Notes under the pieces: model-generated | Databases searched by the model: none | Told to the model about the DNA's origin: nothing | What the model saw: only the letters and a program-made list of their open reading frames with translations | Sequence record: OZ346219.1 | Length of the DNA: 64,000 nucleotides | Source: a phage | Reading direction: 5' to 3' (one strand) | Position numbers and translations under genes: made by a program | Shown here: positions 1-64,000 of the stretch, in pieces | Numbering within the stretch: position 1 is the first letter of the stretch | Layout: the number at the start of each line of letters is the position of its first letter

Positions 1-632
1 CCGCCTAGCTTAGAATGCTGTTTACTGTACCCTTTATTAATCTGCAACGGTTTCTTTTCTGGCATTATAAAGCCTTGTCCGGTCCATAAGCAAGTCTTTT
101 TCGGGTACATATCACGGGCGGCGATATACTCAGGAAAAGTAGGATGTTTATCATCTTCCGGCAAATAACCGCCATATTCCCACGGGTGGAACATGTAATC
201 AGGCTTACGCCACATGCTAGAGATAACGCTTACAGGATTCTCTATCATGTAGGGAACTCCTAGCCATTCACCCAAATAAGCGGTTATTTTAGCTGCCCTT
301 ACATCATGAACTTGAATCAATGGTCCTTGTTCTCGTTTCTTTCGTTCAAAGTGTGCAGCGCCACTAACAGCTAAATTGGTGCACGGTGGGAATGCAAAGA
401 TAATATCCGGTTTCCCCCATTCAAGGTCCATTGCTCTTTCCAGCCAGTTCAAATCAATCCAGGTGTTTACATAGGTAATGTTTGGATGTTCAAATCTGGT
501 ATTATACTTTTTGTATGTGCCGTGGTCGCCATCATCAGCATTAAAGCAGATCACCTTATGACCTGCTTTAGCCCATTCTAGCCCCATTATCCCCGATCCG
601 TCAAAGTTACAGAATATTAATTTTTGTTTCAT
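1..632 (-). CDS. putative DNA (cytosine-5)-methyltransferase-like protein, N-terminal part only (gene runs off the window start)
   Basis: Open minus-strand frame from ATG at 630-632 to position 1, over 200 codons with no stop; hand translation MKQKLIFCNFDGSG...FAFPPCTNLAVSG...MIENP shows FxGxG, PPC and ENV-like motifs; not in ORF track because truncated. Confidence 0.45.
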   Translation of the reverse strand, partial: MKQKLIFCNFDGSGIMGLEWAKAGHKVICFNADDGDHGTYKKYNTRFEHPNITYVNTWIDLNWLERAMDLEWGKPDIIFAFPPCTNLAVSGAAHFERKKREQGPLIQVHDVRAAKITAYLGEWLGVPYMIENPVSVISSMWRKPDYMFHPWEYGGYLPEDDKHPTFPEYIAARDMYPKKTCLWTGQGFIMPEKKPLQINKGYSKQHSKLG

Positions 633-874
633 ATACGCCCCTTTAATCCAACACAGATTTTAGAAGGTTCTTTGCCGTGCCACATTAAGTAAAGTCCGTT
701 AATGCGGCCTTGTTTTGTATATGATTCTTTTCTGATCTTCTTATAGTGTCGTGTTTCCTCAACTGATTGTTTAGAATACCAATCATAAAGGAAGAGGCAC
801 AAAGGCCAACCATTAGCGGCCTTTGTGCAGTTATTAAGAAATTCCTTATTGCGTTTAATTAATTTTCTTTTCAC
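629..874 (-). CDS. hypothetical protein (81 aa)
   Basis: ORF in the minus-strand small-gene array; abuts neighbours with 4-nt overlaps. Confidence 0.4.
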   Translation of the reverse strand: MKRKLIKRNKEFLNNCTKAANGWPLCLFLYDWYSKQSVEETRHYKKIRKESYTKQGRINGLYLMWHGKEPSKICVGLKGRI

Positions 875-1122
875 GCTGCCCCCATTGGTTTGATAGTAAC
901 AGAATCTAAAAGACCTTTGTTAGCCAGTTCGCGGCAAGTTTTCAGATCCGCAACTTCCCAGCCAGCCGCAATCAGGTTATCAATGAGGCTGTTAGCAACT
1001 TCTTCGCTCATGAAAGAGCACTGTTTGCCGATGGTGTAGCGTACACGCTGTAATTTCAGTTTACGGAAGCCTTTAACGTTCAGGTCTTTAGCGATTTTCT
1101 TTGCGGTTTCGATGTTAGCCAT
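871..1122 (-). CDS. hypothetical protein (83 aa)
   Basis: ORF directly downstream of promoter cassette 1163-1191; GGAG 8 nt before ATG. Confidence 0.45.
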   Translation of the reverse strand: MANIETAKKIAKDLNVKGFRKLKLQRVRYTIGKQCSFMSEEVANSLIDNLIAAGWEVADLKTCRELANKGLLDSVTIKPMGAA

Positions 1123-1162
1123 TGTTTGATTCTCCTAAGTGGTATCTCGTCTTGATGGTTGT

Positions 1163-1191
1163 ATTGTAGGGGAGTTATCCTCCCCTGTCAA
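1163..1191 (-). promoter_or_regulatory. early-type promoter cassette (sigma70-like) with spacer palindrome
   Basis: Minus strand TTGACA, 17-bp spacer GGGGAGGATAACTCCCC, TACAAT; A-rich upstream; conserved leader with GGAG. Confidence 0.6.
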
Positions 1192-1205
1192 CACTTTTTA
1201 TAAAA

Positions 1206-1373
1206 TTATTTGTTAATTTCCGGTGCGTTGCTCGGATAGTAACCTTCTTTAACACCCAGATATTTTGCAACCATCCCTACAATCTTCTGTGCTACTACAA
1301 TGTCAAATTTCAGATAATCTTCGCCGTGGGTTTCAATGATATATGCTTCACATGCTGCTTTAGTCTCGAACAT
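1206..1373 (-). CDS. small hypothetical protein (55 aa), duplicate copy 1
   Basis: Hand translation MFETKAACEAYIIETHGEDYLKFDIVVAQKIVGMVAKYLGVKEGYYPSNAPEINK; near-identical second copy at 4492-4659; promoter cassette upstream. Confidence 0.4.
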   Translation of the reverse strand: MFETKAACEAYIIETHGEDYLKFDIVVAQKIVGMVAKYLGVKEGYYPSNAPEINK

Positions 1374-1406
1374 TTTGATTCTCCTATTTCGTTTCGTTAT
1401 GTGTGT

Positions 1407-1435
1407 ATTATAGGGGATCTCCCGATCCCCGTCAA
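1407..1435 (-). promoter_or_regulatory. early-type promoter cassette with spacer palindrome
   Basis: TTGACG, 17-bp spacer GGGATCGGGAGATCCCC, TATAAT. Confidence 0.6.
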
Positions 1436-1449
1436 CAACTTTTTTAAAA

Positions 1450-1731
1450 TTATTCGTGATTAGTTTCGATGTTGTGCATTTTGCACCAGTTCAGCCAATC
1501 GCCCAGATCTTGATAGTTGATGCTTTTATCTGCTGCCATCGTTTTTGTCTTGATACCCATATGTGCGTTATGAGTAAGCATTTTTACAGTGAACTCGATT
1601 TTATCGCCTTTAGCTTTAACATCAACCAGTTTTGTCCACTGGCTACCAGCACCGCGAATGTTCATACCAACGATGTTTCCGATGTATGCTTCTTTGTTTT
1701 TCAGGATTTCGGTTGCTTTGATGAATTTCAT
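1450..1731 (-). CDS. hypothetical protein (93 aa)
   Basis: ORF downstream of promoter cassette 1765-1793 with conserved leader and GGAG. Confidence 0.45.
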   Translation of the reverse strand: MKFIKATEILKNKEAYIGNIVGMNIRGAGSQWTKLVDVKAKGDKIEFTVKMLTHNAHMGIKTKTMAADKSINYQDLGDWLNWCKMHNIETNHE

Positions 1732-1764
1732 TTTTGATTCTCCAGTTCGTTTCGGTATGGGTGT

Positions 1765-1793
1765 ATTATGCTATGTTCTTACTTTGGTGTCAA
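1765..1793 (-). promoter_or_regulatory. early-type promoter cassette
   Basis: TTGACA, 17 bp, CATAAT; same upstream A-tract and leader, no spacer palindrome. Confidence 0.5.
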
Positions 1794-1802
1794 CAACTTT
1801 TT

Positions 1803-2072
1803 TTAGATATTTTCAGAAATAAATTTTAAAACTTGACGTAAATGTTTCTCATCTTTGATAGTCGCCGGAAGTTCTTCTTTTACTTCCTGTGCAAGATAGA
1901 TATTTCCGTTCCAAGTGAAAGATCCGTCTTCGTTTACGCGATAGCTGAACATCCACTCGCAATCATTTTCGATTTCATATACACACAGAAGGGTGTAATC
2001 GTTAAAGCTATTGATTTCAAGGTCGAAGCCGTGACGTTTTGCAAAGTTGGTAGTGGTTTTAGTCAGCGCCAT
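1803..2072 (-). CDS. hypothetical protein (89 aa)
   Basis: ORF downstream of promoter cassette 2113-2141. Confidence 0.45.
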   Translation of the reverse strand: MALTKTTTNFAKRHGFDLEINSFNDYTLLCVYEIENDCEWMFSYRVNEDGSFTWNGNIYLAQEVKEELPATIKDEKHLRQVLKFISENI

Positions 2073-2112
2073 TGTTTGATTCTCCTAAGTGGTATCTCGT
2101 TTCGATGGGTGT

Positions 2113-2141
2113 ATTATGCTATAGGCGTGATCTGGTGTCAA
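2113..2141 (-). promoter_or_regulatory. early-type promoter cassette
   Basis: TTGACA, 17 bp, CATAAT; conserved leader. Confidence 0.5.
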
Positions 2142-2162
2142 CAACTTTTTTAATTTTTTGGA

Positions 2163-2190
2163 AATAAAAAAGCCGACACTAAGGTCGGCT
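2163..2190 (-). terminator. intrinsic terminator after ORF 2202-2507
   Basis: Minus-strand hairpin AGCCGACcttagtGTCGGCT followed by TTTTTTATTTC. Confidence 0.6.
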
Positions 2191-2201
2191 AATAAAATCA
2201 T

Positions 2202-2507
2202 TTAGACAAAATAATCATTCAGTGCAATCCGGTCGGCGTATGCTGGTGTTACGTCAATCGCAATCACTTTAACGCGTGCTTTCTTGCGACCTGGGTTTTC
2301 TCGTAACCAGTGCTCATGACCGTGAACATTTTTATACTTTGATGCTTCTTCAAATGTACGGATCGGACCTGGATAATCTGCGTAAAGGATCTCTAGGTCT
2401 TCGGTGATGTAAAAATATACATCATAATTACTGTTCTCTAGTTTAAGCAGAGACTTTCGGAACATTGGGAGATTTTCGCGGGTAAATTCAAAGATATTAT
2501 CTTTCAT
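2202..2507 (-). CDS. small protein, HxHW paralog family member A
   Basis: 101 aa; shares YFYITEDLEILYADY...HGHEHW...VIAIDV core with five neighbours. Confidence 0.5.
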   Translation of the reverse strand: MKDNIFEFTRENLPMFRKSLLKLENSNYDVYFYITEDLEILYADYPGPIRTFEEASKYKNVHGHEHWLRENPGRKKARVKVIAIDVTPAYADRIALNDYFV

Positions 2508-2560
2508 AGTATTATCCTCAATAGTTTGATGAAAAGGGGTGGGGCTTAACGCCCCGTATA

Positions 2561-2848
2561 TTAAAACAGTCCTTCCTGTACACCGTAGTAGAGTTCATCG
2601 CTGATAATTTCATTAATGCGACGGTGTGCATATTCCTGATTTGCGAAGTTATCAGCAAGTTCTACTTTAGTTTCTCCGTCATGAGTCCATTTAGTGATAA
2701 CTTTACCATCTGCAAATTTGAAGTTGAACTCTTTAGCTACTGCATCGCGTACCAGACGTGCGAACTTGTTATTACGGATTGCATTATCGGTTTCGTGTGC
2801 AGCGTGAGCGAATTTGTTAACTTTCAGAGTGATAGTAATGTATGCCAT
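2561..2848 (-). CDS. hypothetical protein (95 aa)
   Basis: ORF behind promoter cassette 2895-2923; shares an AKEFN-K segment with the ORF at 5855-6166. Confidence 0.45.
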   Translation of the reverse strand: MAYITITLKVNKFAHAAHETDNAIRNNKFARLVRDAVAKEFNFKFADGKVITKWTHDGETKVELADNFANQEYAHRRINEIISDELYYGVQEGLF

Positions 2849-2894
2849 AATTTGATTCTCCTAGTTAGAAAGTGTATCTCGTTTCGATGGGTGT

Positions 2895-2923
2895 ATTATG
2901 CTATACACCCGATCTTATGTCAA
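2895..2923 (-). promoter_or_regulatory. early-type promoter cassette
   Basis: TTGACA, 17 bp, CATAAT; conserved leader. Confidence 0.5.
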
Positions 2924-2929
2924 CACTTT

Positions 2930-3223
2930 TTATAAAATAATTTTTTGATATTTTTCTATGATGTTTGTGTAGGTCACGTCAACCGCTAGCACCGTTGCTT
3001 CGAATCCACCGTTTAGCCAATGGCTATGATCATGATCGTGAAAGAAACCAAGACCAGTACGAAGACCTTCTTTATATTCGGCGCGTACATTTAGATCATC
3101 ATCGATAAACAGATAAAACCATGAATTTTTACTAGGATTGATGATACAACCTTTCAGATTAGGGAGAATATCACGACTAAGAATAAACTTATCACCTACT
3201 TTGAACATAATATTAGTCCTCAT
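2930..3223 (-). CDS. small protein, HxHW paralog family member B
   Basis: 97 aa; FYLFIDDDL...HDHDHSHW...VLAVDV. Confidence 0.5.
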   Translation of the reverse strand: MRTNIMFKVGDKFILSRDILPNLKGCIINPSKNSWFYLFIDDDLNVRAEYKEGLRTGLGFFHDHDHSHWLNGGFEATVLAVDVTYTNIIEKYQKIIL

Positions 3224-3533
3224 TTATAAGGTCAAACCAATTGTTTTTCGCATAATGCTTAATGCGTGCTTGATCTGCTTCCGCTGGTGATAGATTCCAT
3301 GCAACCACTACAACTTCTGACGCATCGTCATCCGTTTCTGATACCCAATGATTGTGATTCATACAGTTATTTGCGATCGAGTGAGCAAATGATTTCATCA
3401 CTGGAGACGTATAATCATAGTAACGGATTTTCAGATTTTCATCAACGTACAAATAGATCGTATAAGGTTTATATTCAGTAACCAGTAACAGACAGTTACG
3501 CAATTCTGGGAAAATCTTTTTAGTTAATTTCAT
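3213..3533 (-). CDS. small protein, HxHW paralog family member C (divergent)
   Basis: Start trimmed to internal Met (MKLTKK); IYLYVDENL...NHNHW...VVVVAW. Confidence 0.4.
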   Translation of the reverse strand: MKLTKKIFPELRNCLLLVTEYKPYTIYLYVDENLKIRYYDYTSPVMKSFAHSIANNCMNHNHWVSETDDDASEVVVVAWNLSPAEADQARIKHYAKNNWFDLINED

Positions 3534-3534
3534 T

Positions 3535-3753
3535 TTATAATCCTCGGTCGCGGCTATAGTACACGGTACGCCATACAATTTCATGTTTCGTGTCGCTCCA
3601 GCACACGATCTCATTTACTCTTAAATCTTTGTTATCAACAAAAGATGAACATTGTGACGCTTCTTTCATCATTTTATCTGCTGTTTTCTCATCAAATACA
3701 GCACAGATTTCTTTATACACTCGATAATCTTTGAATTGACTCTGAATACCCAT
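3535..3753 (-). CDS. small hypothetical protein, paralog of 3713-3976
   Basis: FKDYRVYKEICAVFDEKTADKMMKEASQCSSF versus FKEYKAYQQILRVYAPEFAEKMMEDASKCPSF in the neighbour; start uncertain. Confidence 0.35.
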   Translation of the reverse strand: MGIQSQFKDYRVYKEICAVFDEKTADKMMKEASQCSSFVDNKDLRVNEIVCWSDTKHEIVWRTVYYSRDRGL

Positions 3754-3976
3754 AATTAACACCATTCCAACCAATTGTTTTTGAGAAAACGTTTATCCAC
3801 TGTTGAGTGTAACATGTTTCTTTCCATGATACAATACGAGTAGAATAATGGTTTTTGTTTCCAGAAAAGGACGGGCATTTTGATGCATCTTCCATCATCT
3901 TTTCGGCGAACTCTGGTGCGTATACTCGCAGGATCTGTTGATATGCTTTGTATTCTTTAAATTTGCTCATAATCAT
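3713..3976 (-). CDS. small hypothetical protein, paralog of 3535-3753
   Basis: 87-aa ORF; tandem paralog pair. Confidence 0.4.
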   Translation of the reverse strand: MIMSKFKEYKAYQQILRVYAPEFAEKMMEDASKCPSFSGNKNHYSTRIVSWKETCYTQQWINVFSKTIGWNGVNYGYSESIQRLSSV

Positions 3977-4235
3977 TCACTACCTTATCAGCTTCTTTTG
4001 TTGTTTTTACATCAACTGCGATAACTCGTAAAGGTTCGTCATGGTTCCACCAGTGGTCATGAATATCAGCTTGTGATTTATCACCAAAGGAATCACGAAT
4101 ATCATTTTTACATTTATAGCTAATGTGACCTTCATAGTCAACATAAAGGTAATTATCGAAAATCGGCGTTTTTAAGATCATACCGAAAAATCTTTCTTTG
4201 TGTGTCTTATCCAGCGTTGCAGTAATTCGCATCAT
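3957..4235 (-). CDS. small protein, HxHW paralog family member D
   Basis: 92 aa; YLYVDYEGHISY...DIHDHWW...VIAVDV; promoter cassette 4460-4488 upstream. Confidence 0.5.
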   Translation of the reverse strand: MMRITATLDKTHKERFFGMILKTPIFDNYLYVDYEGHISYKCKNDIRDSFGDKSQADIHDHWWNHDEPLRVIAVDVKTTKEADKVVNDYEQI

Positions 4236-4459
4236 AATATATTCCTCTTAGAAAGGGATGGTCATTTCTTGAGCTTGTACGTTCTCGTTAGGATTAAACT
4301 TCATCCAGCCGATATTGTCTACCAGCATATGCACATTTTTATCATATCCTACGTGGGTAGTCAATACTGTATGTGCTTTACCTTCAATGATGAGTTCCAT
4401 GTACTTCTGAACTTCGATAGCTTTCATTTTGATTCTCCGTTTGTTGTCTTGATGGGAGT

Positions 4460-4488
4460 ATCTTACTACTCCCTTTAATCATTGTCAA
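4460..4488 (-). promoter_or_regulatory. early-type promoter cassette with palindrome across the -10
   Basis: TTGACA, 17 bp, TAAGAT; palindrome GGGAGTAgtaagaTACTCCC places the -10 in the loop. Confidence 0.55.
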
Positions 4489-4491
4489 CTA

Positions 4492-4659
4492 TTATTTGTT
4501 AATTTCCGGTGCGTTGCTCGGATAGTAACCTTCTTTAACACCCAGATATTTTGCAACCATTCCGGTGATCTTCTGTGCTACTACGATATCGAATTTCAGG
4601 TAGTCTTCACCGTGGTTTGCTACAATGTATGCTTCGCATTCTGCTTTAGTCTGGAACAT
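4492..4659 (-). CDS. small hypothetical protein (55 aa), duplicate copy 2
   Basis: Same length and near-identical nucleotide sequence to 1206-1373; own promoter cassette 4692-4720. Confidence 0.4.
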   Translation of the reverse strand: MFQTKAECEAYIVANHGEDYLKFDIVVAQKITGMVAKYLGVKEGYYPSNAPEINK

Positions 4660-4691
4660 TTTTGATTCTCCTATCTCGTTGGTATGTGTGC

Positions 4692-4720
4692 ATTATAGGG
4701 GATCACCGATCCCCTGTCAA
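4692..4720 (-). promoter_or_regulatory. early-type promoter cassette with spacer palindrome
   Basis: TTGACA, spacer GGGGATCGGTGATCCCC, TATAAT. Confidence 0.6.
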
Positions 4721-4725
4721 CAACT

Positions 4726-5019
4726 TTATAATGCTTTATATGCGTATTTCATAAATTTGTCTGCCACTTCATTGGCATGTTCAGATTCTACGCCTGATTC
4801 TAGAACAATAGCTAGGTCGGTTTCGTCATTCCCGCCGTACCAATGATTTGATGTTCGATTTTTTTCAATTGGAAATTGGTCACTTTTATCTGTGCGACAA
4901 AATACATCTAAATGCTCGTCGATGTAAAAGATCCAATCTTCATAAAGAATAACGGTATTAGCCAGATTTTTATTGCCTTCAACGAAAGGTTCGGCTACAA
5001 ACAAATTAGTATGTTCCAT
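4726..5019 (-). CDS. small protein, HxHW paralog family member E (divergent)
   Basis: Start trimmed to Met20; IFYIDEHLDVF...TSNHW...AIVLESGVE. Confidence 0.4.
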   Translation of the reverse strand: MEHTNLFVAEPFVEGNKNLANTVILYEDWIFYIDEHLDVFCRTDKSDQFPIEKNRTSNHWYGGNDETDLAIVLESGVESEHANEVADKFMKYAYKAL

Positions 5020-5035
5020 AGTATTTTCCTCAAAA

Positions 5036-5227
5036 TTATACAGCTTCGTAAACTTCCCAATGTCCAACACCAGCACGCTTAACGAAAAGGTTTTCTTTTA
5101 TGTTATTCATAAACGTCTGGATGGATTTAATGCGGTTTGAAGGTTTCCATTCTTCGTTGGCATTGCGTCGATACATCATAACATTACCAGTTCGCTTATA
5201 TTCAGCAACCATTTTAAGACCACACAT
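5036..5227 (-). CDS. hypothetical protein (63 aa)
   Basis: ORF in minus-strand array. Confidence 0.35.
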   Translation of the reverse strand: MCGLKMVAEYKRTGNVMMYRRNANEEWKPSNRIKSIQTFMNNIKENLFVKRAGVGHWEVYEAV

Positions 5228-5283
5228 AATATTATCCTCAATTTGTGGGAGAGTATTACCCTCCCGATTATTGTTATACTACA

Positions 5284-5586
5284 TTACGCAAAATGGCGTG
5301 TCAATGCTTCTTTTGCTGTTCCGCTAAGATTCTCGATCTCTCCTGGCATAACCTCAACCGCAAGAACTTCTACAACATCCTCTGATCCTAACCAGTGAGT
5401 ATGACCTTTGTAGAACTTGATATCCCATTTATCGCTATCGCTAGCCCACCACACATCACCGTCGATAAAGTTGATGTAAAGCACACTACGACACATTGAA
5501 TTAATTACTTTCAATACTGCGCCTTTCATCTCTTCCACGGTATGGTCTTCCATTTTGAAGACCTCGCCTACCTTAACTTTTGCCAT
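5284..5586 (-). CDS. small protein, HxHW paralog family member F
   Basis: 100 aa; LYINFIDGDVWW...KGHTHW...VLAVEV. Confidence 0.5.
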   Translation of the reverse strand: MAKVKVGEVFKMEDHTVEEMKGAVLKVINSMCRSVLYINFIDGDVWWASDSDKWDIKFYKGHTHWLGSEDVVEVLAVEVMPGEIENLSGTAKEALTRHFA

Positions 5587-5603
5587 TTAGTCACCTCTCT
5601 TTA

Positions 5604-5783
5604 TTACATAACAATCACGCCAGCCGTTGAAAGTTGATGTTTCAACTGAGCATTTTCTGCTACCGTCAAATCAATGATTTCTTGTGACGCTGCAATCATA
5701 TAGCCATTGGTGATATTGTTTTGCATCAGTTCAATGGTTTCTTCGTTGTAGCGGATTTTAGCGATGATTTCGTTGAAGTTCAT
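5604..5783 (-). CDS. hypothetical protein (about 59 aa)
   Basis: Start trimmed to Met just downstream of promoter cassette 5818-5846 (ATG at 5781-5783 preceded by GGAGAATCAAT). Confidence 0.35.
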   Translation of the reverse strand: MNFNEIIAKIRYNEETIELMQNNITNGYMIAASQEIIDLTVAENAQLKHQLSTAGVIVM

Positions 5784-5817
5784 AATTGATTCTCCTAGTT
5801 CGTTTCGGTATGTGTGT

Positions 5818-5846
5818 AGTATAGGGGATCGGTGATCCCCTGTCAA
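5818..5846 (-). promoter_or_regulatory. early-type promoter cassette with spacer palindrome
   Basis: TTGACA, spacer GGGGATCACCGATCCCC, TATACT. Confidence 0.55.
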
Positions 5847-5854
5847 CAACTTTT

Positions 5855-6166
5855 TTAAAGTTTTTCCATGATAACGGTCATAATTACATCTTCTGCGCGA
5901 GCGGTCAGATTATCAGCGTCAGCATGTGGGCGGTTGGTTGTTACAGAGATAACACCGTTGCGCACTGGTTTGATGTTGATATCAAGATGATCCGCGAAAC
6001 GTTCGCCAGTTACAGAATGAATTTTGGTGTTAAATTCTTTTGCCAGTGCCTTGCGAACTTCACGAATCAGGGTAGCGTTTTTCAGTTGGTTCTCCGCGCT
6101 CATGGTCTTCTTGGTGTTCATGGTTCCGTCGAAGTCAATCATTGGCAGCGTTACGATGTATTTCAT
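5855..6166 (-). CDS. hypothetical protein (about 103 aa)
   Basis: Start trimmed to Met21 downstream of promoter cassette 6212-6240. Confidence 0.4.
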   Translation of the reverse strand: MKYIVTLPMIDFDGTMNTKKTMSAENQLKNATLIREVRKALAKEFNTKIHSVTGERFADHLDINIKPVRNGVISVTTNRPHADADNLTARAEDVIMTVIMEKL

Positions 6167-6211
6167 TTTTGATTCTCCGTTTAAGAAAGTGTGTTTCGTT
6201 TTGATGTGTGT

Positions 6212-6240
6212 AGTATAGGGGATCACCGATCCCCTGTCAA
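6212..6240 (-). promoter_or_regulatory. early-type promoter cassette with spacer palindrome
   Basis: TTGACA, spacer GGGGATCGGTGATCCCC, TATACT. Confidence 0.55.
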
Positions 6241-6252
6241 CAACTTTTTGAA

Positions 6253-6729
6253 TTATTTTTCTTGATGCTCGCGATCGTACTTTTCGAAATAAAATTCTAC
6301 TGGCTGGTCATGAATTGACAGTAAGCCAAAGCGTTTAGCCGCTCGCAATCCCATATTGCGCTGAATGTACTTCTGGAAGTTCTCGCGTATACACTTACGC
6401 CAGTATTCTAAGCCCATACAGCTTTTATAAAGATTGCATTGCACACACGCCGGATTCATGTTATCAAGTATATCATGTTCCGGTTTATGCATTCCTACAA
6501 CCTTATACTTCCACGATCCATCATCATTACGGGCAATTCGTCCATTTTCATCATAGACTACCTTTGAGCGTCGCAATACTGGTTTGATGTGGTCTGCGTG
6601 CCAGCGATCCCCTAGTTCCTCGCCACAATAGGCACAACGTCCACCATATTTCATTTTCAGGATCTGGCGTTGCTCTTTCTTTGACATTTTTTTAGGTTTA
6701 GGGGCTTTCGCCCCTTCATTATCACACAT
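6253..6729 (-). CDS. HNH-type endonuclease-like zinc-finger protein
   Basis: CAYCGEELGDRWHADHIKP (CxxC...HxDH) plus downstream CVQC; start may be the internal Met at 6687. Confidence 0.5.
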   Translation of the reverse strand: MCDNEGAKAPKPKKMSKKEQRQILKMKYGGRCAYCGEELGDRWHADHIKPVLRRSKVVYDENGRIARNDDGSWKYKVVGMHKPEHDILDNMNPACVQCNLYKSCMGLEYWRKCIRENFQKYIQRNMGLRAAKRFGLLSIHDQPVEFYFEKYDREHQEK

Positions 6730-8224
6730 CGAATACCTCTTTTACTGTATTTGCAGTGGTCTTGTCGTATCGAATACGTTTGATGATCGGGAGAAATAAA
6801 GAGAACTCCGGTTCATCTTCTTTACGTGATTTGCTGCGGATATACCCGTTGCATGTCATCTCAATGACTTTTCCAATCAGGTTATGACGGTCAGCCCATA
6901 ACATTTCTCGGTCGAGTTCATTTCGACGATCGAACGGAATTACACGTTCAGTACCATCATCACCTTTTTCGGTTGTAGTGTCGGTTAATCCCGATCCGGT
7001 GTTAGTCATCATTCGTCCGCACGCACTACGGACAGTAAAACCGCCTACCTTATTGGGGTCTTTACTATGCGGATATACATCAACAATTTCCGCGTCGAAG
7101 TCAATCACTTCTTTAAATTTAACCTGATCTTTACTACGGCGATCTTCAAATACACCATGTAAATTTTTAAGGATAATACCTTCTAAGCCCATGTTGACAT
7201 AACGATGATATACTTCGCGAGCTTCATCGATATTGTTAACTACAGTGTTTTCGATGATCTGAACACGAGGATCGTTAAGTTCTTCAACAATCTGTTTTAG
7301 TTCTTCGAATCGATCTTTATATTGCTTCGTTGCTTTCTCGTTTCCGTAATACACATCACGGTCGATAACATCCCAGACAGTGTAAACAATACATTGGGCT
7401 TCTTCTTTTGGAATAGTTCCTTTCAGTGATTTGTTGAGGATACCATTTCCGGTCTGACGATCTGCAACAACGGATTCTTTTACTGCTTCCGCTACTGGCG
7501 TTAATGGCATTTCCTCTTCTTCAAATATCCATGACAGAGTACCATCATAAACGCTTTCAACGAAGTTCTGCGCTGGTGTTTGCGAAAGGGTAGGCATATA
7601 TACCAATTCCCCATCTAGAACAATTCCACGGCCTCGTAGACGCTCTAAAACCGCAAACAAATCATCAAGCCCTTGATAGGTATTACCTGAGCGGGTATAG
7701 ATTGCTAATGTTTCCCCGTCAATATCAGCCATACCACGAGCGCCATCGCTTTTAAGTTGTGCATACGCCGGATACTTGATATTAGCAATAGTCTTATCAG
7801 AACATGACGATGCAAGGTGGCACGGTTGCTGAGGGATCAGTTTCTTCCATACCTTGTTTGCGGTGGTAGCGGAACAACCGCATTCCAGATCACGATTCAG
7901 GACCATCATTGCAACTTTAGCATCATCCTCTGACAAGCAAGTCAGAGTATCGGTAACTAGCTGTAATGCTGCATTACCAGTTACTTGACGCGTGGCAAGT
8001 TTATTTTTAAAGACCTGTAATGCACCGGATAAAGACAATACAGACGAATAGCGAGATGGTTTATCGTATTTCTTTACGCCAAACGTAACCTGTTTGCAAT
8101 ATGCCAGATAAAAGCATTCTTTCAGCGTTTCATTGCTTGCTGATTCTTTCAGAATCTTTTCTTTCAGCGATGTTTTGTCTGTTGCTGCAAGCTGATTAAT
8201 GATATTAAGAATTGACATTTTCAC
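6722..8224 (-). CDS. 30: ATP-dependent DNA ligase (T4 gp30-like)
   Basis: 500 aa; adenylation motif LKSDGARG; T4-like length and position. Confidence 0.9.
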   Translation of the reverse strand: MKMSILNIINQLAATDKTSLKEKILKESASNETLKECFYLAYCKQVTFGVKKYDKPSRYSSVLSLSGALQVFKNKLATRQVTGNAALQLVTDTLTCLSEDDAKVAMMVLNRDLECGCSATTANKVWKKLIPQQPCHLASSCSDKTIANIKYPAYAQLKSDGARGMADIDGETLAIYTRSGNTYQGLDDLFAVLERLRGRGIVLDGELVYMPTLSQTPAQNFVESVYDGTLSWIFEEEEMPLTPVAEAVKESVVADRQTGNGILNKSLKGTIPKEEAQCIVYTVWDVIDRDVYYGNEKATKQYKDRFEELKQIVEELNDPRVQIIENTVVNNIDEAREVYHRYVNMGLEGIILKNLHGVFEDRRSKDQVKFKEVIDFDAEIVDVYPHSKDPNKVGGFTVRSACGRMMTNTGSGLTDTTTEKGDDGTERVIPFDRRNELDREMLWADRHNLIGKVIEMTCNGYIRSKSRKEDEPEFSLFLPIIKRIRYDKTTANTVKEVFDV

Positions 8225-8684
8225 CTCGTTTTGTTAAACGTTCACGAATATCATTGAGGATACTACAAAATTCCGATTCAGTCAATATAGTCTTTAACGG
8301 ATCAGTTCCACCTATACTATGACGTAATTTCTTATTTCCGGTAGCGAGTAATGCTTTACAAAATTCTGGGTTATTCCGTGCCATCGTAACAAATGCCAGA
8401 TGCACCAGTCTGTAATAATGCTCACTCATTCGATGAATCGGGCGACCCTGAAAATATAACAGGTGATTCTCAATCTTTTCAGTTCTTCCGGTTCTTTTTG
8501 CTTTGCCACCGTGCATCAAAAAGATTTCTCTTTGTCTCTGAGGGTTCTTAAATCTTAGCCCCTGTAAAAATCCTTCTGTGCTGTTAATATCGCAACCAAA
8601 TAAACGGAATGGTCTTTTATTGAAATTACTCAATTCACCCGATGGATAAGGTCCACCCGCATAGATATCAATTTCAGAAGTCAT
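8205..8684 (-). CDS. NADAR/YbiA-like domain protein
   Basis: IDIYAGGPYPSGELSNF...STEGFLQGLRF...ALLATGNKKL resembles YbiA/NADAR signature (FY..G.FSNF...SEHYFQA.KF...LL.T). Confidence 0.5.
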   Translation of the reverse strand: MTSEIDIYAGGPYPSGELSNFNKRPFRLFGCDINSTEGFLQGLRFKNPQRQREIFLMHGGKAKRTGRTEKIENHLLYFQGRPIHRMSEHYYRLVHLAFVTMARNNPEFCKALLATGNKKLRHSIGGTDPLKTILTESEFCSILNDIRERLTKRGENVNS

Positions 8685-8859
8685 TGAAACTAATCTCGCT
8701 AATCAGAGAGAACGGATCATAATCGTCATTAGGAATATCGATAGTAATCGAATGAGGATTTACCCATACACCAAACTGGTCTTCTTCGGTGAATACTTCG
8801 GTATGGATTTCGTGGATGTTTACATTCATAGTTTTCATAATAAATTCCTTAATAATCAA
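8674..8859 (-). CDS. hypothetical protein (61 aa)
   Basis: ORF between NADAR-like gene and gene 31. Confidence 0.3.
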   Translation of the reverse strand: MIIKEFIMKTMNVNIHEIHTEVFTEEDQFGVWVNPHSITIDIPNDDYDPFSLISEISFNDF

Positions 8860-8919
8860 TAACTTACAAAATCATATAGCCAAAATATAGGCGGGATTAT
8901 TTCCCGCCGTTTAAAATCA

Positions 8920-9243
8920 TTAACCGTAAACTACCACAATATTCTGTTTGTGCGTTACAGTCCATTTCAGGTCGATCTCTTCTTCCTTCTTAACGCCGTT
9001 AATAACGTCTGGATGAGGAACTTTATTCATCTTGCCATGTGGCAGTAGAACAGTTTTACCCAGCAATTCTTTATCTACCGTCTCGCCAATATCAATAATC
9101 TTACCTACCAGCGGAATCTCGCCCATAGTGCGCTTTTGCTCAATAATGATCCCAATAGAGCTTTTTACTTCTGTCCCTGCGCTTTCTGCTTTAGCTTCAA
9201 TGATCACATAGTCACCAAGTGCTTTAGGAGTTTTAACGGTCAT
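8920..9243 (-). CDS. 31: co-chaperonin GroES-like (T4 gp31-like)
   Basis: 107 aa; GDYVII...NKVPHP resembles gp31/GroES; T4-like position before cd. Confidence 0.7.
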   Translation of the reverse strand: MTVKTPKALGDYVIIEAKAESAGTEVKSSIGIIIEQKRTMGEIPLVGKIIDIGETVDKELLGKTVLLPHGKMNKVPHPDVINGVKKEEEIDLKWTVTHKQNIVVVYG

Positions 9244-9284
9244 AATTTTATTACCTCTTCAAATCAATACAGTTTAATGATGAA

Positions 9285-9605
9285 TTATTTATAAATTTCG
9301 ACGATCTGCGCTGGAGTCAGCCCGTCTACATTAATCAGAGTATCAAGCCCAAAACTACGGAAACCTTCAACTGCAATTTCATATACTGGCAAAGATGTTT
9401 CTGATTCTTTACGCGGTTTTTCAACATTAGGAACTAACCACTTTTCGTATGTTTCAAACGGCATCAGTGCCGGATCTCGCGTGGCGATCATCTCACGGAC
9501 AGTACCATCTTTCTTAGTAAACTGCAAAGAGTGAGTACCGACCGAAAACATTTTCTTTAGTGCTTCACGAAGTGCGATATTATCAACTTGTTCAGTCATT
9601 ATCAA
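9285..9605 (-). CDS. hypothetical protein (106 aa)
   Basis: ORF between cd and gene 31. Confidence 0.4.
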   Translation of the reverse strand: MIMTEQVDNIALREALKKMFSVGTHSLQFTKKDGTVREMIATRDPALMPFETYEKWLVPNVEKPRKESETSLPVYEIAVEGFRSFGLDTLINVDGLTPAQIVEIYK

Positions 9606-10098
9606 TACCCTTCAAATCAGTCAATAATGCTTTTGGAATACGCGTGATCGTAATATCTGCATTATTCAGAATATCAGCCCAATCACGCCCACCATTTCGG
9701 TCATATGTGTCGCAATAGTATAGATGTTTGATTCCACTGTTTGCAATTGCTTTAGCGCAATCTGGACAAGGTGAAGCAGTGCACCACATACTAGCGCCTT
9801 CAATCGATACACCGCTACGGGCAGCAAACAAAATAGCATTTAATTCAGCGTGGATCTCGTTTTTATGTGACCATGCACTATGCTCTGGCCGTTTTTCTGG
9901 GATCATTTTGCCGTCATCATCCAGCCAACCGCTTTTATGTGCATGACAGCTACAATTTACTTGCCCTGCTGGAGTGCCGTTAAATCCAGTAGAAATGATT
10001 CGCCCGTCTTTTTCAATTAGTGCGCCTACCTTCCACGAAACACATTTAGAGTTCTTTGCGATTAGATAGGCGATCTGCATGTAAGTTTGTGACAACAT
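9592..10098 (-). CDS. cd: dCMP deaminase
   Basis: 168 aa; cytidine/dCMP deaminase zinc motifs HAELNAI and PCPDC. Confidence 0.9.
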   Translation of the reverse strand: MLSQTYMQIAYLIAKNSKCVSWKVGALIEKDGRIISTGFNGTPAGQVNCSCHAHKSGWLDDDGKMIPEKRPEHSAWSHKNEIHAELNAILFAARSGVSIEGASMWCTASPCPDCAKAIANSGIKHLYYCDTYDRNGGRDWADILNNADITITRIPKALLTDLKGIDND

Positions 10099-10119
10099 AA
10101 TATAATCCTCACATATTAA

Positions 10120-10323
10120 TTAACCGTATACGCGAAAGTATTCTACTGATCCGTCGCTATACTGTTTTACATTGAATGTATTCACGCCATGATCATTGCT
10201 CATAATGACATACACACTGCGACGCTCATCACTAAACGGGTTAACTGGTGCTGGTTCAATTTCAACATTAAAACCACGTTTAGCAAGTGCTTCGCCTAAT
10301 TTCTTGAGTTTATCGGTAAACAT
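10120..10323 (-). CDS. hypothetical protein (67 aa)
   Basis: ORF between pseT and cd. Confidence 0.35.
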   Translation of the reverse strand: MFTDKLKKLGEALAKRGFNVEIEPAPVNPFSDERRSVYVIMSNDHGVNTFNVKQYSDGSVEYFRVYG

Positions 10324-11222
10324 TAAAAGTCTCCGTAGTTAACCTGAAAACATTCTACACCAATTGAGCGATACATGTCAACCACTTGATCACGGTCATC
10401 TACCGCCAAAACAACATGATAACGCGGTGCAATTTCAGAGAAGAAGATCTCTTTCTTCACTTCATGATCAGGACGACGATCATTAGTTTCACGTTGAAAG
10501 TGATCACTCGGTTCAATACCCTGTTCACGCAACCATTGCAGAGTATCTTCTTCGCAAACATCCTCACGCCCTGAGCATGTAATGATACGATAACCATTAT
10601 CACGATACAGTTTAAGCATTTCGACCACTTGCGGACGAGGTTTATCTTCTTTGACCTTTGTCCAGTCAAACGGATGACGACCGCCCTTATCCGCTAATGT
10701 CCCATCAATATCAAAGATCACTGCCTTTGGCAGCATGGTATTCGGTTTGTATACTTCTTGACCCATATATTCCTGCATCAGATAAAATTGGTTGCGCAAA
10801 TGAGAAAGTGGAATTGCTTTCTCACCGCGATAGAAATTACGTTTCTTTAGTGTCTCAAATGATTCATTGAACACTTGTTCAGTATACACCGCGTTAAATT
10901 CTTTTGCAAGTTCTTTGTAGAATACACGATGTTTTTCTTTCAGGTTGGTATCAGAGATAATGATACTTAATCCGCGTGATAGAGTCTCACGAGCAATCAT
11001 TCTCTGAATAGACTCTACCAGCTTTTCTTTTTCCTTAGTATACTTGTATTTCAAATGTGAGTCAACACCAAACAACATAAGACGAAGATCATCACGATTC
11101 ACATTACGATAATTACTAAACCGTTTACATGTTTCCATCGCCCATGTAGTTTTACCGGACCCAGAACAACCAACGGTTAAAATCACTTCACATTTCGGCA
11201 TTATTTCTCCTTCGGTTTGCAC
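10323..11222 (-). CDS. pseT: polynucleotide 5'-kinase/3'-phosphatase
   Basis: 299 aa; N-terminal P-loop GCSGSGKTT and C-terminal HAD phosphatase motif VIFDIDGTLAD. Confidence 0.9.
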   Translation of the reverse strand: MQTEGEIMPKCEVILTVGCSGSGKTTWAMETCKRFSNYRNVNRDDLRLMLFGVDSHLKYKYTKEKEKLVESIQRMIARETLSRGLSIIISDTNLKEKHRVFYKELAKEFNAVYTEQVFNESFETLKKRNFYRGEKAIPLSHLRNQFYLMQEYMGQEVYKPNTMLPKAVIFDIDGTLADKGGRHPFDWTKVKEDKPRPQVVEMLKLYRDNGYRIITCSGREDVCEEDTLQWLREQGIEPSDHFQRETNDRRPDHEVKKEIFFSEIAPRYHVVLAVDDRDQVVDMYRSIGVECFQVNYGDF

Positions 11223-11533
11223 CGTTCCTCATTAAGTTCTTTTCGATAATAACACATGATCAACTTACTTTCAAGTGTATATCTCTTAATATCCGCAAGC
11301 CAGACTCTGAATTTTTGGGAGTCCTCCCACGACATAGAAACTCTAGGTTTACCGTCTATTGTATCCACTTTCAGGTCAATGTCAACTTTTTCTATTGGTG
11401 CTGGTAGTGGAGGATGTAATTTCGGTTCCTGTGAATAATGGTCCATTGTACACGAAGAAAGCGCAAATACAATAGGCAAAGCGAAGACATGGATTATGGA
11501 GGTCTGAAAATTCTTATGTGCTTTCTTAAACAT
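11201..11533 (-). CDS. putative o-spanin (outer-membrane lipoprotein)
   Basis: Start trimmed to Met41: MFKKAHKNFQTSIIHVFALPIVFALSSC (signal peptide with lipobox-like LSSC) followed by proline-rich PKLHPPLPAP; T4 pseT.2-like position. Confidence 0.5.
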   Translation of the reverse strand: MFKKAHKNFQTSIIHVFALPIVFALSSCTMDHYSQEPKLHPPLPAPIEKVDIDLKVDTIDGKPRVSMSWEDSQKFRVWLADIKRYTLESKLIMCYYRKELNEERCKPKEK

Positions 11534-11649
11534 CCAGTGTATCACGAAAATTGAAAACACCATCAGGATAATAATGCTTGCACCTATCCACAGATAATCA
11601 ACCAGATTAAAATTGCTTATCTGCTCTTGTGTAGGCAATATTTCTATGC

Positions 11650-11973
11650 TCATTTAGTAGCCTCCTTTAATTCTTCGGTAAACTCCTTAAATGAATCATT
11701 AAGCTGTTTCTCTACCAACTTTGGTTTTTGTGCTACTACATAGCCTCGTGTAGCGTCTTTCATTGCTTTGTTTTGTTCTTCCGCAAACTTAGTTCTTATT
11801 CCATACATCTCCTTTTGTAGTGAGTCTACGACCTTCATCTTTTCATCGGTCTTTTTCTTATACTCTGTAAATTCCTGATTCAGTCGATCTACCTCCTTTT
11901 TATTTTCCCACCACATATTACCACCTACCCCTAGCAACACAGAGATGATAACAATGTATATCAGCTTTGACAT
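11650..11973 (-). CDS. putative i-spanin (inner-membrane anchor plus coiled coil)
   Basis: Start trimmed to Met18: N-terminal TM segment LIYIVIISVLLGVGG then K/E-rich helical region; T4 pseT.3-like position. Confidence 0.5.
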   Translation of the reverse strand: MSKLIYIVIISVLLGVGGNMWWENKKEVDRLNQEFTEYKKKTDEKMKVVDSLQKEMYGIRTKFAEEQNKAMKDATRGYVVAQKPKLVEKQLNDSFKEFTEELKEATK

Positions 11974-11986
11974 ATTACCCCCAACG

Positions 11987-12011
11987 ACAAAAGGCGGGGA
12001 ACTAGCCCCGC
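11987..12011 (-). terminator. terminator-like hairpin after rnlA
   Basis: Minus-strand GCGGGGctagttCCCCGC followed by CTTTTG; intergenic if i-spanin starts at 11973. Confidence 0.4.
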
Positions 12012-12017
12012 TTATTA

Positions 12018-13187
12018 TTACCAATCAATCTTATCAGCCGGAATAAGTTTCTTATAATTCCGTAGATAGTAAGTTTTCATTGAATCCAGAATACGGTCAT
12101 AATCAAGACCATCAAATGCAATCATCAGACACATGAAAATATATGCTTGTGCATCACCATGTTTACGTGATTCGATAGTCGCATTTGATGCATATGTCTT
12201 TCTGTCTTCTCCCGCGTGTGCGTTATAAAATTCTGTTGCTGTCGTGAAGGCATTGCGAAGAATAGACCTGAATGCTTCCTCGAATAGCTCGATTCGTTCC
12301 AGTGCTTCCGGTTCGCCTTCATATGCAGCACGCAAATCATCGGTTTCGCTTTCTACGACATAGTAGATCAGGTTATTAGGAAACATCGATGTGTTTTTAA
12401 TGTTATGCACACCAATATACCATTCACTCTTCACTTTGAACATTTGACCGTCTTTAGTGCGTGCAACAATTCCTTCGATACCTTCTGCGGTCCGAACTTC
12501 ATCAAGAATATTGCTAAAACGCGCTGAATCAACCTGTAACGCATTTACCAGATGAGGACGTAGGATTGCGTCAGAAAATAGCATTTGATGCGGTACGTAC
12601 TCTCCTGTGACGTTATGGCGTACATTCAGAAGTGTTAGCGACGGTTCAGAATATTCTACAACAATTCGGTTGCTGGGCGCTGTATATTCAAAGTTGAAAG
12701 TATAATCAGACCCAATATCAGCAATCTTAGCGCGTAGATCCGCATACTTCTCTGAATACAGAAGACCGTTTGCTCTCTCTGCCTGGCTTGAGTACAAGGC
12801 CGCTTTAGACTTCAACTGAACATAGCCGTTATCAATGTAGGTGCTTACTAGACTACCGTCCATTTTGTCCATGACCATTTCCACATCTTCCGGCTTAAAG
12901 CGAGCGCGATCATTCTCACCCAAATTAAAAAACTTCTCCATAGGACGAGATGCAATGCGGACAGGTCGGTCTTTATCATCGATTTCAAACATGATCCCGC
13001 GACACTCTAACGCATCTGGTTTATTCCACATTTCCGGTTTGCTCAAGTACAGATAACTAAAAATGCGCATACGGGTTTGCATCGCCGTAATTTCATCTTT
13101 GTAATAGAACGTATCAGATCCGTCACATAGTGCCATCAGATTTTTGAACAATGCTAAAACTTTTTTGTTGTTTTCTTTTGTTGACAT
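12018..13187 (-). CDS. rnlA: RNA ligase 1
   Basis: 389 aa; T4 Rnl1-like length and position after denA. Confidence 0.8.
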   Translation of the reverse strand: MSTKENNKKVLALFKNLMALCDGSDTFYYKDEITAMQTRMRIFSYLYLSKPEMWNKPDALECRGIMFEIDDKDRPVRIASRPMEKFFNLGENDRARFKPEDVEMVMDKMDGSLVSTYIDNGYVQLKSKAALYSSQAERANGLLYSEKYADLRAKIADIGSDYTFNFEYTAPSNRIVVEYSEPSLTLLNVRHNVTGEYVPHQMLFSDAILRPHLVNALQVDSARFSNILDEVRTAEGIEGIVARTKDGQMFKVKSEWYIGVHNIKNTSMFPNNLIYYVVESETDDLRAAYEGEPEALERIELFEEAFRSILRNAFTTATEFYNAHAGEDRKTYASNATIESRKHGDAQAYIFMCLMIAFDGLDYDRILDSMKTYYLRNYKKLIPADKIDW

Positions 13188-13584
13188 AATTTGTGTTCCA
13201 TTCTGGTTTAAATTTGGTGATCAAAACAGGTTCTTCGATATCGGCAGTGCTTATAATATCCTTACCCGTTGGATTCTCAATATATAACTCAAAGCACTGG
13301 CGGTAATAGAATGTTACTGTCTTACCTTCCTCTAGCGCCTTATGAATATTCTTACTCTTGCGAGTATCCGCTGTTGGTGTTTGTCTGTTAATGCTAGTCC
13401 GGTAATAATTGATCCGCTTTCTGAGATTGACAGTCTGACCAATATATACCAGTTCATCATCAACAACAATAGCGTAAAGAACATTTAAACGGTTCTTCTG
13501 AGGCGGCAGAATCACATCACCATCTTTACACTCTAAACATGAATATTTAACGAATCCATAGTTTTCTATTAGCTCATTAATCAT
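13123..13584 (-). CDS. denA: endonuclease II (GIY-YIG family)
   Basis: VLYAIVVDDELVYIGQTVNLRKRINYYRTSINR closely matches the T4 DenA GIY-YIG core; 3' end overlaps rnlA start. Confidence 0.8.
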   Translation of the reverse strand: MINELIENYGFVKYSCLECKDGDVILPPQKNRLNVLYAIVVDDELVYIGQTVNLRKRINYYRTSINRQTPTADTRKSKNIHKALEEGKTVTFYYRQCFELYIENPTGKDIISTADIEEPVLITKFKPEWNTNYVNKRKQQKSFSIVQKSDGTM

Positions 13585-13634
13585 TATCCTTTCCTCACGT
13601 CACAACAAAGGCGGGATTTCTCCCGCCCGCCTTA

Positions 13635-14033
13635 TTAACTTTCCAGAATATCGCGAGCTTCGTTACGCTCCTTGATGATTTTCAGGACAAATTCCAGTTT
13701 TTCTTTGTTCAGCGTTCCATTTTCCATTGCTTCTTTGACGGTAAACACTCCGCCACCTTGCCCGTATACAGTGACAGTGATTTCACCTAACATCGTGGTA
13801 TGAAAACCGCCAATTTTCGGTGATTCGAAAGAAACAATTACCTCGCGAACAGTATTACCGTCGTTGATTTCTGAGAGGGTAATGTCGTTTTTGTAGGCGG
13901 TTGCTTTAACCATACGGATCAGCATAGTCTGATCTGGGGAGATGGTCATTTTGTCCATTGCATGTTGCAATGCAGCGTAACCGAAAACTTTAACGAAGTC
14001 CAGAACATCTTTGCGAGTTTGAAATTTAATCAT
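13635..14033 (-). CDS. hypothetical protein (132 aa)
   Basis: ORF behind promoter cassette 14067-14095. Confidence 0.45.
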   Translation of the reverse strand: MIKFQTRKDVLDFVKVFGYAALQHAMDKMTISPDQTMLIRMVKATAYKNDITLSEINDGNTVREVIVSFESPKIGGFHTTMLGEITVTVYGQGGGVFTVKEAMENGTLNKEKLEFVLKIIKERNEARDILES

Positions 14034-14066
14034 CTTGATACTCCTTAGTTGTTTTGGTATGGGAGT

Positions 14067-14095
14067 ATCTTACTACTCCCGTGATATGCTGTCAA
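14067..14095 (-). promoter_or_regulatory. early-type promoter cassette with palindrome across the -10
   Basis: TTGACA, 17 bp, TAAGAT; GGGAGTAgtaagaTACTCCC. Confidence 0.55.
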
Positions 14096-14104
14096 CTGCT
14101 TTTT

Positions 14105-14254
14105 TTATGCAACCGCAAACATCAACATTTGAACATTCTTGGCTGTCTGGCTTTCAAAGTTCTGACATTCTTTGATAATGTCCTCTACTTTCTCGCCGGA
14201 GATCTCCGCGTAAGTTTCGATTGCCATTTTCAGTACCGCGTCAAAGTTGTTCAT
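14105..14254 (-). CDS. small hypothetical protein (49 aa)
   Basis: Hand-called ORF (MNNFDAVLKMAIETYAEISGEK...) behind promoter cassette 14293-14321; below ORF-track size cutoff. Confidence 0.3.
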   Translation of the reverse strand: MNNFDAVLKMAIETYAEISGEKVEDIIKECQNFESQTAKNVQMLMFAVA

Positions 14255-14292
14255 TTGATTCTCCTTAAAGTGTATTTCGTTTCGATGGGGGT

Positions 14293-14321
14293 ATATTACT
14301 ACCCCCGTTTCATGCTGTCAA
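14293..14321 (-). promoter_or_regulatory. early-type promoter cassette with palindrome across the -10
   Basis: TTGACA, 17 bp, TAATAT; GGGGGTAgtaataTACCCCC. Confidence 0.55.
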
Positions 14322-14540
14322 CTACTTTTTAATGACAAGTTCGAATTTTGCTACCTTGCGTCCTCGTTTATTGAAAGCAACCCACGGACGGTTTTCAATG
14401 TAGAACAATTCTTCGCCAATAATGAATACTGGCTGATTGTAAAGGCGACCCATCAGGTCACGCTGGCGAATGGTAGTAGATTCGTATACTTCGCCTACTA
14501 CAAAGTGTTTGCTGATAGAGTCGGTGCAAGTAAATTTCAT
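14322..14540 (-). CDS. hypothetical protein (72 aa)
   Basis: ORF behind promoter cassette 14574-14602. Confidence 0.4.
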   Translation of the reverse strand: MKFTCTDSISKHFVVGEVYESTTIRQRDLMGRLYNQPVFIIGEELFYIENRPWVAFNKRGRKVAKFELVIKK

Positions 14541-14573
14541 TTTGATTCTCCTTTGTTTCGTTTCGATGGGAGT

Positions 14574-14602
14574 ATCTTACTACCCCCGTTATTCAGTGTC
14601 AA
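14574..14602 (-). promoter_or_regulatory. early-type promoter cassette
   Basis: TTGACA, 17 bp, TAAGAT; imperfect GGGGGTAGTAAGATACTCCC element. Confidence 0.5.
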
Positions 14603-14609
14603 CTACTTT

Positions 14610-14828
14610 TTACTTGTTGTATTCATTCCACCACTGGGTGAGCTTATCAATTATTTTTGTGTTTCTATCCAACTTCTCCCACCGTTTTCTAGGGTTTATC
14701 AACCGGAATAGGTAAGGTGTACTTGTTAAGTGAACTCGGTCAATGTAGTGATTGATATACTGCTTTTCAATTCTAAGTTTCATCTTTTTACGATGAAAAT
14801 ATGCAATGACTTGTTCTTCTGTTTCCAT
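14610..14828 (-). CDS. hypothetical protein (72 aa)
   Basis: ORF behind promoter cassette 14853-14881. Confidence 0.4.
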   Translation of the reverse strand: METEEQVIAYFHRKKMKLRIEKQYINHYIDRVHLTSTPYLFRLINPRKRWEKLDRNTKIIDKLTQWWNEYNK

Positions 14829-14852
14829 ATGTTCCTCCGTTTCGATGTGCGT

Positions 14853-14881
14853 ATTATGCTATGGCAAGATCAGATTGTCAA
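14853..14881 (-). promoter_or_regulatory. early-type promoter cassette
   Basis: TTGACA, 17 bp, CATAAT. Confidence 0.5.
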
Positions 14882-14889
14882 CACCCAAT

Positions 14890-14918
14890 AACAAAAAAGT
14901 CGCCACTATGGGCGACTT
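14890..14918 (-). terminator. intrinsic terminator after HAD-like gene
   Basis: Minus-strand AGTCGCCcatagtGGCGACT followed by TTTTTTG. Confidence 0.55.
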
Positions 14919-14928
14919 TGAACAAACA

Positions 14929-15405
14929 TTAATCATGACCGTGATTTGCAATATCCGCTCGCGTCTTATCTTTGTGATTTCCTACGTCAAAGACACGATA
15001 ACCATTTTCACGCAAAACTTTAATCACTTCTGGGTTATCCTCAAAGACTCCGACAACTTCATCTTTATCAAAGGATTTAATTACCTCTAATTTGATGTGA
15101 TAATCTTTACGGGAATCGGTACGGCCTCTCATAAAGATTTTATCAAAACACACCCCGTTAGAAATTAACCAATCAATTGTTTCCATGTAAGCATGTGAAC
15201 TTCGTCCGGTGAGGATGTAAATCAAATGCCCGTTGTCGGAAAGAGCATTGATAACACGGATTACATCGTAAATGGGGGAATCTCCCCCACATGCCTTGTT
15301 ATATTCGATCCATGACTCGACTTTATCAAGATTTTCGGTTGGCATCTTTGCTAGTCGATGCGTTGGATCTGTGATCGTAAAATCTAAATCGACAAAATAT
15401 ATCAT
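14929..15405 (-). CDS. HAD-superfamily phosphatase-like protein
   Basis: N-terminal FVDLDFTIT (DxDxT) motif; 158 aa; 4-nt overlap with nrdB stop. Confidence 0.55.
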   Translation of the reverse strand: MIYFVDLDFTITDPTHRLAKMPTENLDKVESWIEYNKACGGDSPIYDVIRVINALSDNGHLIYILTGRSSHAYMETIDWLISNGVCFDKIFMRGRTDSRKDYHIKLEVIKSFDKDEVVGVFEDNPEVIKVLRENGYRVFDVGNHKDKTRADIANHGHD

Positions 15406-16562
15406 AGATATTTCCCGAATCGGTTGTAGTCATCGTCTGTTAAATCGGTATTAACCTGAGATACCAGATACATAATCTCTACTTCCTGCGCCGCGTTTTG
15501 AACTTCGTCAGAGTTCAACCATTTACGCATCCACGGTAACGGATGACGACGAACACTAAACGGGCTTTTCAGTCCGGCAGCACGCATACGGGAATCTGCC
15601 AGGTATTCTACATAGGTTTTCAGAATTTCCGGTGACAGGTTAGGAATTGCCCCCATTGCGAATAGGTGGTCTACCCATTCTTTTTCTTGCTCGACAACAT
15701 CCAGAAAGATTTTCGTTGCTTCGTCTTCAAGTTCTTCCGCAATCTGTTTCCACTCATCACCATCAGCCCCCGTTTGCCATTGACGAATAATGTATTGTGT
15801 GCCTTTTAAGTGAAGTTGTTCATCACGCGCAATAAATTTCATGATCTTCGCGTTGCCTTCCAGTAAACCACGTTCGGCAAAGCTGAAAGTACATGCAAAG
15901 GACACATAAAAACGAATTGCTTCCAGTGCATTGACGCAGTGTGCACACAGATAAATCGAAGCCATCAGATCTCGTTTTGTATCTTCAAAAAATCTTCTTG
16001 CATCATCTAATGCTGTCTGGTCGTCTCGTTCTTCCCAATAGCGGAGATCTTCTTTTGCATTCTCATACTTACGAATCCAATAAAGAACATCATCATAATA
16101 TTTCCCGATAGATTCCGCTCGCTTCATGATAGCAGGGTTATCGATGATCTGGTCGAACTCACTAGCCGGATCAATGAAACAGTTACGCATAATGTGTGTA
16201 TAGCTTCGGCTATGAATCGTTTCGCTGAATGTCCATGTTTGCAACCATGTATCGAGAGTTGGATCAGATACAATTGGACCAAATGCTGCGGACGGTGCGC
16301 GACCTTGAATAGAATCAAGTAATGTCTGATACTTCAAGTTTTCAGTAAAGAAACGCTTTTCAACGTCACCCATATTAAGATATTGAATGCGGTCGGTTGC
16401 AAGTGAAATTTCTTCGGGGCGCCAGAAAAATGACAATTGCTTTTCGATCAGTTCTTCAAATACTTGATGACGCTGAATATCATAGCGAGCGATACCCAAC
16501 CCACTACCCAGAAACATTGGTTCGTTCATAATATCAACATGTTCGCGGTTAAATACGCTCAT
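15402..16562 (-). CDS. nrdB: ribonucleotide reductase class Ia small subunit
   Basis: 386 aa uninterrupted ORF of NrdB length; paired with nrdA. Confidence 0.9.
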   Translation of the reverse strand: MSVFNREHVDIMNEPMFLGSGLGIARYDIQRHQVFEELIEKQLSFFWRPEEISLATDRIQYLNMGDVEKRFFTENLKYQTLLDSIQGRAPSAAFGPIVSDPTLDTWLQTWTFSETIHSRSYTHIMRNCFIDPASEFDQIIDNPAIMKRAESIGKYYDDVLYWIRKYENAKEDLRYWEERDDQTALDDARRFFEDTKRDLMASIYLCAHCVNALEAIRFYVSFACTFSFAERGLLEGNAKIMKFIARDEQLHLKGTQYIIRQWQTGADGDEWKQIAEELEDEATKIFLDVVEQEKEWVDHLFAMGAIPNLSPEILKTYVEYLADSRMRAAGLKSPFSVRRHPLPWMRKWLNSDEVQNAAQEVEIMYLVSQVNTDLTDDDYNRFGKYL

Positions 16563-16577
16563 TAATTCACCTCACTA

Positions 16578-16745
16578 TCACTTTTTAACACAAAAGAACT
16601 TAGTATTTCTGTTAACTTCGATATCCTGCTGCAATTCCTGCACAGCTTCAAAACAATTTTGATGTGATGAAAACTCTACGCTGGTAACAGTTCCTTTATT
16701 ATATGATCCTACGCTAACGGAAAGCAATAACCATAATGTAGCCAT
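16578..16745 (-). CDS. small hydrophobic-N-terminus protein (55 aa), tandem paralog
   Basis: Hand translation MATLWLLLSVSVGSYNKGTVTSVEF...FFCVKK; start overlaps upstream stop as TAATG. Confidence 0.35.
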   Translation of the reverse strand: MATLWLLLSVSVGSYNKGTVTSVEFSSHQNCFEAVQELQQDIEVNRNTKFFCVKK

Positions 16746-16918
16746 TAGTTCACCTTTTGTTTTTCAACGCAATATAGATTCATAAAGCGTTTATTGTCTT
16801 CACGGATAATCTCGCGAGCTTTAACGCAATCCTGCTTTGTTGCAAACTCAATGCTTGACATATTTCCGTAATTATACATTGAATTGCTGATTGCAATCAA
16901 TAACCATACAGTAGCCAT
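16745..16918 (-). CDS. small hydrophobic-N-terminus protein (57 aa), tandem paralog
   Basis: Hand translation MATVWLLIAISNSMYNYGNMSSIEF...LYCVEK; TAATG overlaps both sides. Confidence 0.35.
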   Translation of the reverse strand: MATVWLLIAISNSMYNYGNMSSIEFATKQDCVKAREIIREDNKRFMNLYCVEKQKVN

Positions 16919-17085
16919 TATTCGACAACCTCAAAGCATTTATCATCAGGAAGAATAGCCCATTCTATGCCGTATTCATCCTCAACGTAGTAGCAAGTCC
17001 CGTCATGTCGAGCATCATATACATCACCAACAACAAAGCTATCAGCTAGCTCAAAATCTACAGCAACACATTTTAATTTGGTCAT
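16918..17085 (-). CDS. small hypothetical protein (55 aa)
   Basis: Hand translation MTKLKCVAVDFELADSFVVGDVYDARHDGTCYYVEDEYG...; behind promoter cassette 17118-17146. Confidence 0.35.
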   Translation of the reverse strand: MTKLKCVAVDFELADSFVVGDVYDARHDGTCYYVEDEYGIEWAILPDDKCFEVVE

Positions 17086-17117
17086 AATAAAATCCTCACT
17101 TGTTTTTTGATGGTTGT

Positions 17118-17146
17118 ATTATAGCGGGGATTTCTCCCCGCGTCAA
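17118..17146 (-). promoter_or_regulatory. early-type promoter cassette with spacer palindrome
   Basis: TTGACG, spacer CGGGGAGAAATCCCCGC, TATAAT; precedes the three-ORF small-gene operon. Confidence 0.55.
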
Positions 17147-17154
17147 CACTTATT

Positions 17155-19398
17155 TTACAGCTTGCAAGATGAGCACTCGCTAGCGTCTTCCGTACCATCT
17201 GCACCATCACGCACGTTAGCGTAATACAGTGTCTTGAGGCCGTAATATTGAGCAAACAACATATCATCTAAAACATCAGCAATATCGACTTTACCAGTCT
17301 TATAAGTGCTTGGATCGTAGGATGTGTTGGAACTAATCGCCTGATCTACAAACTTCTGCATGATCGCTGCCAGTGTCAGATAAGGCTTGTTACCTTTCTT
17401 GATCAGTGTCCAAAGCAGGTCAATAACATCAGCATTATTCTCTACGTTCGGAATGACCTGATTAAATTGCCCTTCTTTCGATCCTTTAACCGATACAATC
17501 CCGCGAGGCGGTTCAATACCGTTTGTGCTGTTAGATACCTGAGAAGACGACTCACACGGCATCAGCGCCGAAAGTGTACTGTTACGAATGCCATATTTTT
17601 TCAGGTCTTCGCGCAGTTCTTCCCAATCCATCTCATACACCGGATCAACCAGTTCATCTACTGTCTTTTTGTACCAGTCGATAGGCAGTTCACCGCGACC
17701 ATAGCGTGTTTCGTGCATCAGTTCGCAAGCACCCTTCTCTTTAGCCAGTCGCACACTAGCCTTAATCAGAGCATATTGCAAGCGTTCAAACGTTTTATGC
17801 GTAAACTCGTTAGCGTCTTCATATGTGAAGAAATTATCTGCTAGATATGATGCAAAGTTAGTAACACCAACACCCAGAGAGCGACGTTTTTTGGCTGTCA
17901 GAGCTTGTTCTACAGGATAATCCTGATAATCTAACAGGTTGTCAAGTGCACGCACCATAACCATAGCAATGCGTTCTACTTCTTCCATATTTTCGATATC
18001 GAAATTACCTAAAACATATGCTGCCAAAGTACATAGGCTAATTTCTGAATCATCACGACCCATCGGTTTAGTAGGCAGTGCAATTTCACAACACAGGTTA
18101 GATTGTTTAATCGGTGCTACATTACGAATAAACGCCCCGTGATTGTTCATGTTGTCTGTGAACGTTGGGTAGATTCGACCAGTGTTAAAACGTTCAATTG
18201 CCACCGCTAAAAACAGGTCTTCGGCTTTAACACGAGTTTTACGAACACTCGGATCTTTTTCCAGTTTTTCGTAAAGTTGGCGGAAACCTTCCTCATCTCG
18301 GAAGTATAGATCCCACAACAAGCCACCCGCAACATCTGGACTAAACAGAGTAATGTAATCCCGTTTAAGGAATCGCTCTACCATCAGGTTATTAATCTGT
18401 ACGCCGTAGTCAAGATGGCGAATGCGGTTATCTTCCACGCCCTTATTGTTCTTTAACACAATCAGACTTTCAAACTCTAAATGCCACATTGGGTAATAGA
18501 GTGTCGCTGCCCCGCCACGAATACCGCCTTGTGAGCATGACTTAACGGCAGTCTGAAAATGTTTCCAGAATGGGATAACGCCAGTATGACGAACTTCACC
18601 ATGCCCGATCTTAGATCCTTCCGCGCGAATCATGCCAGCGTTGATACCGATACCAGCACGCTTGCTAATATACTTAATGATTGCATTTGCGGTTTCATTA
18701 ATACCCTGCAATGAGTCATCACTTTCGATCACCACACACGAACTAAATTGGCGTGTTGGGGTACGCACACCTGCCATAATCGGAGTAGGCAGAGAGATTT
18801 GCTTATTCGCAACCGCATTATAAAAATCAATCACATGTTCAAGTCGATTTTCGGTCTCTTCTTGATGCAAGCACATACCGATCAGCATATACGCAAATTG
18901 CGGTGTTTCGATGATTTTCTTAGTGCTGCGATCCTGAACAAGATATTTCTCTTTTAACTGCATCGCACCAGCATAGGTCATTTTAAAATCAAGTTTATGG
19001 TCGATGAATTTCTCCAGATATTCCACTTCTTCACGGGAATACTTTTGCAGAATTTCGCGATCATATTTTCCGGTTGCAATATTACGCTCAATATGGCTGT
19101 AAAAATCAATCGGTTGGAATTGACCGTATACTGATTTGCGAAGCGCGAACATTGCAAGGTTACTTGCTACATATTGATAATCGGGTGTTTCTACAGTAAT
19201 GTTATCTGCTGCGACCTTAATCAATACTTTCTGGATATCGTTGGTAGACATACCTTCTGTCAGAAGTGGTTCAACCATATCAAACAATTCATATGGATCA
19301 ACGTTATGACCTTCGGCTGCCGCTTCCAGAATTTTCATTACTTTTTCTTTTTCAAAAGGAACAGTCAGACCGGAAGACTTAACAACATTTTTAATCAT
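17155..19398 (-). CDS. nrdA: ribonucleotide reductase class Ia large subunit
   Basis: 747 aa; ATP-cone N-terminus, C-terminal CSSCKL-type Cys pair. Confidence 0.95.
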   Translation of the reverse strand: MIKNVVKSSGLTVPFEKEKVMKILEAAAEGHNVDPYELFDMVEPLLTEGMSTNDIQKVLIKVAADNITVETPDYQYVASNLAMFALRKSVYGQFQPIDFYSHIERNIATGKYDREILQKYSREEVEYLEKFIDHKLDFKMTYAGAMQLKEKYLVQDRSTKKIIETPQFAYMLIGMCLHQEETENRLEHVIDFYNAVANKQISLPTPIMAGVRTPTRQFSSCVVIESDDSLQGINETANAIIKYISKRAGIGINAGMIRAEGSKIGHGEVRHTGVIPFWKHFQTAVKSCSQGGIRGGAATLYYPMWHLEFESLIVLKNNKGVEDNRIRHLDYGVQINNLMVERFLKRDYITLFSPDVAGGLLWDLYFRDEEGFRQLYEKLEKDPSVRKTRVKAEDLFLAVAIERFNTGRIYPTFTDNMNNHGAFIRNVAPIKQSNLCCEIALPTKPMGRDDSEISLCTLAAYVLGNFDIENMEEVERIAMVMVRALDNLLDYQDYPVEQALTAKKRRSLGVGVTNFASYLADNFFTYEDANEFTHKTFERLQYALIKASVRLAKEKGACELMHETRYGRGELPIDWYKKTVDELVDPVYEMDWEELREDLKKYGIRNSTLSALMPCESSSQVSNSTNGIEPPRGIVSVKGSKEGQFNQVIPNVENNADVIDLLWTLIKKGNKPYLTLAAIMQKFVDQAISSNTSYDPSTYKTGKVDIADVLDDMLFAQYYGLKTLYYANVRDGADGTEDASECSSCKL

Positions 19399-19445
19399 AT
19401 TACCTCACTTCATATTTTAGCAGGAACAAGTTTATCCTCCATATT

Positions 19446-19461
19446 GGGGGCTTTCGCCCCC
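19446..19461 (-). other. GNRA-tetraloop hairpin GGGGGC-GAAA-GCCCCC in the td-nrdA intergenic transcript (no U-tract)
   Basis: Perfect 6-bp GC stem with GAAA loop in mRNA sense; identical element at 31693-31708 (plus strand) and a 5-bp version at 6701-6714. Confidence 0.5.
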
Positions 19462-19466
19462 TTTGT

Positions 19467-20699
19467 TTATACTGCCATTTGAGCGGTGATTGCTGGATGG
19501 CTTTGATAGTTGTGAATTTTAAAGTCTTTCGGAGTCTTTGTCAATACCTCATCTAAAGATTTAAATTCCGGCAACTCAATCGTTGGTTTATCAAACGGAA
19601 CACGGCTTAACTGTTCCATAACTTGATCAAAATGGTTTTTGTAAATGTGAGTATCTCCACCAGAGAAAATCAGTTCTCCTACCTCAAGATCACACATTTT
19701 CGCTATGATGTGAGTTAACAGCGCATAGCTGGCGACGTTAAAGGGCAAGCCTAAAAAGCTGTCTACGCTTCTCTGAAACCACATACAAGACAGTTTACCT
19801 TCATTGACGTAGAATTGCACGAAAGGATGACATACACCCAATACAGCATTATGTGTTCCTTGTACGTTCCATGAGTCAATAATGATCCGGCGATCCGTTG
19901 GATTGTTTTTAATTTGTTCAATCACGTTTTGTAACTGGTCTTCCCAAATCTTCGGGCGATAGACATATTCTTCATCGTCTTTAGTGCTCGATGTGTCTAC
20001 GTCCATACTAGCAAAGATCGTGGTATCTGGTGCTAAAATATCCCCACCCAGATAATCACTATCAAGCAGATAACCGAAATAACCATCATCTACCCATTCC
20101 TGGAATCCCCACAAGCAATATGCATCATTAACAAAATTAGATTGAGTCTTCCAGTGGTCTGCTACTAAGAATAGATTATACTCAGAATCAAACTCTTCAT
20201 AACGCATACCACGCCAGATAGCACATAAACGGTCTTCTGTTTCATTGGTTGGCGTAAAGTCTTCTACCCACGGGTGCTTAAATGTATGTGCATATTTGCT
20301 CTTAACGCGCTTAATTTTGATTTCACCGTGTGGATGAATCGGTTTGCGTCGCCATGCCATACCATACATATTGCCGACATTATAACCATTGAATCGCAAA
20401 GGATTCTTTTCTTTCATATCAAGACAGTTGCCGCGCCAAATGTCGAAGGCTTCTTCGTCAAACTTACCGCGTGTAATTTCCTGTAAGCGACGGCGGTCAA
20501 GTGATCCCTCCATAAACCATAGCAATTCGCCAATTACAGAGGCTGTAGCCATCTTTTTAGTGGTTAGTAAGGGGAAACCCTTGCTTAAATCAATTCGCAT
20601 CTCTGCGCCGAATTTAGAGAGCGTACCTACCCCCGTGCGGTCTTCACGAGGCCAGCCATTATCAAGAACATCACGCAATAGTTTCAAATATTCTTTCAT
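19467..20699 (-). CDS. td: thymidylate synthase with a large internal insertion
   Basis: N-terminal DRTGVGTLS...GFPLLTTKK and C-terminal DSFLGLPFNVASYALLTHIIAKMCDLEVGELIFSGGDTHIYKNH match ThyA; 410 aa instead of about 265-290. Confidence 0.9.
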   Translation of the reverse strand: MKEYLKLLRDVLDNGWPREDRTGVGTLSKFGAEMRIDLSKGFPLLTTKKMATASVIGELLWFMEGSLDRRRLQEITRGKFDEEAFDIWRGNCLDMKEKNPLRFNGYNVGNMYGMAWRRKPIHPHGEIKIKRVKSKYAHTFKHPWVEDFTPTNETEDRLCAIWRGMRYEEFDSEYNLFLVADHWKTQSNFVNDAYCLWGFQEWVDDGYFGYLLDSDYLGGDILAPDTTIFASMDVDTSSTKDDEEYVYRPKIWEDQLQNVIEQIKNNPTDRRIIIDSWNVQGTHNAVLGVCHPFVQFYVNEGKLSCMWFQRSVDSFLGLPFNVASYALLTHIIAKMCDLEVGELIFSGGDTHIYKNHFDQVMEQLSRVPFDKPTIELPEFKSLDEVLTKTPKDFKIHNYQSHPAITAQMAV

Positions 20700-20940
20700 C
20701 CCACTTCACCTTTTTCTTATTGATTGCTTTCTTACGCAGTTTTGCTACTGTCTCGTCAATGTCTATAAAGATAACACCACGGTCGAATACAGTAGCAGGT
20801 CTTGAGATATCGCTATTTTCTTGCACAGGAAGCCATGATGCGCTCGCTTCATCATAGAGATATTGTAAACCGTAATAATCTACGGCTACTGCGTAGTTTT
20901 CACTGGTAGCTGACCATAATTGAATAATACCGACTTTCAT
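20671..20940 (-). CDS. hypothetical protein (about 89 aa)
   Basis: Start trimmed to Met10; 3' end overlaps td start by 29 nt. Confidence 0.4.
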   Translation of the reverse strand: MKVGIIQLWSATSENYAVAVDYYGLQYLYDEASASWLPVQENSDISRPATVFDRGVIFIDIDETVAKLRKKAINKKKVKWDERIFETIA

Positions 20941-21033
20941 TATTGCTCCCGTCCACAATGTAAACACCGACTACCAGCAAACATCAAAGATTCACCACAA
21001 TGTTTGCACTCATAATCTGTCAGAATTTTCATG

Positions 21034-21603
21034 TTACGCCTTCTTACGTTCTAAAATTTGTTCGCTGATCAGGTAATTATCAAGGAAGTGATTATGTTCT
21101 TCTTTGGTTACAAAGTCAAAATATAATTCCTGAATCATTTCCTTAGAGATACCAACATCATATTCAAATGGATCGTTGACCCCTGAACGTTGAACATACG
21201 TTAACACAATACGGTCCGCAAAGTCAACCGCTTTTTCAATCAGGGAAGGTCCGCCGATAACACTTACCAAACCTTGCGTTTTCTCCAGGACTTTTAACAG
21301 ATCCTTTAATTCAATTCCAGTATACACATTAGGCTGGTCGCCGTTTTTGGCTTTCGGTGTCGGCTTGCTGGCATCGGTACTAATAACCACATTAAGACGA
21401 CCTTCCAGTGCTTTAGGCAGACTTTCAAAGGTATTACGTCCCATTACAACAGCCGCAAGTTCAACATCTCCCATAGTGCGCATTTTAAAGTTTTCCATGT
21501 CCTTTTTGATTGGACGCCCCCACGGTAAACCGCCTTTAAAACCAAAAGCCCAATTTTCATCTGACATTTTAGTGTCACCAATCGCAAATACACATTGAAT
21601 CAT
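21034..21603 (-). CDS. frd: dihydrofolate reductase
   Basis: 189 aa; DHFR-like sequence; T4 position next to td. Confidence 0.85.
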   Translation of the reverse strand: MIQCVFAIGDTKMSDENWAFGFKGGLPWGRPIKKDMENFKMRTMGDVELAAVVMGRNTFESLPKALEGRLNVVISTDASKPTPKAKNGDQPNVYTGIELKDLLKVLEKTQGLVSVIGGPSLIEKAVDFADRIVLTYVQRSGVNDPFEYDVGISKEMIQELYFDFVTKEEHNHFLDNYLISEQILERKKA

Positions 21604-21618
21604 AATATAAATCTCCCA

Positions 21619-21948
21619 TCAAATCAGTTTGAAATAGTTTTCGTTTACATTTTCTTCTGTGATTGCTGTCTTAAATTCTTGACCGTTATCCGGTGTGATG
21701 AAATAACGGTCAGAATAATCACGAAAACGTTTTAAGTGAGATACCCCAACATTAACACCATTTTCCCAGAAACGAAAGGTAATCATTTTTGGTTCATATC
21801 GATAATCGCTGGTTAACACAGTACCATCCCCGCGACGGGCTTCATAAACCGTAATACATTCACGATTAGCGGCTTTAAGGCATTCTTCAATAGTGCCGCA
21901 CGAGATAATACTTACTTTTTCATCTACGATTTGTTCTACAGTCCACAT
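21619..21948 (-). CDS. hypothetical protein (about 110 aa)
   Basis: Start trimmed to Met12 downstream of promoter cassette 21980-22007. Confidence 0.4.
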   Translation of the reverse strand: MWTVEQIVDEKVSIISCGTIEECLKAANRECITVYEARRGDGTVLTSDYRYEPKMITFRFWENGVNVGVSHLKRFRDYSDRYFITPDNGQEFKTAITEENVNENYFKLI

Positions 21949-21979
21949 AATATAATACTCTCTTTGTTTCGATATGTGC

Positions 21980-22007
21980 ATTATACACTATTGCGTTACG
22001 CTGTCAA
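21980..22007 (-). promoter_or_regulatory. early-type promoter cassette
   Basis: TTGACA, 16 bp, TATAAT. Confidence 0.5.
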
Positions 22008-23180
22008 CTCTTTTTCAAAAGATTTTACAATATACATGATAGTGCTCAATTCAGACGGCGCTACTGTCTCTGTGTAGCCGTCCGGCATATCTTCTTTTGA
22101 GATATAGGAAGTTTTACCTTTCATAGCTTCCTTGATCTTGTTCTCTAATTCTAAGATCTTTTGACCATCTTGTAAAGTCAATTCATAAAAGATCTCGTGG
22201 TCGAACTGAGATTTACTGCTTTGTTGTTTTAGTCTTTTGGTGGTATTAGAATTTGTGACCCCAAATTTTACCCCGATTAATAAATGCTCTTTTATTAATT
22301 TTTGAATATACAGAGTTCCTTTTTTTAATGGATTGTACCCATATTTTGCACATTTAGGACATCGAGTTCCGTTCTGAAAATCAGTTATTCTAGGACTAAA
22401 TCCATGTCCATGATCACATAACAACTTTAATCTTGTATTCACACCTTTCCATTCATCTACAAAACCATTACATGTTATATTTTCTTCAACGAAAATTGGT
22501 TTAAGTCTTTCAAGATATTCTTCTTTTGAACGAGCATAGTTTTTTGCACACTTAAAACAACGTCTTCCCGCTTGAAAACTAGATATAATTGGATTAAATT
22601 CATGACCATACTCACACAATAAATTCATTTTTGTTTTGTTGCCGTTCCATTCACCAATAAATCCGTTAAAAATTATGTTCTCTTTTATGAAAATTGGTTT
22701 AAATCTTTCAAGATATTCTTCTTTTGATAAAGCATAATTATGTGCGCATTTAGGACATCGAGTCCCTCTCCGAAAATTTGTTATTGTCGGTGCAAATTCG
22801 TGTCCTTCACAACACACTAAATCTAACTTTGTGAATACACCTTTCCATTCATCTACAAAACCATTACATGTTATATTTTCTTCAACGAAAATTGGTTTAA
22901 GTCTTTCAAGATATTCTTCTTTTGATAAGGAATAATTATGTGCGCATCTAGGGCAACGTTTACCTTTTTGAAAATCTGATATTCTTGGTGTAAATTCATG
23001 TCCTTCACAACACACCAAACCCAATTTTGTTACGTTGCCTTTCCACTCACCAACAAATCCATTAAATACGATATTTTCTTTTTCGAAAATTGGTTTAAGT
23101 CTTTCGTAATATTCCGTAGGACTAATCGAGTTGTATTTTTTCTTAACCCATTCAATCTCATGAGCTTGACGTACTAACAT
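21996..23180 (-). CDS. tandem-repeat zinc-ribbon protein with T5orf172/GIY-YIG-like C-terminal domain
   Basis: Four repeats of about 62-66 aa (EEYLERLKPIF...NGFV.EWKG...CxxGHEF...RCPxCA) then GTLYIQKLIKEHLLIGVKFGVTNSNTTKRL; 85-bp exact DNA repeat at about 22438 and 22847. Confidence 0.6.
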   Translation of the reverse strand: MLVRQAHEIEWVKKKYNSISPTEYYERLKPIFEKENIVFNGFVGEWKGNVTKLGLVCCEGHEFTPRISDFQKGKRCPRCAHNYSLSKEEYLERLKPIFVEENITCNGFVDEWKGVFTKLDLVCCEGHEFAPTITNFRRGTRCPKCAHNYALSKEEYLERFKPIFIKENIIFNGFIGEWNGNKTKMNLLCEYGHEFNPIISSFQAGRRCFKCAKNYARSKEEYLERLKPIFVEENITCNGFVDEWKGVNTRLKLLCDHGHGFSPRITDFQNGTRCPKCAKYGYNPLKKGTLYIQKLIKEHLLIGVKFGVTNSNTTKRLKQQSSKSQFDHEIFYELTLQDGQKILELENKIKEAMKGKTSYISKEDMPDGYTETVAPSELSTIMYIVKSFEKELTA

Positions 23181-23209
23181 ATTTTATCCTCCGTTGTTTC
23201 GATGTGTGC

Positions 23210-23237
23210 ATTATACATTACAGCATCAGCATGTCAA
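23210..23237 (-). promoter_or_regulatory. early-type promoter cassette
   Basis: TTGACA, 16 bp, TATAAT; downstream of gene 32 terminator, upstream of zinc-ribbon repeat gene. Confidence 0.5.
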
Positions 23238-23262
23238 TACATTTTCATAAAATTTTAGGCAA

Positions 23263-23290
23263 TAAAAAAAGCCTCCCCGAAGGAAGGCTT
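23263..23290 (-). terminator. intrinsic terminator after gene 32
   Basis: Minus-strand AGCCTTCC-ttcg-GGGAGGCT (UUCG loop) followed by TTTTTTT. Confidence 0.65.
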
Positions 23291-23299
23291 TAAAATTCA

Positions 23300-24274
23300 T
23301 TACATCCCTAACAGAGCGTCAAGATCATCCAGATCAGAAGCGGAGGAAGTACCGCCACCCAGGTCCAGAGATGCCATCAGATCATCAGCGGAAGAATCTA
23401 ACGCCGTGCTAGCTGCGTTAATACCAACTACAGTGCTAGCTGCGGTAGTACCAGCGTCGAATGCATTCATCTGTGCGTCAAAATCATCAAGCTGGCTGTT
23501 AATCGCTGCCGCAGCACTGGAAGCCGCCGCACCAGCTACCATAGAAACGCCCATAGTTTTCTTAAATTTGGTTTCCAGTTCATCGAACGGTTTAAACTGG
23601 CTAGGCGCTACAATCTCACTCAGATCAACCATGTTTTCCATCAGATATTTCTGATATGCTTCGTCTTCAATTTTCGGAAGCTGTGATTGCTGCATGAAAC
23701 GAGAATCGTCATAGTTCTGGTGTTTATCAACCTTCTTAGCTTTCAGGAGGAAGTTAGCACCGGAGAACACACAAGTTACATCTACCGGAACTTCGCCCAT
23801 GTCGGTATTCACGTTCACCATTGCAACGATCTTATCATAAATTTTCTGACCGAAGCGGAATTTGAATACCTTACCTTCATTTTCTGGTGCTTGAGGATCT
23901 TTCAGTACCAGAATATTTGCGTAGTAAGAGGCTTTACGCTTAATCAGTTGCCATTCTGTTTTATCGGTATTGTACAGGTCTTTTTCGTTAATATATTTGC
24001 ACACAGGGCAAGAATCAAAATCACCGTGGGTGCTTGAGCAGTTTTCCCAATACCATTTACCATTAACTTTGAAGGAATGGTTTACCAGTTTCACAATCGG
24101 CAGACCGTCTTCTGTCTTAGACGGCAGGAAGCGAATCAGGGCTTCACCGTTACCTGCTGCATCAGTCTTAATCTTCCACTCTTTCGGATCTTCTTTGGAG
24201 AAACCGTTGCCACCTTTCAGTGCGGCCAGTTGAGCTTGCAGTTTGGAAGAATCTTGACGACGAAACATGTTCAT
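23300..24274 (-). CDS. 32: single-stranded DNA-binding protein
   Basis: Strong match to T4 gp32 ([11 protein letters not shown]..., zinc site [12 protein letters not shown], acidic C-terminus); start may be Met3. Confidence 0.95.
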
Positions 24275-24334
24275 AATTATACCTCTTTATACATTAACTA
24301 TTGATTAATTTACGTTTTATACTATATCAGATAC

Positions 24335-24931
24335 TTAATTGCTTGTCAATACTTTATCAATTATATCTAACAGTTTTGGCTTTCTATTTTCAAATTCTAA
24401 CATCTCTTCGGGAGAAATGTCAACTACTTCTGTTTTGTTGAAAAAGTTTGGGTCTATAGCATCAGCAACAAAGTTTCTCGCAAGTGCTGCCGCTTTCTCA
24501 TGGACATATATTCCCAAATATATCAACTTCTTTCTTTCGACCTGAATATTGGCAACATATTTACCATCTCGTTTATAAAGACTAACACCGATATATTCAG
24601 ACGATCGACCTTTCTGTTTACCCATATTTCTTGAGTTTTGTTGCTCGTTCGCATCTCTCAAGTTTTCAATCCGATTATCTGTTATAATTCGGTTAACATG
24701 GTCAACGTATTTTGGCATGTATCCATGATGCATAAAGAAAATTATTCTATGCTCTTTATGATGTTTACCATCGATACACACCAATCTGTATCCATGACTA
24801 GGATTAACTCCACCCGCTCTAGATCCGACTTTATGCTTTCGGTTTGTCGATATCTTGCGAATCAGCTTACCGTTATCATATTTAAAGAGTTCATGACAAC
24901 GAGCATACAATTCAGGATCATATGTTTTCAC
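24335..24931 (-). CDS. free-standing HNH homing endonuclease with AP2-like DNA-binding domain
   Basis: HRIIFFMHHGYMPKYVDHVNRIITDNRIENLR (HNH) followed by SEYIGVSLYKRDGKYVANIQ (AP2-like); inserted between genes 32 and 59. Confidence 0.75.
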   Translation of the reverse strand: MKTYDPELYARCHELFKYDNGKLIRKISTNRKHKVGSRAGGVNPSHGYRLVCIDGKHHKEHRIIFFMHHGYMPKYVDHVNRIITDNRIENLRDANEQQNSRNMGKQKGRSSEYIGVSLYKRDGKYVANIQVERKKLIYLGIYVHEKAAALARNFVADAIDPNFFNKTEVVDISPEEMLEFENRKPKLLDIIDKVLTSN

Positions 24932-25595
24932 CTTTTAACCTCGATATTTCTTTACACTCTTTAACTACTTTAACAAATAATGCTCTTGCTTTTGCGGCGT
25001 CAATAACAAGTAGTTTCTTGTACGCCTTCATTTTAACACTATAAGTTTGCCAAATCAAGTCTTTGGCTACCTTGTCGTGTTCGTCGATTATATTTAGAAA
25101 GCTATCTAACAACATAAACGACTCAAACGATATAATCCGATTTTGCAGTAGTTTAAAGATACCGCTAGTTTCGGTTGCGGGATTGTATGTAATTAGCTCT
25201 TTAAGAGTAACCCCGCGTTTCTCGGAGAAGTATACCAGACTTTTAATGTCATCGTCAAATCGTGTTGCTGCATCGGTTATCTTTCCTATGTATTCCATAT
25301 AAAAGCCGTATGCGTCAACATCAGTGATTTCACCTACCCATGCATCGGTATTAGCTACCAGATTGCTTAGGAATAGGAAGTATAATTCTCTTAGATTGTA
25401 CTTTTCCGCTAATTTCGCGAAATAATACTTATCTCTGCGTTTATTGAATGCGGCATCAGATAACCGCATCCTCCAATTGTATTTTACGCAATCATAACGC
25501 CCGTTCATATGAGCTTTCATCATGCAATATAACATATACACAGATTTAGCATTAATTCGCATATCTGGATCTGGAGGAAGACGGTTTCTGATCAT
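24918..25595 (-). CDS. 59: helicase loader (T4 gp59-like)
   Basis: KSVYMLYCMMKAHMNGRYDCVKYNWRMRLSDAAFNKRRDKYYF closely matches T4 gp59. Confidence 0.9.
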   Translation of the reverse strand: MIRNRLPPDPDMRINAKSVYMLYCMMKAHMNGRYDCVKYNWRMRLSDAAFNKRRDKYYFAKLAEKYNLRELYFLFLSNLVANTDAWVGEITDVDAYGFYMEYIGKITDAATRFDDDIKSLVYFSEKRGVTLKELITYNPATETSGIFKLLQNRIISFESFMLLDSFLNIIDEHDKVAKDLIWQTYSVKMKAYKKLLVIDAAKARALFVKVVKECKEISRLKGENI

Positions 25596-25604
25596 ACATA
25601 CCCC

Positions 25605-25874
25605 TTAAATATCGAGAGTGTTGGTCGGTTCGTCGATCACTCCCTTCCTGAGCGTTCTATTTACTATACATTCTTGTGTGATCTTGTCAATAATGGACAC
25701 CGGAATATATTTCTGATAGTGACAATATTCTATAGAGTTTTCCTCTACAAACTGAGTTGTCGCTTCAAGATAAGTCAATCCCTCTTCAACAACCAGTTTT
25801 TCGATTGCAAGACCGTTTGCTGTTTTATTCGCGGCTTTTACCGCATGTTCATTAAGCATTGAACACCCGATCAT
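25605..25874 (-). CDS. 33: late-transcription accessory protein (T4 gp33-like)
   Basis: GLTYLEATTQFVEENSI...PTNTLDI resembles T4 gp33; T4 position. Confidence 0.7.
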   Translation of the reverse strand: MIGCSMLNEHAVKAANKTANGLAIEKLVVEEGLTYLEATTQFVEENSIEYCHYQKYIPVSIIDKITQECIVNRTLRKGVIDEPTNTLDI

Positions 25875-26127
25875 AGAGTTCTACCGCTTCGTCGCGTTCT
25901 GCTTCGAAGGTTTCGCGCTGTTGCTGGTGATACAGTTTAAACAGAATGCCCCACATTTTACCATCTACGCCTAATTCTTCTTTAGCACGCTGTTTGATCT
26001 CTTTGATCTTATCGCCATATGCTTCTTGAATGGTTTTCTGATCGCTGGCTTCTTTAATCAGTTGCGCCAGGGTATTTCCGTGTACATTTTCATCGAATAC
26101 TACTTTTTCTTTTTTCTGTTCAGTCAT
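25852..26127 (-). CDS. dsbA: DsbA-like dsDNA-binding protein (by position and size)
   Basis: 91 aa; sits between 33 and rnh as in T4; no motif checked. Confidence 0.45.
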   Translation of the reverse strand: MTEQKKEKVVFDENVHGNTLAQLIKEASDQKTIQEAYGDKIKEIKQRAKEELGVDGKMWGILFKLYHQQQRETFEAERDEAVELYDRVFNA

Positions 26128-26132
26128 AATAT

Positions 26133-26729
26133 TTAACCCTCTTTCGTCATTAATTGAAAACCACGTTCAGCTTTTGAAATTTCGCTAGGACTTAAATCGT
26201 CACCAACATATTCTAGCATCATTTCTCGGATAATGTCAAGTGCTTTTTCATCACCTGATTTTAACTCGAACTCAAGTTCATAGTGAGCCTCTCCCATTCT
26301 TTCGCCGACTTTGCAATAATAGAAAGTGTCTTTGCACATTTCCACTATAGCACCCTCAAGGTCAAGTGTCAATGACTTGCGGTATGTCATTACTTGCAAT
26401 AAAGGAACGATAAGGTCGGAGTTTACGCCTAGACTATCAACATAATGATAGAAATCATCCATTGTTGAAAAAGTAATTTCTTCTCGGTTGAAGAGTCCAG
26501 ATTCACTATCACCTATTTTGACCATGATCAATGATCTATTAACGTCAAGTCGAGCATAAATTCCTTTTCGACGCAGTGCATGATCTTCGGTATCATAATA
26601 AAATTCGTGTTTTAGAGTGTTAGCACGATCTACTAGATTGTACCCGTCATACATTGCTACCCACAAATCACAGATTGTTTCGACGCCAATTTGTGAGTGT
26701 GCATAGTATTTTAATTCAAGTTCTTTCAT
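26133..26729 (-). CDS. CYTH-like (triphosphate tunnel metalloenzyme) domain protein
   Basis: N-terminal ELELKYY (ExExK) and C-terminal ELEFELK acidic motifs; 198 aa; no counterpart at this position in T4. Confidence 0.5.
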   Translation of the reverse strand: MKELELKYYAHSQIGVETICDLWVAMYDGYNLVDRANTLKHEFYYDTEDHALRRKGIYARLDVNRSLIMVKIGDSESGLFNREEITFSTMDDFYHYVDSLGVNSDLIVPLLQVMTYRKSLTLDLEGAIVEMCKDTFYYCKVGERMGEAHYELEFELKSGDEKALDIIREMMLEYVGDDLSPSEISKAERGFQLMTKEG

Positions 26730-26739
26730 ATATCAACCC

Positions 26740-27687
26740 TTAGAACTCACCAATTTTCTGCAACATTTTAACTAACGCATTTGTTACAAAATAGTTATAA
26801 ATTTTACCGCGTGGTGCTGGTTTAGATTTCTCCCATGCTAACAAAATTTCATATTCGATGTTATCAGGAATAAATTCAAAATCAATAAGTTCGCGGTTTT
26901 CGTCAAAGCGTCGTGCTTCTTCCTCTGTCATCAAAGACTTTGGATCTTCGGCATCGAAAATTTGCTCTAACCATTTGGTTGCAATTGGTTTAGCTCGTTC
27001 TCCTTCCAGTCGTGAGATAATGAAATCACTACGGCACTTGATCGAAGCTACACCGTCTTTTGCGTCACCCTTAACACATTTTACCATAAGGTCTTTGTAA
27101 GGGCTACCATATTTGCATTTCTTCCATGCTTTCTGTACTGGTGCCCACTGTTTCACATTTTTGTATTTGTGCAACTGTGTGTAGTCACCATCGCCGGAGT
27201 TGATTAGCACCTGGCGACCTTCTACAGAAAACTTTTTAGTTAACACAGCGATTATATCATCCGCTTCAACTTTGTCAACCTTAATAACGTGATAAGGCAT
27301 GTTCTCTTTAAACTCTTCGGTGATCTTATTGATCGCAGAAAAGATCATCTCCCAATCACGCGGATCTGCGTCTCGTTTTTCCTTACGGTTGCGTTTATAG
27401 TAAGGTGCGATATCACGTCGCCAGTAACCTTTGCTTGAATCAAAGGCAAGTACCGTAATTGGGTATTGCTCTTTGAATTTTGTCATATTATAACGCATGG
27501 TGTCAAGGATAAGATGACGGATCATGCCTTCATTAATAGGATCTTCCGGTTTAAAGGTATGTGAGATAGTAGCAATCATAAGCTGCGACATATCAATCAA
27601 ATGCACACCTTCCGGCAGTTTATCTTCTGGATCATCAAAGAAATCATTAAGTGTAGCGGTAGTTTTTGTAAACGGGTTATACGTCAT
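26740..27687 (-). CDS. rnh: RNase H / 5'-3' exonuclease
   Basis: 315 aa; matches T4 RNase H (GYWRRD, EADD, SGDGDYTQL, RGKIY). Confidence 0.9.
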   Translation of the reverse strand: MTYNPFTKTTATLNDFFDDPEDKLPEGVHLIDMSQLMIATISHTFKPEDPINEGMIRHLILDTMRYNMTKFKEQYPITVLAFDSSKGYWRRDIAPYYKRNRKEKRDADPRDWEMIFSAINKITEEFKENMPYHVIKVDKVEADDIIAVLTKKFSVEGRQVLINSGDGDYTQLHKYKNVKQWAPVQKAWKKCKYGSPYKDLMVKCVKGDAKDGVASIKCRSDFIISRLEGERAKPIATKWLEQIFDAEDPKSLMTEEEARRFDENRELIDFEFIPDNIEYEILLAWEKSKPAPRGKIYNYFVTNALVKMLQKIGEF

Positions 27688-27689
27688 AA

Positions 27690-27875
27690 TTAAGTTCTCT
27701 CCACTCTCACAACAACATATTCGCCAAACGAGTTAGATACTTCACGATCATACCCGTACTTCTCCATAACTCGCAGAATTGCATTGTTTAATTCAGCACG
27801 GAAATAATTATAATCCTTATCAGGGATTCTGTCAACTACCCATTTTGCACCTTCTGACAAATCAACTTTAACCAT
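27690..27875 (-). CDS. hypothetical protein (61 aa)
   Basis: ORF between rnh and the plus-strand gene 34. Confidence 0.35.
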   Translation of the reverse strand: MVKVDLSEGAKWVVDRIPDKDYNYFRAELNNAILRVMEKYGYDREVSNSFGEYVVVRVERT

Positions 27876-27913
27876 AATTTATCATCCTCTTTTGTTTCTA
27901 TCAAGCCTCATTT

Positions 27914-27921
27914 TATAAATA
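27914..27921 (+). promoter_or_regulatory. T4-type late promoter motif TATAAATA upstream of gene 34
   Basis: Exact TATAAATA about 29 nt before ATG at 27950; AAGGAG ribosome-binding site at 27936-27941. Confidence 0.6.
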
Positions 27922-27949
27922 TGAACATACTATAAAAGGAGACCCAATA

Positions 27950-30900
27950 ATGGCAGATTTTTCTCAACATTTCAAGGCCACATTTGGCTTTGACGCTGGT
28001 AATGAAAAGGTCGTCAATGTAGCATTGGCTGATAAGAATGTCAACACCGATGCGGTCAACGTTGAATTTTTCAATTACCATAATGGTATTACTCAGTATG
28101 ACACAACTCGCGGTTATGATCAATACGGAACTACAATCTATCAAAACCGTCCGTATTATGCAAAAGAAGATATCACAAAGCCAGCAGGAGATTTTGACCC
28201 GACTAAATGGCAAGCACTGCGCACGGACCCACGTTGGGATTATATTGCAGCAACTTCCGGTGATACTCCTTTACAGTCTGGCGATTATATCGCAGCAGAT
28301 GGTCAATTTGCAAACTTGACTTTCTCTATGCCAACTAAACCAGCAGAGGGAGACACTATAACAGTAAAAGATATCGGTGGCAAGTGTGGTGTTAACGAAT
28401 TATCGTTCTTGAGTACAGGACATGAGTTTTACCATAATGGTAATGTGTATAACAGAAAATGGTATTGCACTACCCCGTATGCAATGAACTATTTCATCTT
28501 TGTTCGGAATCGTTGGCATGTTTATCAGACAGGAACAGAGCCACGCGGTGTGTACGCACAGCCAGCGATTGATGCTATTCAAATGCAGAATGGTGATCAG
28601 GTATTTCGTCGTAGTTCGTTGGGTAATATTACCTTAGTGCTTCCTAAGTTTGCCAACAATGGCGACATGATCCAGACTACAGACCTTGACGGATTAACCG
28701 CAACCAACCACGTTACGGTTAAAGTTCATGAGCACGCAGAAGAACAATCAATTGGCACGTCCGGTCTAAAAGAGATTATCGGTAAGCGTAGCGGTCATGG
28801 TGTATTCATCTTTGACAAGACGGAAAACTTATGGCGTTTGTGGGATGGTGATCAGTCTGTTCGTCTTAAACCGATCATCAATGACACTCGCTTGCAACCT
28901 AATAGCTATGTTGCTGTATTTGGTGGTCGTGATGTTACTCTGACGCTGCCGACCAATGTCGAGCCGGGTGATCGTATTCAAGTTTCTATGCAGTATATGC
29001 ACGGAAACCAGACTTGCCGAATCATTACCTCAGAAGAGGATACAAAAATCCTTATGCAGAAAAACATGGTTCAGTTTCCTAAGCGTAGCGAGTACCCATT
29101 CAATGGGACCGATACATGGACTGGAGTGTCTGAATTGTCTTTCAACGCTGCAAATGATTATGTACCTTATCTGGAGTTCTCTTATTCAGAAGGTGATGAT
29201 GGTAAGAAATACTGGTTGGTGGCACATGCTCACCCGATTGTAGAACGAGTAGATCCGACTCGTAAAGATCGTGTTGGTGTAATTGCACTGGCTACCCAGA
29301 CTGAAACGAATAAAAACCATGAAGAGAATCCTAGCGACGAAGTTGCTGTAACACCAAAAATGCTGGCTAATAAAACAGCCAACGAAACTCGACGCGGTAT
29401 TGCTCGCATTGCGACTCAAGCGGAAACGCATCAAGATACTGGTTCCAACTTCCTGGATGATGTTATCGTTACACCCAAAAAGTTAAATGACTGTGTTGCT
29501 ACCGAAGCCCGTCGTGGTGTGATGGAAATTGCAACCCAGCACGAAACCAATGAAGGTTTAGACGATACCCGCGCTATTACTCCTAAGAAATTAGAAGAAC
29601 GTCGCGCTTCCGAAGATCTAGCTGGTATTGCTGAAATTGTTCAGGCTGGCGGTAGTGCTGCCGCTCGACGTGGCGAAGCTGGTACAGGGATCTATAACAT
29701 CAACGACCATGCTAAAATTGTTACGCCACAAAACATCAACGAAGTCAAGGCGACCGAAACTTCCCGTGGTGTTGGCTATCTGGCAACTGACGCGGAAGTG
29801 CAAGGGGCTACAGAATCAACCCCGCAAGATGCTTTACTAATCACGACTCGCACGCTAACGAAACGTACTGCTACCGAATCGCGCACTGGTATCGCTGAAA
29901 TTGCAACTCAGGAAGAAACAAACTTAGGTCAAAGTGATAACCATATCATCACGCCTAAAAAGCTGCATACTCGCCGCGCAACTGAAACTTTACATGGTTT
30001 AGCAGAAATTGCAACTCAACCGGAGTTTGACGCAGGTCGTGACGATTCTCGCATTTCTACCCCATTGAAGATTAAAACCTTCTTTGAGAATGCACAGCGT
30101 TTGAAAGTAGATCCGACTCAGGGGCTTAACCTTACTGGTGATTTGTGGCAAGGTATCATGATCAGCGGTCTGGATGCAACCGAAGACACAAAAGGTGTCG
30201 CTAAAGTTGCGACTACTCAGCTTACTGACGCTGGTCAAGATGATACTACAATCATCACGCCTAAAAAGCTGCAAGGCAAAAAGGCCACCGAAGGTAAAGA
30301 AGGTATTATCCGAGTTGGTACTCAAGCCGAAACCGTGGCTGGTATTATGGACAATGTAGCAATTTCTCCGAAGAACTTCAAATATGTTGTTCAGACAGAG
30401 GATACATGGAAAGCAACCGAAGCGCGTCGTGGATTCTTGAAAGTTGCTACTCAGGAAAACTGTTTTGTTGGTGATAATCTGCAAGGTTCTACTCAAGAAC
30501 TAGGAAACTACCAGCATGACGGAATTGCTGTTACCCCTAAAGGATTAAACTACGCACTTGCTAATTTCTTACCTAAGATGGCAACCGCTCAGAATAGTTT
30601 GAAATTGGGTAACGTAGAGGCCTCTAAATGGGCGCGTAGAGACATTGACCAGACCATTGAGAGCAATTACACGTTTAATAAAAACGTTAACGTGAAGGGC
30701 GATTTAGAGTGCTTAAAATCTGGTTCCTTTGAAACTCTGTCTGTGACTAAGAACTCGACCGATGTTCCGAGTAATGGTCATCTGGTGTTGGGTGAGCGTG
30801 GAGTTGACGGTCACACCGGAATTACTCTGCATGGCACAACCGCATCGGAAGGCATGAAAAACTCTTGGTCTATTATCGTTGGTGGTACTGGAACAGCGCA

Positions 30901-31690
30901 AGTTGTTGATAGTGATGCTATCGCTTTCGGTAAAATCAATGATGGTGGAGTCGTTGAGCATTACGCCTTTGCTATGAAACACAATGGCGACGCGACAGCA
31001 TATAGAGACTTTATTGCAGGTCGTAACCTGTATGCGAAACAAGGCGGTTTATACATTGTTGACCAGTCTAATCCGGCAATGACTCGTTCCCCAGATGGTA
31101 TGCTGAATATCGGTCACGGTGGAAGTGTTAACATCAAGGCAGGGCATCAAACGTTAACTACAGAGATCGCCGGACAGAAGTATCAGATCGTACACGCAGG
31201 AAACGCTGACGAAGTTCTTAACCGTCAGTTTGTTAAGAATGCTGGCGATACAATGGTCGGTAAGCTGACTATGGATAATGCGCCTATTGTTTCTGTTAAG
31301 CATGAAGCTAGCGCGGCAACCGCTCCGGCAATCGGTAACATCGGTTTCTGGAATATGCGAGTTACTACCCAGAACATCAAAGAAACTTATCCAGAGAAGA
31401 AAAACGGTACTCTGATGCAATGGGGTACTGACGCGGACGGGCTTACCCAGCTTTGGTCCCCTGATGGTACTCATAAACATTATATCCGTTCCGGTACTGG
31501 TGGTCAATGGACCGCATGGGGTGAAATTTACACCAAACAGAACAAGCCTACCGCTCAGGAAATCGGGGCAGTAGTTGCAGAAGGTGGTTTAATGAACTCT
31601 ATGACGGTTCGTGATTGGATCAAAGTTGGTAATGTTAAAATCATCGCCAATAATCTGACTCGTACCGTAGACTTTATCTGGGAAGACTAA
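27950..31690 (+). CDS. 34: long tail fibre proximal subunit
   Basis: 1246 aa; T4 gp34-like N-terminus and repeated ATExRRGIAxIATQ motifs. Confidence 0.9.
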   Translation: MADFSQHFKATFGFDAGNEKVVNVALADKNVNTDAVNVEFFNYHNGITQYDTTRGYDQYGTTIYQNRPYYAKEDITKPAGDFDPTKWQALRTDPRWDYIAATSGDTPLQSGDYIAADGQFANLTFSMPTKPAEGDTITVKDIGGKCGVNELSFLSTGHEFYHNGNVYNRKWYCTTPYAMNYFIFVRNRWHVYQTGTEPRGVYAQPAIDAIQMQNGDQVFRRSSLGNITLVLPKFANNGDMIQTTDLDGLTATNHVTVKVHEHAEEQSIGTSGLKEIIGKRSGHGVFIFDKTENLWRLWDGDQSVRLKPIINDTRLQPNSYVAVFGGRDVTLTLPTNVEPGDRIQVSMQYMHGNQTCRIITSEEDTKILMQKNMVQFPKRSEYPFNGTDTWTGVSELSFNAANDYVPYLEFSYSEGDDGKKYWLVAHAHPIVERVDPTRKDRVGVIALATQTETNKNHEENPSDEVAVTPKMLANKTANETRRGIARIATQAETHQDTGSNFLDDVIVTPKKLNDCVATEARRGVMEIATQHETNEGLDDTRAITPKKLEERRASEDLAGIAEIVQAGGSAAARRGEAGTGIYNINDHAKIVTPQNINEVKATETSRGVGYLATDAEVQGATESTPQDALLITTRTLTKRTATESRTGIAEIATQEETNLGQSDNHIITPKKLHTRRATETLHGLAEIATQPEFDAGRDDSRISTPLKIKTFFENAQRLKVDPTQGLNLTGDLWQGIMISGLDATEDTKGVAKVATTQLTDAGQDDTTIITPKKLQGKKATEGKEGIIRVGTQAETVAGIMDNVAISPKNFKYVVQTEDTWKATEARRGFLKVATQENCFVGDNLQGSTQELGNYQHDGIAVTPKGLNYALANFLPKMATAQNSLKLGNVEASKWARRDIDQTIESNYTFNKNVNVKGDLECLKSGSFETLSVTKNSTDVPSNGHLVLGERGVDGHTGITLHGTTASEGMKNSWSIIVGGTGTAQVVDSDAIAFGKINDGGVVEHYAFAMKHNGDATAYRDFIAGRNLYAKQGGLYIVDQSNPAMTRSPDGMLNIGHGGSVNIKAGHQTLTTEIAGQKYQIVHAGNADEVLNRQFVKNAGDTMVGKLTMDNAPIVSVKHEASAATAPAIGNIGFWNMRVTTQNIKETYPEKKNGTLMQWGTDADGLTQLWSPDGTHKHYIRSGTGGQWTAWGEIYTKQNKPTAQEIGAVVAEGGLMNSMTVRDWIKVGNVKIIANNLTRTVDFIWED

Positions 31691-31692
31691 TT

Positions 31693-31708
31693 AAAGGGGG
31701 CGAAAGCC
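31693..31708 (+). other. GNRA-tetraloop hairpin GGGGGC-GAAA-GCCCCC between genes 34 and 35
   Basis: Identical 16-mer to the minus-sense element at 19446-19461; no U-tract. Confidence 0.5.
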
Positions 31709-31723
31709 CCCTATGGGGTTATT

Positions 31724-32863
31724 ATGACACAAGATATAGAATTACGCAACACTGGAATTAGGTTTGCGCATTTCGACGAAGACTCTGCGACATTTACCAG
31801 CATTTCAGAAAATAACTCTGTGATGTATAAGCTGGAAGTGCGCGGATCTAATGCGGATTCTACCAAACCAGCAAGGATTAGATTTAATGGAGTGGAGATC
31901 GTTGGCACTGGCTATGAAAATGGCCTAAATTTTAAAGTTCTTACTCCAACTGGACAACTACACGAAGAAAAGGTATTCTATGGTCGCGGTGCTGTTTTGG
32001 CAATGCGTGATTATCTTTCTTTGCTGAAAGGTGATTATATCATTGCGATGGCAACTCATGGAGAATTGTTTGCAGATCCGATAAGTGATGTTGTATTTTC
32101 TAAGATGGGATCGGTATCATTCCCGAATCACATTTTGTTACAGCAAATGCCTCGTGTATCATATGCAGCAATTTATTCTACTAAAATGGGTAAAATTGTG
32201 TGCGAAGGGATGCAAGCAACTCACGGGGAAGGACAAGATTCATCTATACAAATTGAGAAAGTCTATGATACTATAGATGATCTTGCTATAACAGGAACAC
32301 CACAACGATTTTTAGATTATCCGGTTGAGTATGTTAGCGAAGATGCCGAACATTTCGAGCTAATACAATGGCCTCGTGATGAGACCAGCGCCCCACTTGA
32401 GGATTTTAACATAAAGACAGGTGACAAACTATCAATATCCTTTGAATTGTTCCGTGATAGTGCCGCAGCCGCAGCCAACGTAACAGCGCGTTTCTATCAC
32501 AACTACTTCACCGATGGACAATATCAAACTGGTGTTCGATACAATGCCAGCAAAAAAGACCAATGGGAAAAGTTTGAAGCCGTCTATACCGTACCGGAAG
32601 GAGTTGATAGTGTAGTAACTGGTTGTATCAGATATCCAACCAACTCCAATGAAGGTATTGTTAAAATTAGAAACATACTAATAACGCCGATCAGTGGAGT
32701 CGTCAAAACTACTGGTCCTACTTCATTTGGTGTTAATGGTGTTAGAACAACTCATATTCAGGATAACGGTGATTTTACTAACCCTGTAATGAGTCTTCTT
32801 AAACTACCCAGAGATAATAAACACATCACATCCAACAACTTTAAAGAGTTTGATGTTGATTAA
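31724..32863 (+). CDS. 35: long tail fibre hinge protein (gp35-like)
   Basis: 379 aa, T4 gp35 size and position. Confidence 0.6.
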   Translation: MTQDIELRNTGIRFAHFDEDSATFTSISENNSVMYKLEVRGSNADSTKPARIRFNGVEIVGTGYENGLNFKVLTPTGQLHEEKVFYGRGAVLAMRDYLSLLKGDYIIAMATHGELFADPISDVVFSKMGSVSFPNHILLQQMPRVSYAAIYSTKMGKIVCEGMQATHGEGQDSSIQIEKVYDTIDDLAITGTPQRFLDYPVEYVSEDAEHFELIQWPRDETSAPLEDFNIKTGDKLSISFELFRDSAAAAANVTARFYHNYFTDGQYQTGVRYNASKKDQWEKFEAVYTVPEGVDSVVTGCIRYPTNSNEGIVKIRNILITPISGVVKTTGPTSFGVNGVRTTHIQDNGDFTNPVMSLLKLPRDNKHITSNNFKEFDVD

Positions 32864-32874
32864 CATTTTTAACA

Positions 32875-32903
32875 AGCCGATCCATGTGGTCGGCTTTATT
32901 TTT
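32875..32903 (+). terminator. intrinsic terminator after gene 35
   Basis: Hairpin AGCCGATC-catgt-GGTCGGCT followed by TTTATTTTT. Confidence 0.6.
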
Positions 32904-33024
32904 ATACAGTTGGTTAAATTGTAACCAAAACGAAGAAAGATCTTTAGAATAATAGAAAATTTGTTTCGGTTAAAAATTAGTCAGTGCCTACGGCACGTCG
33001 CGAAGCGATATTTTGTTAACATTC

Positions 33025-33032
33025 TATAAATA
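33025..33032 (+). promoter_or_regulatory. T4-type late promoter motif TATAAATA upstream of gene 36
   Basis: Exact TATAAATA about 35 nt before ATG at 33067. Confidence 0.55.
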
Positions 33033-33066
33033 CTCGGAACTATAACTAATTTTTTGAGGTTACTTT

Positions 33067-34557
33067 ATGGCAGATTTGAAATATGGATCTACTGTAGGTG
33101 GATCTCCCATTTGGACGCAAGGAAATTTGACGATCCAGCCAGCGGGGGATCAGCTTTTCTACAAAGGTCATAAAATCTATACCGCTTTTGATAGACCTTC
33201 GGCTACCGATTTTGATGCTGTTAGTGCATCCGAAGGTGGCACATTTCAAAAGCAAGTTCATTTCGAGGAAGGTTTAAGCGTAGGTAGCGCATCGGCTGGA
33301 GAAACCAAAAAGAATGGTATCTTTAAAGGTCAGAGTGACGCTGCTAATTTTGACGGCGTAAGCTGGGGTTTGCATTCATGGAAGTCAATCGGCTTTGTTA
33401 ATGCCCGTGATGGCGTTATTATGGCGTATATTGACACCACAACGGGCGAATTTAAGTCTAAAGGGACTATCGAAGGGACAACCATTAAAGACACAGGTCA
33501 ACGCGTCTATAGCCCTGTTAATAAACCAACGAATAATGATTTGGATTTAGTTTCCCGTCGCGGTGATACTCTCACAGGAACATATAATTTAAACACTGTC
33601 ACTGTTAAACTATCGGTTGATTCGAAATTAATTGCAAGGGAACGTGATTTAATTAATTTTGATGCGACTAAGATCTATTATGGTAACGTTCTTGATACGT
33701 TGGTCTTCCGAAGTAAAGATGAGCCTACCATTTTTGTTAATGGCAAAGAAGGTCGTTTTTATCACACCAACAATAAACCAACTAAAGCCGATGTTGGGCT
33801 AGGCAATGTCACCAATGATGCACAGGTTAAACGTGCTGGTGATATTATGGAAGGTAACTTGCAAGCGCCTAGAATGTTGGCGACAAACGATCCTGCTGGT
33901 CCTAATGAATTGGTTCGTTTGAGCTACTTTGAGAGAAAATCAATGGTAGCAAATCCAACCATCATTGGAAACGTTGATTGGAACACTCTTATTAATCGCG
34001 GTATCTATCGTGTGGAAAATGCTGGATCAGGTACTAATAAACCGTCTGATAGCTATTATAACGGCGTTTTGATGGTATATCGCCCAGAAGATGCTGTTGG
34101 TACTCGTCGAATTGTTCAGGTGTATTATCCTGAATCTATTGACCATCCGATGTGCTGGCGTTCGTGTTCTAATGAATCATGGACTGCATGGAACTATGTA
34201 GATCACCGTAAATTAGCCGATATTCGCTATGTTAACGTCACTGGCGATACCATGACAGGACCGTTAACTGTTCCTGCTGCAAATGGCGTTAGAACAGCTA
34301 AAACTAACTATAACGGGGATAACTGTTATGCGGCGTTAAGCGGTGCTGATGGTACTGCTATGATTCACCGCATTAGTGATATTAAAGGGACCGAAAAGCT
34401 GGGGATCACCCACGACTCAAAGGTCGTGTTTTTCCGTTCTAGAAACAATACTCAAACCGTGGACCGCTATCAGCTTTATCATGAAGGTAATAAACCTACT
34501 CCGGCTGATGTTGGAGCGGTTCCACTTAATGCGGTGATTGATTTTGGTACTTTCTAA
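33067..34557 (+). CDS. 36: long tail fibre distal-proximal connector (gp36-like, extended)
   Basis: 496 aa; MADLKYG N-terminus and NKPT.ADVG motifs shared with gene 37. Confidence 0.6.
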   Translation: MADLKYGSTVGGSPIWTQGNLTIQPAGDQLFYKGHKIYTAFDRPSATDFDAVSASEGGTFQKQVHFEEGLSVGSASAGETKKNGIFKGQSDAANFDGVSWGLHSWKSIGFVNARDGVIMAYIDTTTGEFKSKGTIEGTTIKDTGQRVYSPVNKPTNNDLDLVSRRGDTLTGTYNLNTVTVKLSVDSKLIARERDLINFDATKIYYGNVLDTLVFRSKDEPTIFVNGKEGRFYHTNNKPTKADVGLGNVTNDAQVKRAGDIMEGNLQAPRMLATNDPAGPNELVRLSYFERKSMVANPTIIGNVDWNTLINRGIYRVENAGSGTNKPSDSYYNGVLMVYRPEDAVGTRRIVQVYYPESIDHPMCWRSCSNESWTAWNYVDHRKLADIRYVNVTGDTMTGPLTVPAANGVRTAKTNYNGDNCYAALSGADGTAMIHRISDIKGTEKLGITHDSKVVFFRSRNNTQTVDRYQLYHEGNKPTPADVGAVPLNAVIDFGTF

Positions 34558-34561
34558 TTTT

Positions 34562-34587
34562 AGCGGGGATTATCTCCCCGCTTTTCT
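34562..34587 (+). terminator. terminator-like hairpin after gene 36
   Basis: AGCGGGGAT-tatc-TCCCCGCT followed by TTTTCT; a CTAAATAA late-promoter-like motif follows. Confidence 0.45.
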
Positions 34588-34627
34588 AAATAATATTATT
34601 CTAACAACCGTTTAAGGATTTTATAAA

Positions 34628-37564
34628 ATGGCAGATTTAAACAGAATCCAATTTAAACGTACTAGCACGAAAGGTCGTAAACCTGATGCTACTACAATGA
34701 CGCAAGGTGAACTTGCTATCAACCTGCATGATTATTATTTGTTTACAAAAAATGACTCTGGTTCTATTATTAACTTAAGCTGTCCTCCGATCTATGACCG
34801 CGATGTTATCATGGCTGGTAAAGTAAAGGGAGATTATTACATTTTAGGTAAAACCGCCAATTATCTTGAAGATCAGACAGCGAGAGACCTTAACCGTTTT
34901 GGGGCATTCCGTACCAACGGTCTAGATGGATTTTTAGATTTGACCTTGCATGTTCCTCATTCTGGTGGCGTTCAACATGGTCGAGGATTTACTTTCAATT
35001 ATGGACACACAGGACCGCGCGTAGAAACTTATGGATATAATGCACAGGGACAAAAAGCATTTAGTTATAAAATGTATCACGAAGGTGATAAACCAACTCC
35101 AGGAGAATTGAACGTCTATAGCAAACAAGAAGTAGATAGAATGTTTGTTAAGAACGTTAAACTTTCTACAGGTTCTGGTGATATCGTTGAAGGTTATTTT
35201 AAATTAGCGACTGCGATGATTCCACAAGACGGTCGTAGTGTATTTTTTCGTATTCATGGTGGTAACGGATATAACGTTACTGCATACGATCAAGTTGATA
35301 TTGTAGAAATTGTTATTCGCAGTGGAAATAATCGTCCTAAAGGTGTTAACGTTATTGCATACCGCCGAAATACAAACAAAGCATTTGATGTTTTGGCTGT
35401 TAATACTTCTGGTGATAACTATGATATCTACGTGAAATATCAGCGTTGCACTGATAACGTTATTGTTGAATTTGGTAAAAGTGTTGATGTTAATCTGGTA
35501 GTTCATGACGTTCCAGACTTTGTTGTTGATCGTCCTGTTGGCGATAATGTTATTGGCGGTCGCGCGGTAACTCTTTTCAACACCGAAAACAAACGAGGTG
35601 TGTTGAGTTTTGACGATAACACACAAAATAGTTATGATATTGTTCACTTGAGTAATGATAAGGGTACTGGACGAAAATATATTCGTAAATTCCGTAGTAA
35701 CTATAATGAAACGATCTGGCATGAGACGGTTCAAGGTAACGTATATCGTTTAGCTACTGGAACTACCGACGCAAACGAAGTTCTCAAAATTACCGACCGC
35801 ACGTTGCAAACTGGCAATGCTGTTTTTGATGGTGGTAATAATAATGTTCGTTTACATCGTAAAACCGGAAAAAGTAACTATCTGGAATATTATGATGCCC
35901 GTAACGGAGCAAATAAACGTCAGGGATATATTGGCTATGGTGATGCCACAACTAACCAGTTGTCAATTATTAACGAACTCTCCGAAGGTAATAACTCGAT
36001 TTTCTTTAACGAGACAGGTCAAATTTCACTTAACGTAGGAAAGACAAAAATTGTTCATAGCAACGGACAATATATTTCTACTAACGCCGATAACTATCGT
36101 ATAATTTATGGTAATTATGGAACATTCTGGCGAAATGATAGCGTTAAACTTTATCTCATGTCCACTGCCGAAAATGATAAATGGGGTACTTGGAATAGCT
36201 ATCGACCATTCATTTACAACCTAACCAACGGCGATGTTCAATTGGGTGGTGATGCCAATACAACCGTATTGACCTTAGAAGCAGCAAGCAAAATCTCAAG
36301 ATTTGGTGGTTCTGTTTATAGCGGTGGCGATTTTTATAATAAAGGCCAGTATATCATAATGGAAGCTGGGCGCGCTGGATCTCGCGATTATATTCGATTT
36401 AATCATTGGGGTGATAGTAATAATGCCCGTGATAACGTTTTGTACATAGAAGATAGTCAAGGCCGACATTTTAGCACAGAACGTGCGATGGGTACTGGTG
36501 CTCTTAAAGCATACTTCTTAGGCGATCTTGAAGTCGGTGGTAAGTTTACTTGGGGTAAAAATACAGCTACATCTAGCTTTAATATTCGTGCATGGGGTAA
36601 TGATTCCCGTAAACAAGTATTAGAATGCGCGGATGAAAGTGGGTGGCATTGGTACACACAACGAACGGGCGGTCCTGATACTTCTGCAATTGATTTTGCC
36701 ATCAATGGTACTGTTAGGCCTCAAGCAATTCACACTGGCGGTAATATCACGCTTAACGGTGCTGATATTGAATTTAAACGAAGCGGTAACAAGCATTTAT
36801 GGTTTAGAGATCCGAACGGCTTAGAGTTGGGTCTGTTGTACTGCGATGATGCTGGTGTTATGCGTATTCGTGGGGAGAAATCGACCGAAGTATGGAAATT
36901 CTCAGCAAAACAGATTCATCTGGAAACTGGTACTGCCGGAAATGGTGTAGGCTTGCTTCGTGGTGCTGTAGGTGGTGGCGCATGGACTCAATGGCGAGAT
37001 CGTGGCACTGGCTTGCAGGTTGATTGTCAGCAATCTGAAAACTCAGCGCATAACGTATGGAGAGCTACGCATCAAGGAAAATACCACATCGCGGCAATGG
37101 GTGTACACGTTCCTGGTGGTACTATCGGAAATGCTATGGTGCGTATTCACGTACACGATGCAACTTTTGACTTTAGCGCAACTGGTGATTTCCAAGCAGG
37201 TCGTAACGGTAATTTTAACGATGTGTACATTCGTTCTGATGCTCGCCTGAAAATCAATAAGGAAGAGTATAAAGAGAATGCTACCGATAAAGTTAATCGC
37301 TTGACGGTATACACCTATGACAAGGTTAAATCTTTAACTGACCGTACTGTCATTGCTCATGAAGTTGGTATTATTGCTCAGGATCTTGAGAAAGAATTGC
37401 CAGAAGCAGTAAAAACCTCGAAGATCGGCGACGGTGATACACCAGAAGAGATCTTAACAATTTCTAACTCTGCTGTCAACGCTCTTTTAATTAAGGCGTT
37501 TCAGGAAATGAGTGAAGAACTTAAAGCCGTTAAAGCTGAACTAGCGGAACTTAAAAAGAATTAA
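34628..37564 (+). CDS. 37: long tail fibre distal subunit with C-terminal intramolecular chaperone (peptidase S74-like) domain
   Basis: 978 aa; C-terminal SDARLKINKEEYKENATDKVNRLTVYTYDKVK...AHEVGIIAQDLEKELPEAV is characteristic of self-cleaving tail-fibre chaperone domains. Confidence 0.8.
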   Translation: MADLNRIQFKRTSTKGRKPDATTMTQGELAINLHDYYLFTKNDSGSIINLSCPPIYDRDVIMAGKVKGDYYILGKTANYLEDQTARDLNRFGAFRTNGLDGFLDLTLHVPHSGGVQHGRGFTFNYGHTGPRVETYGYNAQGQKAFSYKMYHEGDKPTPGELNVYSKQEVDRMFVKNVKLSTGSGDIVEGYFKLATAMIPQDGRSVFFRIHGGNGYNVTAYDQVDIVEIVIRSGNNRPKGVNVIAYRRNTNKAFDVLAVNTSGDNYDIYVKYQRCTDNVIVEFGKSVDVNLVVHDVPDFVVDRPVGDNVIGGRAVTLFNTENKRGVLSFDDNTQNSYDIVHLSNDKGTGRKYIRKFRSNYNETIWHETVQGNVYRLATGTTDANEVLKITDRTLQTGNAVFDGGNNNVRLHRKTGKSNYLEYYDARNGANKRQGYIGYGDATTNQLSIINELSEGNNSIFFNETGQISLNVGKTKIVHSNGQYISTNADNYRIIYGNYGTFWRNDSVKLYLMSTAENDKWGTWNSYRPFIYNLTNGDVQLGGDANTTVLTLEAASKISRFGGSVYSGGDFYNKGQYIIMEAGRAGSRDYIRFNHWGDSNNARDNVLYIEDSQGRHFSTERAMGTGALKAYFLGDLEVGGKFTWGKNTATSSFNIRAWGNDSRKQVLECADESGWHWYTQRTGGPDTSAIDFAINGTVRPQAIHTGGNITLNGADIEFKRSGNKHLWFRDPNGLELGLLYCDDAGVMRIRGEKSTEVWKFSAKQIHLETGTAGNGVGLLRGAVGGGAWTQWRDRGTGLQVDCQQSENSAHNVWRATHQGKYHIAAMGVHVPGGTIGNAMVRIHVHDATFDFSATGDFQAGRNGNFNDVYIRSDARLKINKEEYKENATDKVNRLTVYTYDKVKSLTDRTVIAHEVGIIAQDLEKELPEAVKTSKIGDGDTPEEILTISNSAVNALLIKAFQEMSEELKAVKAELAELKKN

Positions 37565-37598
37565 GGAAACTCCCAGGGAAGGGAACTACTAAGGAGAA

Positions 37599-37844
37599 AT
37601 GGCTATGGTCTATAATATCGTCATTGGTGCTTTATCTAATTTCGGAATGAAATTATTGTCAAAGTTAATTAGTGAAAAGATGCTCACTAAAATTTTCTTC
37701 TATTGCGCTCGTCGTCTTGCGGCTTATACCAATACACCAATTGACGATCGTTTTGTGGAAGAACTTTATAAGGAGTTTAATAAAGACCAGTCAGAAGATA
37801 GTAACGAGCAAGATAAACCTAGTGATAGTCAACTACCTAAATAA
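37599..37844 (+). CDS. hypothetical small protein (81 aa) in the position of gene 38
   Basis: ORF between gene 37 and t; hydrophobic N-terminus, acidic C-terminus. Confidence 0.35.
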   Translation: MAMVYNIVIGALSNFGMKLLSKLISEKMLTKIFFYCARRLAAYTNTPIDDRFVEELYKEFNKDQSEDSNEQDKPSDSQLPK

Positions 37845-37877
37845 GAGTACACTGTCATAGTTATCTTAGGGCATTAT

Positions 37878-38534
37878 ATGCAAGTTTCTGAAAAAGGGAA
37901 AGACTTTGCTATCTCAAATGTCCTGCGCGCTATTTTCACAACTAAAAGCACGGAGTTGCTCGTACTTCGTGTTTTTGCTGCCGTCGTGTTGTCCATATTG
38001 GCATTTGTCGTTTATAGTAAAAACGAGTTATTTGCGCTTTATAAAGAGACTCGTTATGAGACTTATGCTCACATTCTCCAGGTAGAGAAAGACCGCAATT
38101 TTGATAATGCAGCACAGGAGCAGTTACAGATAGTTCATGTGTCGGCTGATGCCGATTTTTCTGCTGTTTTTAGTTTTCGTCCGAAAAACCTAAACTATTT
38201 TGTTGATTTGGTGGCATATGAAGGAAAGCTACCACACACAATCGATGAAAAAAATTTAGGCGGATTCCCTATCAATAAAACGAGTGAAGAATATCGTAGG
38301 CATCTTTTAGGTAAATCATATTTTACCGATAAAGATTTCCAGTATATTCCATCAAGAGAAAAGAAATTAGAGAATATCGATATAGGTTTCATGTATTCTT
38401 GTCCTATATTCAATCTCGATAATGTCTATTCTGGTAGTATCGCCATTTCATGGAAGAATAAACCGGATATTGACATTGAGAATTTAGATACTCTTTGCAA
38501 TCAATCTGCCAGAATCCTCGGAAGGATTAGATAA
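37878..38534 (+). CDS. t: holin
   Basis: 218 aa; FSFRPKNLNYFVDLVAYEGKLP and MYSCPIFNLDNVYSG match T4 holin T. Confidence 0.9.
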   Translation: MQVSEKGKDFAISNVLRAIFTTKSTELLVLRVFAAVVLSILAFVVYSKNELFALYKETRYETYAHILQVEKDRNFDNAAQEQLQIVHVSADADFSAVFSFRPKNLNYFVDLVAYEGKLPHTIDEKNLGGFPINKTSEEYRRHLLGKSYFTDKDFQYIPSREKKLENIDIGFMYSCPIFNLDNVYSGSIAISWKNKPDIDIENLDTLCNQSARILGRIR

Positions 38535-38540
38535 CTTAAA

Positions 38541-38570
38541 GGGGAAGCCTTTCGGCCTCCCCTTCTTTTT
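38541..38570 (+). terminator. intrinsic terminator after holin t (possibly bidirectional)
   Basis: GGGGAAGCC-tttc-GGCCTCCCC followed by TTCTTTTT; the convergent minus-strand gene ends at 38569. Confidence 0.6.
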
Positions 38571-38817
38571 ATTGGCGCATAGACGCGCCTGAATCGCATT
38601 TTGACGCTGTATGATGAAAACAGGTAGCGTACCAGTCATCGGCTTGTTTGTCTTCGTCAGAAAACGCGTAATTGCGTTGTATGCCGTTTTCTACTTTGAC
38701 CAGTGCAATAGCTGTTTCTGGAAGATCAATCAATCGAACAAAATCACCATCTTCCCACTCTACACGAGCAATATCATAGCCCATCTCAAAGTATACAATC
38801 GCTTGTTCTAATTTCAT
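38569..38817 (-). CDS. hypothetical protein (82 aa), possible DUF2829-like fold
   Basis: N-terminus MKLEQAIVYFEMGYDIARVEWEDG loosely follows the EAL..lK.G..v.R..W pattern; weak. Confidence 0.35.
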   Translation of the reverse strand: MKLEQAIVYFEMGYDIARVEWEDGDFVRLIDLPETAIALVKVENGIQRNYAFSDEDKQADDWYATCFHHTASKCDSGASMRQ

Positions 38818-39143
38818 TCTGGAAACTTCCCGTAAACATTCTCTGCCAGCTTACGTGCATCTTTTACAATATCTTTCATGTAATGACTATAATTTTTAGC
38901 TAGATCAATTATGCAATCAACAAAGAAGTAATAGCGTCGCAGTGCTACCAGCTCAACATCTTCAAGATGACCATTTTCTCCAATCGCTGAAATATGTTTA
39001 AATTCCTTTCGGATCGCGTCCATCGCTACATTAACTTCTTTTATAATATCTTTCGTATTATATGCACCTCGACTAATCAAAATTTTGGTTAGGTCTTCTG
39101 CTTTTTCGTGAAAGTTGTCAATTTCAAACTCGATCATAATCAC
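38814..39143 (-). CDS. hypothetical protein (109 aa), tandem paralog
   Basis: Shares C-terminal ...AENVYGKF with 39252-39584 (...TENIFGKF). Confidence 0.45.
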   Translation of the reverse strand: MIMIEFEIDNFHEKAEDLTKILISRGAYNTKDIIKEVNVAMDAIRKEFKHISAIGENGHLEDVELVALRRYYFFVDCIIDLAKNYSHYMKDIVKDARKLAENVYGKFPE

Positions 39144-39251
39144 CTCTCATAATTTCACGCTGTTGTTTCAACATTTTTTCGTGGTTTGCTAATTCTATAC
39201 CTTGTAATAGCATAACCAGTGCAATTTTCAATGATTCATCATCTTTCATAA

Positions 39252-39584
39252 TCAAAATTTACCGAAAATATTCTCTGTCATAATTCTTGCTTCGTCGATT
39301 ATTTTCGTCATGTTCATGGTGTAGTTATGATCATTTAGTGCCTTAATGACAACGAGCAAGGAATCTAAAAACACTCGATACCGGGTATATTCTACGCTAT
39401 TTGTGAATACCGATGTTTTCTCTACTTTATCGATCAGATAGCCTAAAGCCGATAGCGCCTCGTTTACTTCCCTTGTTACTTTATCGGCGCTAAACAACAC
39501 CGGATAAAGACGCGGTGTGATTAACCGCGCTGCCTCTTTCAATTCGGTCGCTTTCCATGATTCATATTTGTCATAGTTAAACAT
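39252..39584 (-). CDS. hypothetical protein (110 aa), tandem paralog
   Basis: Paralog of 38814-39143. Confidence 0.45.
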   Translation of the reverse strand: MFNYDKYESWKATELKEAARLITPRLYPVLFSADKVTREVNEALSALGYLIDKVEKTSVFTNSVEYTRYRVFLDSLLVVIKALNDHNYTMNMTKIIDEARIMTENIFGKF

Positions 39585-39596
39585 TGTATAATCTCC

Positions 39597-39929
39597 TTAC
39601 AGATGAAAACCTGTTACGATCACCGCATCGATCATACCGCTAGGAATAAACGGTTCGCCCTCTTTTATTTCAACTTTGAATTGATGCCATTTCGCTAATA
39701 CTTCTTCCGGTACACCCAGCGATTCGGCGTCTGCTTTAGTTTCATCCATAATCCAACTAGGCTGCATGAGAGCATAGTTTACATAGTCCATTTCTGGGGT
39801 CATGTCATCAATGTTAATATATTTGCAGTTGACGCGTTTCAGAATTTCAAATTCTTTATTGTCAACCTGTACCATGTATAATTCAGTAGTTTCTGGAATC
39901 AGTTCCCACACAATCAGTACATTTTTCAT
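39597..39929 (-). CDS. hypothetical protein (110 aa)
   Basis: ORF in minus-strand array. Confidence 0.4.
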   Translation of the reverse strand: MKNVLIVWELIPETTELYMVQVDNKEFEILKRVNCKYINIDDMTPEMDYVNYALMQPSWIMDETKADAESLGVPEEVLAKWHQFKVEIKEGEPFIPSGMIDAVIVTGFHL

Positions 39930-39937
39930 AGTTCACC

Positions 39938-40306
39938 TCACTTAACAAAGATTTTCTTTAATGCTTTCAGGATCGTTGCTTCCGGCGCTTCTTCCGGTGG
40001 AGGAAGCAATTCTACCACTTCCTCTTCCAACTCGATATAGTCTACCAGATATTCTACATAGAATGCAAGTGCTTCCATGAAATTAGATGCTACATCCGAT
40101 TCACCACACGCGCCCACATGCATTGTATAAACATCACTGCGATCAAGTTTGTGGATACTGCCTAGATAGTTTCGGTTATACCAGACTTCCCACACTTTCA
40201 ACTTTCCGGTTTTGGTTGCTGTTTTATAATCGGTTTCGTAATGATGCAATTGACGTTGCAAATCATTGATAATAACACATTTTTCGTAATTGCTTTGAAT
40301 TTCCAT
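39938..40306 (-). CDS. hypothetical protein (122 aa)
   Basis: ORF in minus-strand array. Confidence 0.4.
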   Translation of the reverse strand: MEIQSNYEKCVIINDLQRQLHHYETDYKTATKTGKLKVWEVWYNRNYLGSIHKLDRSDVYTMHVGACGESDVASNFMEALAFYVEYLVDYIELEEEVVELLPPPEEAPEATILKALKKIFVK

Positions 40307-40316
40307 GATGTAATCC

Positions 40317-40508
40317 TCACTTATCGTTAAGAAGTTCTAAAACTTTCTGTCGTACTTTGTCGATATTAGTTGATTCAAAAACTGTACGGTATCCCCAGCT
40401 TTGACCGTATGAGCGGTTGCAATCTCCATATCCCCATTGTTCAACCTGATAATATTCAAGGAATGGGTGCTGCCGAACTATGATACCATCTCTATTAAAA
40501 ATTACCAT
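40317..40508 (-). CDS. hypothetical protein (63 aa)
   Basis: ORF in minus-strand array. Confidence 0.3.
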   Translation of the reverse strand: MVIFNRDGIIVRQHPFLEYYQVEQWGYGDCNRSYGQSWGYRTVFESTNIDKVRQKVLELLNDK

Positions 40509-40530
40509 AATATGATCCTCAAGTCAAAAC

Positions 40531-40812
40531 TTATCTTCGGTTGTACTTCTGCCACTTTCGGTAATACTGCTTGTAAACCTGTCTTGCGTTTTCACCATCT
40601 TTACTATACATGTTATCTACCATCAAGTCAATAAGACCTTCCGGTGTCTGGTAGTTCCCCGCTCGGATAAGTTCTTTAATTAAAGTGTCCTGATGATCTT
40701 TGTATACCACGTTAATGATGGTCTTTTCTGCTTTCTTCGTCCCGATCATCCGGTGGTTAGCTTTCATCGCATCCCACCAATCTTTTGTGATCTTCATGTT
40801 ATTGAATTGCAT
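40531..40812 (-). CDS. hypothetical protein (93 aa)
   Basis: ORF in minus-strand array. Confidence 0.4.
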   Translation of the reverse strand: MQFNNMKITKDWWDAMKANHRMIGTKKAEKTIINVVYKDHQDTLIKELIRAGNYQTPEGLIDLMVDNMYSKDGENARQVYKQYYRKWQKYNRR

Positions 40813-40823
40813 AATTTAACCTC

Positions 40824-41582
40824 TTACTTGCAAACGTATTGATCTACATCAATTGCGCCACCGAATGTAGGATGACGTTTTTCAAATCGAATAGTTCCGT
40901 CGTTTGGTTCGAAAACGGAGTATTCATATAGATCTTTCTTACCAACATTCTTATAAAACCCGCCTTTAGTCATAACGGTTTCTTGTACGTTTGCTTTGTG
41001 TACGTTGTATTCATCAATGTATACAAAATCAACCATCTTCCCATTTTTAATGGTTACTTTAAGATCTCCTGGTTGATTTCCATATTTGGCATACAGTGGC
41101 GCTTCTTTAATTTTTGTGGAAATTCCATCTTTCATACTCCACTCATAACGAACGGTGCATTGATAGGTAAAAGTTTCGACCTTCGGTTCTTCTACCACTT
41201 TTGCTTCCTGTTTCGGTTGTTCTTCTTCAACCTTCGCAGAAGTCTCTGAATCGCTTTCTGACGCGGTTTCTTCTTTAGGTAATACATTCATCAAGTTTTG
41301 GATTTGAGCGTTGTATACAGCCTCCAGTGGCTGAATCTGCCCGATATTGATCATTGTGTCACGAACAGTTTTATTCCAGTTTCGTTGCTCTTGTTTCAGA
41401 GACGGATCAATCTTAACAGCCTTAACATACACCTCATGAAGTTTAGAGTCCAGTGCGGAGATAGACTCATTAGCACAAATAAACTTCTCTGATTTGGTAG
41501 TAGCTTTAGCGCAATCAAAGGACGCAGCGTTAGCACCGAAAGCAGTAGCAGAAAGAACGATAGCAGCGATAATGTTTTTCAT
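40824..41582 (-). CDS. secreted protein with LprI/DUF1311-like N-terminal domain
   Basis: Signal peptide MKNIIAAIVLSATAFGANA; then CAKATTKSEKFICANESISALDSKLHEVY...QRNWNKTVR; E/K-rich linker; C-terminal domain ends in Cys. Confidence 0.5.
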   Translation of the reverse strand: MKNIIAAIVLSATAFGANAASFDCAKATTKSEKFICANESISALDSKLHEVYVKAVKIDPSLKQEQRNWNKTVRDTMINIGQIQPLEAVYNAQIQNLMNVLPKEETASESDSETSAKVEEEQPKQEAKVVEEPKVETFTYQCTVRYEWSMKDGISTKIKEAPLYAKYGNQPGDLKVTIKNGKMVDFVYIDEYNVHKANVQETVMTKGGFYKNVGKKDLYEYSVFEPNDGTIRFEKRHPTFGGAIDVDQYVCK

Positions 41583-41616
41583 AATATATTCCTCAGTGTT
41601 TTGTCTTGATGGGAGT

Positions 41617-41645
41617 ATCTTACTACTCCCTTAATCCGGTGTCAA
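41617..41645 (-). promoter_or_regulatory. early-type promoter cassette with palindrome across the -10
   Basis: TTGACA, 17 bp, TAAGAT; GGGAGTAgtaagaTACTCCC, identical core to 4460 and 14067. Confidence 0.55.
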
Positions 41646-41652
41646 CTACTTT

Positions 41653-41808
41653 TTAAATTTCTTCTACAGTAAAGTCTTCAATGTTGTTGTGCTCGGAGAA
41701 CGTTGCCAGACCAGCATTCCATGCATCATCCTCAGAGAAGAATACACCGTAACGTTCATATCCTTTAGCGCCTTCAAATTTAACCATTAATTTGTGAGTA
41801 TGTTTCAT
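41653..41808 (-). CDS. small hypothetical protein (about 51 aa)
   Basis: Start trimmed to Met30 downstream of promoter cassette 41840-41868. Confidence 0.3.
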   Translation of the reverse strand: MKHTHKLMVKFEGAKGYERYGVFFSEDDAWNAGLATFSEHNNIEDFTVEEI

Positions 41809-41839
41809 TTTGATTCTCCTTCGTTGTCTTGATGAGTTT

Positions 41840-41868
41840 AGTATAGGGGATCGCCGATCCCCTGTCAA
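41840..41868 (-). promoter_or_regulatory. early-type promoter cassette with spacer palindrome
   Basis: TTGACA, spacer GGGGATCGGCGATCCCC, TATACT. Confidence 0.55.
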
Positions 41869-41882
41869 CCAGTTTTTAGAAA

Positions 41883-42143
41883 TTATTTTCGCCATTCACC
41901 TGAAACAATGAAGTTTGTAAAGTGATTGTGGTCCGTGATAATGTCATTAAGTACCATATGCGGATATGCTTTAGTGTAATCACGTTTACGATCAGTCATC
42001 CAACCAACGAAAGTCGGTGCAAAGTACGGCACACCGTCAGACGATGCCATATTAAACCCTTTGTCAGCCATAAATGCAGCCGCCCTAAGATTTTTAATTG
42101 AAGTAGTGCGACTAATTTCAAAAACTTTATCGGTAAAATTCAT
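41883..42143 (-). CDS. hypothetical protein (about 86 aa)
   Basis: Start trimmed to Met8. Confidence 0.35.
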   Translation of the reverse strand: MNFTDKVFEISRTTSIKNLRAAAFMADKGFNMASSDGVPYFAPTFVGWMTDRKRDYTKAYPHMVLNDIITDHNHFTNFIVSGEWRK

Positions 42144-42144
42144 T

Positions 42145-42354
42145 TTAAGCCCCCGCTCGTGCATTAATACGCATTTTCTGCATAGCCATGATCTGGCTTA
42201 CTGCTTCTTCTTTACGTTCTTGCGTGATAACGTGACCAGATTCCGCAAACTCTCCCGCAACTTCTTCTACAATCTCGCGAACTTGAGAACGTCCAAAGAT
42301 GCGGTTTCCTTCGTAGCTCATAAATTCAGTCACTACTTGCTCAATAGATTTCAT
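42145..42354 (-). CDS. hypothetical protein (69 aa)
   Basis: ORF behind promoter cassette 42387-42415. Confidence 0.35.
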   Translation of the reverse strand: MKSIEQVVTEFMSYEGNRIFGRSQVREIVEEVAGEFAESGHVITQERKEEAVSQIMAMQKMRINARAGA

Positions 42355-42386
42355 GTGATTCCCCTTCTTTCGTTTGGTATGGGAGT

Positions 42387-42415
42387 ATATTACTACTCCC
42401 GTTTCTTTACGTCAA
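42387..42415 (-). promoter_or_regulatory. early-type promoter cassette with palindrome across the -10
   Basis: TTGACG, 17 bp, TAATAT; GGGAGTAgtaataTACTCCC. Confidence 0.55.
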
Positions 42416-42422
42416 CTCGTTT

Positions 42423-42665
42423 TTAGAAATTTTTCGCTTCTTCTTCGGTCATCATAACCGCGCATTCGTGCATAACTTTGAAAACCGGATCAATCATGTC
42501 GAATGCTTCGCGGGACAGTTTACGAGAAGCGATTTTGATTGCTTCTACGTCTTCTACTACAGGAACAAAAACAGTTTTCAGTTCGTCGAGGACGGCAGCT
42601 TCTTTTTCATTCAGGAAGATCCCAGCGTCGTACAGTGCAACTTCGATAACATTAACTTTAACCAT
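42423..42665 (-). CDS. hypothetical protein (about 80 aa)
   Basis: Start trimmed to Met22 downstream of promoter cassette 42700-42728. Confidence 0.35.
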   Translation of the reverse strand: MVKVNVIEVALYDAGIFLNEKEAAVLDELKTVFVPVVEDVEAIKIASRKLSREAFDMIDPVFKVMHECAVMMTEEEAKNF

Positions 42666-42699
42666 TTTTATTTCCTCCAGTTCGTTTCGGTATGGGAGT

Positions 42700-42728
42700 A
42701 TAATACTACCGATGACCTTTGGCGTCAA
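42700..42728 (-). promoter_or_regulatory. early-type promoter cassette
   Basis: TTGACG, 17 bp, TATTAT. Confidence 0.45.
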
Positions 42729-42930
42729 CTAGTTTTTTGTTATTTTCGTGAAATTTTTTCGTCGCCTCATGTGCTTTTCGCTGGGCTTCTTGTTGTGCTT
42801 GCTGGCGTGCTGCCTCTTGCGATGCCATAACAGACGCATTTGCAGCAGTTACAGCCGCGACCATCGCTGCGGTATTAGCATTTACCGTACATGCACTAGC
42901 CAGCAAAGCAATCGCAATCATTTTCTTCAT
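42706..42930 (-). CDS. small secreted protein (74 aa)
   Basis: N-terminal signal peptide MKKMIAIALLASACTVNA; Q/A-rich helical remainder. Confidence 0.4.
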   Translation of the reverse strand: MKKMIAIALLASACTVNANTAAMVAAVTAANASVMASQEAARQQAQQEAQRKAHEATKKFHENNKKLVDAKGHR

Positions 42931-43097
42931 AGTTTCCCCTTTAGGTTATCTTCGACCTTCACCCATTCCGCGTATTCTTGCGCGGCTACTTTCGGATTTA
43001 GGCCATCTTCGTACATTGCATCAAGTAATTCTTTGTCGGTTGGCTTATACCCTAGATAAGCCTCCACCTGATTTTTCCAAATTTTATACCAGTTCAT
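42927..43097 (-). CDS. small hypothetical protein (about 56 aa)
   Basis: Start trimmed to Met24 to remove overlap with upstream ORF. Confidence 0.3.
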   Translation of the reverse strand: MNWYKIWKNQVEAYLGYKPTDKELLDAMYEDGLNPKVAAQEYAEWVKVEDNLKGKL

Positions 43098-43101
43098 ATT
43101 A

Positions 43102-43374
43102 TCACCAATCAAGAGCGCGTGTCCCTGCGTCTTCCCATGCTTGATCCATAACAGCCTTGAAAACATATTCTAGAGTATCATCTTTAGAGAATCCGAAGAC
43201 TTTAGACGGAATATCTTCGATTGCTACTCCCGCAACTTCTGCATTACGCGCTTGGCAATAATGCAACTCTAAGTTATCGAGATAGCGACCGCCTAATTTC
43301 TCCATATCATCCCAGCATTTCCAGTAACCTACTTTATCTGCAATTGCCAACACTTTGCTGTTTTCGTTGTTCAT
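43102..43374 (-). CDS. hypothetical protein (about 90 aa)
   Basis: Start trimmed to Met22 downstream of promoter cassette 43406-43434. Confidence 0.35.
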   Translation of the reverse strand: MNNENSKVLAIADKVGYWKCWDDMEKLGGRYLDNLELHYCQARNAEVAGVAIEDIPSKVFGFSKDDTLEYVFKAVMDQAWEDAGTRALDW

Positions 43375-43405
43375 CTTTGATTCTCCTTTTGTTTGGTATG
43401 GGTGT

Positions 43406-43434
43406 ATTATGCAATGTTGGATTCTGTAAGTCAA
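43406..43434 (-). promoter_or_regulatory. early-type promoter cassette
   Basis: TTGACT, 17 bp, CATAAT; directly downstream of terminator 43450-43476. Confidence 0.5.
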
Positions 43435-43449
43435 CAACTTTTTAAAATA

Positions 43450-43476
43450 AAAAAGCCGACCACACGGATCGGCTTA
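43450..43476 (-). terminator. intrinsic terminator after ORF 43485-43880
   Basis: Minus-strand hairpin AGCCGATCCGTGTGGTCGGCT followed by TTTTTTATTTT; same hairpin as the plus-strand terminator at 32875. Confidence 0.55.
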
Positions 43477-43484
43477 ATAATCAG

Positions 43485-43880
43485 TTACTTACTAAATTTC
43501 TTTTTGGCTTCGTCTACTGCATGAGATGCCAGCACCGCTGCCGCATGTGCACTTTTATCTGTGTTGCATAGAACACCCAGATAAACATCACGCCAAAGTT
43601 TAATCATCTCGTAGATCATATCAATATCATTTTCTTGTTTGTTGGCGATACTATTCGTCGTTATCTGGTAAGGCAACGGCTTGATCTGTACTGGTTCCGC
43701 CATCGGGCTAATCGGTTTAGGATCAGTCATAATAGGTGCTGTTGTTGGTGGTGTTTTCCATACGCCATTATTCCACGGTTTAATCGTTGTATCGTAAAGT
43801 TTATAAGGATTTTTGTCTGGGTCAACCATCCATGCATGATGAGTACCCAAACCATTTGAAGTAATGCGTCGTTCAGTCAT
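43485..43880 (-). CDS. hypothetical protein (131 aa)
   Basis: ORF downstream of gene 52. Confidence 0.4.
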   Translation of the reverse strand: MTERRITSNGLGTHHAWMVDPDKNPYKLYDTTIKPWNNGVWKTPPTTAPIMTDPKPISPMAEPVQIKPLPYQITTNSIANKQENDIDMIYEMIKLWRDVYLGVLCNTDKSAHAAAVLASHAVDEAKKKFSK

Positions 43881-44082
43881 ACTTTCCCTCCAAAAATTCT
43901 TTCATCAAATAGTCTATCGTTGCTCTGTGTTCTGGTGTGTTTGTTATCTCTGCTAACTTGTTCAGAGATTCAATAGTGATCCGGTTGGCTTCTTCCATAG
44001 TCTCAACGACCATCGGTACAATCTTTTTATTGTTGTACACGAAAGCCACATAACCGCCTTCTGGATATTCTTTCATAATCAA
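43873..44082 (-). CDS. hypothetical protein (69 aa)
   Basis: ORF overlapping gene 52 stop by 4 nt. Confidence 0.4.
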   Translation of the reverse strand: MIMKEYPEGGYVAFVYNNKKIVPMVVETMEEANRITIESLNKLAEITNTPEHRATIDYLMKEFLEGKYD

Positions 44083-45440
44083 CCCTTCTTAAGTTCTTTA
44101 AGATCTTTCTTATATTCCTTCATTGCGGTCGTCTTTGTCCAATACTCATATTCACTATGATGTTTATCGGCATCTTTGACCAGTCGATCATACTCTTCTT
44201 GAGTAACGCTATACAATGGCATAGAAACGAGCTTATCGGCATATGGGCGAAGTTTTTCATGTTCATTGATGGATTGCATTACCTCGGCCTTTTTCTTGCC
44301 CTGTAGCTCGATTTCGCCCTTAATTACGCGGTCTATAAATTCAGCTTTAGCCATTGCATAATTGTATGCTTCCAGTGTTTCCGCTTGCATCAATTCAATG
44401 CGTTTATCTACATAGCCTAATCGGATTTCGACGAATCGACGGATCAGATCGCTCGCTTTCTCGAATACTTCTACTAAACCACGTTCGTTAACTACTACGA
44501 TATTCTGGGCTACTAACTGCGTTAGTTTAAAATCCTTCATGATTTGCTCATGTCGAGCGGATTCATCTTCGCTTTTGAAATAATCGCGTTTCAGTGTTAC
44601 TTCAAATCTGAATCCGTCCTTAGAGCAACGGTCATTATACGATACAATCAGATCTTTTTCTTCCAGTGCATCCAGTACCGCTACATATTCTTCACGGTCG
44701 AACTTATAAGGAACTTCTGATATTGTCAGCTTAGTCTTGCCGTTTAGTTCATATGTACCCTCAAGAATCACACCATCGCGGTCATCACGAGGGATAACTT
44801 TACCCGTGAATTTCGGGAATTGAACACTAGGTTCTTTATCCAGTTTTCCGGCAAGTGCTAGCTCTGTGCATTCAATAAGGCTTTCCAGTGAATGCGGTAA
44901 AATGTCAGTTTTATACCCTGTAGCAATACCACTAATACCATTAGCCAATACCATTGGCACAACTGGCAAGTAGAACGCTGGCGGGATGTGTTCCAGATCT
45001 TCGTGCTTAGGTGCGCAATTCATATCTTTATAGATTTTAAAGAAGTTTTCATGCACACGAGCAAAGATATAACGTGCTGCACCTGCTTTCTGGACTAAAC
45101 GAGATCCGAAGTTACCTTGACCGTCAAGCAGTGGAGTATTATTGCTCCATGTATTCGCCATGAGTGATCCGGCTTCTACGGCATTAGTTTCCCCGTGGTG
45201 ATACCCCAACTCAGCAACACCAGATCCAATATCTGCCATCTTACGGAATTTCTTACGGTCGCCTTTACTCTTTTGAAGTGCGCACTCCATAACAAAGCGT
45301 TGTACTGGTTTAAGCCCATCTACCAATTGAGGAATCCCGCGTTCCTCGGCAGAATAGATCGCATATTCCTTAGCTTCATTATGTACAATGCTTTCAAGGC
45401 TGCGGTAAGTAACTGATTTATTCATCTTCACCTCATACAC
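44079..45440 (-). CDS. 52: DNA topoisomerase II medium subunit (GyrA-like)
   Basis: 453 aa; GyrA/ParC-like N-terminal region with active-site Tyr context; T4 position. Confidence 0.85.
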   Translation of the reverse strand: MYEVKMNKSVTYRSLESIVHNEAKEYAIYSAEERGIPQLVDGLKPVQRFVMECALQKSKGDRKKFRKMADIGSGVAELGYHHGETNAVEAGSLMANTWSNNTPLLDGQGNFGSRLVQKAGAARYIFARVHENFFKIYKDMNCAPKHEDLEHIPPAFYLPVVPMVLANGISGIATGYKTDILPHSLESLIECTELALAGKLDKEPSVQFPKFTGKVIPRDDRDGVILEGTYELNGKTKLTISEVPYKFDREEYVAVLDALEEKDLIVSYNDRCSKDGFRFEVTLKRDYFKSEDESARHEQIMKDFKLTQLVAQNIVVVNERGLVEVFEKASDLIRRFVEIRLGYVDKRIELMQAETLEAYNYAMAKAEFIDRVIKGEIELQGKKKAEVMQSINEHEKLRPYADKLVSMPLYSVTQEEYDRLVKDADKHHSEYEYWTKTTAMKEYKKDLKELKKG

Positions 45441-45795
45441 GCTTACAAATCACATTCTTTACTTTATCAGATTTATCCGCCCAATCCAATAGCCATTTTA
45501 ACGGAAGGATTGAAACAATAAACGGGGCAGCAATCAAAGCAAACATGATACACCTGATAATCAGGAAAACGCAAGTGACAAAACTAGCGATAGTGATCCC
45601 GACAAAACAAAATACCATAGAAAACAGAGTAATGATATAGAAAGGCCAGAATACCCACTCCCGCATCTTAACGCCTTTGTATTCTCTGAATTGCTTAAAA
45701 TCTACAAACAACTCTCGGATAGACGCGTACAGGACCGAAAAATCATCTTTCATTGCTCTGAATGAGCAATCTTCTATTTTAGAATGACCTAGCAT
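45433..45795 (-). CDS. integral membrane protein (120 aa)
   Basis: Two long hydrophobic segments (FWPFYIITLFSMVFCFVGITIASFVTCVFLII and FALIAAPFIVSILPL). Confidence 0.45.
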   Translation of the reverse strand: MLGHSKIEDCSFRAMKDDFSVLYASIRELFVDFKQFREYKGVKMREWVFWPFYIITLFSMVFCFVGITIASFVTCVFLIIRCIMFALIAAPFIVSILPLKWLLDWADKSDKVKNVICKRV

Positions 45796-45797
45796 TA

Positions 45798-46091
45798 TTA
45801 ACCGCCTTTCATCATTGATACTGGAATTGTTTTCTGATTTGTGTATAACTGGCCTACTTCAATTTTTTCTTGAATCACCACGACGTTACAATATCCACTG
45901 TCTTTAAGTTTTCTGATAATGTCTCGCTTTTGTTCGTCGGTGATAGGATTGACGGTTCTCACCAATTCACCGCAAATAATAGCACCATCTTTACAATTAC
46001 CAGTAACTTTCATGCTACGACCGTGAACAACAACCACATCACCGTAAATCACATTTTCGTCGTCGTATTTGGTAATAATCGTGACCGTCAT
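45798..46091 (-). CDS. hypothetical protein (97 aa)
   Basis: ORF between rIIB and gene 52. Confidence 0.4.
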   Translation of the reverse strand: MTVTIITKYDDENVIYGDVVVVHGRSMKVTGNCKDGAIICGELVRTVNPITDEQKRDIIRKLKDSGYCNVVVIQEKIEVGQLYTNQKTIPVSMMKGG

Positions 46092-46137
46092 AATGTTATT
46101 CCCTCTAAGAAAGGCCGCGCAAAGCGGCCTATGTTTA

Positions 46138-46470
46138 TTATTGTTCTACAGTATAGCCGTTGTTTTCAAGCCATGCAATAACAATCTTTTCGCCAATTTC
46201 ATCGAGCATTTCATCAGCGCCATATTCTTTAATGAAAGTCGATGGATCATTATTGCTTACTACGTGCTGGATCACAACATGTTCAGGAATTGCGTCTAGC
46301 AGTTCGCTATGATCATACTCATTAACGATATCTTCAACACTAACATTATTAACCAAATCAACATCATCCATAGTCACAGTAACGCGACCGGACGGACGCA
46401 ATGAATATTGGCTACTTTCAACTTCAACATGTGCACTTTCGCAAGTAACTTTCATATCAACCATAATCAA
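46138..46470 (-). CDS. hypothetical acidic protein (110 aa)
   Basis: ORF between rIIB and gene 52. Confidence 0.4.
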   Translation of the reverse strand: MIMVDMKVTCESAHVEVESSQYSLRPSGRVTVTMDDVDLVNNVSVEDIVNEYDHSELLDAIPEHVVIQHVVSNNDPSTFIKEYGADEMLDEIGEKIVIAWLENNGYTVEQ

Positions 46471-46478
46471 TTCCTCTG

Positions 46479-47480
46479 TTAGTAATGGCTAAAACCTTCG
46501 GTCACATCTTCAACCACATAGTAACGATGACAGCGCATTTTGGCATTCGCATAATCTTTCGGGATACTTACAACGTGACGCGGATCAACTTTGCATTTAA
46601 TGATTCGGCCTCGCCCACCGCCATAGTGCGGAATGTAGTGTTTCGCTGCAACGTGGAGGCCATTAGAGCAAGTGCGGTCATCATCTGGGTCCACGTCTTT
46701 ACGCTTCATTTTAACCGTGCGCCCTGGGCTATTATCAAACGTATGCGTAAAGAAATCTTTATAATCAACATCAACACGTTTCCATGCATAGAAACAACCG
46801 TCTTCCACGATCTCAATGTCGTTGTGCTCTAAGAAGTCAAACAGACGATCTACCGCCTTACGGCTAGGGTTTTTCTTGCACTTCTCAAAGAAGTTCAGAT
46901 AGTGCGTATATGGCTTATTCTCTTTAATCGACTCCACAACTCGACGAGTCAGATTATTATCAAGAACAATATTATGATAATACACAATACCATTTTCGAT
47001 ACGGAAAGCGCCGTGATAATATACTTCAACCGCTTTCTTAATGTCAATCAGCGTAATTGCTTTAATAAAATCATTCTTCTTAACTGCTTCCAGTGCTTCC
47101 TTAAAGTTAACATGTGATGGATCAGCAGTATAAACAATGTCACCACATGTAATAGTAATAAACTTAGTTGAGGCTATGGCTACGATTTTTGAGGAAGTAG
47201 TCACGGGCTTTTTTGCGCGTTCACCGCCTTTTCCTTTACTGGTTTTACGGCGTGCTTTACGTTTTTCTAGTGCCTTGCGACCTTCCGCTACTGCGTCTTT
47301 CTGAATCAGTAATACACGGGAGGCAGTGCGACGAGATACACCAAATGCTGCCGCAAGTGCTTCGCGGGTAGTAAACTTACCTTCTCCCCACTGTTTAGCC
47401 AGTTTGATTTGTTTCGCAGAATCCAGACATTGAACGTTACGGTCAGAGACGGTGATTTTTGCTTTAGTCATAGTATTCAT
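46479..47480 (-). CDS. rIIB: rIIB-like membrane-associated protein
   Basis: 333 aa; N-terminal helix-turn-helix-like segment; directly downstream of rIIA as in T4. Confidence 0.6.
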   Translation of the reverse strand: MNTMTKAKITVSDRNVQCLDSAKQIKLAKQWGEGKFTTREALAAAFGVSRRTASRVLLIQKDAVAEGRKALEKRKARRKTSKGKGGERAKKPVTTSSKIVAIASTKFITITCGDIVYTADPSHVNFKEALEAVKKNDFIKAITLIDIKKAVEVYYHGAFRIENGIVYYHNIVLDNNLTRRVVESIKENKPYTHYLNFFEKCKKNPSRKAVDRLFDFLEHNDIEIVEDGCFYAWKRVDVDYKDFFTHTFDNSPGRTVKMKRKDVDPDDDRTCSNGLHVAAKHYIPHYGGGRGRIIKCKVDPRHVVSIPKDYANAKMRCHRYYVVEDVTEGFSHY

Positions 47481-47532
47481 TCCTCTAATAGTGGGCGACT
47501 CTCGCCGCCCGATTCACATCATTATACCAGAA

Positions 47533-47664
47533 TTATTTTGCTTCTACAACCTTGCGGATTGTGCGGTCTGATACATTATAGATTCGTGCCAGTTCGCCTT
47601 TAGTCAAGCCGCGAGCGTATTGTTTACGGATGGTTTCTTTCTGGATAGCGGTCAGTTTAGTCAT
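47533..47664 (-). CDS. small helix-turn-helix protein (43 aa)
   Basis: Hand translation MTKLTAIQKETIRKQYARGLTKGELARIYNVSDRTIRKVVEAK; in the rIIA-rIIB gap. Confidence 0.3.
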   Translation of the reverse strand: MTKLTAIQKETIRKQYARGLTKGELARIYNVSDRTIRKVVEAK

Positions 47665-47675
47665 AATATCACCTC

Positions 47676-49784
47676 TTAAAATTTAACATTCTTAACCAGT
47701 TTCATAAAGTCTTGTGCGCGTTTGTCATTATGCAGAATACGATACCAGTTATCGACAATATCATACAGTAACGGGCTATTCTCTTTAAACTTCGCACAAA
47801 CTGCTTTAATTCGTTCGTTTGCTGCCGTGAATTTTTCATCACAGATCTTTTTAGTTTCTTCGTCCATAATCCAACGAGTACGAAGGAGTAACTTGGAAAC
47901 CTCTTTATTATAATGACGACCGTACAGTCTGTCAATAAATTCTGGAACACAGCGTTCTAGTTCATCGTCATGAAACAACATAGTGATCACACCCAGATAT
48001 TCGCCATACCCCAGATGATTGGTCTTAACCTTCTTAGCCAGACCAGCCAGCTTACCGCGAACAAATTCTAGCGCACATTCCAATTGTTCGTCAACGAGAT
48101 ATTTTTGTGTCTCATTACGGGTAATAATATACTTTGTTACCCCGAAGTAGTCAAGCGCCGTGTGTAATGTATTTTCATTATAGATCGATTGACGGCTACG
48201 GCTTTCGAATGCATCACCCACGCGGAACATGTGCAAGCCTGATAACTCGCGAATCTCTGCCGCTTTCATGTGATGGCTGGTTTTATGCCAACTGTCACCA
48301 ATCTTTTCCATGATATACACGTTAGGCAGCTTGGGAGTAGCTTCACGTTGTGTACGCTCGGTCTTTTCCGGTTTAACTGCTTTGGCACGCAGATCATCTG
48401 CCTCGGATACCTTAATCACGGTCATTTCAGATTCATCATAATACTGTTTGATGTACTCGAAAGTCTCCATATGTTTTTCGTTGCGCTGACGGAACACCAA
48501 TACCTTTTTATTGATTCCGTATTCCTGGACCATGCCGTTAAGAGTCAGTGCACGCAGTTTCGGTTTATCGGTATCATCAATAAGACACGTAATATCTTCT
48601 TTATGCATCCATACAAAATGCGTAATGTTGTATTGACTGCTAACGAAAGCAGGGCGCAATTTACTGATTGTGTGACGAGTACGATACAGAGTATACACCT
48701 GACCTTCTACGTCATTTGGCGAATCTTTACCCGCATTCACAAACTTATTATAGATTGCTACCGGATCATCCCACTGCCCGATCTTACCCATCTTGCTAAT
48801 AATATTGCGTTGAGTCGATGAATACTCGCTCATAAATTGCGCAAGTTTACGCTCTGTTTTAATGTTGGCGATCTTCTCTTTAACCTTTTCCAACATCATT
48901 TCATTGATTTCTGCAATGCGTTTTTCGATGTTCGCTTTAGTCTCAATTGACAAGTGAACTTCTTCACGCGATGGCATCAGGTCCAGATCACCCAACTCAA
49001 AATTAATGTAAATTGTCTGGTGCTGGCGGTTTACAGCTTCTAACCATGTTCCGCGAACATATTCATACGGGATCGGATACTGGATCTTACCCATGATTGC
49101 ATATACTACATAGGAATCGTTATCGCGCCCATTACACACATAATAATTATCAAAGCTAGGAAAATAATTAATTTCGATTGCGTTGATATTCGGTTTGTGT
49201 TCCCCAAAATGACGCAGTACAAATTGTGCTTCTCGATGCCATGTCTGAATGTCTTTTTCTTTCACCGGAATAGTGATTTTCAGACCATTGTCTTCATAGG
49301 TCGGTTCGTCGAAAATCTGCACCATTTTCGGCATAGAGTTTTGCACAAATGCAGTAAAGCCATAAGCGCGACCATTGTAGTAGTTTACGATTGTAAAGGT
49401 GTCAGTATAGCTATAAGCAGACTTCGCACCTAAACCAAAAGATCCGATATAATCATTAGTCTGGTCTTTTGTTGATTCAAAGTAAACCGTAAACAGTTGT
49501 TCTAATTCTTTCTTAGACGGAATACCCGTACCATAATCACGCACAGAAAAATACGGTTCGATTGCAGTCGGTAAATGAATATCAAACGGACGATCTAAGG
49601 TTCCGGCTTCTTTGTGAGTGTCGGTAGCATTGCACGAATACTCACGGACGCAAGCACGCTCACAATATTGATAAGTGTTCTTAGAAAGCACCATAAAAGC
49701 CTTGCTACTTGCTTTCAGTGAAAAATCAACCGCACCGCTCAAGTCACTGCCAAATACTTCTTCATTATCAATATGCATTTTCAT
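47676..49784 (-). CDS. rIIA: rIIA-like protein with GHKL-type ATPase-like N-terminus
   Basis: 702 aa; DYGTGIP and GSFGLGAKSAY motifs; between gene 39 and rIIB. Confidence 0.65.
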   Translation of the reverse strand: MKMHIDNEEVFGSDLSGAVDFSLKASSKAFMVLSKNTYQYCERACVREYSCNATDTHKEAGTLDRPFDIHLPTAIEPYFSVRDYGTGIPSKKELEQLFTVYFESTKDQTNDYIGSFGLGAKSAYSYTDTFTIVNYYNGRAYGFTAFVQNSMPKMVQIFDEPTYEDNGLKITIPVKEKDIQTWHREAQFVLRHFGEHKPNINAIEINYFPSFDNYYVCNGRDNDSYVVYAIMGKIQYPIPYEYVRGTWLEAVNRQHQTIYINFELGDLDLMPSREEVHLSIETKANIEKRIAEINEMMLEKVKEKIANIKTERKLAQFMSEYSSTQRNIISKMGKIGQWDDPVAIYNKFVNAGKDSPNDVEGQVYTLYRTRHTISKLRPAFVSSQYNITHFVWMHKEDITCLIDDTDKPKLRALTLNGMVQEYGINKKVLVFRQRNEKHMETFEYIKQYYDESEMTVIKVSEADDLRAKAVKPEKTERTQREATPKLPNVYIMEKIGDSWHKTSHHMKAAEIRELSGLHMFRVGDAFESRSRQSIYNENTLHTALDYFGVTKYIITRNETQKYLVDEQLECALEFVRGKLAGLAKKVKTNHLGYGEYLGVITMLFHDDELERCVPEFIDRLYGRHYNKEVSKLLLRTRWIMDEETKKICDEKFTAANERIKAVCAKFKENSPLLYDIVDNWYRILHNDKRAQDFMKLVKNVKF

Positions 49785-49798
49785 AATATAATCCTCAC

Positions 49799-50056
49799 TT
49801 AATTAAAATCTTCTTTGTCCATCTCTGCGTAAATTACATCCCACGCCCATAAATCAATAAACGCATTATATGTCACGGTGCAATCGTTGTCAATCACTTC
49901 TTTCGCATATTTCTTGATGTTTTCGTAGGAAACTTGCGGATCAATTTTGTGTTTACGAAGATGCGCATATTCATACCTCAAACACTCCATAAACAGGTCC
50001 ATCGATTTCTTTTCTCGATGACACTTGGCGATCAGAAAATCAAAACTTCGACTCAT
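49799..50056 (-). CDS. hypothetical protein (85 aa)
   Basis: ORF between gene 39 and rIIA. Confidence 0.4.
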   Translation of the reverse strand: MSRSFDFLIAKCHREKKSMDLFMECLRYEYAHLRKHKIDPQVSYENIKKYAKEVIDNDCTVTYNAFIDLWAWDVIYAEMDKEDFN

Positions 50057-50066
50057 TTTCTACTCC

Positions 50067-50261
50067 TTATACATTTTCAATCACCCATTGCAGATGGGCT
50101 TCTGCGTCAACCAGTTCAGCGCGGCTTTTCTCTAAGCACTTGCTGTATTCTTTACGTTCCCAATCAGCAATTTCGTTTTTCAGGACTTCTTCATAGTAAG
50201 CAATTACGCCTTTCAGGTCTGAAACTTTACGGCTTGCCAGTTCGATGTAATGGTTACGCAT
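50067..50261 (-). CDS. hypothetical protein (64 aa)
   Basis: ORF between gene 39 and rIIA. Confidence 0.35.
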   Translation of the reverse strand: MRNHYIELASRKVSDLKGVIAYYEEVLKNEIADWERKEYSKCLEKSRAELVDAEAHLQWVIENV

Positions 50262-50457
50262 TTTGATTCTCCTTTGTTACTAGATAACGAATTTGGTCTT
50301 GCATTGCAATCAGTTCCCAGCGTGCTACTTTCATCATGGAAACTGCCTCTTTGAACATAATATTAGCCTTTTCCTTCTCTCCTGTCAAGTAGATTTCTGC
50401 AATTTTTTCACAAAATTTTTGAGTTTCTTCATTCTTAAACGGTTTCATATAAGTCAA
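50254..50457 (-). CDS. hypothetical protein (67 aa)
   Basis: ORF behind promoter cassette 50479-50507. Confidence 0.35.
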   Translation of the reverse strand: MTYMKPFKNEETQKFCEKIAEIYLTGEKEKANIMFKEAVSMMKVARWELIAMQDQIRYLVTKENQNA

Positions 50458-50478
50458 CCTTTTGTTTTCGATGGGGAT

Positions 50479-50507
50479 ATTATTCTATATCCCCTATCTG
50501 GTGTCAA
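50479..50507 (-). promoter_or_regulatory. early-type promoter cassette with palindrome across the -10
   Basis: TTGACA, 17 bp, AATAAT; GGGGATATagaatAATATCCCC. Confidence 0.5.
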
Positions 50508-50514
50508 CAGATTT

Positions 50515-50895
50515 TTAATCTTTTTTCAGGGCATCCATTACTCGCTCTGCGATCAGTTCTCGTAAGCACTGATAGCCATGATATTTGATGGCAATGTCAC
50601 GCAGATCATTAACCAATTCCCGTACTTCATGGTCTTTCAAATCGTCTCTGTATTTCGATTTAACCGTGTCTTTAGGTGGATTGTGGATAACCTGAAAACC
50701 TTGTTCTGCAATCACTGCGGCTTCGCGCTGGCGTTCATGCTGTACTGTATTTTTGATCAGGTCTGCTTCCATGAACTTTGCCATACTCATCATCATGTTA
50801 TTCTTTTTGCTCATTATTAAATCCTCATAAAAGAAAAGGGAGACTCCCATTATAGAGAATCTCCCTTGTATGTCAAGTGTTATGATTGCATCCAA
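50515..50895 (-). CDS. hypothetical protein (126 aa)
   Basis: ORF overlapping gene 39 stop. Confidence 0.4.
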   Translation of the reverse strand: MDAIITLDIQGRFSIMGVSLFFYEDLIMSKKNNMMMSMAKFMEADLIKNTVQHERQREAAVIAEQGFQVIHNPPKDTVKSKYRDDLKDHEVRELVNDLRDIAIKYHGYQCLRELIAERVMDALKKD

Positions 50896-52703
50896 ATTTT
50901 GCGCTGATCTGCATCTTCACTATAGAGCAAATCGAATAGCTCTTTATAGTTTTCCGGTAACGTGATGATCTCCATTACAGGATCGTTGATCACGCGATGA
51001 TAGTCTGATTCTGTGAGCGATGCTAAACCTTTGATATATCGAATATTATAACCTTTGATATTATCTCGATCGTTCTCGAAATCTTCTAGGTCATAATACC
51101 ATCGAACATCATCACCTTTCTTTGGTTCAGCAATGATAATAGGTGTTTTGATAAACCGGATTCGTCCATCTTCGAACAATTCAGGCCAACGTGCAAAGAA
51201 AGAGATCAGACTAGGCTTAATAGACCCGATCCCGTCGGTATCAGCGTCTGTCATAATCGCAATATTTTTGTATTGCATAACTTCCAATGCATCAACACCA
51301 AATTGCAAACCAGTGATCGCCATGATGTTAAAAATTTCGGCGTTCTTAACGATCTTTGCCTCTGGTTGCTCCCACGTTGTAAGAGTTTTACCTCGCAACG
51401 GGAAACCGCCATGTAAATCTTGATCACGTACAGAGATCAGATAGTTGATTGCGGAATCACCTTCCGTCAAAAACAGGGTAGTTTCTGCGTCAGTTCCAAT
51501 AAGGTTAGCTTTAACGTGCTTTGCTACCTTAGCCCGTTTTGCTGCCTTTGCTGCCTTAGTCGCTGCCGCTTTATCTGCTGCCTCTTTGCGTGCCAGGACG
51601 ACAGCAATAATAGGCATGATAATGTTTTCTTTCTTCGCAATGACTTTAGCCAGTTTTTTAAAATCCAGATCAATGTGTCGCTTGATATCACCAGTTGGGT
51701 TAGTCAAGCGTTCTTTTGTCTGTGAATCAAAACGAAGGTTAGGCAATTCACGAACAATAAGAATACAGGTCAATCCAGATTTAACCGCAGCTTTAGTAAC
51801 ATCAACCTTATATTCTTTCTTGATTCGTTTTACAATCTCTTCACAAAGATCATCTGTCACATAATCAACGTGTGTTCCCCCGTTTTTGGTAAACAGACCG
51901 TTAGCAAAGGATACTGATTTAAAACCTTCTCCCTCGACCGCCGGAACTAGGGCAAGTGAAAAGTTTTTATCTTCAATGACAAACGGATCATCATTGTATA
52001 GTTTAGCATAATCCTTGAACTTACTAACAATACGTTTACCATTAAACTTAAACGTGATCTTAGGAAATATTACGCTCAATGATTGCAGACGATCATGAAC
52101 AATATCTAAAACAGAGTTGTCCATCATATAACCTTCGAAGTGGTCGAAGTCTGGGCAAAATGTAACCTTTGTTCCCTTCAATTTTGATGGTTTTGATGAC
52201 CATGTGATATTTTCAGCACCGTTTGTGCATTGAACGGTCATTTCTGTTTCGCCGTCACAGGTCACACCAGTAAACCAATCGCTAAAGAAATTTGATAACG
52301 ACGACCCAACACCGTTCATCCCTTGCGTTAATCGATTGGTATCATCAAAGTTAGACCCTGCTTTTGTTCGTGTCCATGCGGCTACAGGTTGCGGAATCTG
52401 CGTGCCCTCTGGGGTAGTAACCATATGTTGAGGAATACCGCGACCATTGTCTGTTACCGTAACAATATTGTTTTGGATATCGACGCTAATCACATTGGCA
52501 AATTCAAAATTAGTGCGGATCGCCTCGTCTACAGAGTTGTCGATGATCTCATCAATGATTTTCACCAGTCCAGGAACATATGAAATTTTTGTCCATTTAC
52601 CGAACAGGAAACGTTGATGTTCTTCGTAAGTTGTTGATCCTATATACATTCCTGCACGCTTAAGGACATGCTCACGATCAGATAAAATGCGAAACTCACT
52701 CAT
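50880..52703 (-). CDS. 39: DNA topoisomerase II large subunit (GyrB-like ATPase), uninterrupted
   Basis: 607 aa; N-terminal ILSDREHVLKRAGMYIGS, ATPase and TOPRIM regions in one ORF. Confidence 0.9.
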   Translation of the reverse strand: MSEFRILSDREHVLKRAGMYIGSTTYEEHQRFLFGKWTKISYVPGLVKIIDEIIDNSVDEAIRTNFEFANVISVDIQNNIVTVTDNGRGIPQHMVTTPEGTQIPQPVAAWTRTKAGSNFDDTNRLTQGMNGVGSSLSNFFSDWFTGVTCDGETEMTVQCTNGAENITWSSKPSKLKGTKVTFCPDFDHFEGYMMDNSVLDIVHDRLQSLSVIFPKITFKFNGKRIVSKFKDYAKLYNDDPFVIEDKNFSLALVPAVEGEGFKSVSFANGLFTKNGGTHVDYVTDDLCEEIVKRIKKEYKVDVTKAAVKSGLTCILIVRELPNLRFDSQTKERLTNPTGDIKRHIDLDFKKLAKVIAKKENIIMPIIAVVLARKEAADKAAATKAAKAAKRAKVAKHVKANLIGTDAETTLFLTEGDSAINYLISVRDQDLHGGFPLRGKTLTTWEQPEAKIVKNAEIFNIMAITGLQFGVDALEVMQYKNIAIMTDADTDGIGSIKPSLISFFARWPELFEDGRIRFIKTPIIIAEPKKGDDVRWYYDLEDFENDRDNIKGYNIRYIKGLASLTESDYHRVINDPVMEIITLPENYKELFDLLYSEDADQRKIWMQS

Positions 52704-52802
52704 TATTAAACCTCTTCATAACATAACCATAACTTACTGCAACCGCCACAAAGACGGCTGCAACAATCATATTAAAAATTGAGTGATTGTCAAGTATATG
52801 AC

Positions 52803-52976
52803 TCATGACACGCGCACATTTTTATCATAGTACCCGCCATTAATACCGCGCGGGGCAGTTAATCCCTGTTTGCATTCTTTACCACATTCAGGGCATTCTG
52901 CCTTTTCACGTTCGGAAATTTTGCGGATTTTCTGAAATTGACCGTGTTCTTCACAAGAATAATCATATAATGGCAT
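52803..52976 (-). CDS. small zinc-ribbon protein (about 57 aa)
   Basis: Start trimmed to MPLYDYSCEEHGQF...CPECG (two CxxC pairs). Confidence 0.4.
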   Translation of the reverse strand: MPLYDYSCEEHGQFQKIRKISEREKAECPECGKECKQGLTAPRGINGGYYDKNVRVS

Positions 52977-52977
52977 A

Positions 52978-53718
52978 TTATCCCCTTTGTTTCTTAACTG
53001 AATTTGGATCTGGATTTTCTGGCAAGTCTTCCAGACCCATAGCATAACGTTGTGCATAGATTAGCATAAGAATATCGCGAGCGCAATCATGAATTGCGTC
53101 ATGCGCGATAAATCCGTCTAGCGTACCCATTGGTAACGGGCATTCACACATACCACGATGCATCAATGTACGCTCAATGGCGGTGCGAACATCTCGGATA
53201 TTCCAGAATCGCACAGGTTCAAGGCTGAACGTCTCTCGTGTATTGTGTGCACGGCGGATCATATCAACTAGTAACGGAATATCAAACGCATTACCGCGTG
53301 ACCACATTACGGATTTAACCGGATCTACTCCTACGGCTTCACAGAATGCGTTAAAACGCGCTAAACCTTCTTTAGTTGATACTTCCGTACCATTTGTGAT
53401 TAATTGCTTTCTCATGCCTTCTGAGGTGGTATTCTTCCACCATTCAACCACACCATGATCAAACACCCTTACACCTTTCTGGGAAGGAATATCAAATTTT
53501 ACCAGAAAGGAATTGTCAACCAGTTCTTTAAATGTAGGTGGATTGTGCGGATCTTCTTTAAATCCGATTGCCGCCATATTGATAACCGCCCCATCAGGCG
53601 GATAACCTAAACTTTCAAAGTCAATCATTAAATCCACTGGAAGCATTTTAAATATCCTCCGCGATATGCCGGAACAACTCCAGATCGTTTTTATCCAGAA
53701 TGAAACCGCTACAATCAA
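52978..53718 (-). CDS. dexA: exonuclease A
   Basis: 246 aa; FWNIRDVRT and TLDGFIAHDAIHDCARDILMLIYAQRYAMGLED match T4 DexA. Confidence 0.8.
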   Translation of the reverse strand: MIVAVSFWIKTIWSCSGISRRIFKMLPVDLMIDFESLGYPPDGAVINMAAIGFKEDPHNPPTFKELVDNSFLVKFDIPSQKGVRVFDHGVVEWWKNTTSEGMRKQLITNGTEVSTKEGLARFNAFCEAVGVDPVKSVMWSRGNAFDIPLLVDMIRRAHNTRETFSLEPVRFWNIRDVRTAIERTLMHRGMCECPLPMGTLDGFIAHDAIHDCARDILMLIYAQRYAMGLEDLPENPDPNSVKKQRG

Positions 53719-53890
53719 TAATCCCGTTACCGTAATTATCGGTTAACAGTCGTTCCGTTGCCATGTATGCGCGTACTTTGTTGTTAAAATTCATTACATG
53801 TTGTGCATAGTCACAATGAATCTTTTGACGGTTCCACGCGACAATTGATTGTAGATGTATTACATTAGCCACATTATTAATAACAACCAT
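53648..53890 (-). CDS. hypothetical protein (80 aa)
   Basis: ORF between dda and dexA; overlaps dexA start. Confidence 0.3.
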   Translation of the reverse strand: MVVINNVANVIHLQSIVAWNRQKIHCDYAQHVMNFNNKVRAYMATERLLTDNYGNGIIDCSGFILDKNDLELFRHIAEDI

Positions 53891-54069
53891 ATCAAAACCC
53901 TCGCTTAGTGAAATGCTCGATCATTTTATTGATACATGCAGCTTCACTATCGCCGGACACGTTCCAGCCGTATAGACCCCATCTAAAGCACATGGTAACA
54001 GTTCCATTGTGACGGCTTACCGTCACATCATTAAATTCTGGGATACTTCGCATAATCATAATAATTTCC

Positions 54070-55461
54070 TCAAATATAGTCTACTCGATACCGCGCACGG
54101 GTAACACCCACATATAATAACTGCATTGCCAATTCAAAGTCAACATTGTCTGTACACATGCAAGGAGTATACAGGAACACGCGGTCTACGCTGATCCCTT
54201 GTGACTTATGAATAGTGCAAGCTGGTAATGCTTTTACATTTAAAAACATACGTTTCATCGTCCAGAAAGAGTCCCAATCTGGTTTAAATTTTGGATTCTC
54301 TTTCTTCATTTCGCGATAATGTCCGGCGACCGTATTCAGATAGATAGAGAAAATGTTCTTCTGACGTTGTTCTGTCAGAATGTTGATTTCTACCAAATCC
54401 GGTTTATCTGTAGTGATTCCGACTGCATCTAAACCGACTTTCTGATTTAGGATTTCTTTGTCTTCGTCATCATCGACGCTTTCCACTTTCAGAGTATAGC
54501 CTAAAACTGGTTGCGGATCTACCCCCGTGCAACGTAATGTAAATTCACGCGGTATAACCTCTTTAACTCGGATCATCTCGCCATTGTTAAAAATAACATT
54601 GGGAATCTTCTTTCCGCGTTCATCTCGCAGATATTCGATTAACGGTTCCTGAGTAACCAGAATTTCATCTACAATCACTGGTTCATCGGTGTTATAAACG
54701 CGCTTGCGCACAATTTCATTGAGTTTTTCGACGCTCTTGTTAGTGTAAGCCAGAATACGGTTTTCTAGAAGGTCTTCCGGCGTTTTAACTGTTTCGAAAT
54801 AATGCTTCATAAACTCCGGCAGAGTTGAGCTATGGAATACACCCTCGTTGCCGCACTGCTTTTCGAATACCCATTTACCATTACGGACAGCGGTCGCCAC
54901 ATCAATGATCGGTGCATTAGATCGTTTAATTTCTGTCAACTCCACGTTTTGAAAATTTTCGTCCGTGAAGAAAGGAGAAATTGACGTTGCACCGCTCGGA
55001 TCAACTGGTCGTAACTGGTGTGGATCGCCAACTGCAATAACAACAATTCGACCATTGATACTCTTCATGAGAATATCAAATAGTTTCTTATCGACCATAC
55101 TCGCTTCATCAACAATGATGATCTGAACATCATCTAGCTTAGGAGTATCTTTTTGCTCAAATACTTGAGTATCTTCATAGTTGGTCGGGTTAAGACGCAA
55201 TAAAGCATGTAAAGTAAATGCTTGACGACCTACCGCTTTACTCAAAACTTTTTTAGCCTGGTGGGTAGGCGTTGCCAAAACCACACCAGTTACACCACGG
55301 CGGACCATTTCCTGAACAATGAATTTCATCATTGCGGTTTTACCAGTACCCGCCGCACCACGGACAGTTGTATGCTTCTTTTGTTCAATGCGTTTCATTA
55401 GAACATCAAAAGCATGTTTTTGTCCGTCTGTCAACATATCGAAAGTTAATACTCTGCTCAT
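54070..55461 (-). CDS. dda: DNA helicase Dda (SF1)
   Basis: 463 aa; Walker A GAAGTGKT, Walker B IIVDEASM. Confidence 0.85.
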   Translation of the reverse strand: MSRVLTFDMLTDGQKHAFDVLMKRIEQKKHTTVRGAAGTGKTAMMKFIVQEMVRRGVTGVVLATPTHQAKKVLSKAVGRQAFTLHALLRLNPTNYEDTQVFEQKDTPKLDDVQIIIVDEASMVDKKLFDILMKSINGRIVVIAVGDPHQLRPVDPSGATSISPFFTDENFQNVELTEIKRSNAPIIDVATAVRNGKWVFEKQCGNEGVFHSSTLPEFMKHYFETVKTPEDLLENRILAYTNKSVEKLNEIVRKRVYNTDEPVIVDEILVTQEPLIEYLRDERGKKIPNVIFNNGEMIRVKEVIPREFTLRCTGVDPQPVLGYTLKVESVDDDEDKEILNQKVGLDAVGITTDKPDLVEINILTEQRQKNIFSIYLNTVAGHYREMKKENPKFKPDWDSFWTMKRMFLNVKALPACTIHKSQGISVDRVFLYTPCMCTDNVDFELAMQLLYVGVTRARYRVDYI

Positions 55462-55775
55462 TATCCTAAAATCCTCACCTTGCGAACACAGATAGTATTG
55501 AGTTCTCGCCGTACCCGTTCTTTTTCATATTCAGGAATTTTATATTCGATACCATCCCGAACAATTTCAGAAGACCGGATTATACCAAATTTTCGTTTAG
55601 GCACAACCTTGTATTTCGGTTCACCTGCCAATAGACTCTCACAATAATCTATCTGATCACACATTGACGCTAACGCAGCATCATGTGTTTCGCAAGTTAG
55701 GACGCGACCTTTCGCGTCCACTGAGTATTGAAAGAATCCGTCTTTATCACGATAACATACAGCAAATACATGCAT
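55461..55775 (-). CDS. hypothetical protein (104 aa)
   Basis: ORF upstream of dda. Confidence 0.35.
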   Translation of the reverse strand: MHVFAVCYRDKDGFFQYSVDAKGRVLTCETHDAALASMCDQIDYCESLLAGEPKYKVVPKRKFGIIRSSEIVRDGIEYKIPEYEKERVRRELNTICVRKVRILG

Positions 55776-56530
55776 TATAAACCTACCTTAGCTTTCATCA
55801 ATTCAATCCACGACGCATCAATCGGAAGCCCGTATTTCACGCGTTCTTTTTGTGCTGGCGTTAAGTTCTCATACTTAGAAAGAGATTCAATCAAAACGCT
55901 GGTATATTTTAGCACGATTTCGGTATTGTTTGCAATAGCCTTTAGTTTTTCCTCTTTCTTGTTGATTTCGCTAAGGGCTTGCTTGAGATCTGCAATTTTC
56001 TGATAACGTTCTTCCATACGGAAGAGAGTATTTTTAATCGCTCGCTCTGCTGCCTCTGCTTTCTCCGGTTCGTTGTGCTTTTTGTGGCGCTCGATTGCTA
56101 ATTTCTTTTCTTCGATTGCCATTTCCTGATTTTTGATGCGATTCTCGTTAAGTTCGATCCACTCGATGTACTTCGCACGTAGGGCAATTTCATCATCAGA
56201 AAGTTTACCGTTAGTTCCTAGTTCCTGGATCTCTTTAAGAGATTCGATAGTGTGATTGCCACGGAAAGAATTGTATTTCAGTTTAACCGGAATTACATTG
56301 CCATCAACATATCCCAGATTGCAATCAATGCGCTCTAAGGAGAGTCCGTCATCACCTTCACCGAAAGCCTCACCTGAATAGGCACAATGAGTCTGGCGGT
56401 AAATGTTACGAACAGTGACTAAGCTCATAGAGAAGTCTTTGTTGCGACGTGAAGCACCAGCCATGATAGAGTTCAGCCGGAAAACAACCAGCGCCAATTC
56501 TTCGTTAGATTTAAAAGCAAACAGTTTCAT
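55775..56530 (-). CDS. hypothetical protein with C-terminal coiled coil (251 aa)
   Basis: ORF behind promoter cassette 56560-56588; K/E-rich heptad-like C-terminal half. Confidence 0.4.
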   Translation of the reverse strand: MKLFAFKSNEELALVVFRLNSIMAGASRRNKDFSMSLVTVRNIYRQTHCAYSGEAFGEGDDGLSLERIDCNLGYVDGNVIPVKLKYNSFRGNHTIESLKEIQELGTNGKLSDDEIALRAKYIEWIELNENRIKNQEMAIEEKKLAIERHKKHNEPEKAEAAERAIKNTLFRMEERYQKIADLKQALSEINKKEEKLKAIANNTEIVLKYTSVLIESLSKYENLTPAQKERVKYGLPIDASWIELMKAKVGL

Positions 56531-56559
56531 AATTGATTCTCCTTAGTTGGCATGTGTGT

Positions 56560-56588
56560 ATTATTGTCTATCTGGTTTGTGCTGTCAA
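56560..56588 (-). promoter_or_regulatory. early-type promoter cassette
   Basis: TTGACA, 17 bp, AATAAT. Confidence 0.45.
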
Positions 56589-56591
56589 CAC

Positions 56592-57095
56592 TTAAATTAA
56601 AGAAAATTTGTAAATCTCTATCAGATCGCCATTACACGCGTAAACTTCCTCGATCTCATCAAGGATCATGGTCGTCCCTGTCTTGTATATGCACTCGCGC
56701 TCATCTGCCAACATAGCATACAAAGACAGTCGAGTAGTCGGATTGTCATACTCTTTAGACACCACTCGGTCAATAGCATGTTCGTAATAATTCATGCAAG
56801 GCTTGGTAGGTTTTATTGCAATAATCTTTCCTGTTGCATAAACATCGGTTGCAAAGTCCTCTGCTGTTGATTGCAGTGGCGTAAAGCTCATAGGACGCTC
56901 TACAACGAAAGAATCACCCACAATTAAGGTATCCAGCTTACGGCCTTCTCTTTTTCTCACACCGCGATACAAGGCTTCATGATGCACTAACCGCTCAGTC
57001 TTTTCAATCAATCCATTAAGGATCGACATATCGATATTTTCTTTAGAGTTCATCACTTCATCAATGATGTTAAGTTCTTCTGGTGTAAATTGCAT
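56592..57095 (-). CDS. putative mono-ADP-ribosyltransferase (ModA/ModB-like)
   Basis: Ordered R-S-E-like motifs (LYRGVR ... STAED ... ERE or EIEEV) with typical spacing; T4 mod genes lie between dda and 56. Confidence 0.35.
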   Translation of the reverse strand: MQFTPEELNIIDEVMNSKENIDMSILNGLIEKTERLVHHEALYRGVRKREGRKLDTLIVGDSFVVERPMSFTPLQSTAEDFATDVYATGKIIAIKPTKPCMNYYEHAIDRVVSKEYDNPTTRLSLYAMLADERECIYKTGTTMILDEIEEVYACNGDLIEIYKFSLI

Positions 57096-57100
57096 AATAA

Positions 57101-57128
57101 AAAAGCCTCCAATCTTTCGACGGGAGGC
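57101..57128 (-). terminator. terminator-like hairpin in the leader of 56592-57095
   Basis: Minus-strand GCCTCCCGTCGAAAGATTGGAGGC followed by TTTTTTATT then ATG; the GGAGG in the 3' stem is the only Shine-Dalgarno candidate. Confidence 0.5.
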
Positions 57129-57164
57129 ATAATAAAACCATTATAGAGTAGTGTCAACTAATTT

Positions 57165-57689
57165 TTAGTAGCCGCGTTCTTGACGGGCGAAGTTTTCAGC
57201 ATTTTTCAGATAGTACAGAATAAAGAGTTCTTGAGCGTCAATACCCAGCGGGATCATCTTTGACAGAATGAAGTGGATCGCGTCCACAAATTCAAATTTC
57301 ACTTCAAGCTGATCTTCCGGTGACAGTTCAGAGAATTTACGCGCTCGCGCTTCTCCGTGGTTCTTTTTCCACATTTTCCAGATTGCACTTGCATCTTTAC
57401 CATTGGACATTCCACCCAGCGATGTGTAAAGCTCTCGTGTTTCGTCTGCGATAGCGTCATCCATCCGTTGCATCCAATCCAGCATTTCACCGCAAGTCTC
57501 TAGCTTAGTTGGATTTGGGACCCAATCAAATTTTTCGGATAATGCAACCTGCAAACCAGTTTGCATTTCGAGCATCACCTGAAACGGATCTTTACCTTCT
57601 GCAATCGCGTGATGATATGCGGCGATAGCCGCGTTAATATCTTTTTCGTTAACCAGACCAGCACAAGAATTAAATTCTGACATATTCAC
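57165..57689 (-). CDS. 56: dCTP pyrophosphatase
   Basis: 174 aa; C-terminal SPEDQLEVKFEFVDAIHFIL...LYYLKNAENFARQERGY closely matches T4 gp56. Confidence 0.85.
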   Translation of the reverse strand: MNMSEFNSCAGLVNEKDINAAIAAYHHAIAEGKDPFQVMLEMQTGLQVALSEKFDWVPNPTKLETCGEMLDWMQRMDDAIADETRELYTSLGGMSNGKDASAIWKMWKKNHGEARARKFSELSPEDQLEVKFEFVDAIHFILSKMIPLGIDAQELFILYYLKNAENFARQERGY

Positions 57690-57697
57690 CTCATTAA

Positions 57698-58726
57698 TTA
57701 AAATTTACAATATTTCATAAACCGCATTTTAGCCATCAGACCTTGTACGGTGTTCTCTTTGATATATTCCATGATCTGGTCGCGTGTAGCGCCCTCGTCC
57801 TGAATCATGGCGTTAACGTCTTTAGAATGCCACGGGCAACGGTCCCACAAAACAATCTTTTCCCCTGCATTGATAAACTTTTCCAGTCGGTGCATTGTAT
57901 CGGCAGACCGTGGTTCCGCATCAAGTACAAACACTCGCTGATCAGGGAAAGGAATTTCATCTAATCCCAAAGTACCGCCAGTAATTGCACACCCGTTATC
58001 AATAAACAATGAATCGATCGGACCTTCTAAGAAATACACTGGTTTACTCGGATCGGCGCGTTCAAGACCATAGACCTTACTCGCTAACTCATGAGTTTTA
58101 ATCGTCATATATTTGGTCTTTCCGTAGTCCTTTCTCAATGCTCGCCCCTGAATGGATTCTATCTTGTTCTCGCGGTTAAAGATAGGAATCACTAAACGCG
58201 GTTCAGGTTGTGGATTCTTGAAAGTATCAGCCTTAATGTGATTTGCTACCTTTTGCCATTCTCTCGTGAAATACAGAAGATCCCATTTATCGTGGGGAAT
58301 GCAACGATCACTGACATACTTTATTATAGGATGATTAGCCGGAAGAGTATCTAATCTCTCGCAGAAAGGCAATGTTTGCACTTTCTTAATCTCCGGCTTT
58401 TCTACCTTTTTCAGTGGCTTGAACGTGGTGTTCTTGTGGTCTCCTTGTTCCTTCCGTCGTTCCATAAGCCATTCCCTGAATAGGTCTGGCTTATATTGTT
58501 TAAGAAATTCACCTAACGGCTGATTGTAGTTACAGTTGAAACACGATGCGCGTAACGAGTCTTTATAAGTGTAGATTCTGAAACGCGCCATTGTGCTATT
58601 CTTTTTGGAATCTCCGCAGATCGGACATGAGCATACCAATGTAAATGATTGAGTGTGTAGGCGTTTAAAGTTTCTCTCACCATATATCGCCTTCTCTGCA
58701 ATCTCACAATCTGCGTAGTATATCAT
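57698..58726 (-). CDS. 61: DNA primase
   Basis: 342 aa (same as T4 gp61); N-terminal zinc ribbon CSCPICGD...CFNC. Confidence 0.85.
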   Translation of the reverse strand: MIYYADCEIAEKAIYGERNFKRLHTQSFTLVCSCPICGDSKKNSTMARFRIYTYKDSLRASCFNCNYNQPLGEFLKQYKPDLFREWLMERRKEQGDHKNTTFKPLKKVEKPEIKKVQTLPFCERLDTLPANHPIIKYVSDRCIPHDKWDLLYFTREWQKVANHIKADTFKNPQPEPRLVIPIFNRENKIESIQGRALRKDYGKTKYMTIKTHELASKVYGLERADPSKPVYFLEGPIDSLFIDNGCAITGGTLGLDEIPFPDQRVFVLDAEPRSADTMHRLEKFINAGEKIVLWDRCPWHSKDVNAMIQDEGATRDQIMEYIKENTVQGLMAKMRFMKYCKF

Positions 58727-58730
58727 AATA

Positions 58731-59285
58731 TCACCTCTCTTTATATCGTGATGTTCTGGTCTGACTCTTCCATATTCTTCTTATGGTTATCGTGTGCACT
58801 CCGTATATTATAGCAAGTTCTTTTACAGACGCAACACCCTGTTTAGACCTGATCTCTTCTACTTGATGGTCAGTTAACTTTGCGTTTCCGTGTGTTTCTC
58901 CATAGTTTTTGTTCAATCCTTCTTCTTTAGCGTGTATAAGATTTTCTCTTTGTGTTGTCCACTCAAGGCCATACAGATCAAAATCCTTTTTATCACCAAA
59001 TTTGTGATTTACTACAGGGTAGTTGTTTGGATTTGGTATAAATGCTTCTGCTAATGCCCTATGAATATAAACGCCGACGGTCTTTGGCTTGCCCGACTTT
59101 GTTCTGTTGGCGTAATCTCTTATATTACAAGAGACATAACCTTTTGTTATTTTAGTTGATCTGACCTTGCCAGTGGCTTTATTTCTTAGTTTACCATAAG
59201 AACTAATTTCATATTCTGGATACGATACGCCCATATAAACAAGGTCTTTCCATTCTTCTGGATGTTCATCACAATACCGTTTCAT
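58731..59285 (-). CDS. free-standing HNH homing endonuclease
   Basis: YEISSYGKLRN (NUMOD4-like) then HNH-like core VGVYIHRALAEAF...NHKFGDKKDFDLYGLEWTTQRENL. Confidence 0.7.
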   Translation of the reverse strand: MKRYCDEHPEEWKDLVYMGVSYPEYEISSYGKLRNKATGKVRSTKITKGYVSCNIRDYANRTKSGKPKTVGVYIHRALAEAFIPNPNNYPVVNHKFGDKKDFDLYGLEWTTQRENLIHAKEEGLNKNYGETHGNAKLTDHQVEEIRSKQGVASVKELAIIYGVHTITIRRIWKSQTRTSRYKER

Positions 59286-59300
59286 GATGTTATTAACCTC

Positions 59301-59504
59301 TTATAGCTCAAATTTCATGAAAGTTCCTACACTTTCATTTTCATTCTCTCCGTTTTCATCTAAGCCAAATTTGTAGACACTACCATCTGGCGATGTGTAA
59401 GAGAATACACGAAAACGGCCTACCGAATCAAGTTCTGTAAATTCATATTCTTTTCCGGCTTCAAAAAGTGCATATGTGCTTTTAAGACATTTCATCGTAA
59501 TCAT
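59301..59504 (-). CDS. hypothetical protein (67 aa)
   Basis: ORF upstream of HNH gene. Confidence 0.35.
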   Translation of the reverse strand: MITMKCLKSTYALFEAGKEYEFTELDSVGRFRVFSYTSPDGSVYKFGLDENGENENESVGTFMKFEL

Positions 59505-59824
59505 TTAAGCGCCACCGACAACAGAATGAGAACTACACCAACATACATTGTGATCTCGGATAACTTTTCTGTTTTTGTTTTGTGTCCAGATAATCCGAAA
59601 ACAACAACACCGATAATAGCGGACAGCAAGCCAACGATAAACATGATGATACTAAGCACCGTCTTTCTCCTTTTTGCGTTTTTCTTTACCCGCTACACTA
59701 GGTCCACGATTGGTAATAGATCCGCTCGTTTCACCTGCTGCGATCTTCTCAGGATTGCCGCCAGCATCGCCAGCGGTCATATCTTCTTTGAGTTTATTTT
59801 CTTCAACAAACTGTTTAAAGCCAA

Positions 59825-60202
59825 TCATAGAATAATCTCTTTCAGTAAGTCAACAATCTGGTCTTTCGTCAGTTTATCCTGATTCTCTACAATCTTGATA
59901 ACACAAGCGTTAACATCTTTTCGAGTAACGCGGGAGATCGTTTTAATACGATGAAACGGTTCGTAGAAATATACTGCTTCATTATAGAGCGCAGCAATTT
60001 TTCGACGCATTTGATCTTTATCTGACAAGAAAACAAGTGCTGTTTTATGACCTTCTACACCCGCCACGTTATATAGTTCAGCAACACCCCAGCGACCTTC
60101 CGGTTCAATCATTCCGGCGTGTTTACCGTCGATAAAAATAAGAATATCTCCGTTGAATGCGGTTTTGAATGCTACATCTTCCGGCGTAATCATATTTTTC
60201 AT
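59825..60202 (-). CDS. hypothetical protein (125 aa)
   Basis: ORF between genes 41 and 61. Confidence 0.4.
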   Translation of the reverse strand: MKNMITPEDVAFKTAFNGDILIFIDGKHAGMIEPEGRWGVAELYNVAGVEGHKTALVFLSDKDQMRRKIAALYNEAVYFYEPFHRIKTISRVTRKDVNACVIKIVENQDKLTKDQIVDLLKEIIL

Positions 60203-60232
60203 AATATAGTCTCCTTAGAGTTTCATTATAGA

Positions 60233-60868
60233 TCAAGCGAATGTAGAAAGCAAATGTTTTGTTTCTTTCAGTTGTCGTTCAAGATCTTTGCGTTTCTCTT
60301 TAAGTTGCATTTTAGCATTATTTCGCTGTTTTTCAACATCTTTATCAATGCTCTTATTCCAGTTATCAATATCAGAATAAGTTGGCATACCCAATTCTAG
60401 ACCTAATGCGGTTGGATACAGGGTAACAGTCCATAAACCGCTAATCTTCTTAAATAGGTCTGGGTGTAGTGTACTATCTACATCTTCTGGTGTCAACTCT
60501 TTTTCTTCTTTCAGTGGTGGGATCTCGTCATATGGTTCCAGTGCATTTACTTTAATATCAGATACCTCATCAAAGAATCCGCGTACATCCGCAGGAAATA
60601 CACAAGCAATTTCCCAACCGTGATCACGCAGAGAAGTAATATTTTTCACTCCCCCACCATGTGTGATGATTGATGTGACATTGCCATCAAGGTCCACCGA
60701 ATTTACGAGAAATGGCTTATCGTCTGTCAGATCATTATAAAACTGTGCTTCGGCTGTAGTCATCTCCAGAAACAGATCTCGGATCGTACGACCATCAGGT
60801 GCGTTACCTTCCTTGAGAGTATAAAAGCGACTTACGATCCATTTTGGCGGTAAAGCATTAGCGATCAT
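60233..60868 (-). CDS. hypothetical protein (211 aa)
   Basis: ORF immediately downstream of gene 41. Confidence 0.4.
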   Translation of the reverse strand: MIANALPPKWIVSRFYTLKEGNAPDGRTIRDLFLEMTTAEAQFYNDLTDDKPFLVNSVDLDGNVTSIITHGGGVKNITSLRDHGWEIACVFPADVRGFFDEVSDIKVNALEPYDEIPPLKEEKELTPEDVDSTLHPDLFKKISGLWTVTLYPTALGLELGMPTYSDIDNWNKSIDKDVEKQRNNAKMQLKEKRKDLERQLKETKHLLSTFA

Positions 60869-60918
60869 GTTATATCTCCTATCAAATCATTCACCAGCGC
60901 CCCGCAGGGCGCATTTTA

Positions 60919-62331
60919 TTAGAAAGTCATGTTATTTGCTAGCTCGTCGAGTTTTTCTCGTTTCTCGGCTTGCTGTGCGCTTTGTGGTTTAACTTGTGCA
61001 TTCTCCTGATCTGCGATCTGGTTTGGTACTTCATACCAACGCTGATTGCCTTTTTTCACACCAACGTTAAACCGTGAATAATAGTTCTTATCACCGTAAC
61101 GAGACTTGATCTGCTTCATGAGTTGGACGCCCATTTTAGCCAGGTCTTCGGTTTCGATAACACCCAACATAAAGTCGGCAGTAGCCGGAAGACCTGCTGA
61201 TTCAGCGGTATCACTCATGTTAAGGTCGGAAGCATCCCAACCCGCGCGGGTAGTCTGTGCCGCAGTCCAACCAACAACATCCCACTTAACAAAAAATCCT
61301 CGCAGTTCTTCCGCAATCGCCTTAACTAGTGTGTAACTATTTTCAGAGTATACACGCAAGCGAGACGATGCGCAAATCCCCAGATAGTCAACAATCACAA
61401 CATCAGGTTTAAACTGTTTCTTGAGTCGCAATTCATTCATTAACGCCTCAAAGTGATTGGAGTTCGCGCCACCAGTCGGATACTGCTTGATCATCAATTT
61501 TCCAACCGGACGATCTCCGATCTTCTTATTCTTAACACGCTTCATACGTGCGGAATATTCCGCAAAAGAAACATTACCATTATCCAATTCATCTAATGTA
61601 ATGTCAAGCAAGTTTGCGTCGATACGTTTGGCTACGACATGCTCTGCCATCTCCATTGAGATATACAATACATCATAACCACATTCCATATAATCCGCAG
61701 CAAGAGAACATAATCCAAGCGATTTACCAACATTTACACCAGCAAGCAACACATTTAGCGTTTTTCTTTCCGCACCTCCTTTCGTGATTTTATTCAACAT
61801 CGGCAGCTTAAACGGGATCTTATTCGCCTTAGTCTGATATAGCAAGAATCGTTTTTCAAAGTCATTAAACCAGTCATGACCTACATCAGAATCAAACGTA
61901 ATGGATAGTGCTTCCTGCATGATCTCAGGAATAGCACCCTCACTCGGCAATTTCTTATTCTGTTTCTCTTTTGGTAGTTGTGCGTTCGCCTGAATCTCTA
62001 GCGCCCGTGACATTGCATTATACATGGCACGGTCACGAATAAATTTTTCGGTTTCCTTCATTAACCAATCAAGGTCTTCCGGTGTATTCTCCAGCGAATC
62101 GAGAAGAGTTTTCGCCCCTTCATATGTTGTCTGATTGCCTCTCTCCTTGTCTAAAGCAATCTGTAATGCTGTTGGCGTAGGAATATTGGAATATTCGTCT
62201 ACGTGCTTTTTAATCAGCTTATAAATCAGTTTTTCTTCGTCTTCGGTGAAGTAGTCCGCTTTAAGGTGAGGCCATACATTCGTAAAGAATGCGCCATTGT
62301 AAATCAACTGTGAAAAGATAGTTTTAATCAT
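60919..62331 (-). CDS. 41: replicative DNA helicase (DnaB-like)
   Basis: 470 aa; Walker A GVNVGKS; T4 gp41 size. Confidence 0.9.
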   Translation of the reverse strand: MIKTIFSQLIYNGAFFTNVWPHLKADYFTEDEEKLIYKLIKKHVDEYSNIPTPTALQIALDKERGNQTTYEGAKTLLDSLENTPEDLDWLMKETEKFIRDRAMYNAMSRALEIQANAQLPKEKQNKKLPSEGAIPEIMQEALSITFDSDVGHDWFNDFEKRFLLYQTKANKIPFKLPMLNKITKGGAERKTLNVLLAGVNVGKSLGLCSLAADYMECGYDVLYISMEMAEHVVAKRIDANLLDITLDELDNGNVSFAEYSARMKRVKNKKIGDRPVGKLMIKQYPTGGANSNHFEALMNELRLKKQFKPDVVIVDYLGICASSRLRVYSENSYTLVKAIAEELRGFFVKWDVVGWTAAQTTRAGWDASDLNMSDTAESAGLPATADFMLGVIETEDLAKMGVQLMKQIKSRYGDKNYYSRFNVGVKKGNQRWYEVPNQIADQENAQVKPQSAQQAEKREKLDELANNMTF

Positions 62332-62645
62332 ACATAGCCCCCAACTACACGCATAACAAAGGTCTTGAGTTTATACCAGAAAGTTTCTTTTTTCAACTTT
62401 TCTTCTGCTTCTTTGATCTGCGCGGTTAACGCCTTAATGACGTGTGGATATACCACATCACGATCTGACGGCGTGGAGTAGTCGACCACAATACCTTTAG
62501 TGTCTGGATCGTATTCAACATTATGAATATAGACAATATGATGTTCTCCCTCTTCATCAACAATTATCAATTCCTGAATAACTGTCTTCATTGCTTCTTG
62601 AATCAAGCCGTGTGCTTCTTCTAAACTTGTTGGCTTCTTATCCAT
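62328..62645 (-). CDS. gp40-like protein (by position)
   Basis: 105 aa between uvsX and 41 as T4 gene 40. Confidence 0.35.
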   Translation of the reverse strand: MDKKPTSLEEAHGLIQEAMKTVIQELIIVDEEGEHHIVYIHNVEYDPDTKGIVVDYSTPSDRDVVYPHVIKALTAQIKEAEEKLKKETFWYKLKTFVMRVVGGYV

Positions 62646-62700
62646 AATATAATCCTCTCTAGATATGAAAAAGGGGCACGTAGCCCCTTTACTACCATTG

Positions 62701-63771
62701 TTATGCTAACATATCTTCGATTTCTTTGTCAACTGATTCGTCGCTGATCACTTGCCCCAGCTTATAATGATCGTTGATCGCTTCGTTAAACTTATCGTTT
62801 GTCAGAAGTGGTTTCCAGAACTCAACGCTATTGGTTTCTTTAGCACGGAACTTGCGTTCTTCGGTTTCCATCTCTCCGGTCTCAGTATTCAGGATTGAAC
62901 GAGAATACCAGCCGTTTGACGGTTTCACTACCCAACCTAACTCTACAGCCAATTCCAGCAAGCCAGAATAAGGATCGATGCCACCGCTAAATGTTACGCT
63001 AATCGGGAACTTAGATTTTTCTTTAACGGTTCGTGATTTTTCCGCATTCAGGATAAAATCATAACCAGTAATTTCGGTTCCTTCTTTCTGCTGACGACGA
63101 CCAATAATGAAAACTTCATTGGCTGAATACATCGCGCCCGTACCGCCGGACATAACGGTCTTACTAAACATTTCTTGCGTTTCGTAAGTGTGGTTAATAG
63201 CGATGCACGGGATATCATTCATAGTCAGATACGGCGTAACCATACGGAACAAGCCTTTAAGTGCTTTAGCTCGCGTCATATCCTGTGCGGATTTCTCATT
63301 AATCGCGTCTTCAACTTCTTTTTTACTTGCTAAGTTACCGATTGAGTCAATAAAGATGATCACTTTATCTTCACGGGTAATTTGCTCAAGCTGGTTCATG
63401 ATTTCAAATTTAAGTTCTTCGATGTTCTTGATTGGAACATGCACCACGCGATCAGGATCTACACCCATAGATTCAAGATAAGCGGATGTAATACCGAACT
63501 CAGAATCAAAGAACAAACACGCCGCATCAGGATTCTGTTTCATGTATGCACTAACACAGGTTAATCCCATGTTTGATTTAAAGTGCTTAGACGGACCAGC
63601 AAAGAAAATCAGACCAGATTGAAAGCCTTTTTTAAGATCACCCGAAAACGCAATATTCAGCATCGGGATCTTAGTGCGAGTATTTGTTTTTTCGTTAAAG
63701 AAGCTGGATTTAGACAGTACCGCAGTAGTTTTCAGGGTAGAGTTCTTTTTCAGTTTTTCCAGTACAGACAT
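62701..63771 (-). CDS. uvsX: RecA-like recombinase
   Basis: 356 aa; TKIPMLNIAFSGDLKKGFQSGLIFFAGPSKHFKSN and DSEFGITSAYLESMGVDPDRV closely match T4 UvsX. Confidence 0.9.
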   Translation of the reverse strand: MSVLEKLKKNSTLKTTAVLSKSSFFNEKTNTRTKIPMLNIAFSGDLKKGFQSGLIFFAGPSKHFKSNMGLTCVSAYMKQNPDAACLFFDSEFGITSAYLESMGVDPDRVVHVPIKNIEELKFEIMNQLEQITREDKVIIFIDSIGNLASKKEVEDAINEKSAQDMTRAKALKGLFRMVTPYLTMNDIPCIAINHTYETQEMFSKTVMSGGTGAMYSANEVFIIGRRQQKEGTEITGYDFILNAEKSRTVKEKSKFPISVTFSGGIDPYSGLLELAVELGWVVKPSNGWYSRSILNTETGEMETEERKFRAKETNSVEFWKPLLTNDKFNEAINDHYKLGQVISDESVDKEIEDMLA

Positions 63772-63782
63772 TATTAATACCT

Positions 63783-63974
63783 CTATTCAGTTAATCCGTA
63801 ATACTTTAATTGCTTCATTGTTATTCGATCTTTGTAGTGCTCTTGAATTAACTTTTTCATCGCATCAACATCGATCGTCACAAATACTTCGTTGCTGTGA
63901 TTTCCGTGAACTTTCTTGAAATGCTCTATGCCTTCCTCACGTTCACGTTTAATCTTTTCAATGTCTCTCATCAT
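63783..63974 (-). CDS. hypothetical protein (63 aa)
   Basis: ORF upstream of uvsX. Confidence 0.3.
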   Translation of the reverse strand: MMRDIEKIKREREEGIEHFKKVHGNHSNEVFVTIDVDAMKKLIQEHYKDRITMKQLKYYGLTE

Positions 63975-64000
63975 ATATTTCTCACGTTGGCGGGTATCGT

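Follow-up and report, generated by a model that had tools for sequence, protein, structure and literature searches.

Recurrent GAAA-tetraloop hairpins a few nucleotides past stop codons in a Krischvirus phage

A GC-clamped hairpin with a GAAA loop follows three genes of the phage in record OZ346219.1, and its repeated placement raises the question of whether it ends transcription or acts on the message. The window, which is the whole 64,000-nt stretch of DNA that was analysed, comes from a Krischvirus (RB49-like, T4-type phage). The first-pass annotation had judged the hairpins unlikely to be intrinsic terminators and had proposed an RNA stability or processing element.

Results

Three copies of one hairpin at gene boundaries

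The hairpins are located as follows:

19446..19461, minus strand: GGGGGC-GAAA-GCCCCC, 5 nt 3' of the td stop codon (TAA, 19469-19467) and 47 nt 5' of the nrdA ATG (19398)
31695..31712, plus strand: A-GGGGGC-GAAA-GCCCCC-U, 7 bp, 4 nt 3' of the gene 34 stop codon and 11 nt 5' of the gene 35 ATG (31724)
6700..6715, minus strand: A-GGGGC-GAAA-GCCCC-U, 6-7 nt 3' of the DNA ligase stop codon (TGA, 6724-6722), overlapping codons 5-10 of an HNH endonuclease ORF

The exact 16-mer GGGGGCGAAAGCCCCC is present twice, at 19446-19461 on the minus strand and at 31696-31711 on the plus strand, and 100 dinucleotide-preserving shuffles predict 0.00 copies. Both copies had been reported in the first-pass annotation, correctly at td and 3 nt too far upstream at gene 34 (31693-31708). 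The shorter 14-mer GGGGCGAAAGCCCC occurs 3 times (0.01 expected from shuffles), the third copy being at 6701-6714 on the minus strand. The first-pass annotation had asked for a genome-wide search for the motif; when this was run with the 14-mer on a genome equivalent (the window plus RB49 17000-116999), only these 3 gene-boundary sites were found, and none in gene interiors.

In all three copies the loop is GAAA on the strand that is sense for the flanking genes. They start 5-7 nt after the stop codons of td, gene 34, and the ligase gene; at gene 34 the TAA (31688-31690) is 5 nt from the 16-mer, or 4 nt when the extra A-U pair is counted. The stems have 5-7 bp, are made of G-C pairs except for the closing A-U at 2 sites, and have folding energies of -10 to -15 kcal/mol. 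Folded alone, the td hairpin reaches -13.3 kcal/mol in sense versus -12.4 in antisense, and the gene 34/35 hairpin reaches -14.9 kcal/mol, with z = -3.1 in its context.

The copy with a 5-bp stem that had been placed 3' of the ligase gene is indeed there, but because it overlaps the HNH ORF (6253-6729, minus strand, annotated in GEC-3S and TB34), where the 14-mer core makes up codons 6-10, it marks a true gene boundary for the ligase gene without being cleanly intergenic. The start of this ORF overlaps the ligase stop codon (ATGTGTGA) and is preceded by a good AGAGG Shine-Dalgarno sequence. Since ECD7-like relatives have TTG in place of the internal ATG at codon 15, the hairpin probably lies within the translated 5' end; distant HNH homologues start near codon 14-15, on which evidence it may be untranslated.

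The RNA strand is under selection

Intergenic hairpins with perfect stems and tetraloops carry a GNRA or UNCG loop in sense in 12 of 13 cases in the genome equivalent, and in antisense in 0 of 13. Among coding tetraloop hairpins the proportion is 1/12 (Fisher p = 3e-5 against the intergenic 12/13). This sense-strand bias, seen between genes and not within them, indicates that selection acts on the hairpins as RNA, and the 3 hairpins described here are clearly real and selected in this way. They all have the C-G-closed loop, C(GAAA)G. Krischvirus/RB49-like phages are rich in sense-strand G-run/C-run hairpins, and the window contains 2 related ones:

17124..17141, minus strand: GCGGGGA-GAAA-UCCCCGC, 3' of nrdA, in the spacer of a TTGACG-N17-TATAAT promoter (PeSL type)
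13610..13627, minus strand: GGCGGGA-GAAA-UCCCGCC followed by UUUGUUGUG, terminator-like, the same as the TransTerm denA<--ORF225c site of RB49

The perfect-stem UUCG hairpins of the genome are all followed by a U-tract (4/4), and its GNRA hairpins are mostly of the PeSL type or U-less. Curated Rfam families gave no match at gathering score in the whole window.

At the td/nrdA junction, Pseudotevenvirus phages share with 100% identity a 32-nt block that spans the last td codons and the hairpin, and this identity stops abruptly, exactly at the 3' arm. In Ec_Makalu_001 another GNRA hairpin, GCGGGGA-GGAA-UCCCCGC, occupies the same spot, and both this phage and SSG23 have an extra ORF and a different hairpin in place of the segment that begins exactly at the td hairpin; T4 has 2 extra ORFs at this junction. 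At the 34/35 junction, the sister lineage L126 keeps the stem (12/12) and differs in the loop and 3' flank, its hairpin being GGGGGC-UUU-GCCCCC followed by UUUUGGAG with a UUUU tail. In 6 other Straboviridae genera compared, the 34-35 gap is -1 to 10 nt and the hairpin is absent.

Outside these phages, we examined 104 non-redundant, unrelated viral contigs with the exact 16-mer. An ORF ended at most 25 nt upstream of the 16-mer in 87 contigs in the GAAA sense versus 17 in antisense, and the order stop-hairpin-start was found in 57 versus 4, a far stronger bias than in bacterial genomes (15 versus 8). Only 34 of the 104 have 5 or more U among the 8 nt that follow.

No U-tract follows the hairpins

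For efficient intrinsic termination, E. coli RNA polymerase depends on a U-tract, which we defined as about 5 or more U in the first 8 nt past the stem. The eight bases that follow the 3 hairpins (AAUAUGGA, UAUGGGGU, and UAAACCUA) hold 2-3 U each, so that, as noted in the first-pass annotation, no copy has such a tract. The sites thus have the GC-rich sense stem-loop of an intrinsic terminator and lack its second element; a terminator scan flagged none of them in sense, and none is among the 41 RB49 terminators predicted by TransTerm (PMC1524935, supplementary file 6).

The gene 34/35 copy can be placed within a transcription unit by the following features:

27914..27921, plus strand: late promoter core TATAAATA, 5' of gene 34
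32874..32896, plus strand: canonical U-tract terminator, 3' of gene 35, end of the gene 34-35 unit

Gene 36 is preceded by the next late promoter core, at 33025, so that genes 34 and 35 should be transcribed as a single late unit that includes the hairpin; the TransTerm list likewise has a 35-->36 terminator in RB49 (PMC1524935). Between the hairpin and the starts of nrdA (47 nt) and gene 35 (12 nt), we found no match to a sigma-70-like promoter or to the late core. Transcription of both genes would therefore have to read through, which would place these 2 hairpins inside polycistronic transcripts.

Downstream of the td copy there is a candidate cleavage site:

19430..19440, minus strand: RegB-like site GGAGGAUAAAC, 5 nt 3' of the td hairpin, matching 10/11 positions of the strong consensus GG*AGRAYARAA (consensus from PMC3014915)

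RB49 encodes regB. The site is distinct from the nrdA Shine-Dalgarno.

Discussion

We consider it about an even chance (probability roughly 0.5) that the 3 sites are promoter-less, U-tract-less T4-type hairpins that are mostly read through and serve as intercistronic punctuation and a barrier to exonucleases. The apparent need for read-through makes such a barrier, combined with weak attenuation, preferable to a genuine terminator. The design would consist of a G-run/C-run stem with a C(GAAA)G tetraloop a few nucleotides past stop codons in polycistronic mRNAs. RNA polymerase would mostly pass through, and the transcribed hairpin would then stop 3'->5' exonucleases (RNase II, RNase R, and PNPase) coming from downstream ends or endonucleolytic cuts, the likely cut at td being at the RegB-type GGAG site 5 nt downstream. 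Some pausing or a little termination at the hairpin is possible as well. As a net effect, the message of the upstream cistron (td, gene 34, or ligase) would be more stable than that of the downstream one (nrdA, gene 35, or HNH endonuclease). The earlier proposal of a stability or processing element finds partial support in the RNA-level selection and in the RegB-like consensus beside the td copy; the exonuclease block, the difference in stability between cistrons, and the extent of read-through are what we infer. Several observations count against a barrier. The RegB-like site adjoins only 1 of the 3 copies, and RegB reportedly does not act on late mRNAs, to which that of gene 34/35 belongs (PMC3014915). 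The ligase copy probably falls within translated sequence. Moreover, by our own reasoning, a ribosome terminating 5-7 nt upstream would transiently melt the hairpins.

The strongest competitor, which we regard as possible though clearly less probable, is that the hairpins are leaky intrinsic terminators or attenuators, at which marginal downstream sequence or host or phage factors stop some RNA polymerases, so that nrdA, gene 35, and the HNH gene are transcribed less than the gene before them. U-tracts do occur at related copies: the 14-mer is present 7 times in the Pseudotevenvirus-like CYPEBC003 and is followed by one in 6/7, including the orthologous td/nrdA site, the L126 34/35 hairpin has its U-rich tail, and TransTerm calls a terminator at the RB43 td-->nrdA copy (PMC1524935). 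In addition, the records of TB34, G2248, G37-3, and Margaery label these hairpins 'terminator'. A U-less G-run/C-run stem-loop of RB49/phi1 (PeSL211/210) reduced downstream lacZ about as much as rrnB T1 (PMC2839356), and the sequence 3' of it in the window, AUACUACAC, is poor in U; this reduction points to termination rather than stabilisation and speaks against the barrier. Taken with the U-tracts of orthologous and sister copies, it keeps weak or leaky termination in play, and to this extent the first-pass verdict against intrinsic terminators, sound as to the absent U-tract and backed by the silence of TransTerm in RB49, needs softening. On the other side are the 2-3 U at each site in OZ346219.1 and the apparent dependence of nrdA and gene 35 on read-through, which would make efficient termination impossible. 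Furthermore, at td the TAAACAAA flank has caused several of the database calls to be placed on the antisense strand.

An extension of the punctuation reading, which we offer tentatively and think rather doubtful, is that U-less GNRA hairpins 4-10 nt past stop codons are a distinct, phage-enriched class of post-transcriptional punctuation. They would be non-terminating, give processed exonuclease-resistant 3' ends, go with RegB-type sites at early genes, and set cistron stoichiometry, and the 16-mer would have emerged again and again for this role, in over 100 unrelated viral contigs.

It is improbable that the hairpins are mainly DNA-level module boundaries, that is, recombination joints for cassette swaps as proposed for PeSLs, of which the 3 copies would be footprints with little RNA function. 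The end of the Pseudotevenvirus identity at the td 3' arm, the replaced segment in Ec_Makalu_001 and SSG23, the extra T4 ORFs, the HNH gene next to the ligase copy, and the insertion of the 34/35 hairpin relative to 6 other genera would all fit, and PeSL-mediated shuffling is documented in RB49 and phi1 (PMC2839356). But a role in DNA leaves the sense-strand GNRA/UNCG bias and the orientation bias in viral contigs unexplained, and the copies lack the conserved PeSL context of about 100 bp (promoter and AT-rich region) proposed to aid recombination. Boundary and RNA roles are not mutually exclusive.

Least likely of all is translation control, by which the hairpin would limit de novo ribosome loading and leave the downstream gene to coupling or a lower rate: the hairpin at +14 to +29 of the HNH ORF, the overlapping HNH start with its Shine-Dalgarno and the TTG of the relatives, the position 3-11 nt 5' of the gene 35 Shine-Dalgarno/AUG region, and the RNA hairpins that, according to references cited in PMC3014915, hold down T4-type homing-endonuclease genes would agree with it, but the td copy is too far from nrdA (47 nt), the gene 35 Shine-Dalgarno is unpaired in the predicted fold, and the start sites of distant HNH homologues would leave the hairpin perhaps untranslated.

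If the exonuclease-barrier model is true, these hairpins would be simple, portable elements that tune the output of neighbouring genes in T4-type phages without ending transcription, here td versus nrdA, gp34 versus gp35, and ligase versus a potentially toxic HNH nuclease. This would be of use to phage annotation, since the terminator labels of automated tools are inconsistent and at times on the wrong strand, and to phage engineering. Current understanding would not be overturned, because T4-type phages have for decades been known to carry stable intercistronic hairpins.

Comparison with known systems

E. coli REP sequences are intercistronic stabiliser hairpins, but they are much larger than this hairpin and have no sequence relationship to it. 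The closest relatives in the same phage group are the PeSL stem-loops (SLS, 'GN-loop-CN') of RB49/phi1 (Arbiol et al. 2010, PMC2839356; Comeau et al. 2014, PMC4122927), which share the G-run/loop/C-run, the sense orientation, and the intergenic position just past a stop codon; PeSL copies with GAAA loops are present in the window (e.g., 17124-17141). PeSLs have sigma-70-like -35/-10 elements and an upstream AT-rich block, whereas the 3 copies have neither: no match to TTGACA-N16-18-TATAAT was found around 19446, 31696, or 6701, and neighbouring PeSLs score 10-12 of 12. PeSLs also flank ORFans in hyperplastic regions, unlike the copies at td/nrdA, 34/35, and ligase/HNH, one of which is in a late operon (34/35). 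The 3 copies thus share the intergenic G-run/C-run stem-loop with PeSLs, and not the early promoter with its AT-rich region or the ORFan association.

The predicted Pseudotevenvirus terminator (RB43 td-->nrdA; Nolan et al. 2006, PMC1524935) has the identical GGGGC-GAAA-GCCCC core, td/nrdA position, and sense orientation. It differs in its U-tract, absent here, where the RB49 site is not predicted by TransTerm and the downstream gene would rely on read-through. The extra-stable tetraloop hairpins of T4 mRNA, C(UUCG)G, and the GNRA class (PMC4371310) share the C-G-closed tetraloop in phage mRNA and the stability bonus in the RNA sense, although the T4 loop is UUCG and ours is GAAA. In the selective RNA processing and stabilisation of Clostridium cellulolyticum (PMC4423207), a stable stem-loop lies between co-transcribed genes, and our hairpins, if read through, could adjust upstream relative to downstream message in a similar way, though the sequences are unrelated; at td, an endonuclease consensus adjoins the hairpin as well. 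The 3 hairpins are a further case of a long-known kind of T4-type phage "punctuation" hairpin, and the kind itself is not new.

Identical hairpins recur at three gene junctions

The window derives from a Krischvirus, a T4-type coliphage related to RB49; its 30.5–33 kb portion is 99.3% identical to W115 and 98.3% to RB49, and the genes around the hairpins were named from the annotated relatives TB34, GEC-3S and RB49. The exact 16-mer GGGGGCGAAAGCCCCC is present in two copies in the window, and its 14-mer core GGGGCGAAAGCCCC has a further copy:

19446–19461, minus strand: 16-mer, between td (thymidylate synthase) and nrdA
31696–31711, plus strand: 16-mer, between long-tail-fibre gene 34 and gene 35
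6701–6714, minus strand: 14-mer core, at the junction of DNA ligase and an HNH endonuclease ORF

The first-pass annotation had described an identical hairpin recurring in mRNA sense on both strands, with a 5-bp-stem version after the ligase gene. The copies were confirmed, with the GAAA loop in the sense of the flanking genes at all three sites; the minus-strand position was correct and the plus-strand one had been placed 3 nt too low. Each hairpin starts 5–7 nt past the stop codon. The reported absence of a U-tract also held, since only 2–3 U are found among the eight bases 3' of each hairpin and a consensus terminator scan raised no sense-orientation flag at any of the three sites. The isolated hairpins have folding energies of −10 to −15 kcal/mol, and no Rfam family matches them. 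Dinucleotide-preserving shuffles gave 0.00 (16-mer) and 0.01 (14-mer) expected copies. For a whole-genome census we used a genome equivalent, made by joining the window to the remaining RB49 sequence, in which the 14-mer is confined to the three sites and never occurs in a gene interior, contrary to the random coding-sequence occurrence that had been proposed as a refutation. Shuffles and census together rule out a chance origin of the copies.

Loop orientation is strong evidence for selection as RNA

Sense-strand G-run/C-run hairpins are abundant between the genes of the window and form three groups:

Group 1, within the spacer of near-consensus TTGACA-N17-TATAAT promoters (PeSL promoter/stem-loop cassettes): 4697, 5823, 6217, 14061, and 17124–17141 with a GAAA loop
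Group 2, canonical hairpin plus U-tract: after gene 35 (32874–32896), after gene 36, and 23268–23291 with a UUCG loop, beside a gene
Group 3, small, no promoter and no U-tract: the three reported copies, 60897–60912 (UGCG loop) and 47493–47510 (GAGA loop)

PeSL cassettes are known from RB49 and phi1 (Arbiol et al. 2010, PMC2839356; PMC4122927). Two families of near-identical 19–20-nt hairpins, AGGGGATC(ACC/GGT/GCC)GATCCCCT and GGGAGTA-GTAAGA-TACTCCC, are found between small early ORFs, within the 17-nt spacers of promoters of the consensus TTGACA...TATAAT type:

4697–4715, 5823–5841, 6217–6235, 41845–41863: PeSL family hairpins
4454–4473, 14061–14080, 41611–41630, 14287–14306, 42381–42400: further PeSL family hairpins

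No promoter surrounds the three copies, which rules out their membership of this class.

Among the perfect tetraloop hairpins of the genome equivalent (intergenic/coding labels of the RB49 portion were hand-corrected from the record's gene table), GNRA or UNCG loops were found in sense in 12 of 13 intergenic hairpins and in antisense in none of the 13. Inside genes the sense count was 1 of 12 (Fisher p = 3e-5 versus intergenic). This bias speaks strongly for selection acting on the hairpins at the RNA level.

All four UUCG hairpins with perfect or near-perfect stems in the genome equivalent (window ~23268–23291, minus strand; RB49 segments L138, 28340–28361 and 41719–41740, and L139, 30821–40) combine a long stem of mixed sequence with a clear U-tract and resemble canonical terminators. 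In this small sample most GNRA-looped hairpins lie within promoters or lack a U-tract; one exception, in the intergenic gap 57096–57164, has both a GAAA loop and a U-tract. RB49 gene 49 (endonuclease VII) contains a related GGGGGC-AUUU-GCCCCC followed by UUUGUC (L138 22536–22551, equal to RB49 39535–39550).

The hairpin follows stop codons in other phages

The complete genome of CYPEBC003 (PV067056.1), a Pseudotevenvirus-like Enterobacter phage, contains seven exact copies of the 14-mer:

44189, 80106, 91420, 140733, 163095: plus strand
22895, 128937: minus strand

All seven are in sense, 0–25 nt past an ORF end and 9–36 nt before the next start. A U-tract follows six of the seven, and the UUUU-type tails run directly into the GAGG ribosome-binding site of the next gene. 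The mirror form AGCCCC-GAAA-GGGGCU is repeated in this genome too. In IMG/VR the exact 16-mer was found in at least 120 contigs, from which 104 non-redundant occurrences were analysed. Read in the GAAA sense, 87 of the 104 had an ORF end at most 25 nt upstream, versus 17 in antisense, and the order stop-hairpin-start was found for 57 in sense and 4 in antisense; at least five U in the next eight bases occurred in only 34. Biases were much weaker among 92 bacterial and archaeal 16-mers (ORF end, 34 versus 26; stop-hairpin-start, 15 versus 8), a sample richer in G+C that makes the comparison with the viral set a rough one.

nrdA and gene 35 are probably transcribed through the hairpin

The stretches separating the hairpin from the next start codon, 47 nt at td/nrdA and 12 nt at gene 34/35, contain no promoter match. 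Plus-strand late-promoter cores (TATAAATA) occur only before gene 34 (27914) and gene 36 (33025). With no promoter match 3' of the hairpin, nrdA and gene 35 would therefore have to be transcribed through it, and the hairpin would then not be an efficient terminator. Efficient intrinsic termination by E. coli RNA polymerase depends on a U-tract, and RNase II and PNPase are impeded by stable stem-loops. Because of these properties and the lack of a downstream promoter match, we favour the hairpin as a read-through intercistronic element. It would shield the upstream cistron against 3' exonucleases and at most weakly attenuate transcription. The T4 long tail fibre has three gp34 subunits per gp35, and a gene 35 output below that of gene 34 would fit this 3:1 ratio.

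A less favoured alternative is that the hairpins are transcription terminators. In a transcriptional fusion, the reduction of lacZ by the U-poor stem-loop of PeSL211/210 was similar to that by rrnB T1 (PMC2839356), and in several GenBank records the hairpins are annotated as terminators, in part on the antisense strand. U-tracts are present in the orthologous and sister copies, which also weighs against the first-pass interpretation, in which the hairpins serve RNA stability or processing and not termination; that interpretation is partly supported, by the sense-strand loop selection and by the read-through that nrdA and gene 35 would need, the latter arguing against efficient termination.

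Five nucleotides 3' of the td hairpin, GGAGGAUAAAC agrees with the strong consensus of the RegB endonuclease, GG*AGRAYARAA (PMC3014915), at 10 of 11 positions. The GGAG of this site is distinct from the nrdA ribosome-binding site, and RB49 encodes regB. Cleavage at the predicted site would produce a td mRNA ending in the hairpin. Many small early ORFs have as ribosome-binding site an invariant GGAGAATCAAA, also a 10/11 match:

1125, 1374, 1733, 2075, 2851, 4428, 4661, 6168, 14254, 14541, 41809, 43376, 50262, minus strand: GGAGAATCAAA sites
23182–23192: perfect match to the RegB consensus

These sites suggest that the genes concerned undergo RegB-mediated shut-off, as in T4. A literature search found no 3'-end mapping for T4 or Krischvirus.

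The td/nrdA junction

A 32-nt block, ATGGCAGTATAAACAAAGGGGGCGAAAGCCCC, comprising the four C-terminal codons of td, its stop, ACAAA and the hairpin (window 19447–19478, minus strand; 701–732 in the Pseudotevenvirus sequences L133/L134), is shared at 100% identity with Pseudotevenvirus phages (Margaery, leE, GAP161 and others), whose td and nrdA flanks are too diverged for blastn detection. T4 td has the same MAV* ending in other codons. The block points to either horizontal exchange or very strong constraint. In the Pseudotevenvirus phages, UUUCUUAAC separates the hairpin from the nrdA Shine-Dalgarno; TransTerm placed a td-->nrdA terminator in RB43 and, for RB49, none at the td/nrdA, 34/35 or ligase sites (PMC1524935 supplement). 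Ec_Makalu_001 and SSG23 have an additional ORF between td and nrdA and, at the exact position of the td hairpin, a GNRA hairpin (GCGGGGA-GGAA-UCCCCGC) abutting an AAGGAG Shine-Dalgarno. In T4 the junction holds two additional ORFs, nrdA.2 and nrdA.1, and the 20-nt gap before nrdA.2 contains no hairpin.

A DNA-level cassette boundary is suggested by the sharp stop of the identity block at the td hairpin and by cassette insertions in relatives that begin exactly there, but it leaves the sense-strand loop bias unexplained; this role and the RNA role are compatible. An antisense terminator, for which the plus-strand reading is followed by TTTGTTTAT and flagged terminator-like, was rejected on the loop and orientation statistics, which favour the GAAA sense; the window has no late promoter on the plus strand ahead of the td copy, and in viral contigs upstream A-richness is weaker than downstream U-richness.

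The td–nrdA spacer (window 19399–19466, minus strand; 483–834 in the Ec_Makalu_001-type L135) is an insertion hot spot for small ORFs. The inserted ORF of Ec_Makalu_001 and SSG23 encodes 100 aa, and the window spacer holds only a 10-codon mini-ORF (ATG 19442 to TGA 19410, MEDKLVPAKI), the end of which (ATATGA, stop included) is where the spacer resumes its match to Makalu. A near-consensus sigma-70 match, TTGACA-N17-TAAAAT (11/12; 19544–19516, minus strand), in the td 3' end upstream of the hairpin is missing from the RB49 early promoters predicted by Nolan et al. and is an unverified candidate; if it were active, the hairpin would fall in the nrdA leader.

The td protein has 410 aa (19467–20699, minus strand), and the Pfam thymidylate synthase model fits it in two stretches, the best being residues 254–410 against profile positions 110–266. 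This implies an insertion of well over 100 residues relative to typical ThyA proteins of ~285 aa.

The gene 34/35 and ligase/HNH junctions

Genes 34 and 35 are separated by −1 to 10 nt in six other Straboviridae genera (represented by RB16, RB6, Acj61, B614, Klebsiella phi1_146043 and leE). The hairpin is therefore a lineage-specific insertion, and an ancestral regulatory element of this junction is ruled out. An uncultured sister lineage (~82% DNA identity) keeps both stem arms (12/12), with a UUU loop in place of GAAA and the tail UUUUGGAG.

Aeh1-type phages have a canonical A-tract/U-tract terminator 3' of the ligase gene. In the window, the HNH ORF (6253–6729, minus strand) lies directly 3' of DNA ligase, its ATG overlapping the ligase stop (ATGTGTGA), and as annotated it contains the hairpin within codons 6–10. 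All 59 Krischvirus records contain this ORF; beyond the genus, its nearest relatives occur in unrelated genomes of siphophage type. Distant homologues start near codon 14–15, their length favouring a codon 15 start; a Shine-Dalgarno at codon 1 only and the replacement of the internal ATG by TTG in ECD7-like relatives favour codon 1. On these features, translation of the ligase-site hairpin appears the more likely case.

Relation to known hairpins

Stable intercistronic hairpins of T4-type phages are already known, and the element described here belongs among them. Specifically, it is a relative, with neither promoter nor U-tract, of the PeSL stem-loops and of the Pseudotevenvirus GGGGC-GAAA-GCCCC hairpins, the latter carrying a U-tract.

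Follow-up and report, generated by a model that had tools for sequence, protein, structure and literature searches.

Introduction

In vitro, the gp30.3 protein of bacteriophage T4 removes ADP-ribose linked to guanine in DNA by hydrolysis (PMC11125620). G-ADPr on RNA is also a substrate of this enzyme, which is not listed among the C-ADPr-reversing enzymes (PMC12945103). Johannesman et al. renamed it AdfN, for anti-DarT factor NADAR, and found it necessary and sufficient for the resistance of T-even phages to DarTG1 (PMC11825919). Resistance to DarTG1 in T2, T4, T6 and Bas35-47 is accounted for by full-length AdfN alleles. RB69 is sensitive to DarTG1 because a frameshift in its adfN truncates the protein and takes away the C-terminal helix, with loss of activity. 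The E36A and K43A variants of T4 AdfN are impaired. The phages tried against DarTG1 in that work were all Tevenvirinae (T2, T4, T6, RB69 and Bas35-47), and T4 AdfN was fully effective only in T-even infections, so that it may need another phage factor (PMC11825919). T4 can do without gene 30.3 on E. coli K-12, and phages with a transposon inserted in this gene drop out on hosts carrying DarTG1 (bioRxiv 10.1101/2025.11.20.689424).

The residue found in the last strand of the fold is Glu in YbiA-type NADARs and Asp in those linked to DarT1, and the phage NADARs (gp30.3) are set apart by a His (De Souza and Aravind, as summarized in PMC11125620 and PMC11543638). The catalytic Glu, E88 in the NADAR of E. 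coli C7, binds the distal ribose (PMC11543638). Other phage proteins fall into the same category of counter-defence against ADP-ribosylation by DarT: AdfN-Bas32 and AdfN-Bas60, which were acquired independently, fall into different NADAR branches and act without the phage context; AdfA and AdfB, which are not NADARs and seem to bind DarT and thereby block it (as shown for AdfA-RB69 R164H); and AdfM, a non-NADAR macrodomain directed against DarTG2. We found no publication on DarTG that deals with RB49 or any Krischvirus, and RB49 is absent from the accessible portions of the published supplementary NADAR lists.

Results

Organization of the adfN locus

The window, a 64,000-nucleotide stretch of phage DNA (OZ346219.1), carries adfN on the minus strand as an open reading frame of 159 codons with an ATG start, exactly where the preliminary description had placed a NADAR/YbiA-like gene (Table 1). 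The motifs read by eye in that description are all present (LSNF at residues 18–21, STEGFLQGLRF at 35–45 and ALLATGNKKL at 111–120), and the position of the gene between DNA ligase and gene 31 is borne out by the profile matches of both neighbors. A 54-residue open reading frame and a terminator-like hairpin (8908..8890) intervene between adfN and gene 31.

Table 1 Positions of the genes, residues and sites described in the text
Feature	Position in the window	Strand	Basis
Gene 30, ATP-dependent DNA ligase, downstream of adfN	6722..8218 (8224 if GTG)	-	PF01068, E=2.8e-22; PHROG 114, E=1.4e-141
adfN, homologue of gene 30.3; phage NADAR of 159 aa, predicted to be a DNA guanine ADP-ribosylglycohydrolase	8205..8684	-	ATG start
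C-terminal helix, residues ~136-155, intact	8216..8279	-	AlphaFold2 model
His122, codon CAT, phage-NADAR-specific His	8319..8321	-	Replaces the Glu of YbiA-type or the Asp of DarG1-type enzymes in the last strand
Arg44, codon AGA, at the phosphate-coordinating Lys site (T4 K43, YbiA K55, E. coli C7 K95)	8553..8555	-	Alignments
Glu37, codon GAA (T4 AdfN E36, YbiA E48, E. coli C7 NADAR E88)	8574..8576	-	Pairwise alignment, hhalign
54-aa ORF	8674..8838	-	PHROG 15277, E=5.6e-42; annotated in W115, MIZ6 and Delraymugoa
Terminator-like GC-rich hairpin with T-run, immediately behind gene 31 and ahead of 54-aa ORF, adfN and ligase	8890..8908	-	Consensus scan and sequence
Gene 31, GroES-like head-assembly co-chaperonin, upstream neighbor	8920..9243	-	PHROG 931, E=1.8e-36; weak Cpn10 match; annotated in relatives

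An overlap between adfN and the ligase gene exists as described before, but its extent was given as 20 nt, which requires the ligase to start at the GTG at 8224. The most likely start is instead the ATG at 8218, which is preceded by a GAGG Shine-Dalgarno sequence (8227..8224) with a spacer of 5 nt and is the start annotated in three Krischvirus genomes, where it gives a 498-residue ligase. The overlap is therefore probably 14 nt.

A stretch of 3.5 kb around adfN is 98–99% identical to about 60 E. coli phages of the genus Krischvirus (the RB49 group), and the adfN product is 100% identical to the protein of phage RB49 itself. Across the adfN region the window is colinear with phage W115, coordinate for coordinate, and Krischvirus genomes share an unchanging block made up of the gene 31 hairpin, the 54-residue ORF, adfN, the ligase and an HNH endonuclease. 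The insertions present in MIZ6 and Delraymugoa are located on the downstream side of the HNH gene and do not touch the adfN module. The neighborhood is rich in nucleotide-metabolism genes, as is usual in T4-type phages. In the part of W115 that is colinear with the window (~46.6 kb of the window), the annotation includes neither an Alt-like ART nor a macrodomain gene. A scan of viral contigs yielded two close relatives and one poor match. The order of genes is also kept around a more distant homologue, P0002 (69–71% identity), where pseT, cd, a WYL_2 protein, gene 31, the 54-residue ORF and adfN are followed by a downstream gene that occupies the position of the ligase and overlaps adfN by 14 nt.

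Predicted expression

The block is compact, with overlaps of 11, 14 and 8 nt. The first of these joins the stop of the 54-residue ORF to the start of adfN, which makes translational coupling of the two likely, and the 3' end of adfN contains both the ribosome-binding site and the start codon of the ligase. A consensus scan detected no terminator-like site inside adfN; this, together with the compactness of the block, is what would be expected if adfN were co-transcribed and translationally coupled with the ligase, and the co-expression suggested in the preliminary description is plausible from the arrangement of the genes. The hairpin behind gene 31 is a pattern match only, the number of sites returned by the scan being no higher than in shuffled sequence. 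Between this hairpin and the 54-residue ORF, neither the scan nor the sequence revealed a sigma-70-like site or a T4 late TATAAATA box, and transcripts of the block probably originate at promoter-like sites located further upstream, such as that at 10381..10352, and arrive by read-through. The adfN product would probably be made early, from a polycistronic message.

Family assignment and predicted fold

The adfN product belongs to the phage gp30.3 family and is a NADAR-superfamily protein. Its score against Pfam PF08010 (Bacteriophage protein GP30.3, Phage_30_3) is 131.9 bits (cut-off 36, E=1.8e-38), over positions 2–138 of the 138 in the profile, and its match to PHROG 652 has E=5.5e-45; both values are far outside what chance would give. 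Pairwise alignment with T4 gp30.3 gives 38% identity over the full length (E=3e-30) and extends to the last residue of the T4 protein. The family is large: tblastn matches occur in 1510 phage records, and at E<=1e-3 it counts 1665 cluster representatives (clusters at 50% identity).

The link from this family to the NADARs is more remote. The Pfam NADAR model PF08719, the profile to which the preliminary description had pointed, scores the product at 15.4 bits (E=0.022), below its threshold of 35.1, the model being simply too distant; 13 of 68 gp30.3 family members match it individually at E<=0.01. The NCBIfam model "NADAR family anti-phage protein" is also below threshold (13.5 bits, cut-off 240), the PADLOC models gave no match to the product, and profile HMM searches against PDB sequences reached YbiA weakly, with E=0.12 and then 0.018. 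Since such sequence-profile evidence is unconvincing by itself, hhalign and structural searches were needed. An alignment of 68 gp30.3 family sequences, compared by hhalign with an alignment of 29 YbiA-type NADARs, matched over 141 columns with a probability of 98.0% (E=2.9e-13), and in the resulting register the three motifs fall on the conserved NADAR motifs FSNF, TSEHYFQAQKF and LLLATAPAKL of YbiA, LSNF and the pattern SxE...Q..(K/R)F being aligned. The AlphaFold2 model is confident (pLDDT 94.2, pTM 0.89) and predicts the α+β core fold of the NADARs with no added parts. When this model was compared with the PDB by Foldseek, the only matches were YbiA (2b3w, E=3e-6) and a Phytophthora NADAR with ADP-ribose (8bau). 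Membership of the NADARs, as proposed from the motifs, is thus upheld by hhalign and by the fold, and not by an above-threshold match to PF08719.

A single-sequence phmmer search against the PDB also returned a D-alanyl carrier protein ligase (7vhv, E=7e-4). We attribute this match to chance, since none of the conserved motifs falls within it, it is absent from both structural searches, and the profiles rank YbiA first.

The active site

The conservation of the active-site residues was assessed in 167 aligned family domains, made up of the 150 best of the 1665 family representatives, the earlier matches and T4. Glu37 occupies the position of the catalytic Glu, and Glu is found there in 162 of the 167 domains. 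His122, which immediately follows the last strand of the predicted model (residues 119–121), aligns with a His in 158 of 162 domains. The position of Arg44 is Lys in 159 of the 167 domains and Arg in six. Of the catalytic residues whose loss was to be looked for according to the preliminary description, Glu37 and His122 are therefore retained, and the Lys has undergone a conservative exchange for Arg; the refuting conditions set in that description apply only superficially. Every other conserved position of the family agrees with T4 AdfN, the change from Lys to Arg at position 44 being the lone difference. This change keeps the charge, and it would bear on the efficiency of the enzyme rather than on its homology.

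Distribution and conservation of Arg44

Among the 150 best representatives, Arg44 in combination with an intact Glu and His is restricted to the clade of the window, formed by the window, P0001 (98% identity) and P0002, and to P0144, an unrelated protein of 355 residues. In the remaining cases, Arg at this position is found in second domains of tandem proteins, which also lack the Glu. Six Krischvirus alleles were compared, and all of them have the Glu, the Arg and the His, with a fixed AGA codon for the Arg. Differences between Krischvirus adfN alleles are mostly synonymous, for example 15 synonymous against 3 non-synonymous codons, and the gene is under purifying selection in this genus. The shared AGA codon, the synonymous excess and the synteny around P0002 argue that the lineage acquired Arg44 long ago and has maintained it, and that it is not a sign of decay.

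Two published substitutions at this position bear on its consequences. In the DarG1 NADAR of E. coli C7, the K95R mutant still hydrolyses its substrate in vitro but gives cells no protection from DarT1 in vivo (PMC11543638), which makes the efficiency of the Arg44 enzyme in vivo uncertain. In T4 AdfN, the K43A variant still partly restores the plating of RB69 on hosts with DarTG1 (PMC11825919), from which it follows that the position tolerates change.

Comparison with other NADARs

The gene is the Krischvirus (RB49-group) orthologue of T4 gp30.3/AdfN and encodes a minimal single-domain NADAR. The two proteins share the PF08010 match, a single-domain core of about 155 residues, the same Glu, the His of the phage type and the C-terminal helix, and they differ at position 44, where T4 has K43, a residue that has been tested by mutation. 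The genes also occupy the same place, with gene 31 on the upstream side and the ligase gene 30 on the downstream side, and a small upstream ORF overlaps the start in both. However, in T4 genes 30.2 and 30.1 lie between 30.3 and the ligase, whereas here adfN abuts the ligase, and the ten genes found in T4 between 30.3 and gene 31 (30.4 to rIII) are replaced by the single, unrelated 54-residue ORF. Genes 30.1, 30.2 and 30.4–30.9 are absent at this locus. The idea that the 54-residue ORF is a diverged T4 30.4 was rejected, as no similarity was found on comparison.

The DarG1 antitoxins (E. coli C7; G. lovleyi, PDB 8bat) are encoded next to DarT1, whereas adfN is an orphan with no ART neighbor. 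They have a catalytic Asp in the last strand instead of His and an N-terminal extension that brings them to 219–234 residues (219 in 8bat), compared with 159 and no extension here; T4's version, for its part, is no antitoxin in uninfected cells. E. coli YbiA (2b3w, PF08719) is defined by a last-strand Glu, E125, in place of His122. It is a host gene located beside dinG, ybiB and rhlE, in an operon described as LexA-controlled (PMC11125620). On these features, the adfN product would be neither a NADAR of the YbiA type nor a DarG1 antitoxin.

Discussion

The preliminary description suggested a role of the gene in counter-defence or nucleotide repair. The counter-defence part agrees with what has been published for T4, whose family member de-ADP-ribosylates guanine in DNA and shields T-even phages from DarTG1 (PMC11125620, PMC11825919), and it is right on the strength of that published function. 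The tests proposed in the description are already published for the T4 orthologue, and the feature itself, as a recognized member of a characterized family, is already known. By analogy, the adfN product is probably a guanine-specific DNA ADP-ribosylglycohydrolase, which removes from replicating phage DNA the ADP-ribose installed by DarT1; for the chemistry and the anti-DarTG1 role we rely on published work on T4 AdfN and other NADARs. In an infected E. coli cell carrying DarTG1, DarT1 would move ADP-ribose from NAD+ to the N2 amino group of guanine in the phage DNA, and this modification would stop phage replication. The phage NADAR would then bind the ADP-ribose, with Arg44 in place of the usual Lys holding the diphosphate and Glu37 and His122 flanking the distal ribose, and cut the N-glycosidic bond between ribose and guanine. 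The DNA would thus be returned to its unmodified state and replication would go on.

The rarity of Arg44 in the family leaves some room for a competent NADAR whose main substrate in vivo is another one, such as G-ADPr RNA, free ADP-ribosylated nucleotides or soluble ADPr-derived defence molecules, and whose Arg44 reflects that preference. NADARs of all four families, that of T4 included, do hydrolyse RNA G-ADPr in vitro (PMC12945103), and K95R in the DarG1 NADAR separated activity in vitro from protection in vivo. We nevertheless consider a different main substrate unlikely. Protection against DarTG1 is the sole in vivo phenotype known for the family, all other conserved positions agree with T4 AdfN, and the context offers no link to NAD+ salvage or to partners specific for RNA repair beyond the T4-type neighborhood. 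The failure of the K95R NADAR in vivo could also be read as a sign that adfN is a weakened or non-functional allele comparable to the truncated adfN of RB69, which is itself an example of the natural loss-of-function alleles that exist in the family; RB49-type phages would then be sensitive to DarTG1 or use other factors. Such a defect is quite improbable for an ORF that is intact and full length, with its C-terminal helix present. In addition, AGA is fixed at codon 44 in six alleles whose synonymous changes outnumber the non-synonymous ones, the gene is kept at 69% identity in conserved synteny, which points to a maintained function, and the T4 and E. coli C7 variants at this position retain, respectively, partial rescue and activity in vitro.

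Finally, E. coli YbiA is the best structural match, and nucleotide-metabolism genes are abundant nearby, as would be expected if the protein were a YbiA-like N-glycosidase acting on riboflavin-pathway intermediates or in housekeeping nucleotide metabolism and were co-expressed for metabolic reasons with the ligase, cd and pseT. This is a very improbable role, given that the last-strand Glu that defines YbiA is replaced by His122 and that T4 needs 30.3 only in the presence of DarTG1, where it is essential, and not on E. coli K-12 free of defences. Compatible with a NADAR of the phage type, though rather unlikely, is that the natural Arg44 AdfN represents a specificity variant within this group, the 54-residue ORF perhaps being the phage-specific cofactor suggested for T4 AdfN.

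What is new beyond the known family is the Arg44 fixed in the lineage and the coupled 54-residue ORF, the effect of Arg44 on efficiency or specificity being a small point. Should the Arg44 enzyme turn out to be protective for the phage, the Lys would be dispensable in vivo and efficacy would be set by the context or by partner proteins. If it gives no protection, AdfN of the RB49 type would have been retuned to RNA, to nucleotides or to a different DarT1 variant. For Krischvirus candidates in phage therapy, resistance to E. coli carrying DarTG1 is predicted. The practical value lies in annotation, since the published function, DNA de-ADP-ribosylation in counter-defence against DarTG1, can be attached to a homologue that, in about 50 rows sampled from the 1510 phage records, is almost always labelled "hypothetical protein".

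Genes and elements flanking adfN

The 54-aa ORF that precedes adfN, the gene for the homologue of T4 gp30.3/AdfN, in the direction of transcription is kept in all the Krischvirus relatives examined, as well as in a relative with a 69%-identical AdfN. T4 has an overlapping ORF at the analogous position, 30.4, but the window ORF is unrelated to it. As T4 AdfN seems to require a phage-specific factor (PMC11825919), the 54-aa ORF could be an AdfN partner. Its 3' end, stop codon included, shares 11 nt with the 5' end of adfN. Directly 3' of gene 31 lies a GC-rich hairpin, GGCGGGAAATAATCCCGCC, with a T-run after it; judging only by this pattern match, the hairpin may attenuate read-through into the block formed by the 54-aa ORF, adfN and the ligase gene.

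At the other end of the block, the last 8 nt of the ligase gene, stop codon included, lie within the HNH endonuclease gene. The segment directly downstream of the HNH gene varies among Krischvirus genomes, with differences of ~0.35 kb and ~1.5 kb (Delraymugoa and the MIZ phages), a polymorphism consistent with a mobile homing-endonuclease neighbourhood.

Features of the window discussed in the text
Feature	Coordinates	Strand	Match or basis
HNH endonuclease gene	6253..6729	-	PF01844; PHROG 2118
54-aa ORF	8674..8838	-	PHROG 15277, function unassigned
GC-rich hairpin, then T-run	8890..8908	-	Pattern match only
Gene 31.1-like protein gene	9285..9605	-	WYL_2 / Sm-like SH3 barrel, PF10902, E=1e-9
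Thymidylate synthase ORF, 410 aa	19467..20699	-	Pfam Thymidylat_synt

Tandem NADARs and database annotation

Four metagenomic gp30.3-family members of ~290 aa (P0022, P0031, P0058 and P0088) are tandem gp30.3-type NADARs. One domain retains the Glu and Lys, its alignment ending short of the His position; in the other, the catalytic Glu is replaced by N, Q or A, and the Lys is sometimes Arg. This arrangement suggests a catalytic domain joined to a pseudo-enzyme domain.

The adfN homologue is a “hypothetical protein” in nearly all the rows sampled (~50 of 1510 phage records), including RefSeq T4 NP_049816.1 (L001 3498..3956), and these labels persist despite the characterisation of AdfN in 2024–2025. 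The gene 31.1-like WYL_2 protein is named “tail fiber protein” in several deposited genomes, which looks like an annotation error spread from PHROG 10657.

Thymidylate synthase

The Pfam profile matches the thymidylate synthase ORF in two separate stretches, with residues 254–410 corresponding to profile positions 110–266; this split implies that ~130 aa have been inserted in frame into the central part of the protein. The T4 thymidylate synthase gene, td, is instead interrupted by a group I intron.

Follow-up and report, generated by a model that had tools for sequence, protein, structure and literature searches.

Organization of the nrdA–nrdB interval

The interval between nrdA (19398..17155) and nrdB (16562..15402), both encoded on the minus strand of the window (the whole 64,000-nucleotide stretch of sequence record OZ346219.1 analysed here), contains three small open reading frames in the same orientation, as the first-pass annotation had described. 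ORF1 (17085..16918, 55 aa) corresponds to RB49p233 and belongs to phrog_16302, while ORF2 (16918..16745, 57 aa) and ORF3 (16745..16578, 55 aa) correspond to RB49p232 and RB49p231, respectively, and both belong to phrog_5579. The upstream gene nrdA is separated from ORF1 by a spacer of 69 nt, and 15 nt lie between the ORF3 stop and the start of nrdB, which carries its own Shine-Dalgarno (SD) site, GAGGTGA. The three frames are indeed joined by stop/start overlaps: the ORF1/ORF2 and ORF2/ORF3 junctions both read TAATG, each with one shared base (16918 and 16745), and these junctions are kept in Krischvirus relatives.

A 901-base query across the trio is 99.4% identical to phage Whisky and 94–98% identical to some 55 further Krischvirus genomes, identifying the source of the window as a Krischvirus, an RB49-like T4-type coliphage. 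The three ORFs are not new, being already annotated in RB49 and dozens of relatives; in RB49, Phi1, GEC-3S, KFS-EC and others exactly these three CDS are present, all labelled "hypothetical". Searches of the literature found no mention of the RB49p231–p233 locus tags or accessions, and no Krischvirus transcriptome. Besides ORF2 and ORF3, no further paralogs were found within the window. A 72-aa ORF at 14540..14322 with an FVVGEVYE motif was considered as a relative of ORF1 and rejected, its match (E = 0.22) not being significant.

The promoter cassette upstream of ORF1

A single promoter cassette precedes the trio, again in agreement with the first-pass annotation. It extends over 17146..17118 on the minus strand and reads TTGACG-CGGGGAGAAATCCCCGC-TATAAT, with the −35 box TTGACG at 17146..17141, the −10 box TATAAT at 17123..17118, a 17-nt spacer and 11 of 12 matches to the sigma-70 consensus. 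A hairpin, GCGGGGA-GAAA-TCCCCGC (17141..17124), is made up of the spacer and the final G of the −35 box; it consists of a 7-bp GC stem capped by a GAAA loop and has a calculated dG of −13.7 kcal/mol. Across the window the pattern TTGAC-N16-18-TATAAT is found 11 times, exclusively on the minus strand, compared with an expectation of 0.29, and two further copies also enclose GGGG..CCCC spacer hairpins. Within ORF2, a further promoter-like sequence (16900..16871) was rejected, as it falls within chance expectation.

This architecture is that of the promoter-early stem-loop (PeSL) of RB49 and phi1, in which a sigma-70 promoter is combined with a stem-loop (Arbiol et al. 2010, PMC2839356) and which lies after the stop codon of the upstream gene and before the SD site and start of a small ORFan (PMC2839356). 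Specifically, the cassette has promoter boxes at 16–18 nt spacing, a G/C-tract stem-loop, an intergenic position and a location at a module boundary, and the elements follow one another in the order nrdA stop (TAAAATAA, within the AT-rich leader of the PeSL), PeSL, GAGGA and ORF1 ATG. Apart from single-base changes, the PeSL is kept in all 16 aligned Krischvirus loci. In Delraymugoa one G of the hairpin stem is replaced by A, and in the same phage a DNA methyltransferase gene is inserted between two near-identical PeSL copies. PeSL elements are known to mediate modular shuffling (PMC2839356), and the flanking copies of Delraymugoa are the footprint expected of such PeSL-mediated module exchange.

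Terminator scanning detected no terminator-like site from ORF1 to nrdB and no U-tract after the PeSL hairpin; neither the late-promoter core (TATAAATA) nor a MotA box was found between the PeSL and nrdB. Judged from these sequence features, the trio and nrdB are probably co-transcribed. Reporter assays have demonstrated promoter and attenuator activity for other PeSL copies (PMC2839356). As the hairpin at nrdA–nrdB is accompanied by neither a U-tract nor a terminator, its putative attenuation is proposed by analogy with those copies.

Coding status and translation

Polymorphism among 11–13 intact Krischvirus copies reveals purifying selection on each of the three ORFs, with pN/pS values of 0.21 for ORF1, 0.067 for ORF2 and 0.17 for ORF3, compared with 0.013 and 0.053 for the flanking nrdA and nrdB. 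Most of the polymorphism in the trio resides at third codon positions. With pN/pS well below 1 and the frames kept in relatives, the trio consists of real coding genes. The conservation of the reading frames, the lack of which the first-pass annotation had named as refuting its reading, holds overall, with the exceptions that ORF1 is broken in some genomes and that JSE is without ORF2 and ORF3.

Each ORF is preceded by an SD site of its own: GAGGA for ORF1 (17093..17097, minus strand; 7 nt ahead of the ATG, pairing with the 3' end of the 16S rRNA at −7.6 kcal/mol), GAGG for ORF2 and AGGTGA for ORF3. The stop/start overlaps thus permit the coupled translation that had been proposed for the trio. 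Such coupling is probably not obligatory, since each ORF has its own SD site and ORF2 and ORF3 stay intact behind a truncated ORF1, which suggests that any dependence of a downstream ORF on translation of the upstream one is at most partial.

Plasticity of the interval

The content of the nrdA–nrdB gap varies among Krischvirus genomes, marking it as a small site of plasticity. In JSE the order is nrdA, PeSL, ORF1, homing endonuclease and nrdB, with the nrdB leader directly following the ORF1 stop, and neither ORF2 nor ORF3 is detectable anywhere in that genome. SSG23 carries the JSE-type endonuclease gene between ORF3 and nrdB, and G2494 has an HNH endonuclease within the interval. In G37-3 and FL20 a single paralog is present, which begins with the ORF2 head (MATV) and continues with the ORF3 body (WLLLSVSVG...); this chimera is the product of unequal crossing-over between the two genes, whose 5' ends are near-identical. 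The metagenomic protein P0017 is another ORF2/ORF3 chimera. The copy number of ORF2/ORF3 is therefore 0 in JSE, 1 in the chimeric genomes and 2 in most.

ORF1 has been inactivated independently by three kinds of lesion: ELT3 and G37-3 carry an amber codon at position 12, kaaroe has a +1 frameshift within a run of T, and FL20 has lost 2 bases. In every ORF1-broken genome the PeSL and the downstream paralogs are intact. Some of these lesions could be sequencing errors; the occurrence of three different kinds in different lineages argues for real losses. Because ORF1 has been inactivated in three ways and ORF2/ORF3 have been lost or merged in some genomes, the set is dispensable, and all three genes are conditionally useful and not essential.

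ORF2 and ORF3 belong to a phage-wide two-cysteine family

ORF2 and ORF3 share 38% identity (BLASTP E = 2e-15) and both match the phrog_5579 HMM of PHROGs v4 from end to end, ORF2 with E = 6.8e-24 (profile positions 1–52 of 52) and ORF3 with E = 1.6e-23, confirming them as paralogs. A word-indexed search for relatives returned only Krischvirus-like ones, while a profile search of 1.84 billion representative proteins retrieved 70 at E <= 1e-3, nearly all of 50–65 aa; among 45 diverse relatives from this search, 42 match phrog_5579. The conserved cysteines that had been noted in the two proteins prove to be a family feature: C31 and C50 of ORF2 align with the cysteines of ORF3, and the pair is invariant in all 45 aligned members, with a spacing of 15–23 residues in all but one. 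The family signature reads x(1-5)-[VI]-W-L-L-I-x-[VI]-S-x-G-x-Y-N-x-G ... E-F-[ST]-S-x-x-x-C ... C-[VI]. AlphaFold predicts a beta-beta-alpha-beta fold for ORF2, with a model pLDDT of 80.9.

Searches of Pfam, NCBIfam and PADLOC assigned no family to ORF1, ORF2 or ORF3, and Pfam gave only scattered single sub-threshold matches for the 45 relatives. Foldseek returned nothing significant. Neither did a PDB sequence search with both family profiles, in which the best match, UPF0339/DUF1508 at E = 0.23, is a weak lead only. No phrog_5579 relative was found in a scan of bacterial genomes, and tblastn of distant family members against cultured phages, as well as scans of IMG/VR, returned only Krischvirus. 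Tandem duplication of phrog_5579 is seen only in Krischvirus. On contig L010 a weak second member lies about 4 kb away, not in tandem. phrog_5579 is thus a phage-wide family of ~55-aa two-cysteine proteins that has no Pfam model and no described function or structure.

Genomic neighbourhoods and a possible link to RNR

Twelve distant phrog_5579 members were traced to their contigs, giving 13 contexts together with the window, and RNR genes are located no more than about 2 kb away in 5 of these (the window, P0018, P0064, P0060 and P0110). On a T4-like contig, P0018 is present once, flanked by nrdB and by an nrdA that a homing endonuclease splits; P0064 is found one gene away from nrdA/nrdB in two phages that encode ThyX; P0060 sits between ThyA and DHFR, with a divergent RNR and a glutaredoxin further on; and P0110 is encoded two genes after nrdB. 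In addition, P0108 adjoins a dCMP deaminase gene. The remaining 8 contexts have no RNR nearby; besides that of P0108, they comprise a site between ligase and primase-helicase genes, another between DnaB-like helicase and PolA genes, sites in or close to sugar-biosynthesis clusters, a position after rIIB and surroundings of small ORFs.

These neighbourhoods bear on the possibility that phrog_5579 proteins, including ORF2 and ORF3, are accessory factors of RNR or of a dNTP-synthesis complex, acting as a thiol-based redox partner or as an assembly or stabilising subunit through the invariant Cys pair. The five RNR-proximal contexts, the dCMP deaminase beside P0108 and the placement of C31 in the first turn of the predicted helix all favour such a role, and the probability of finding at least 4 of 12 lineages near RNR is 0.0075 at a baseline of 7%. 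This probability rises to 0.29 at the realistic baseline of 23%, which allows for the clustering of small genes in early/DNA-metabolism regions, so that the recurrence near RNR/thymidylate genes is suggestive and not proven. Moreover, RNR is absent from the neighbourhood in the majority of contexts, JSE retains nrdA and nrdB without any copy, the td-nrdA-nrdB region of T4 has no homolog, and the family shows neither a CxxC motif nor similarity to NrdH, NrdI or YfaE. Because the statistics depend on the baseline and JSE has lost both copies, a dedicated RNR role is rated as unlikely. A fuller version, in which phrog_5579 works with the RNR or thymidylate/dNTP machinery as a redox or assembly partner and the Krischvirus tandem is a heterodimeric form produced by coupled translation, would explain the recurrence beside RNR genes in unrelated phages, and is likewise given little probability.

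The hydrophobic N-terminus

The N-termini of ORF2 and ORF3 had been described as signal-peptide-like, a reading that the family-wide comparison does not sustain. Across the 45 members the strict hydrophobic run spans a median of 7 residues (range 5–9), and K/R precedes it in only 7; ORF2 and ORF3 themselves start with MAT-, with no K/R. The best 19-residue hydropathy reaches 0.61 in ORF2 and 0.81 in ORF3, below the usual transmembrane threshold of 1.6. Family conservation peaks at positions 4–11, with 2.80 bits/column compared with 1.58 for the helix, and this stretch includes a nearly fixed Trp-Leu-Leu. Signal peptides are normally less conserved than the mature part. ORF2 and ORF3 thus lack three features of a Sec signal, namely a positively charged n-region, an h-region of roughly 10–15 residues and a signal less conserved than the mature protein. 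In the AlphaFold model the N-terminus forms strand beta1 of the compact fold, with a pLDDT of 83 over residues 1–10. Since the segment is short, mostly without K/R, most conserved and predicted as a core strand, the signal-peptide reading is unsupported, and the hydrophobic N-termini are best read, with the model as a guide, as a buried beta-strand.

Export is nevertheless retained as an alternative, because an S-x-[SG] motif fits the −3/−1 rule and the Cys pair suits a periplasmic disulfide. ORF2 and ORF3 would then leave the cytoplasm by means of a very short Sec signal, with cleavage at residue 13 behind S-x-S or S-x-G, releasing a ~40-aa peptide that a C31–C50 disulfide stabilises in the periplasm and that acts on the envelope, for instance in superinfection exclusion or in lysis timing. 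The small residues S11-x-S13 or G13 follow the hydrophobic N-terminus as such cleavage would require, and two invariant cysteines are typical of periplasmic disulfides; the small residues are equally part of the conserved S-x-G-x-Y-N-x-G loop. Set against export are the short run, which lacks a preceding K/R in 38 of 45 members, the low hydropathy, the location of the highest family conservation in precisely the segment that would be removed, and its confident prediction as a strand within the sheet. Known functional Sec signals are longer than 13 residues. Export is accordingly regarded as improbable.

ORF1, an acidic protein with a predicted small beta-barrel

ORF1 matches the phrog_16302 HMM with E = 1.2e-41 over profile positions 1–55 of 55 and is found only in Krischvirus. 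The protein is highly acidic, with a pI of 4.06 and a net charge of about −10, and is predicted to adopt a five-stranded SH3-like beta-barrel that is superposable on SH3 domains, although only one of five AlphaFold runs was confident (89.9, compared with 60–70 for the others). DUF7244 (PF23896) was rejected as its family, the score of 16.1 bits (E = 0.012) falling short of the Pfam gathering threshold of 27.

The trio, ORF1 especially, might alternatively serve as counter-defence or defence-trigger proteins that are small, early and dispensable and bind components of host immunity, ORF1 acting via its highly acidic surface. The early promoter, the small size, the variable presence and the repeated inactivation of ORF1 are consistent with this role, as are its pI and charge. 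Gp54, itself a non-essential small barrel of unknown function, binds CapRel, a defence protein, and triggers it (PMC11578894). ORF1 resembles Gp54 only at the level of the fold, and neither PADLOC nor any other family link connects the trio with defence. SH3-like barrels are generic. A defence-related role is hence a minor contender, with only a slim chance of being correct.

An interpretation of the ORFs as fortuitous frames within a non-coding spacer, which their length below 60 aa and want of functional annotation would allow, is already refuted by the family-wide homologs in unrelated phage contigs and by the pN/pS values with their third-position polymorphism, and the confident fold predictions and the SD site before each ORF leave it next to no likelihood.

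Proposed role of the trio

The account that we consider probable sees the locus as an early-gene cassette headed by a PeSL, whose three small accessory genes are not essential and occupy the plastic nrdA–nrdB gap. Under this account, the hairpin would attenuate read-through from nrdA, and the promoter would start early transcription anew, reading into the trio and on into nrdB. ORF2 and ORF3 would be soluble cytoplasmic beta-beta-alpha-beta miniproteins in which, according to the model, the hydrophobic strand 1 is central and buried, and the face of the sheet not covered by the helix may drive their dimerisation. The homodimer would be ancestral and, as the existence of single-copy chimeras indicates, sufficient, while an ORF2/ORF3 heterodimer is possible, supplied at 1:1 through coupled translation. 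The predicted fold would bring Cys31, located in the first turn of the helix, and Cys50, close to where strand 3 ends, to the same end of the protein, and the pair could act there as a common thiol, disulfide or metal-bridging site. An invariant Cys pair would equally be expected of an exported peptide with a disulfide bond.

In the same cassette account, ORF1 would be an acidic SH3-like barrel that binds a host or phage partner, and the role of the trio would be conditional, whether in taking over the host, in counter-defence or in modulating the DNA-precursor machinery. Recombination in the near-identical 5' ends of ORF2 and ORF3 underlies the variation of their copy number between 0, 1 and 2.

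The three are unremarkable accessory genes that had been annotated before, and the regulatory cassette in front of them is of a known type. The importance of the locus is low, since the genes had been annotated as hypothetical and the cassette type was described in 2010, making this in essence a rediscovery. The modest added value lies in the reading of the N-termini as a buried strand, in the recognition of a widespread two-Cys family and in its recurrence near nucleotide-metabolism genes; were the RNR link true, the family would provide a new small accessory factor for a very well studied enzyme system.

Comparison with known systems

Among SH3-like small beta-barrels, Gp54 of phage Bas11 (9axb) and the SH3 domain of RecD (5ld2) serve as comparators for ORF1. 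Gp54 comprises six strands, compared with the five predicted for ORF1, and ORF1 is far more acidic; 9axb is not among the matches of the ORF1 profile to PDB sequences up to E = 10, and nothing ties ORF1 to CapRel. Because similarity at the sequence level is lacking, the likeness of ORF1 to Gp54 is one of analogy and not of membership.

The small proteins NrdH (glutaredoxin-like), YfaE (a 2Fe-2S ferredoxin) and NrdI (a flavodoxin) resemble ORF2 and ORF3 in being small and encoded beside nrdA/nrdB, and the conserved cysteines of ORF2 and ORF3 recall these RNR-linked redox proteins. ORF2 and ORF3 differ from them in having no CxxC motif, only two cysteines and a different predicted fold; YfaE needs four Cys ligands. 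Pfam gave no match to the NrdH, YfaE or NrdI families for the ORFs of the window or the 45 relatives.

The cassette itself corresponds closely to the published PeSLs, which were treated for RB49 and phi1 also by Comeau et al. 2014 (PMC4122927). A stem-loop within the promoter spacer is among the commonest PeSL placements (PMC2839356), and the nrdA–nrdB cassette likewise has consensus −35 and −10 boxes with a GGGG...CCCC stem-loop between them. Shared with the published elements are also the stop codon, here that of nrdA, in an AT-rich leader, the SD site and start of a small ORFan at the 3' end and, in Delraymugoa, the duplicated copies around an inserted gene module. Unlike the published PeSLs, the nrdA–nrdB cassette lies between two core genes and not in a large hyperplastic region; neither nrdA/nrdB nor this PeSL copy is named in PMC2839356 or PMC4122927.

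A parallel to the interval as a whole is the T4 nrdA-mobE-nrdB.1-nrdB interval. The T4 genes nrdB.1, nrdA.1 and nrdA.2 were rejected as relatives of ORF1–3, all HMM E values being above 0.2. The slot is the same one as in Krischvirus and takes optional cargo in both, with homing endonuclease genes filling it in T4, JSE, SSG23 and G2494.

Promoter cassettes and gene gain or loss around the trio

The window carries 11 perfect TTGAC-N16-18-TATAAT promoters, against a chance expectation of 0.29, and all lie on the minus strand (1407..1435, 4692..4720, 17118..17146 and eight more). In 3 of the 11, the spacer contains the GGGG...CCCC hairpin typical of the promoter-early stem-loop (PeSL) cassette. 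In phage Delraymugoa, an 840-bp DNA methyltransferase gene is inserted between nrdA and ORF1 and is flanked on either side by one of two near-identical PeSL copies (L020 455..483 and 1350..1378), making this insert a clean case of a PeSL-bounded gene module.

JSE (L014 1655..1750) and SSG23 (L024 1065..1739) share a homing endonuclease gene immediately 5' of nrdB. In JSE its presence coincides with the precise loss of ORF2 and ORF3; as a result, the ORF1 stop is followed there by the nrdB leader AGTGAGGTGAATTAAT. ORF1 itself varies in GEC-3S (L002 1015..1203), where an in-frame tandem duplication of 21 nt (VYDARRD/EYDARHD) extends the product to 62 aa. The closest GenBank record, that of Whisky (MZ504878), breaks nrdA and nrdB up into several fragmentary CDS labelled 'hypothetical protein'. 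In the window each of the two genes is intact, and frameshift errors in the Whisky record probably account for the fragments.

The phrog_5579 family

The family motif E-F-[ST]-S-x-x-x-C-x-x-A, located around ORF2 residues 24-34, shows a weak, sub-threshold resemblance to DUF1508/UPF0339 (PDB 3bid, E 0.23), and PF07411 matches one phrog_5579 member, likewise sub-threshold (E 0.033). On the contig encoding the distant member P0060, a second, weak phrog_5579-like ORF (L010 6167..6355; HMM E 3.7e-5) lies about 4 kb downstream of P0060, directly after a glutaredoxin gene and a Cys-rich CWC gene.

Split and apparently interrupted nucleotide-metabolism genes

The thymidylate synthase gene of the window (19467..20699, minus strand) encodes a 410-aa product, far above typical ThyA length. 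The Pfam Thymidylat_synt profile aligns to it in two separate stretches, residues 254-410 corresponding to profile positions 110-266, which implies a putative mid-enzyme insertion of about 140 aa. A 412-aa ThyA likewise occurs in L008, a T4-like metagenomic contig.

The nrdA gene of the T4-like contig carrying the distant member P0018 is split (L008 1753..4940 and L009) into ORFs of 476 and 324 aa, and the 237-aa ORF between them faintly matches an I-HmuI-like homing endonuclease. The ribonucleotide reductase large subunit there is a case of genes-in-pieces. In a ThyX-encoding phage contig, a 948-aa NrdA (L005 5586..8432) gives intein and LAGLIDADG matches, both weak. By comparison, the NrdA of its close relative L006 is uninterrupted at 577 aa, and the nrdB-nrdA gene order there is the reverse of that in L005.
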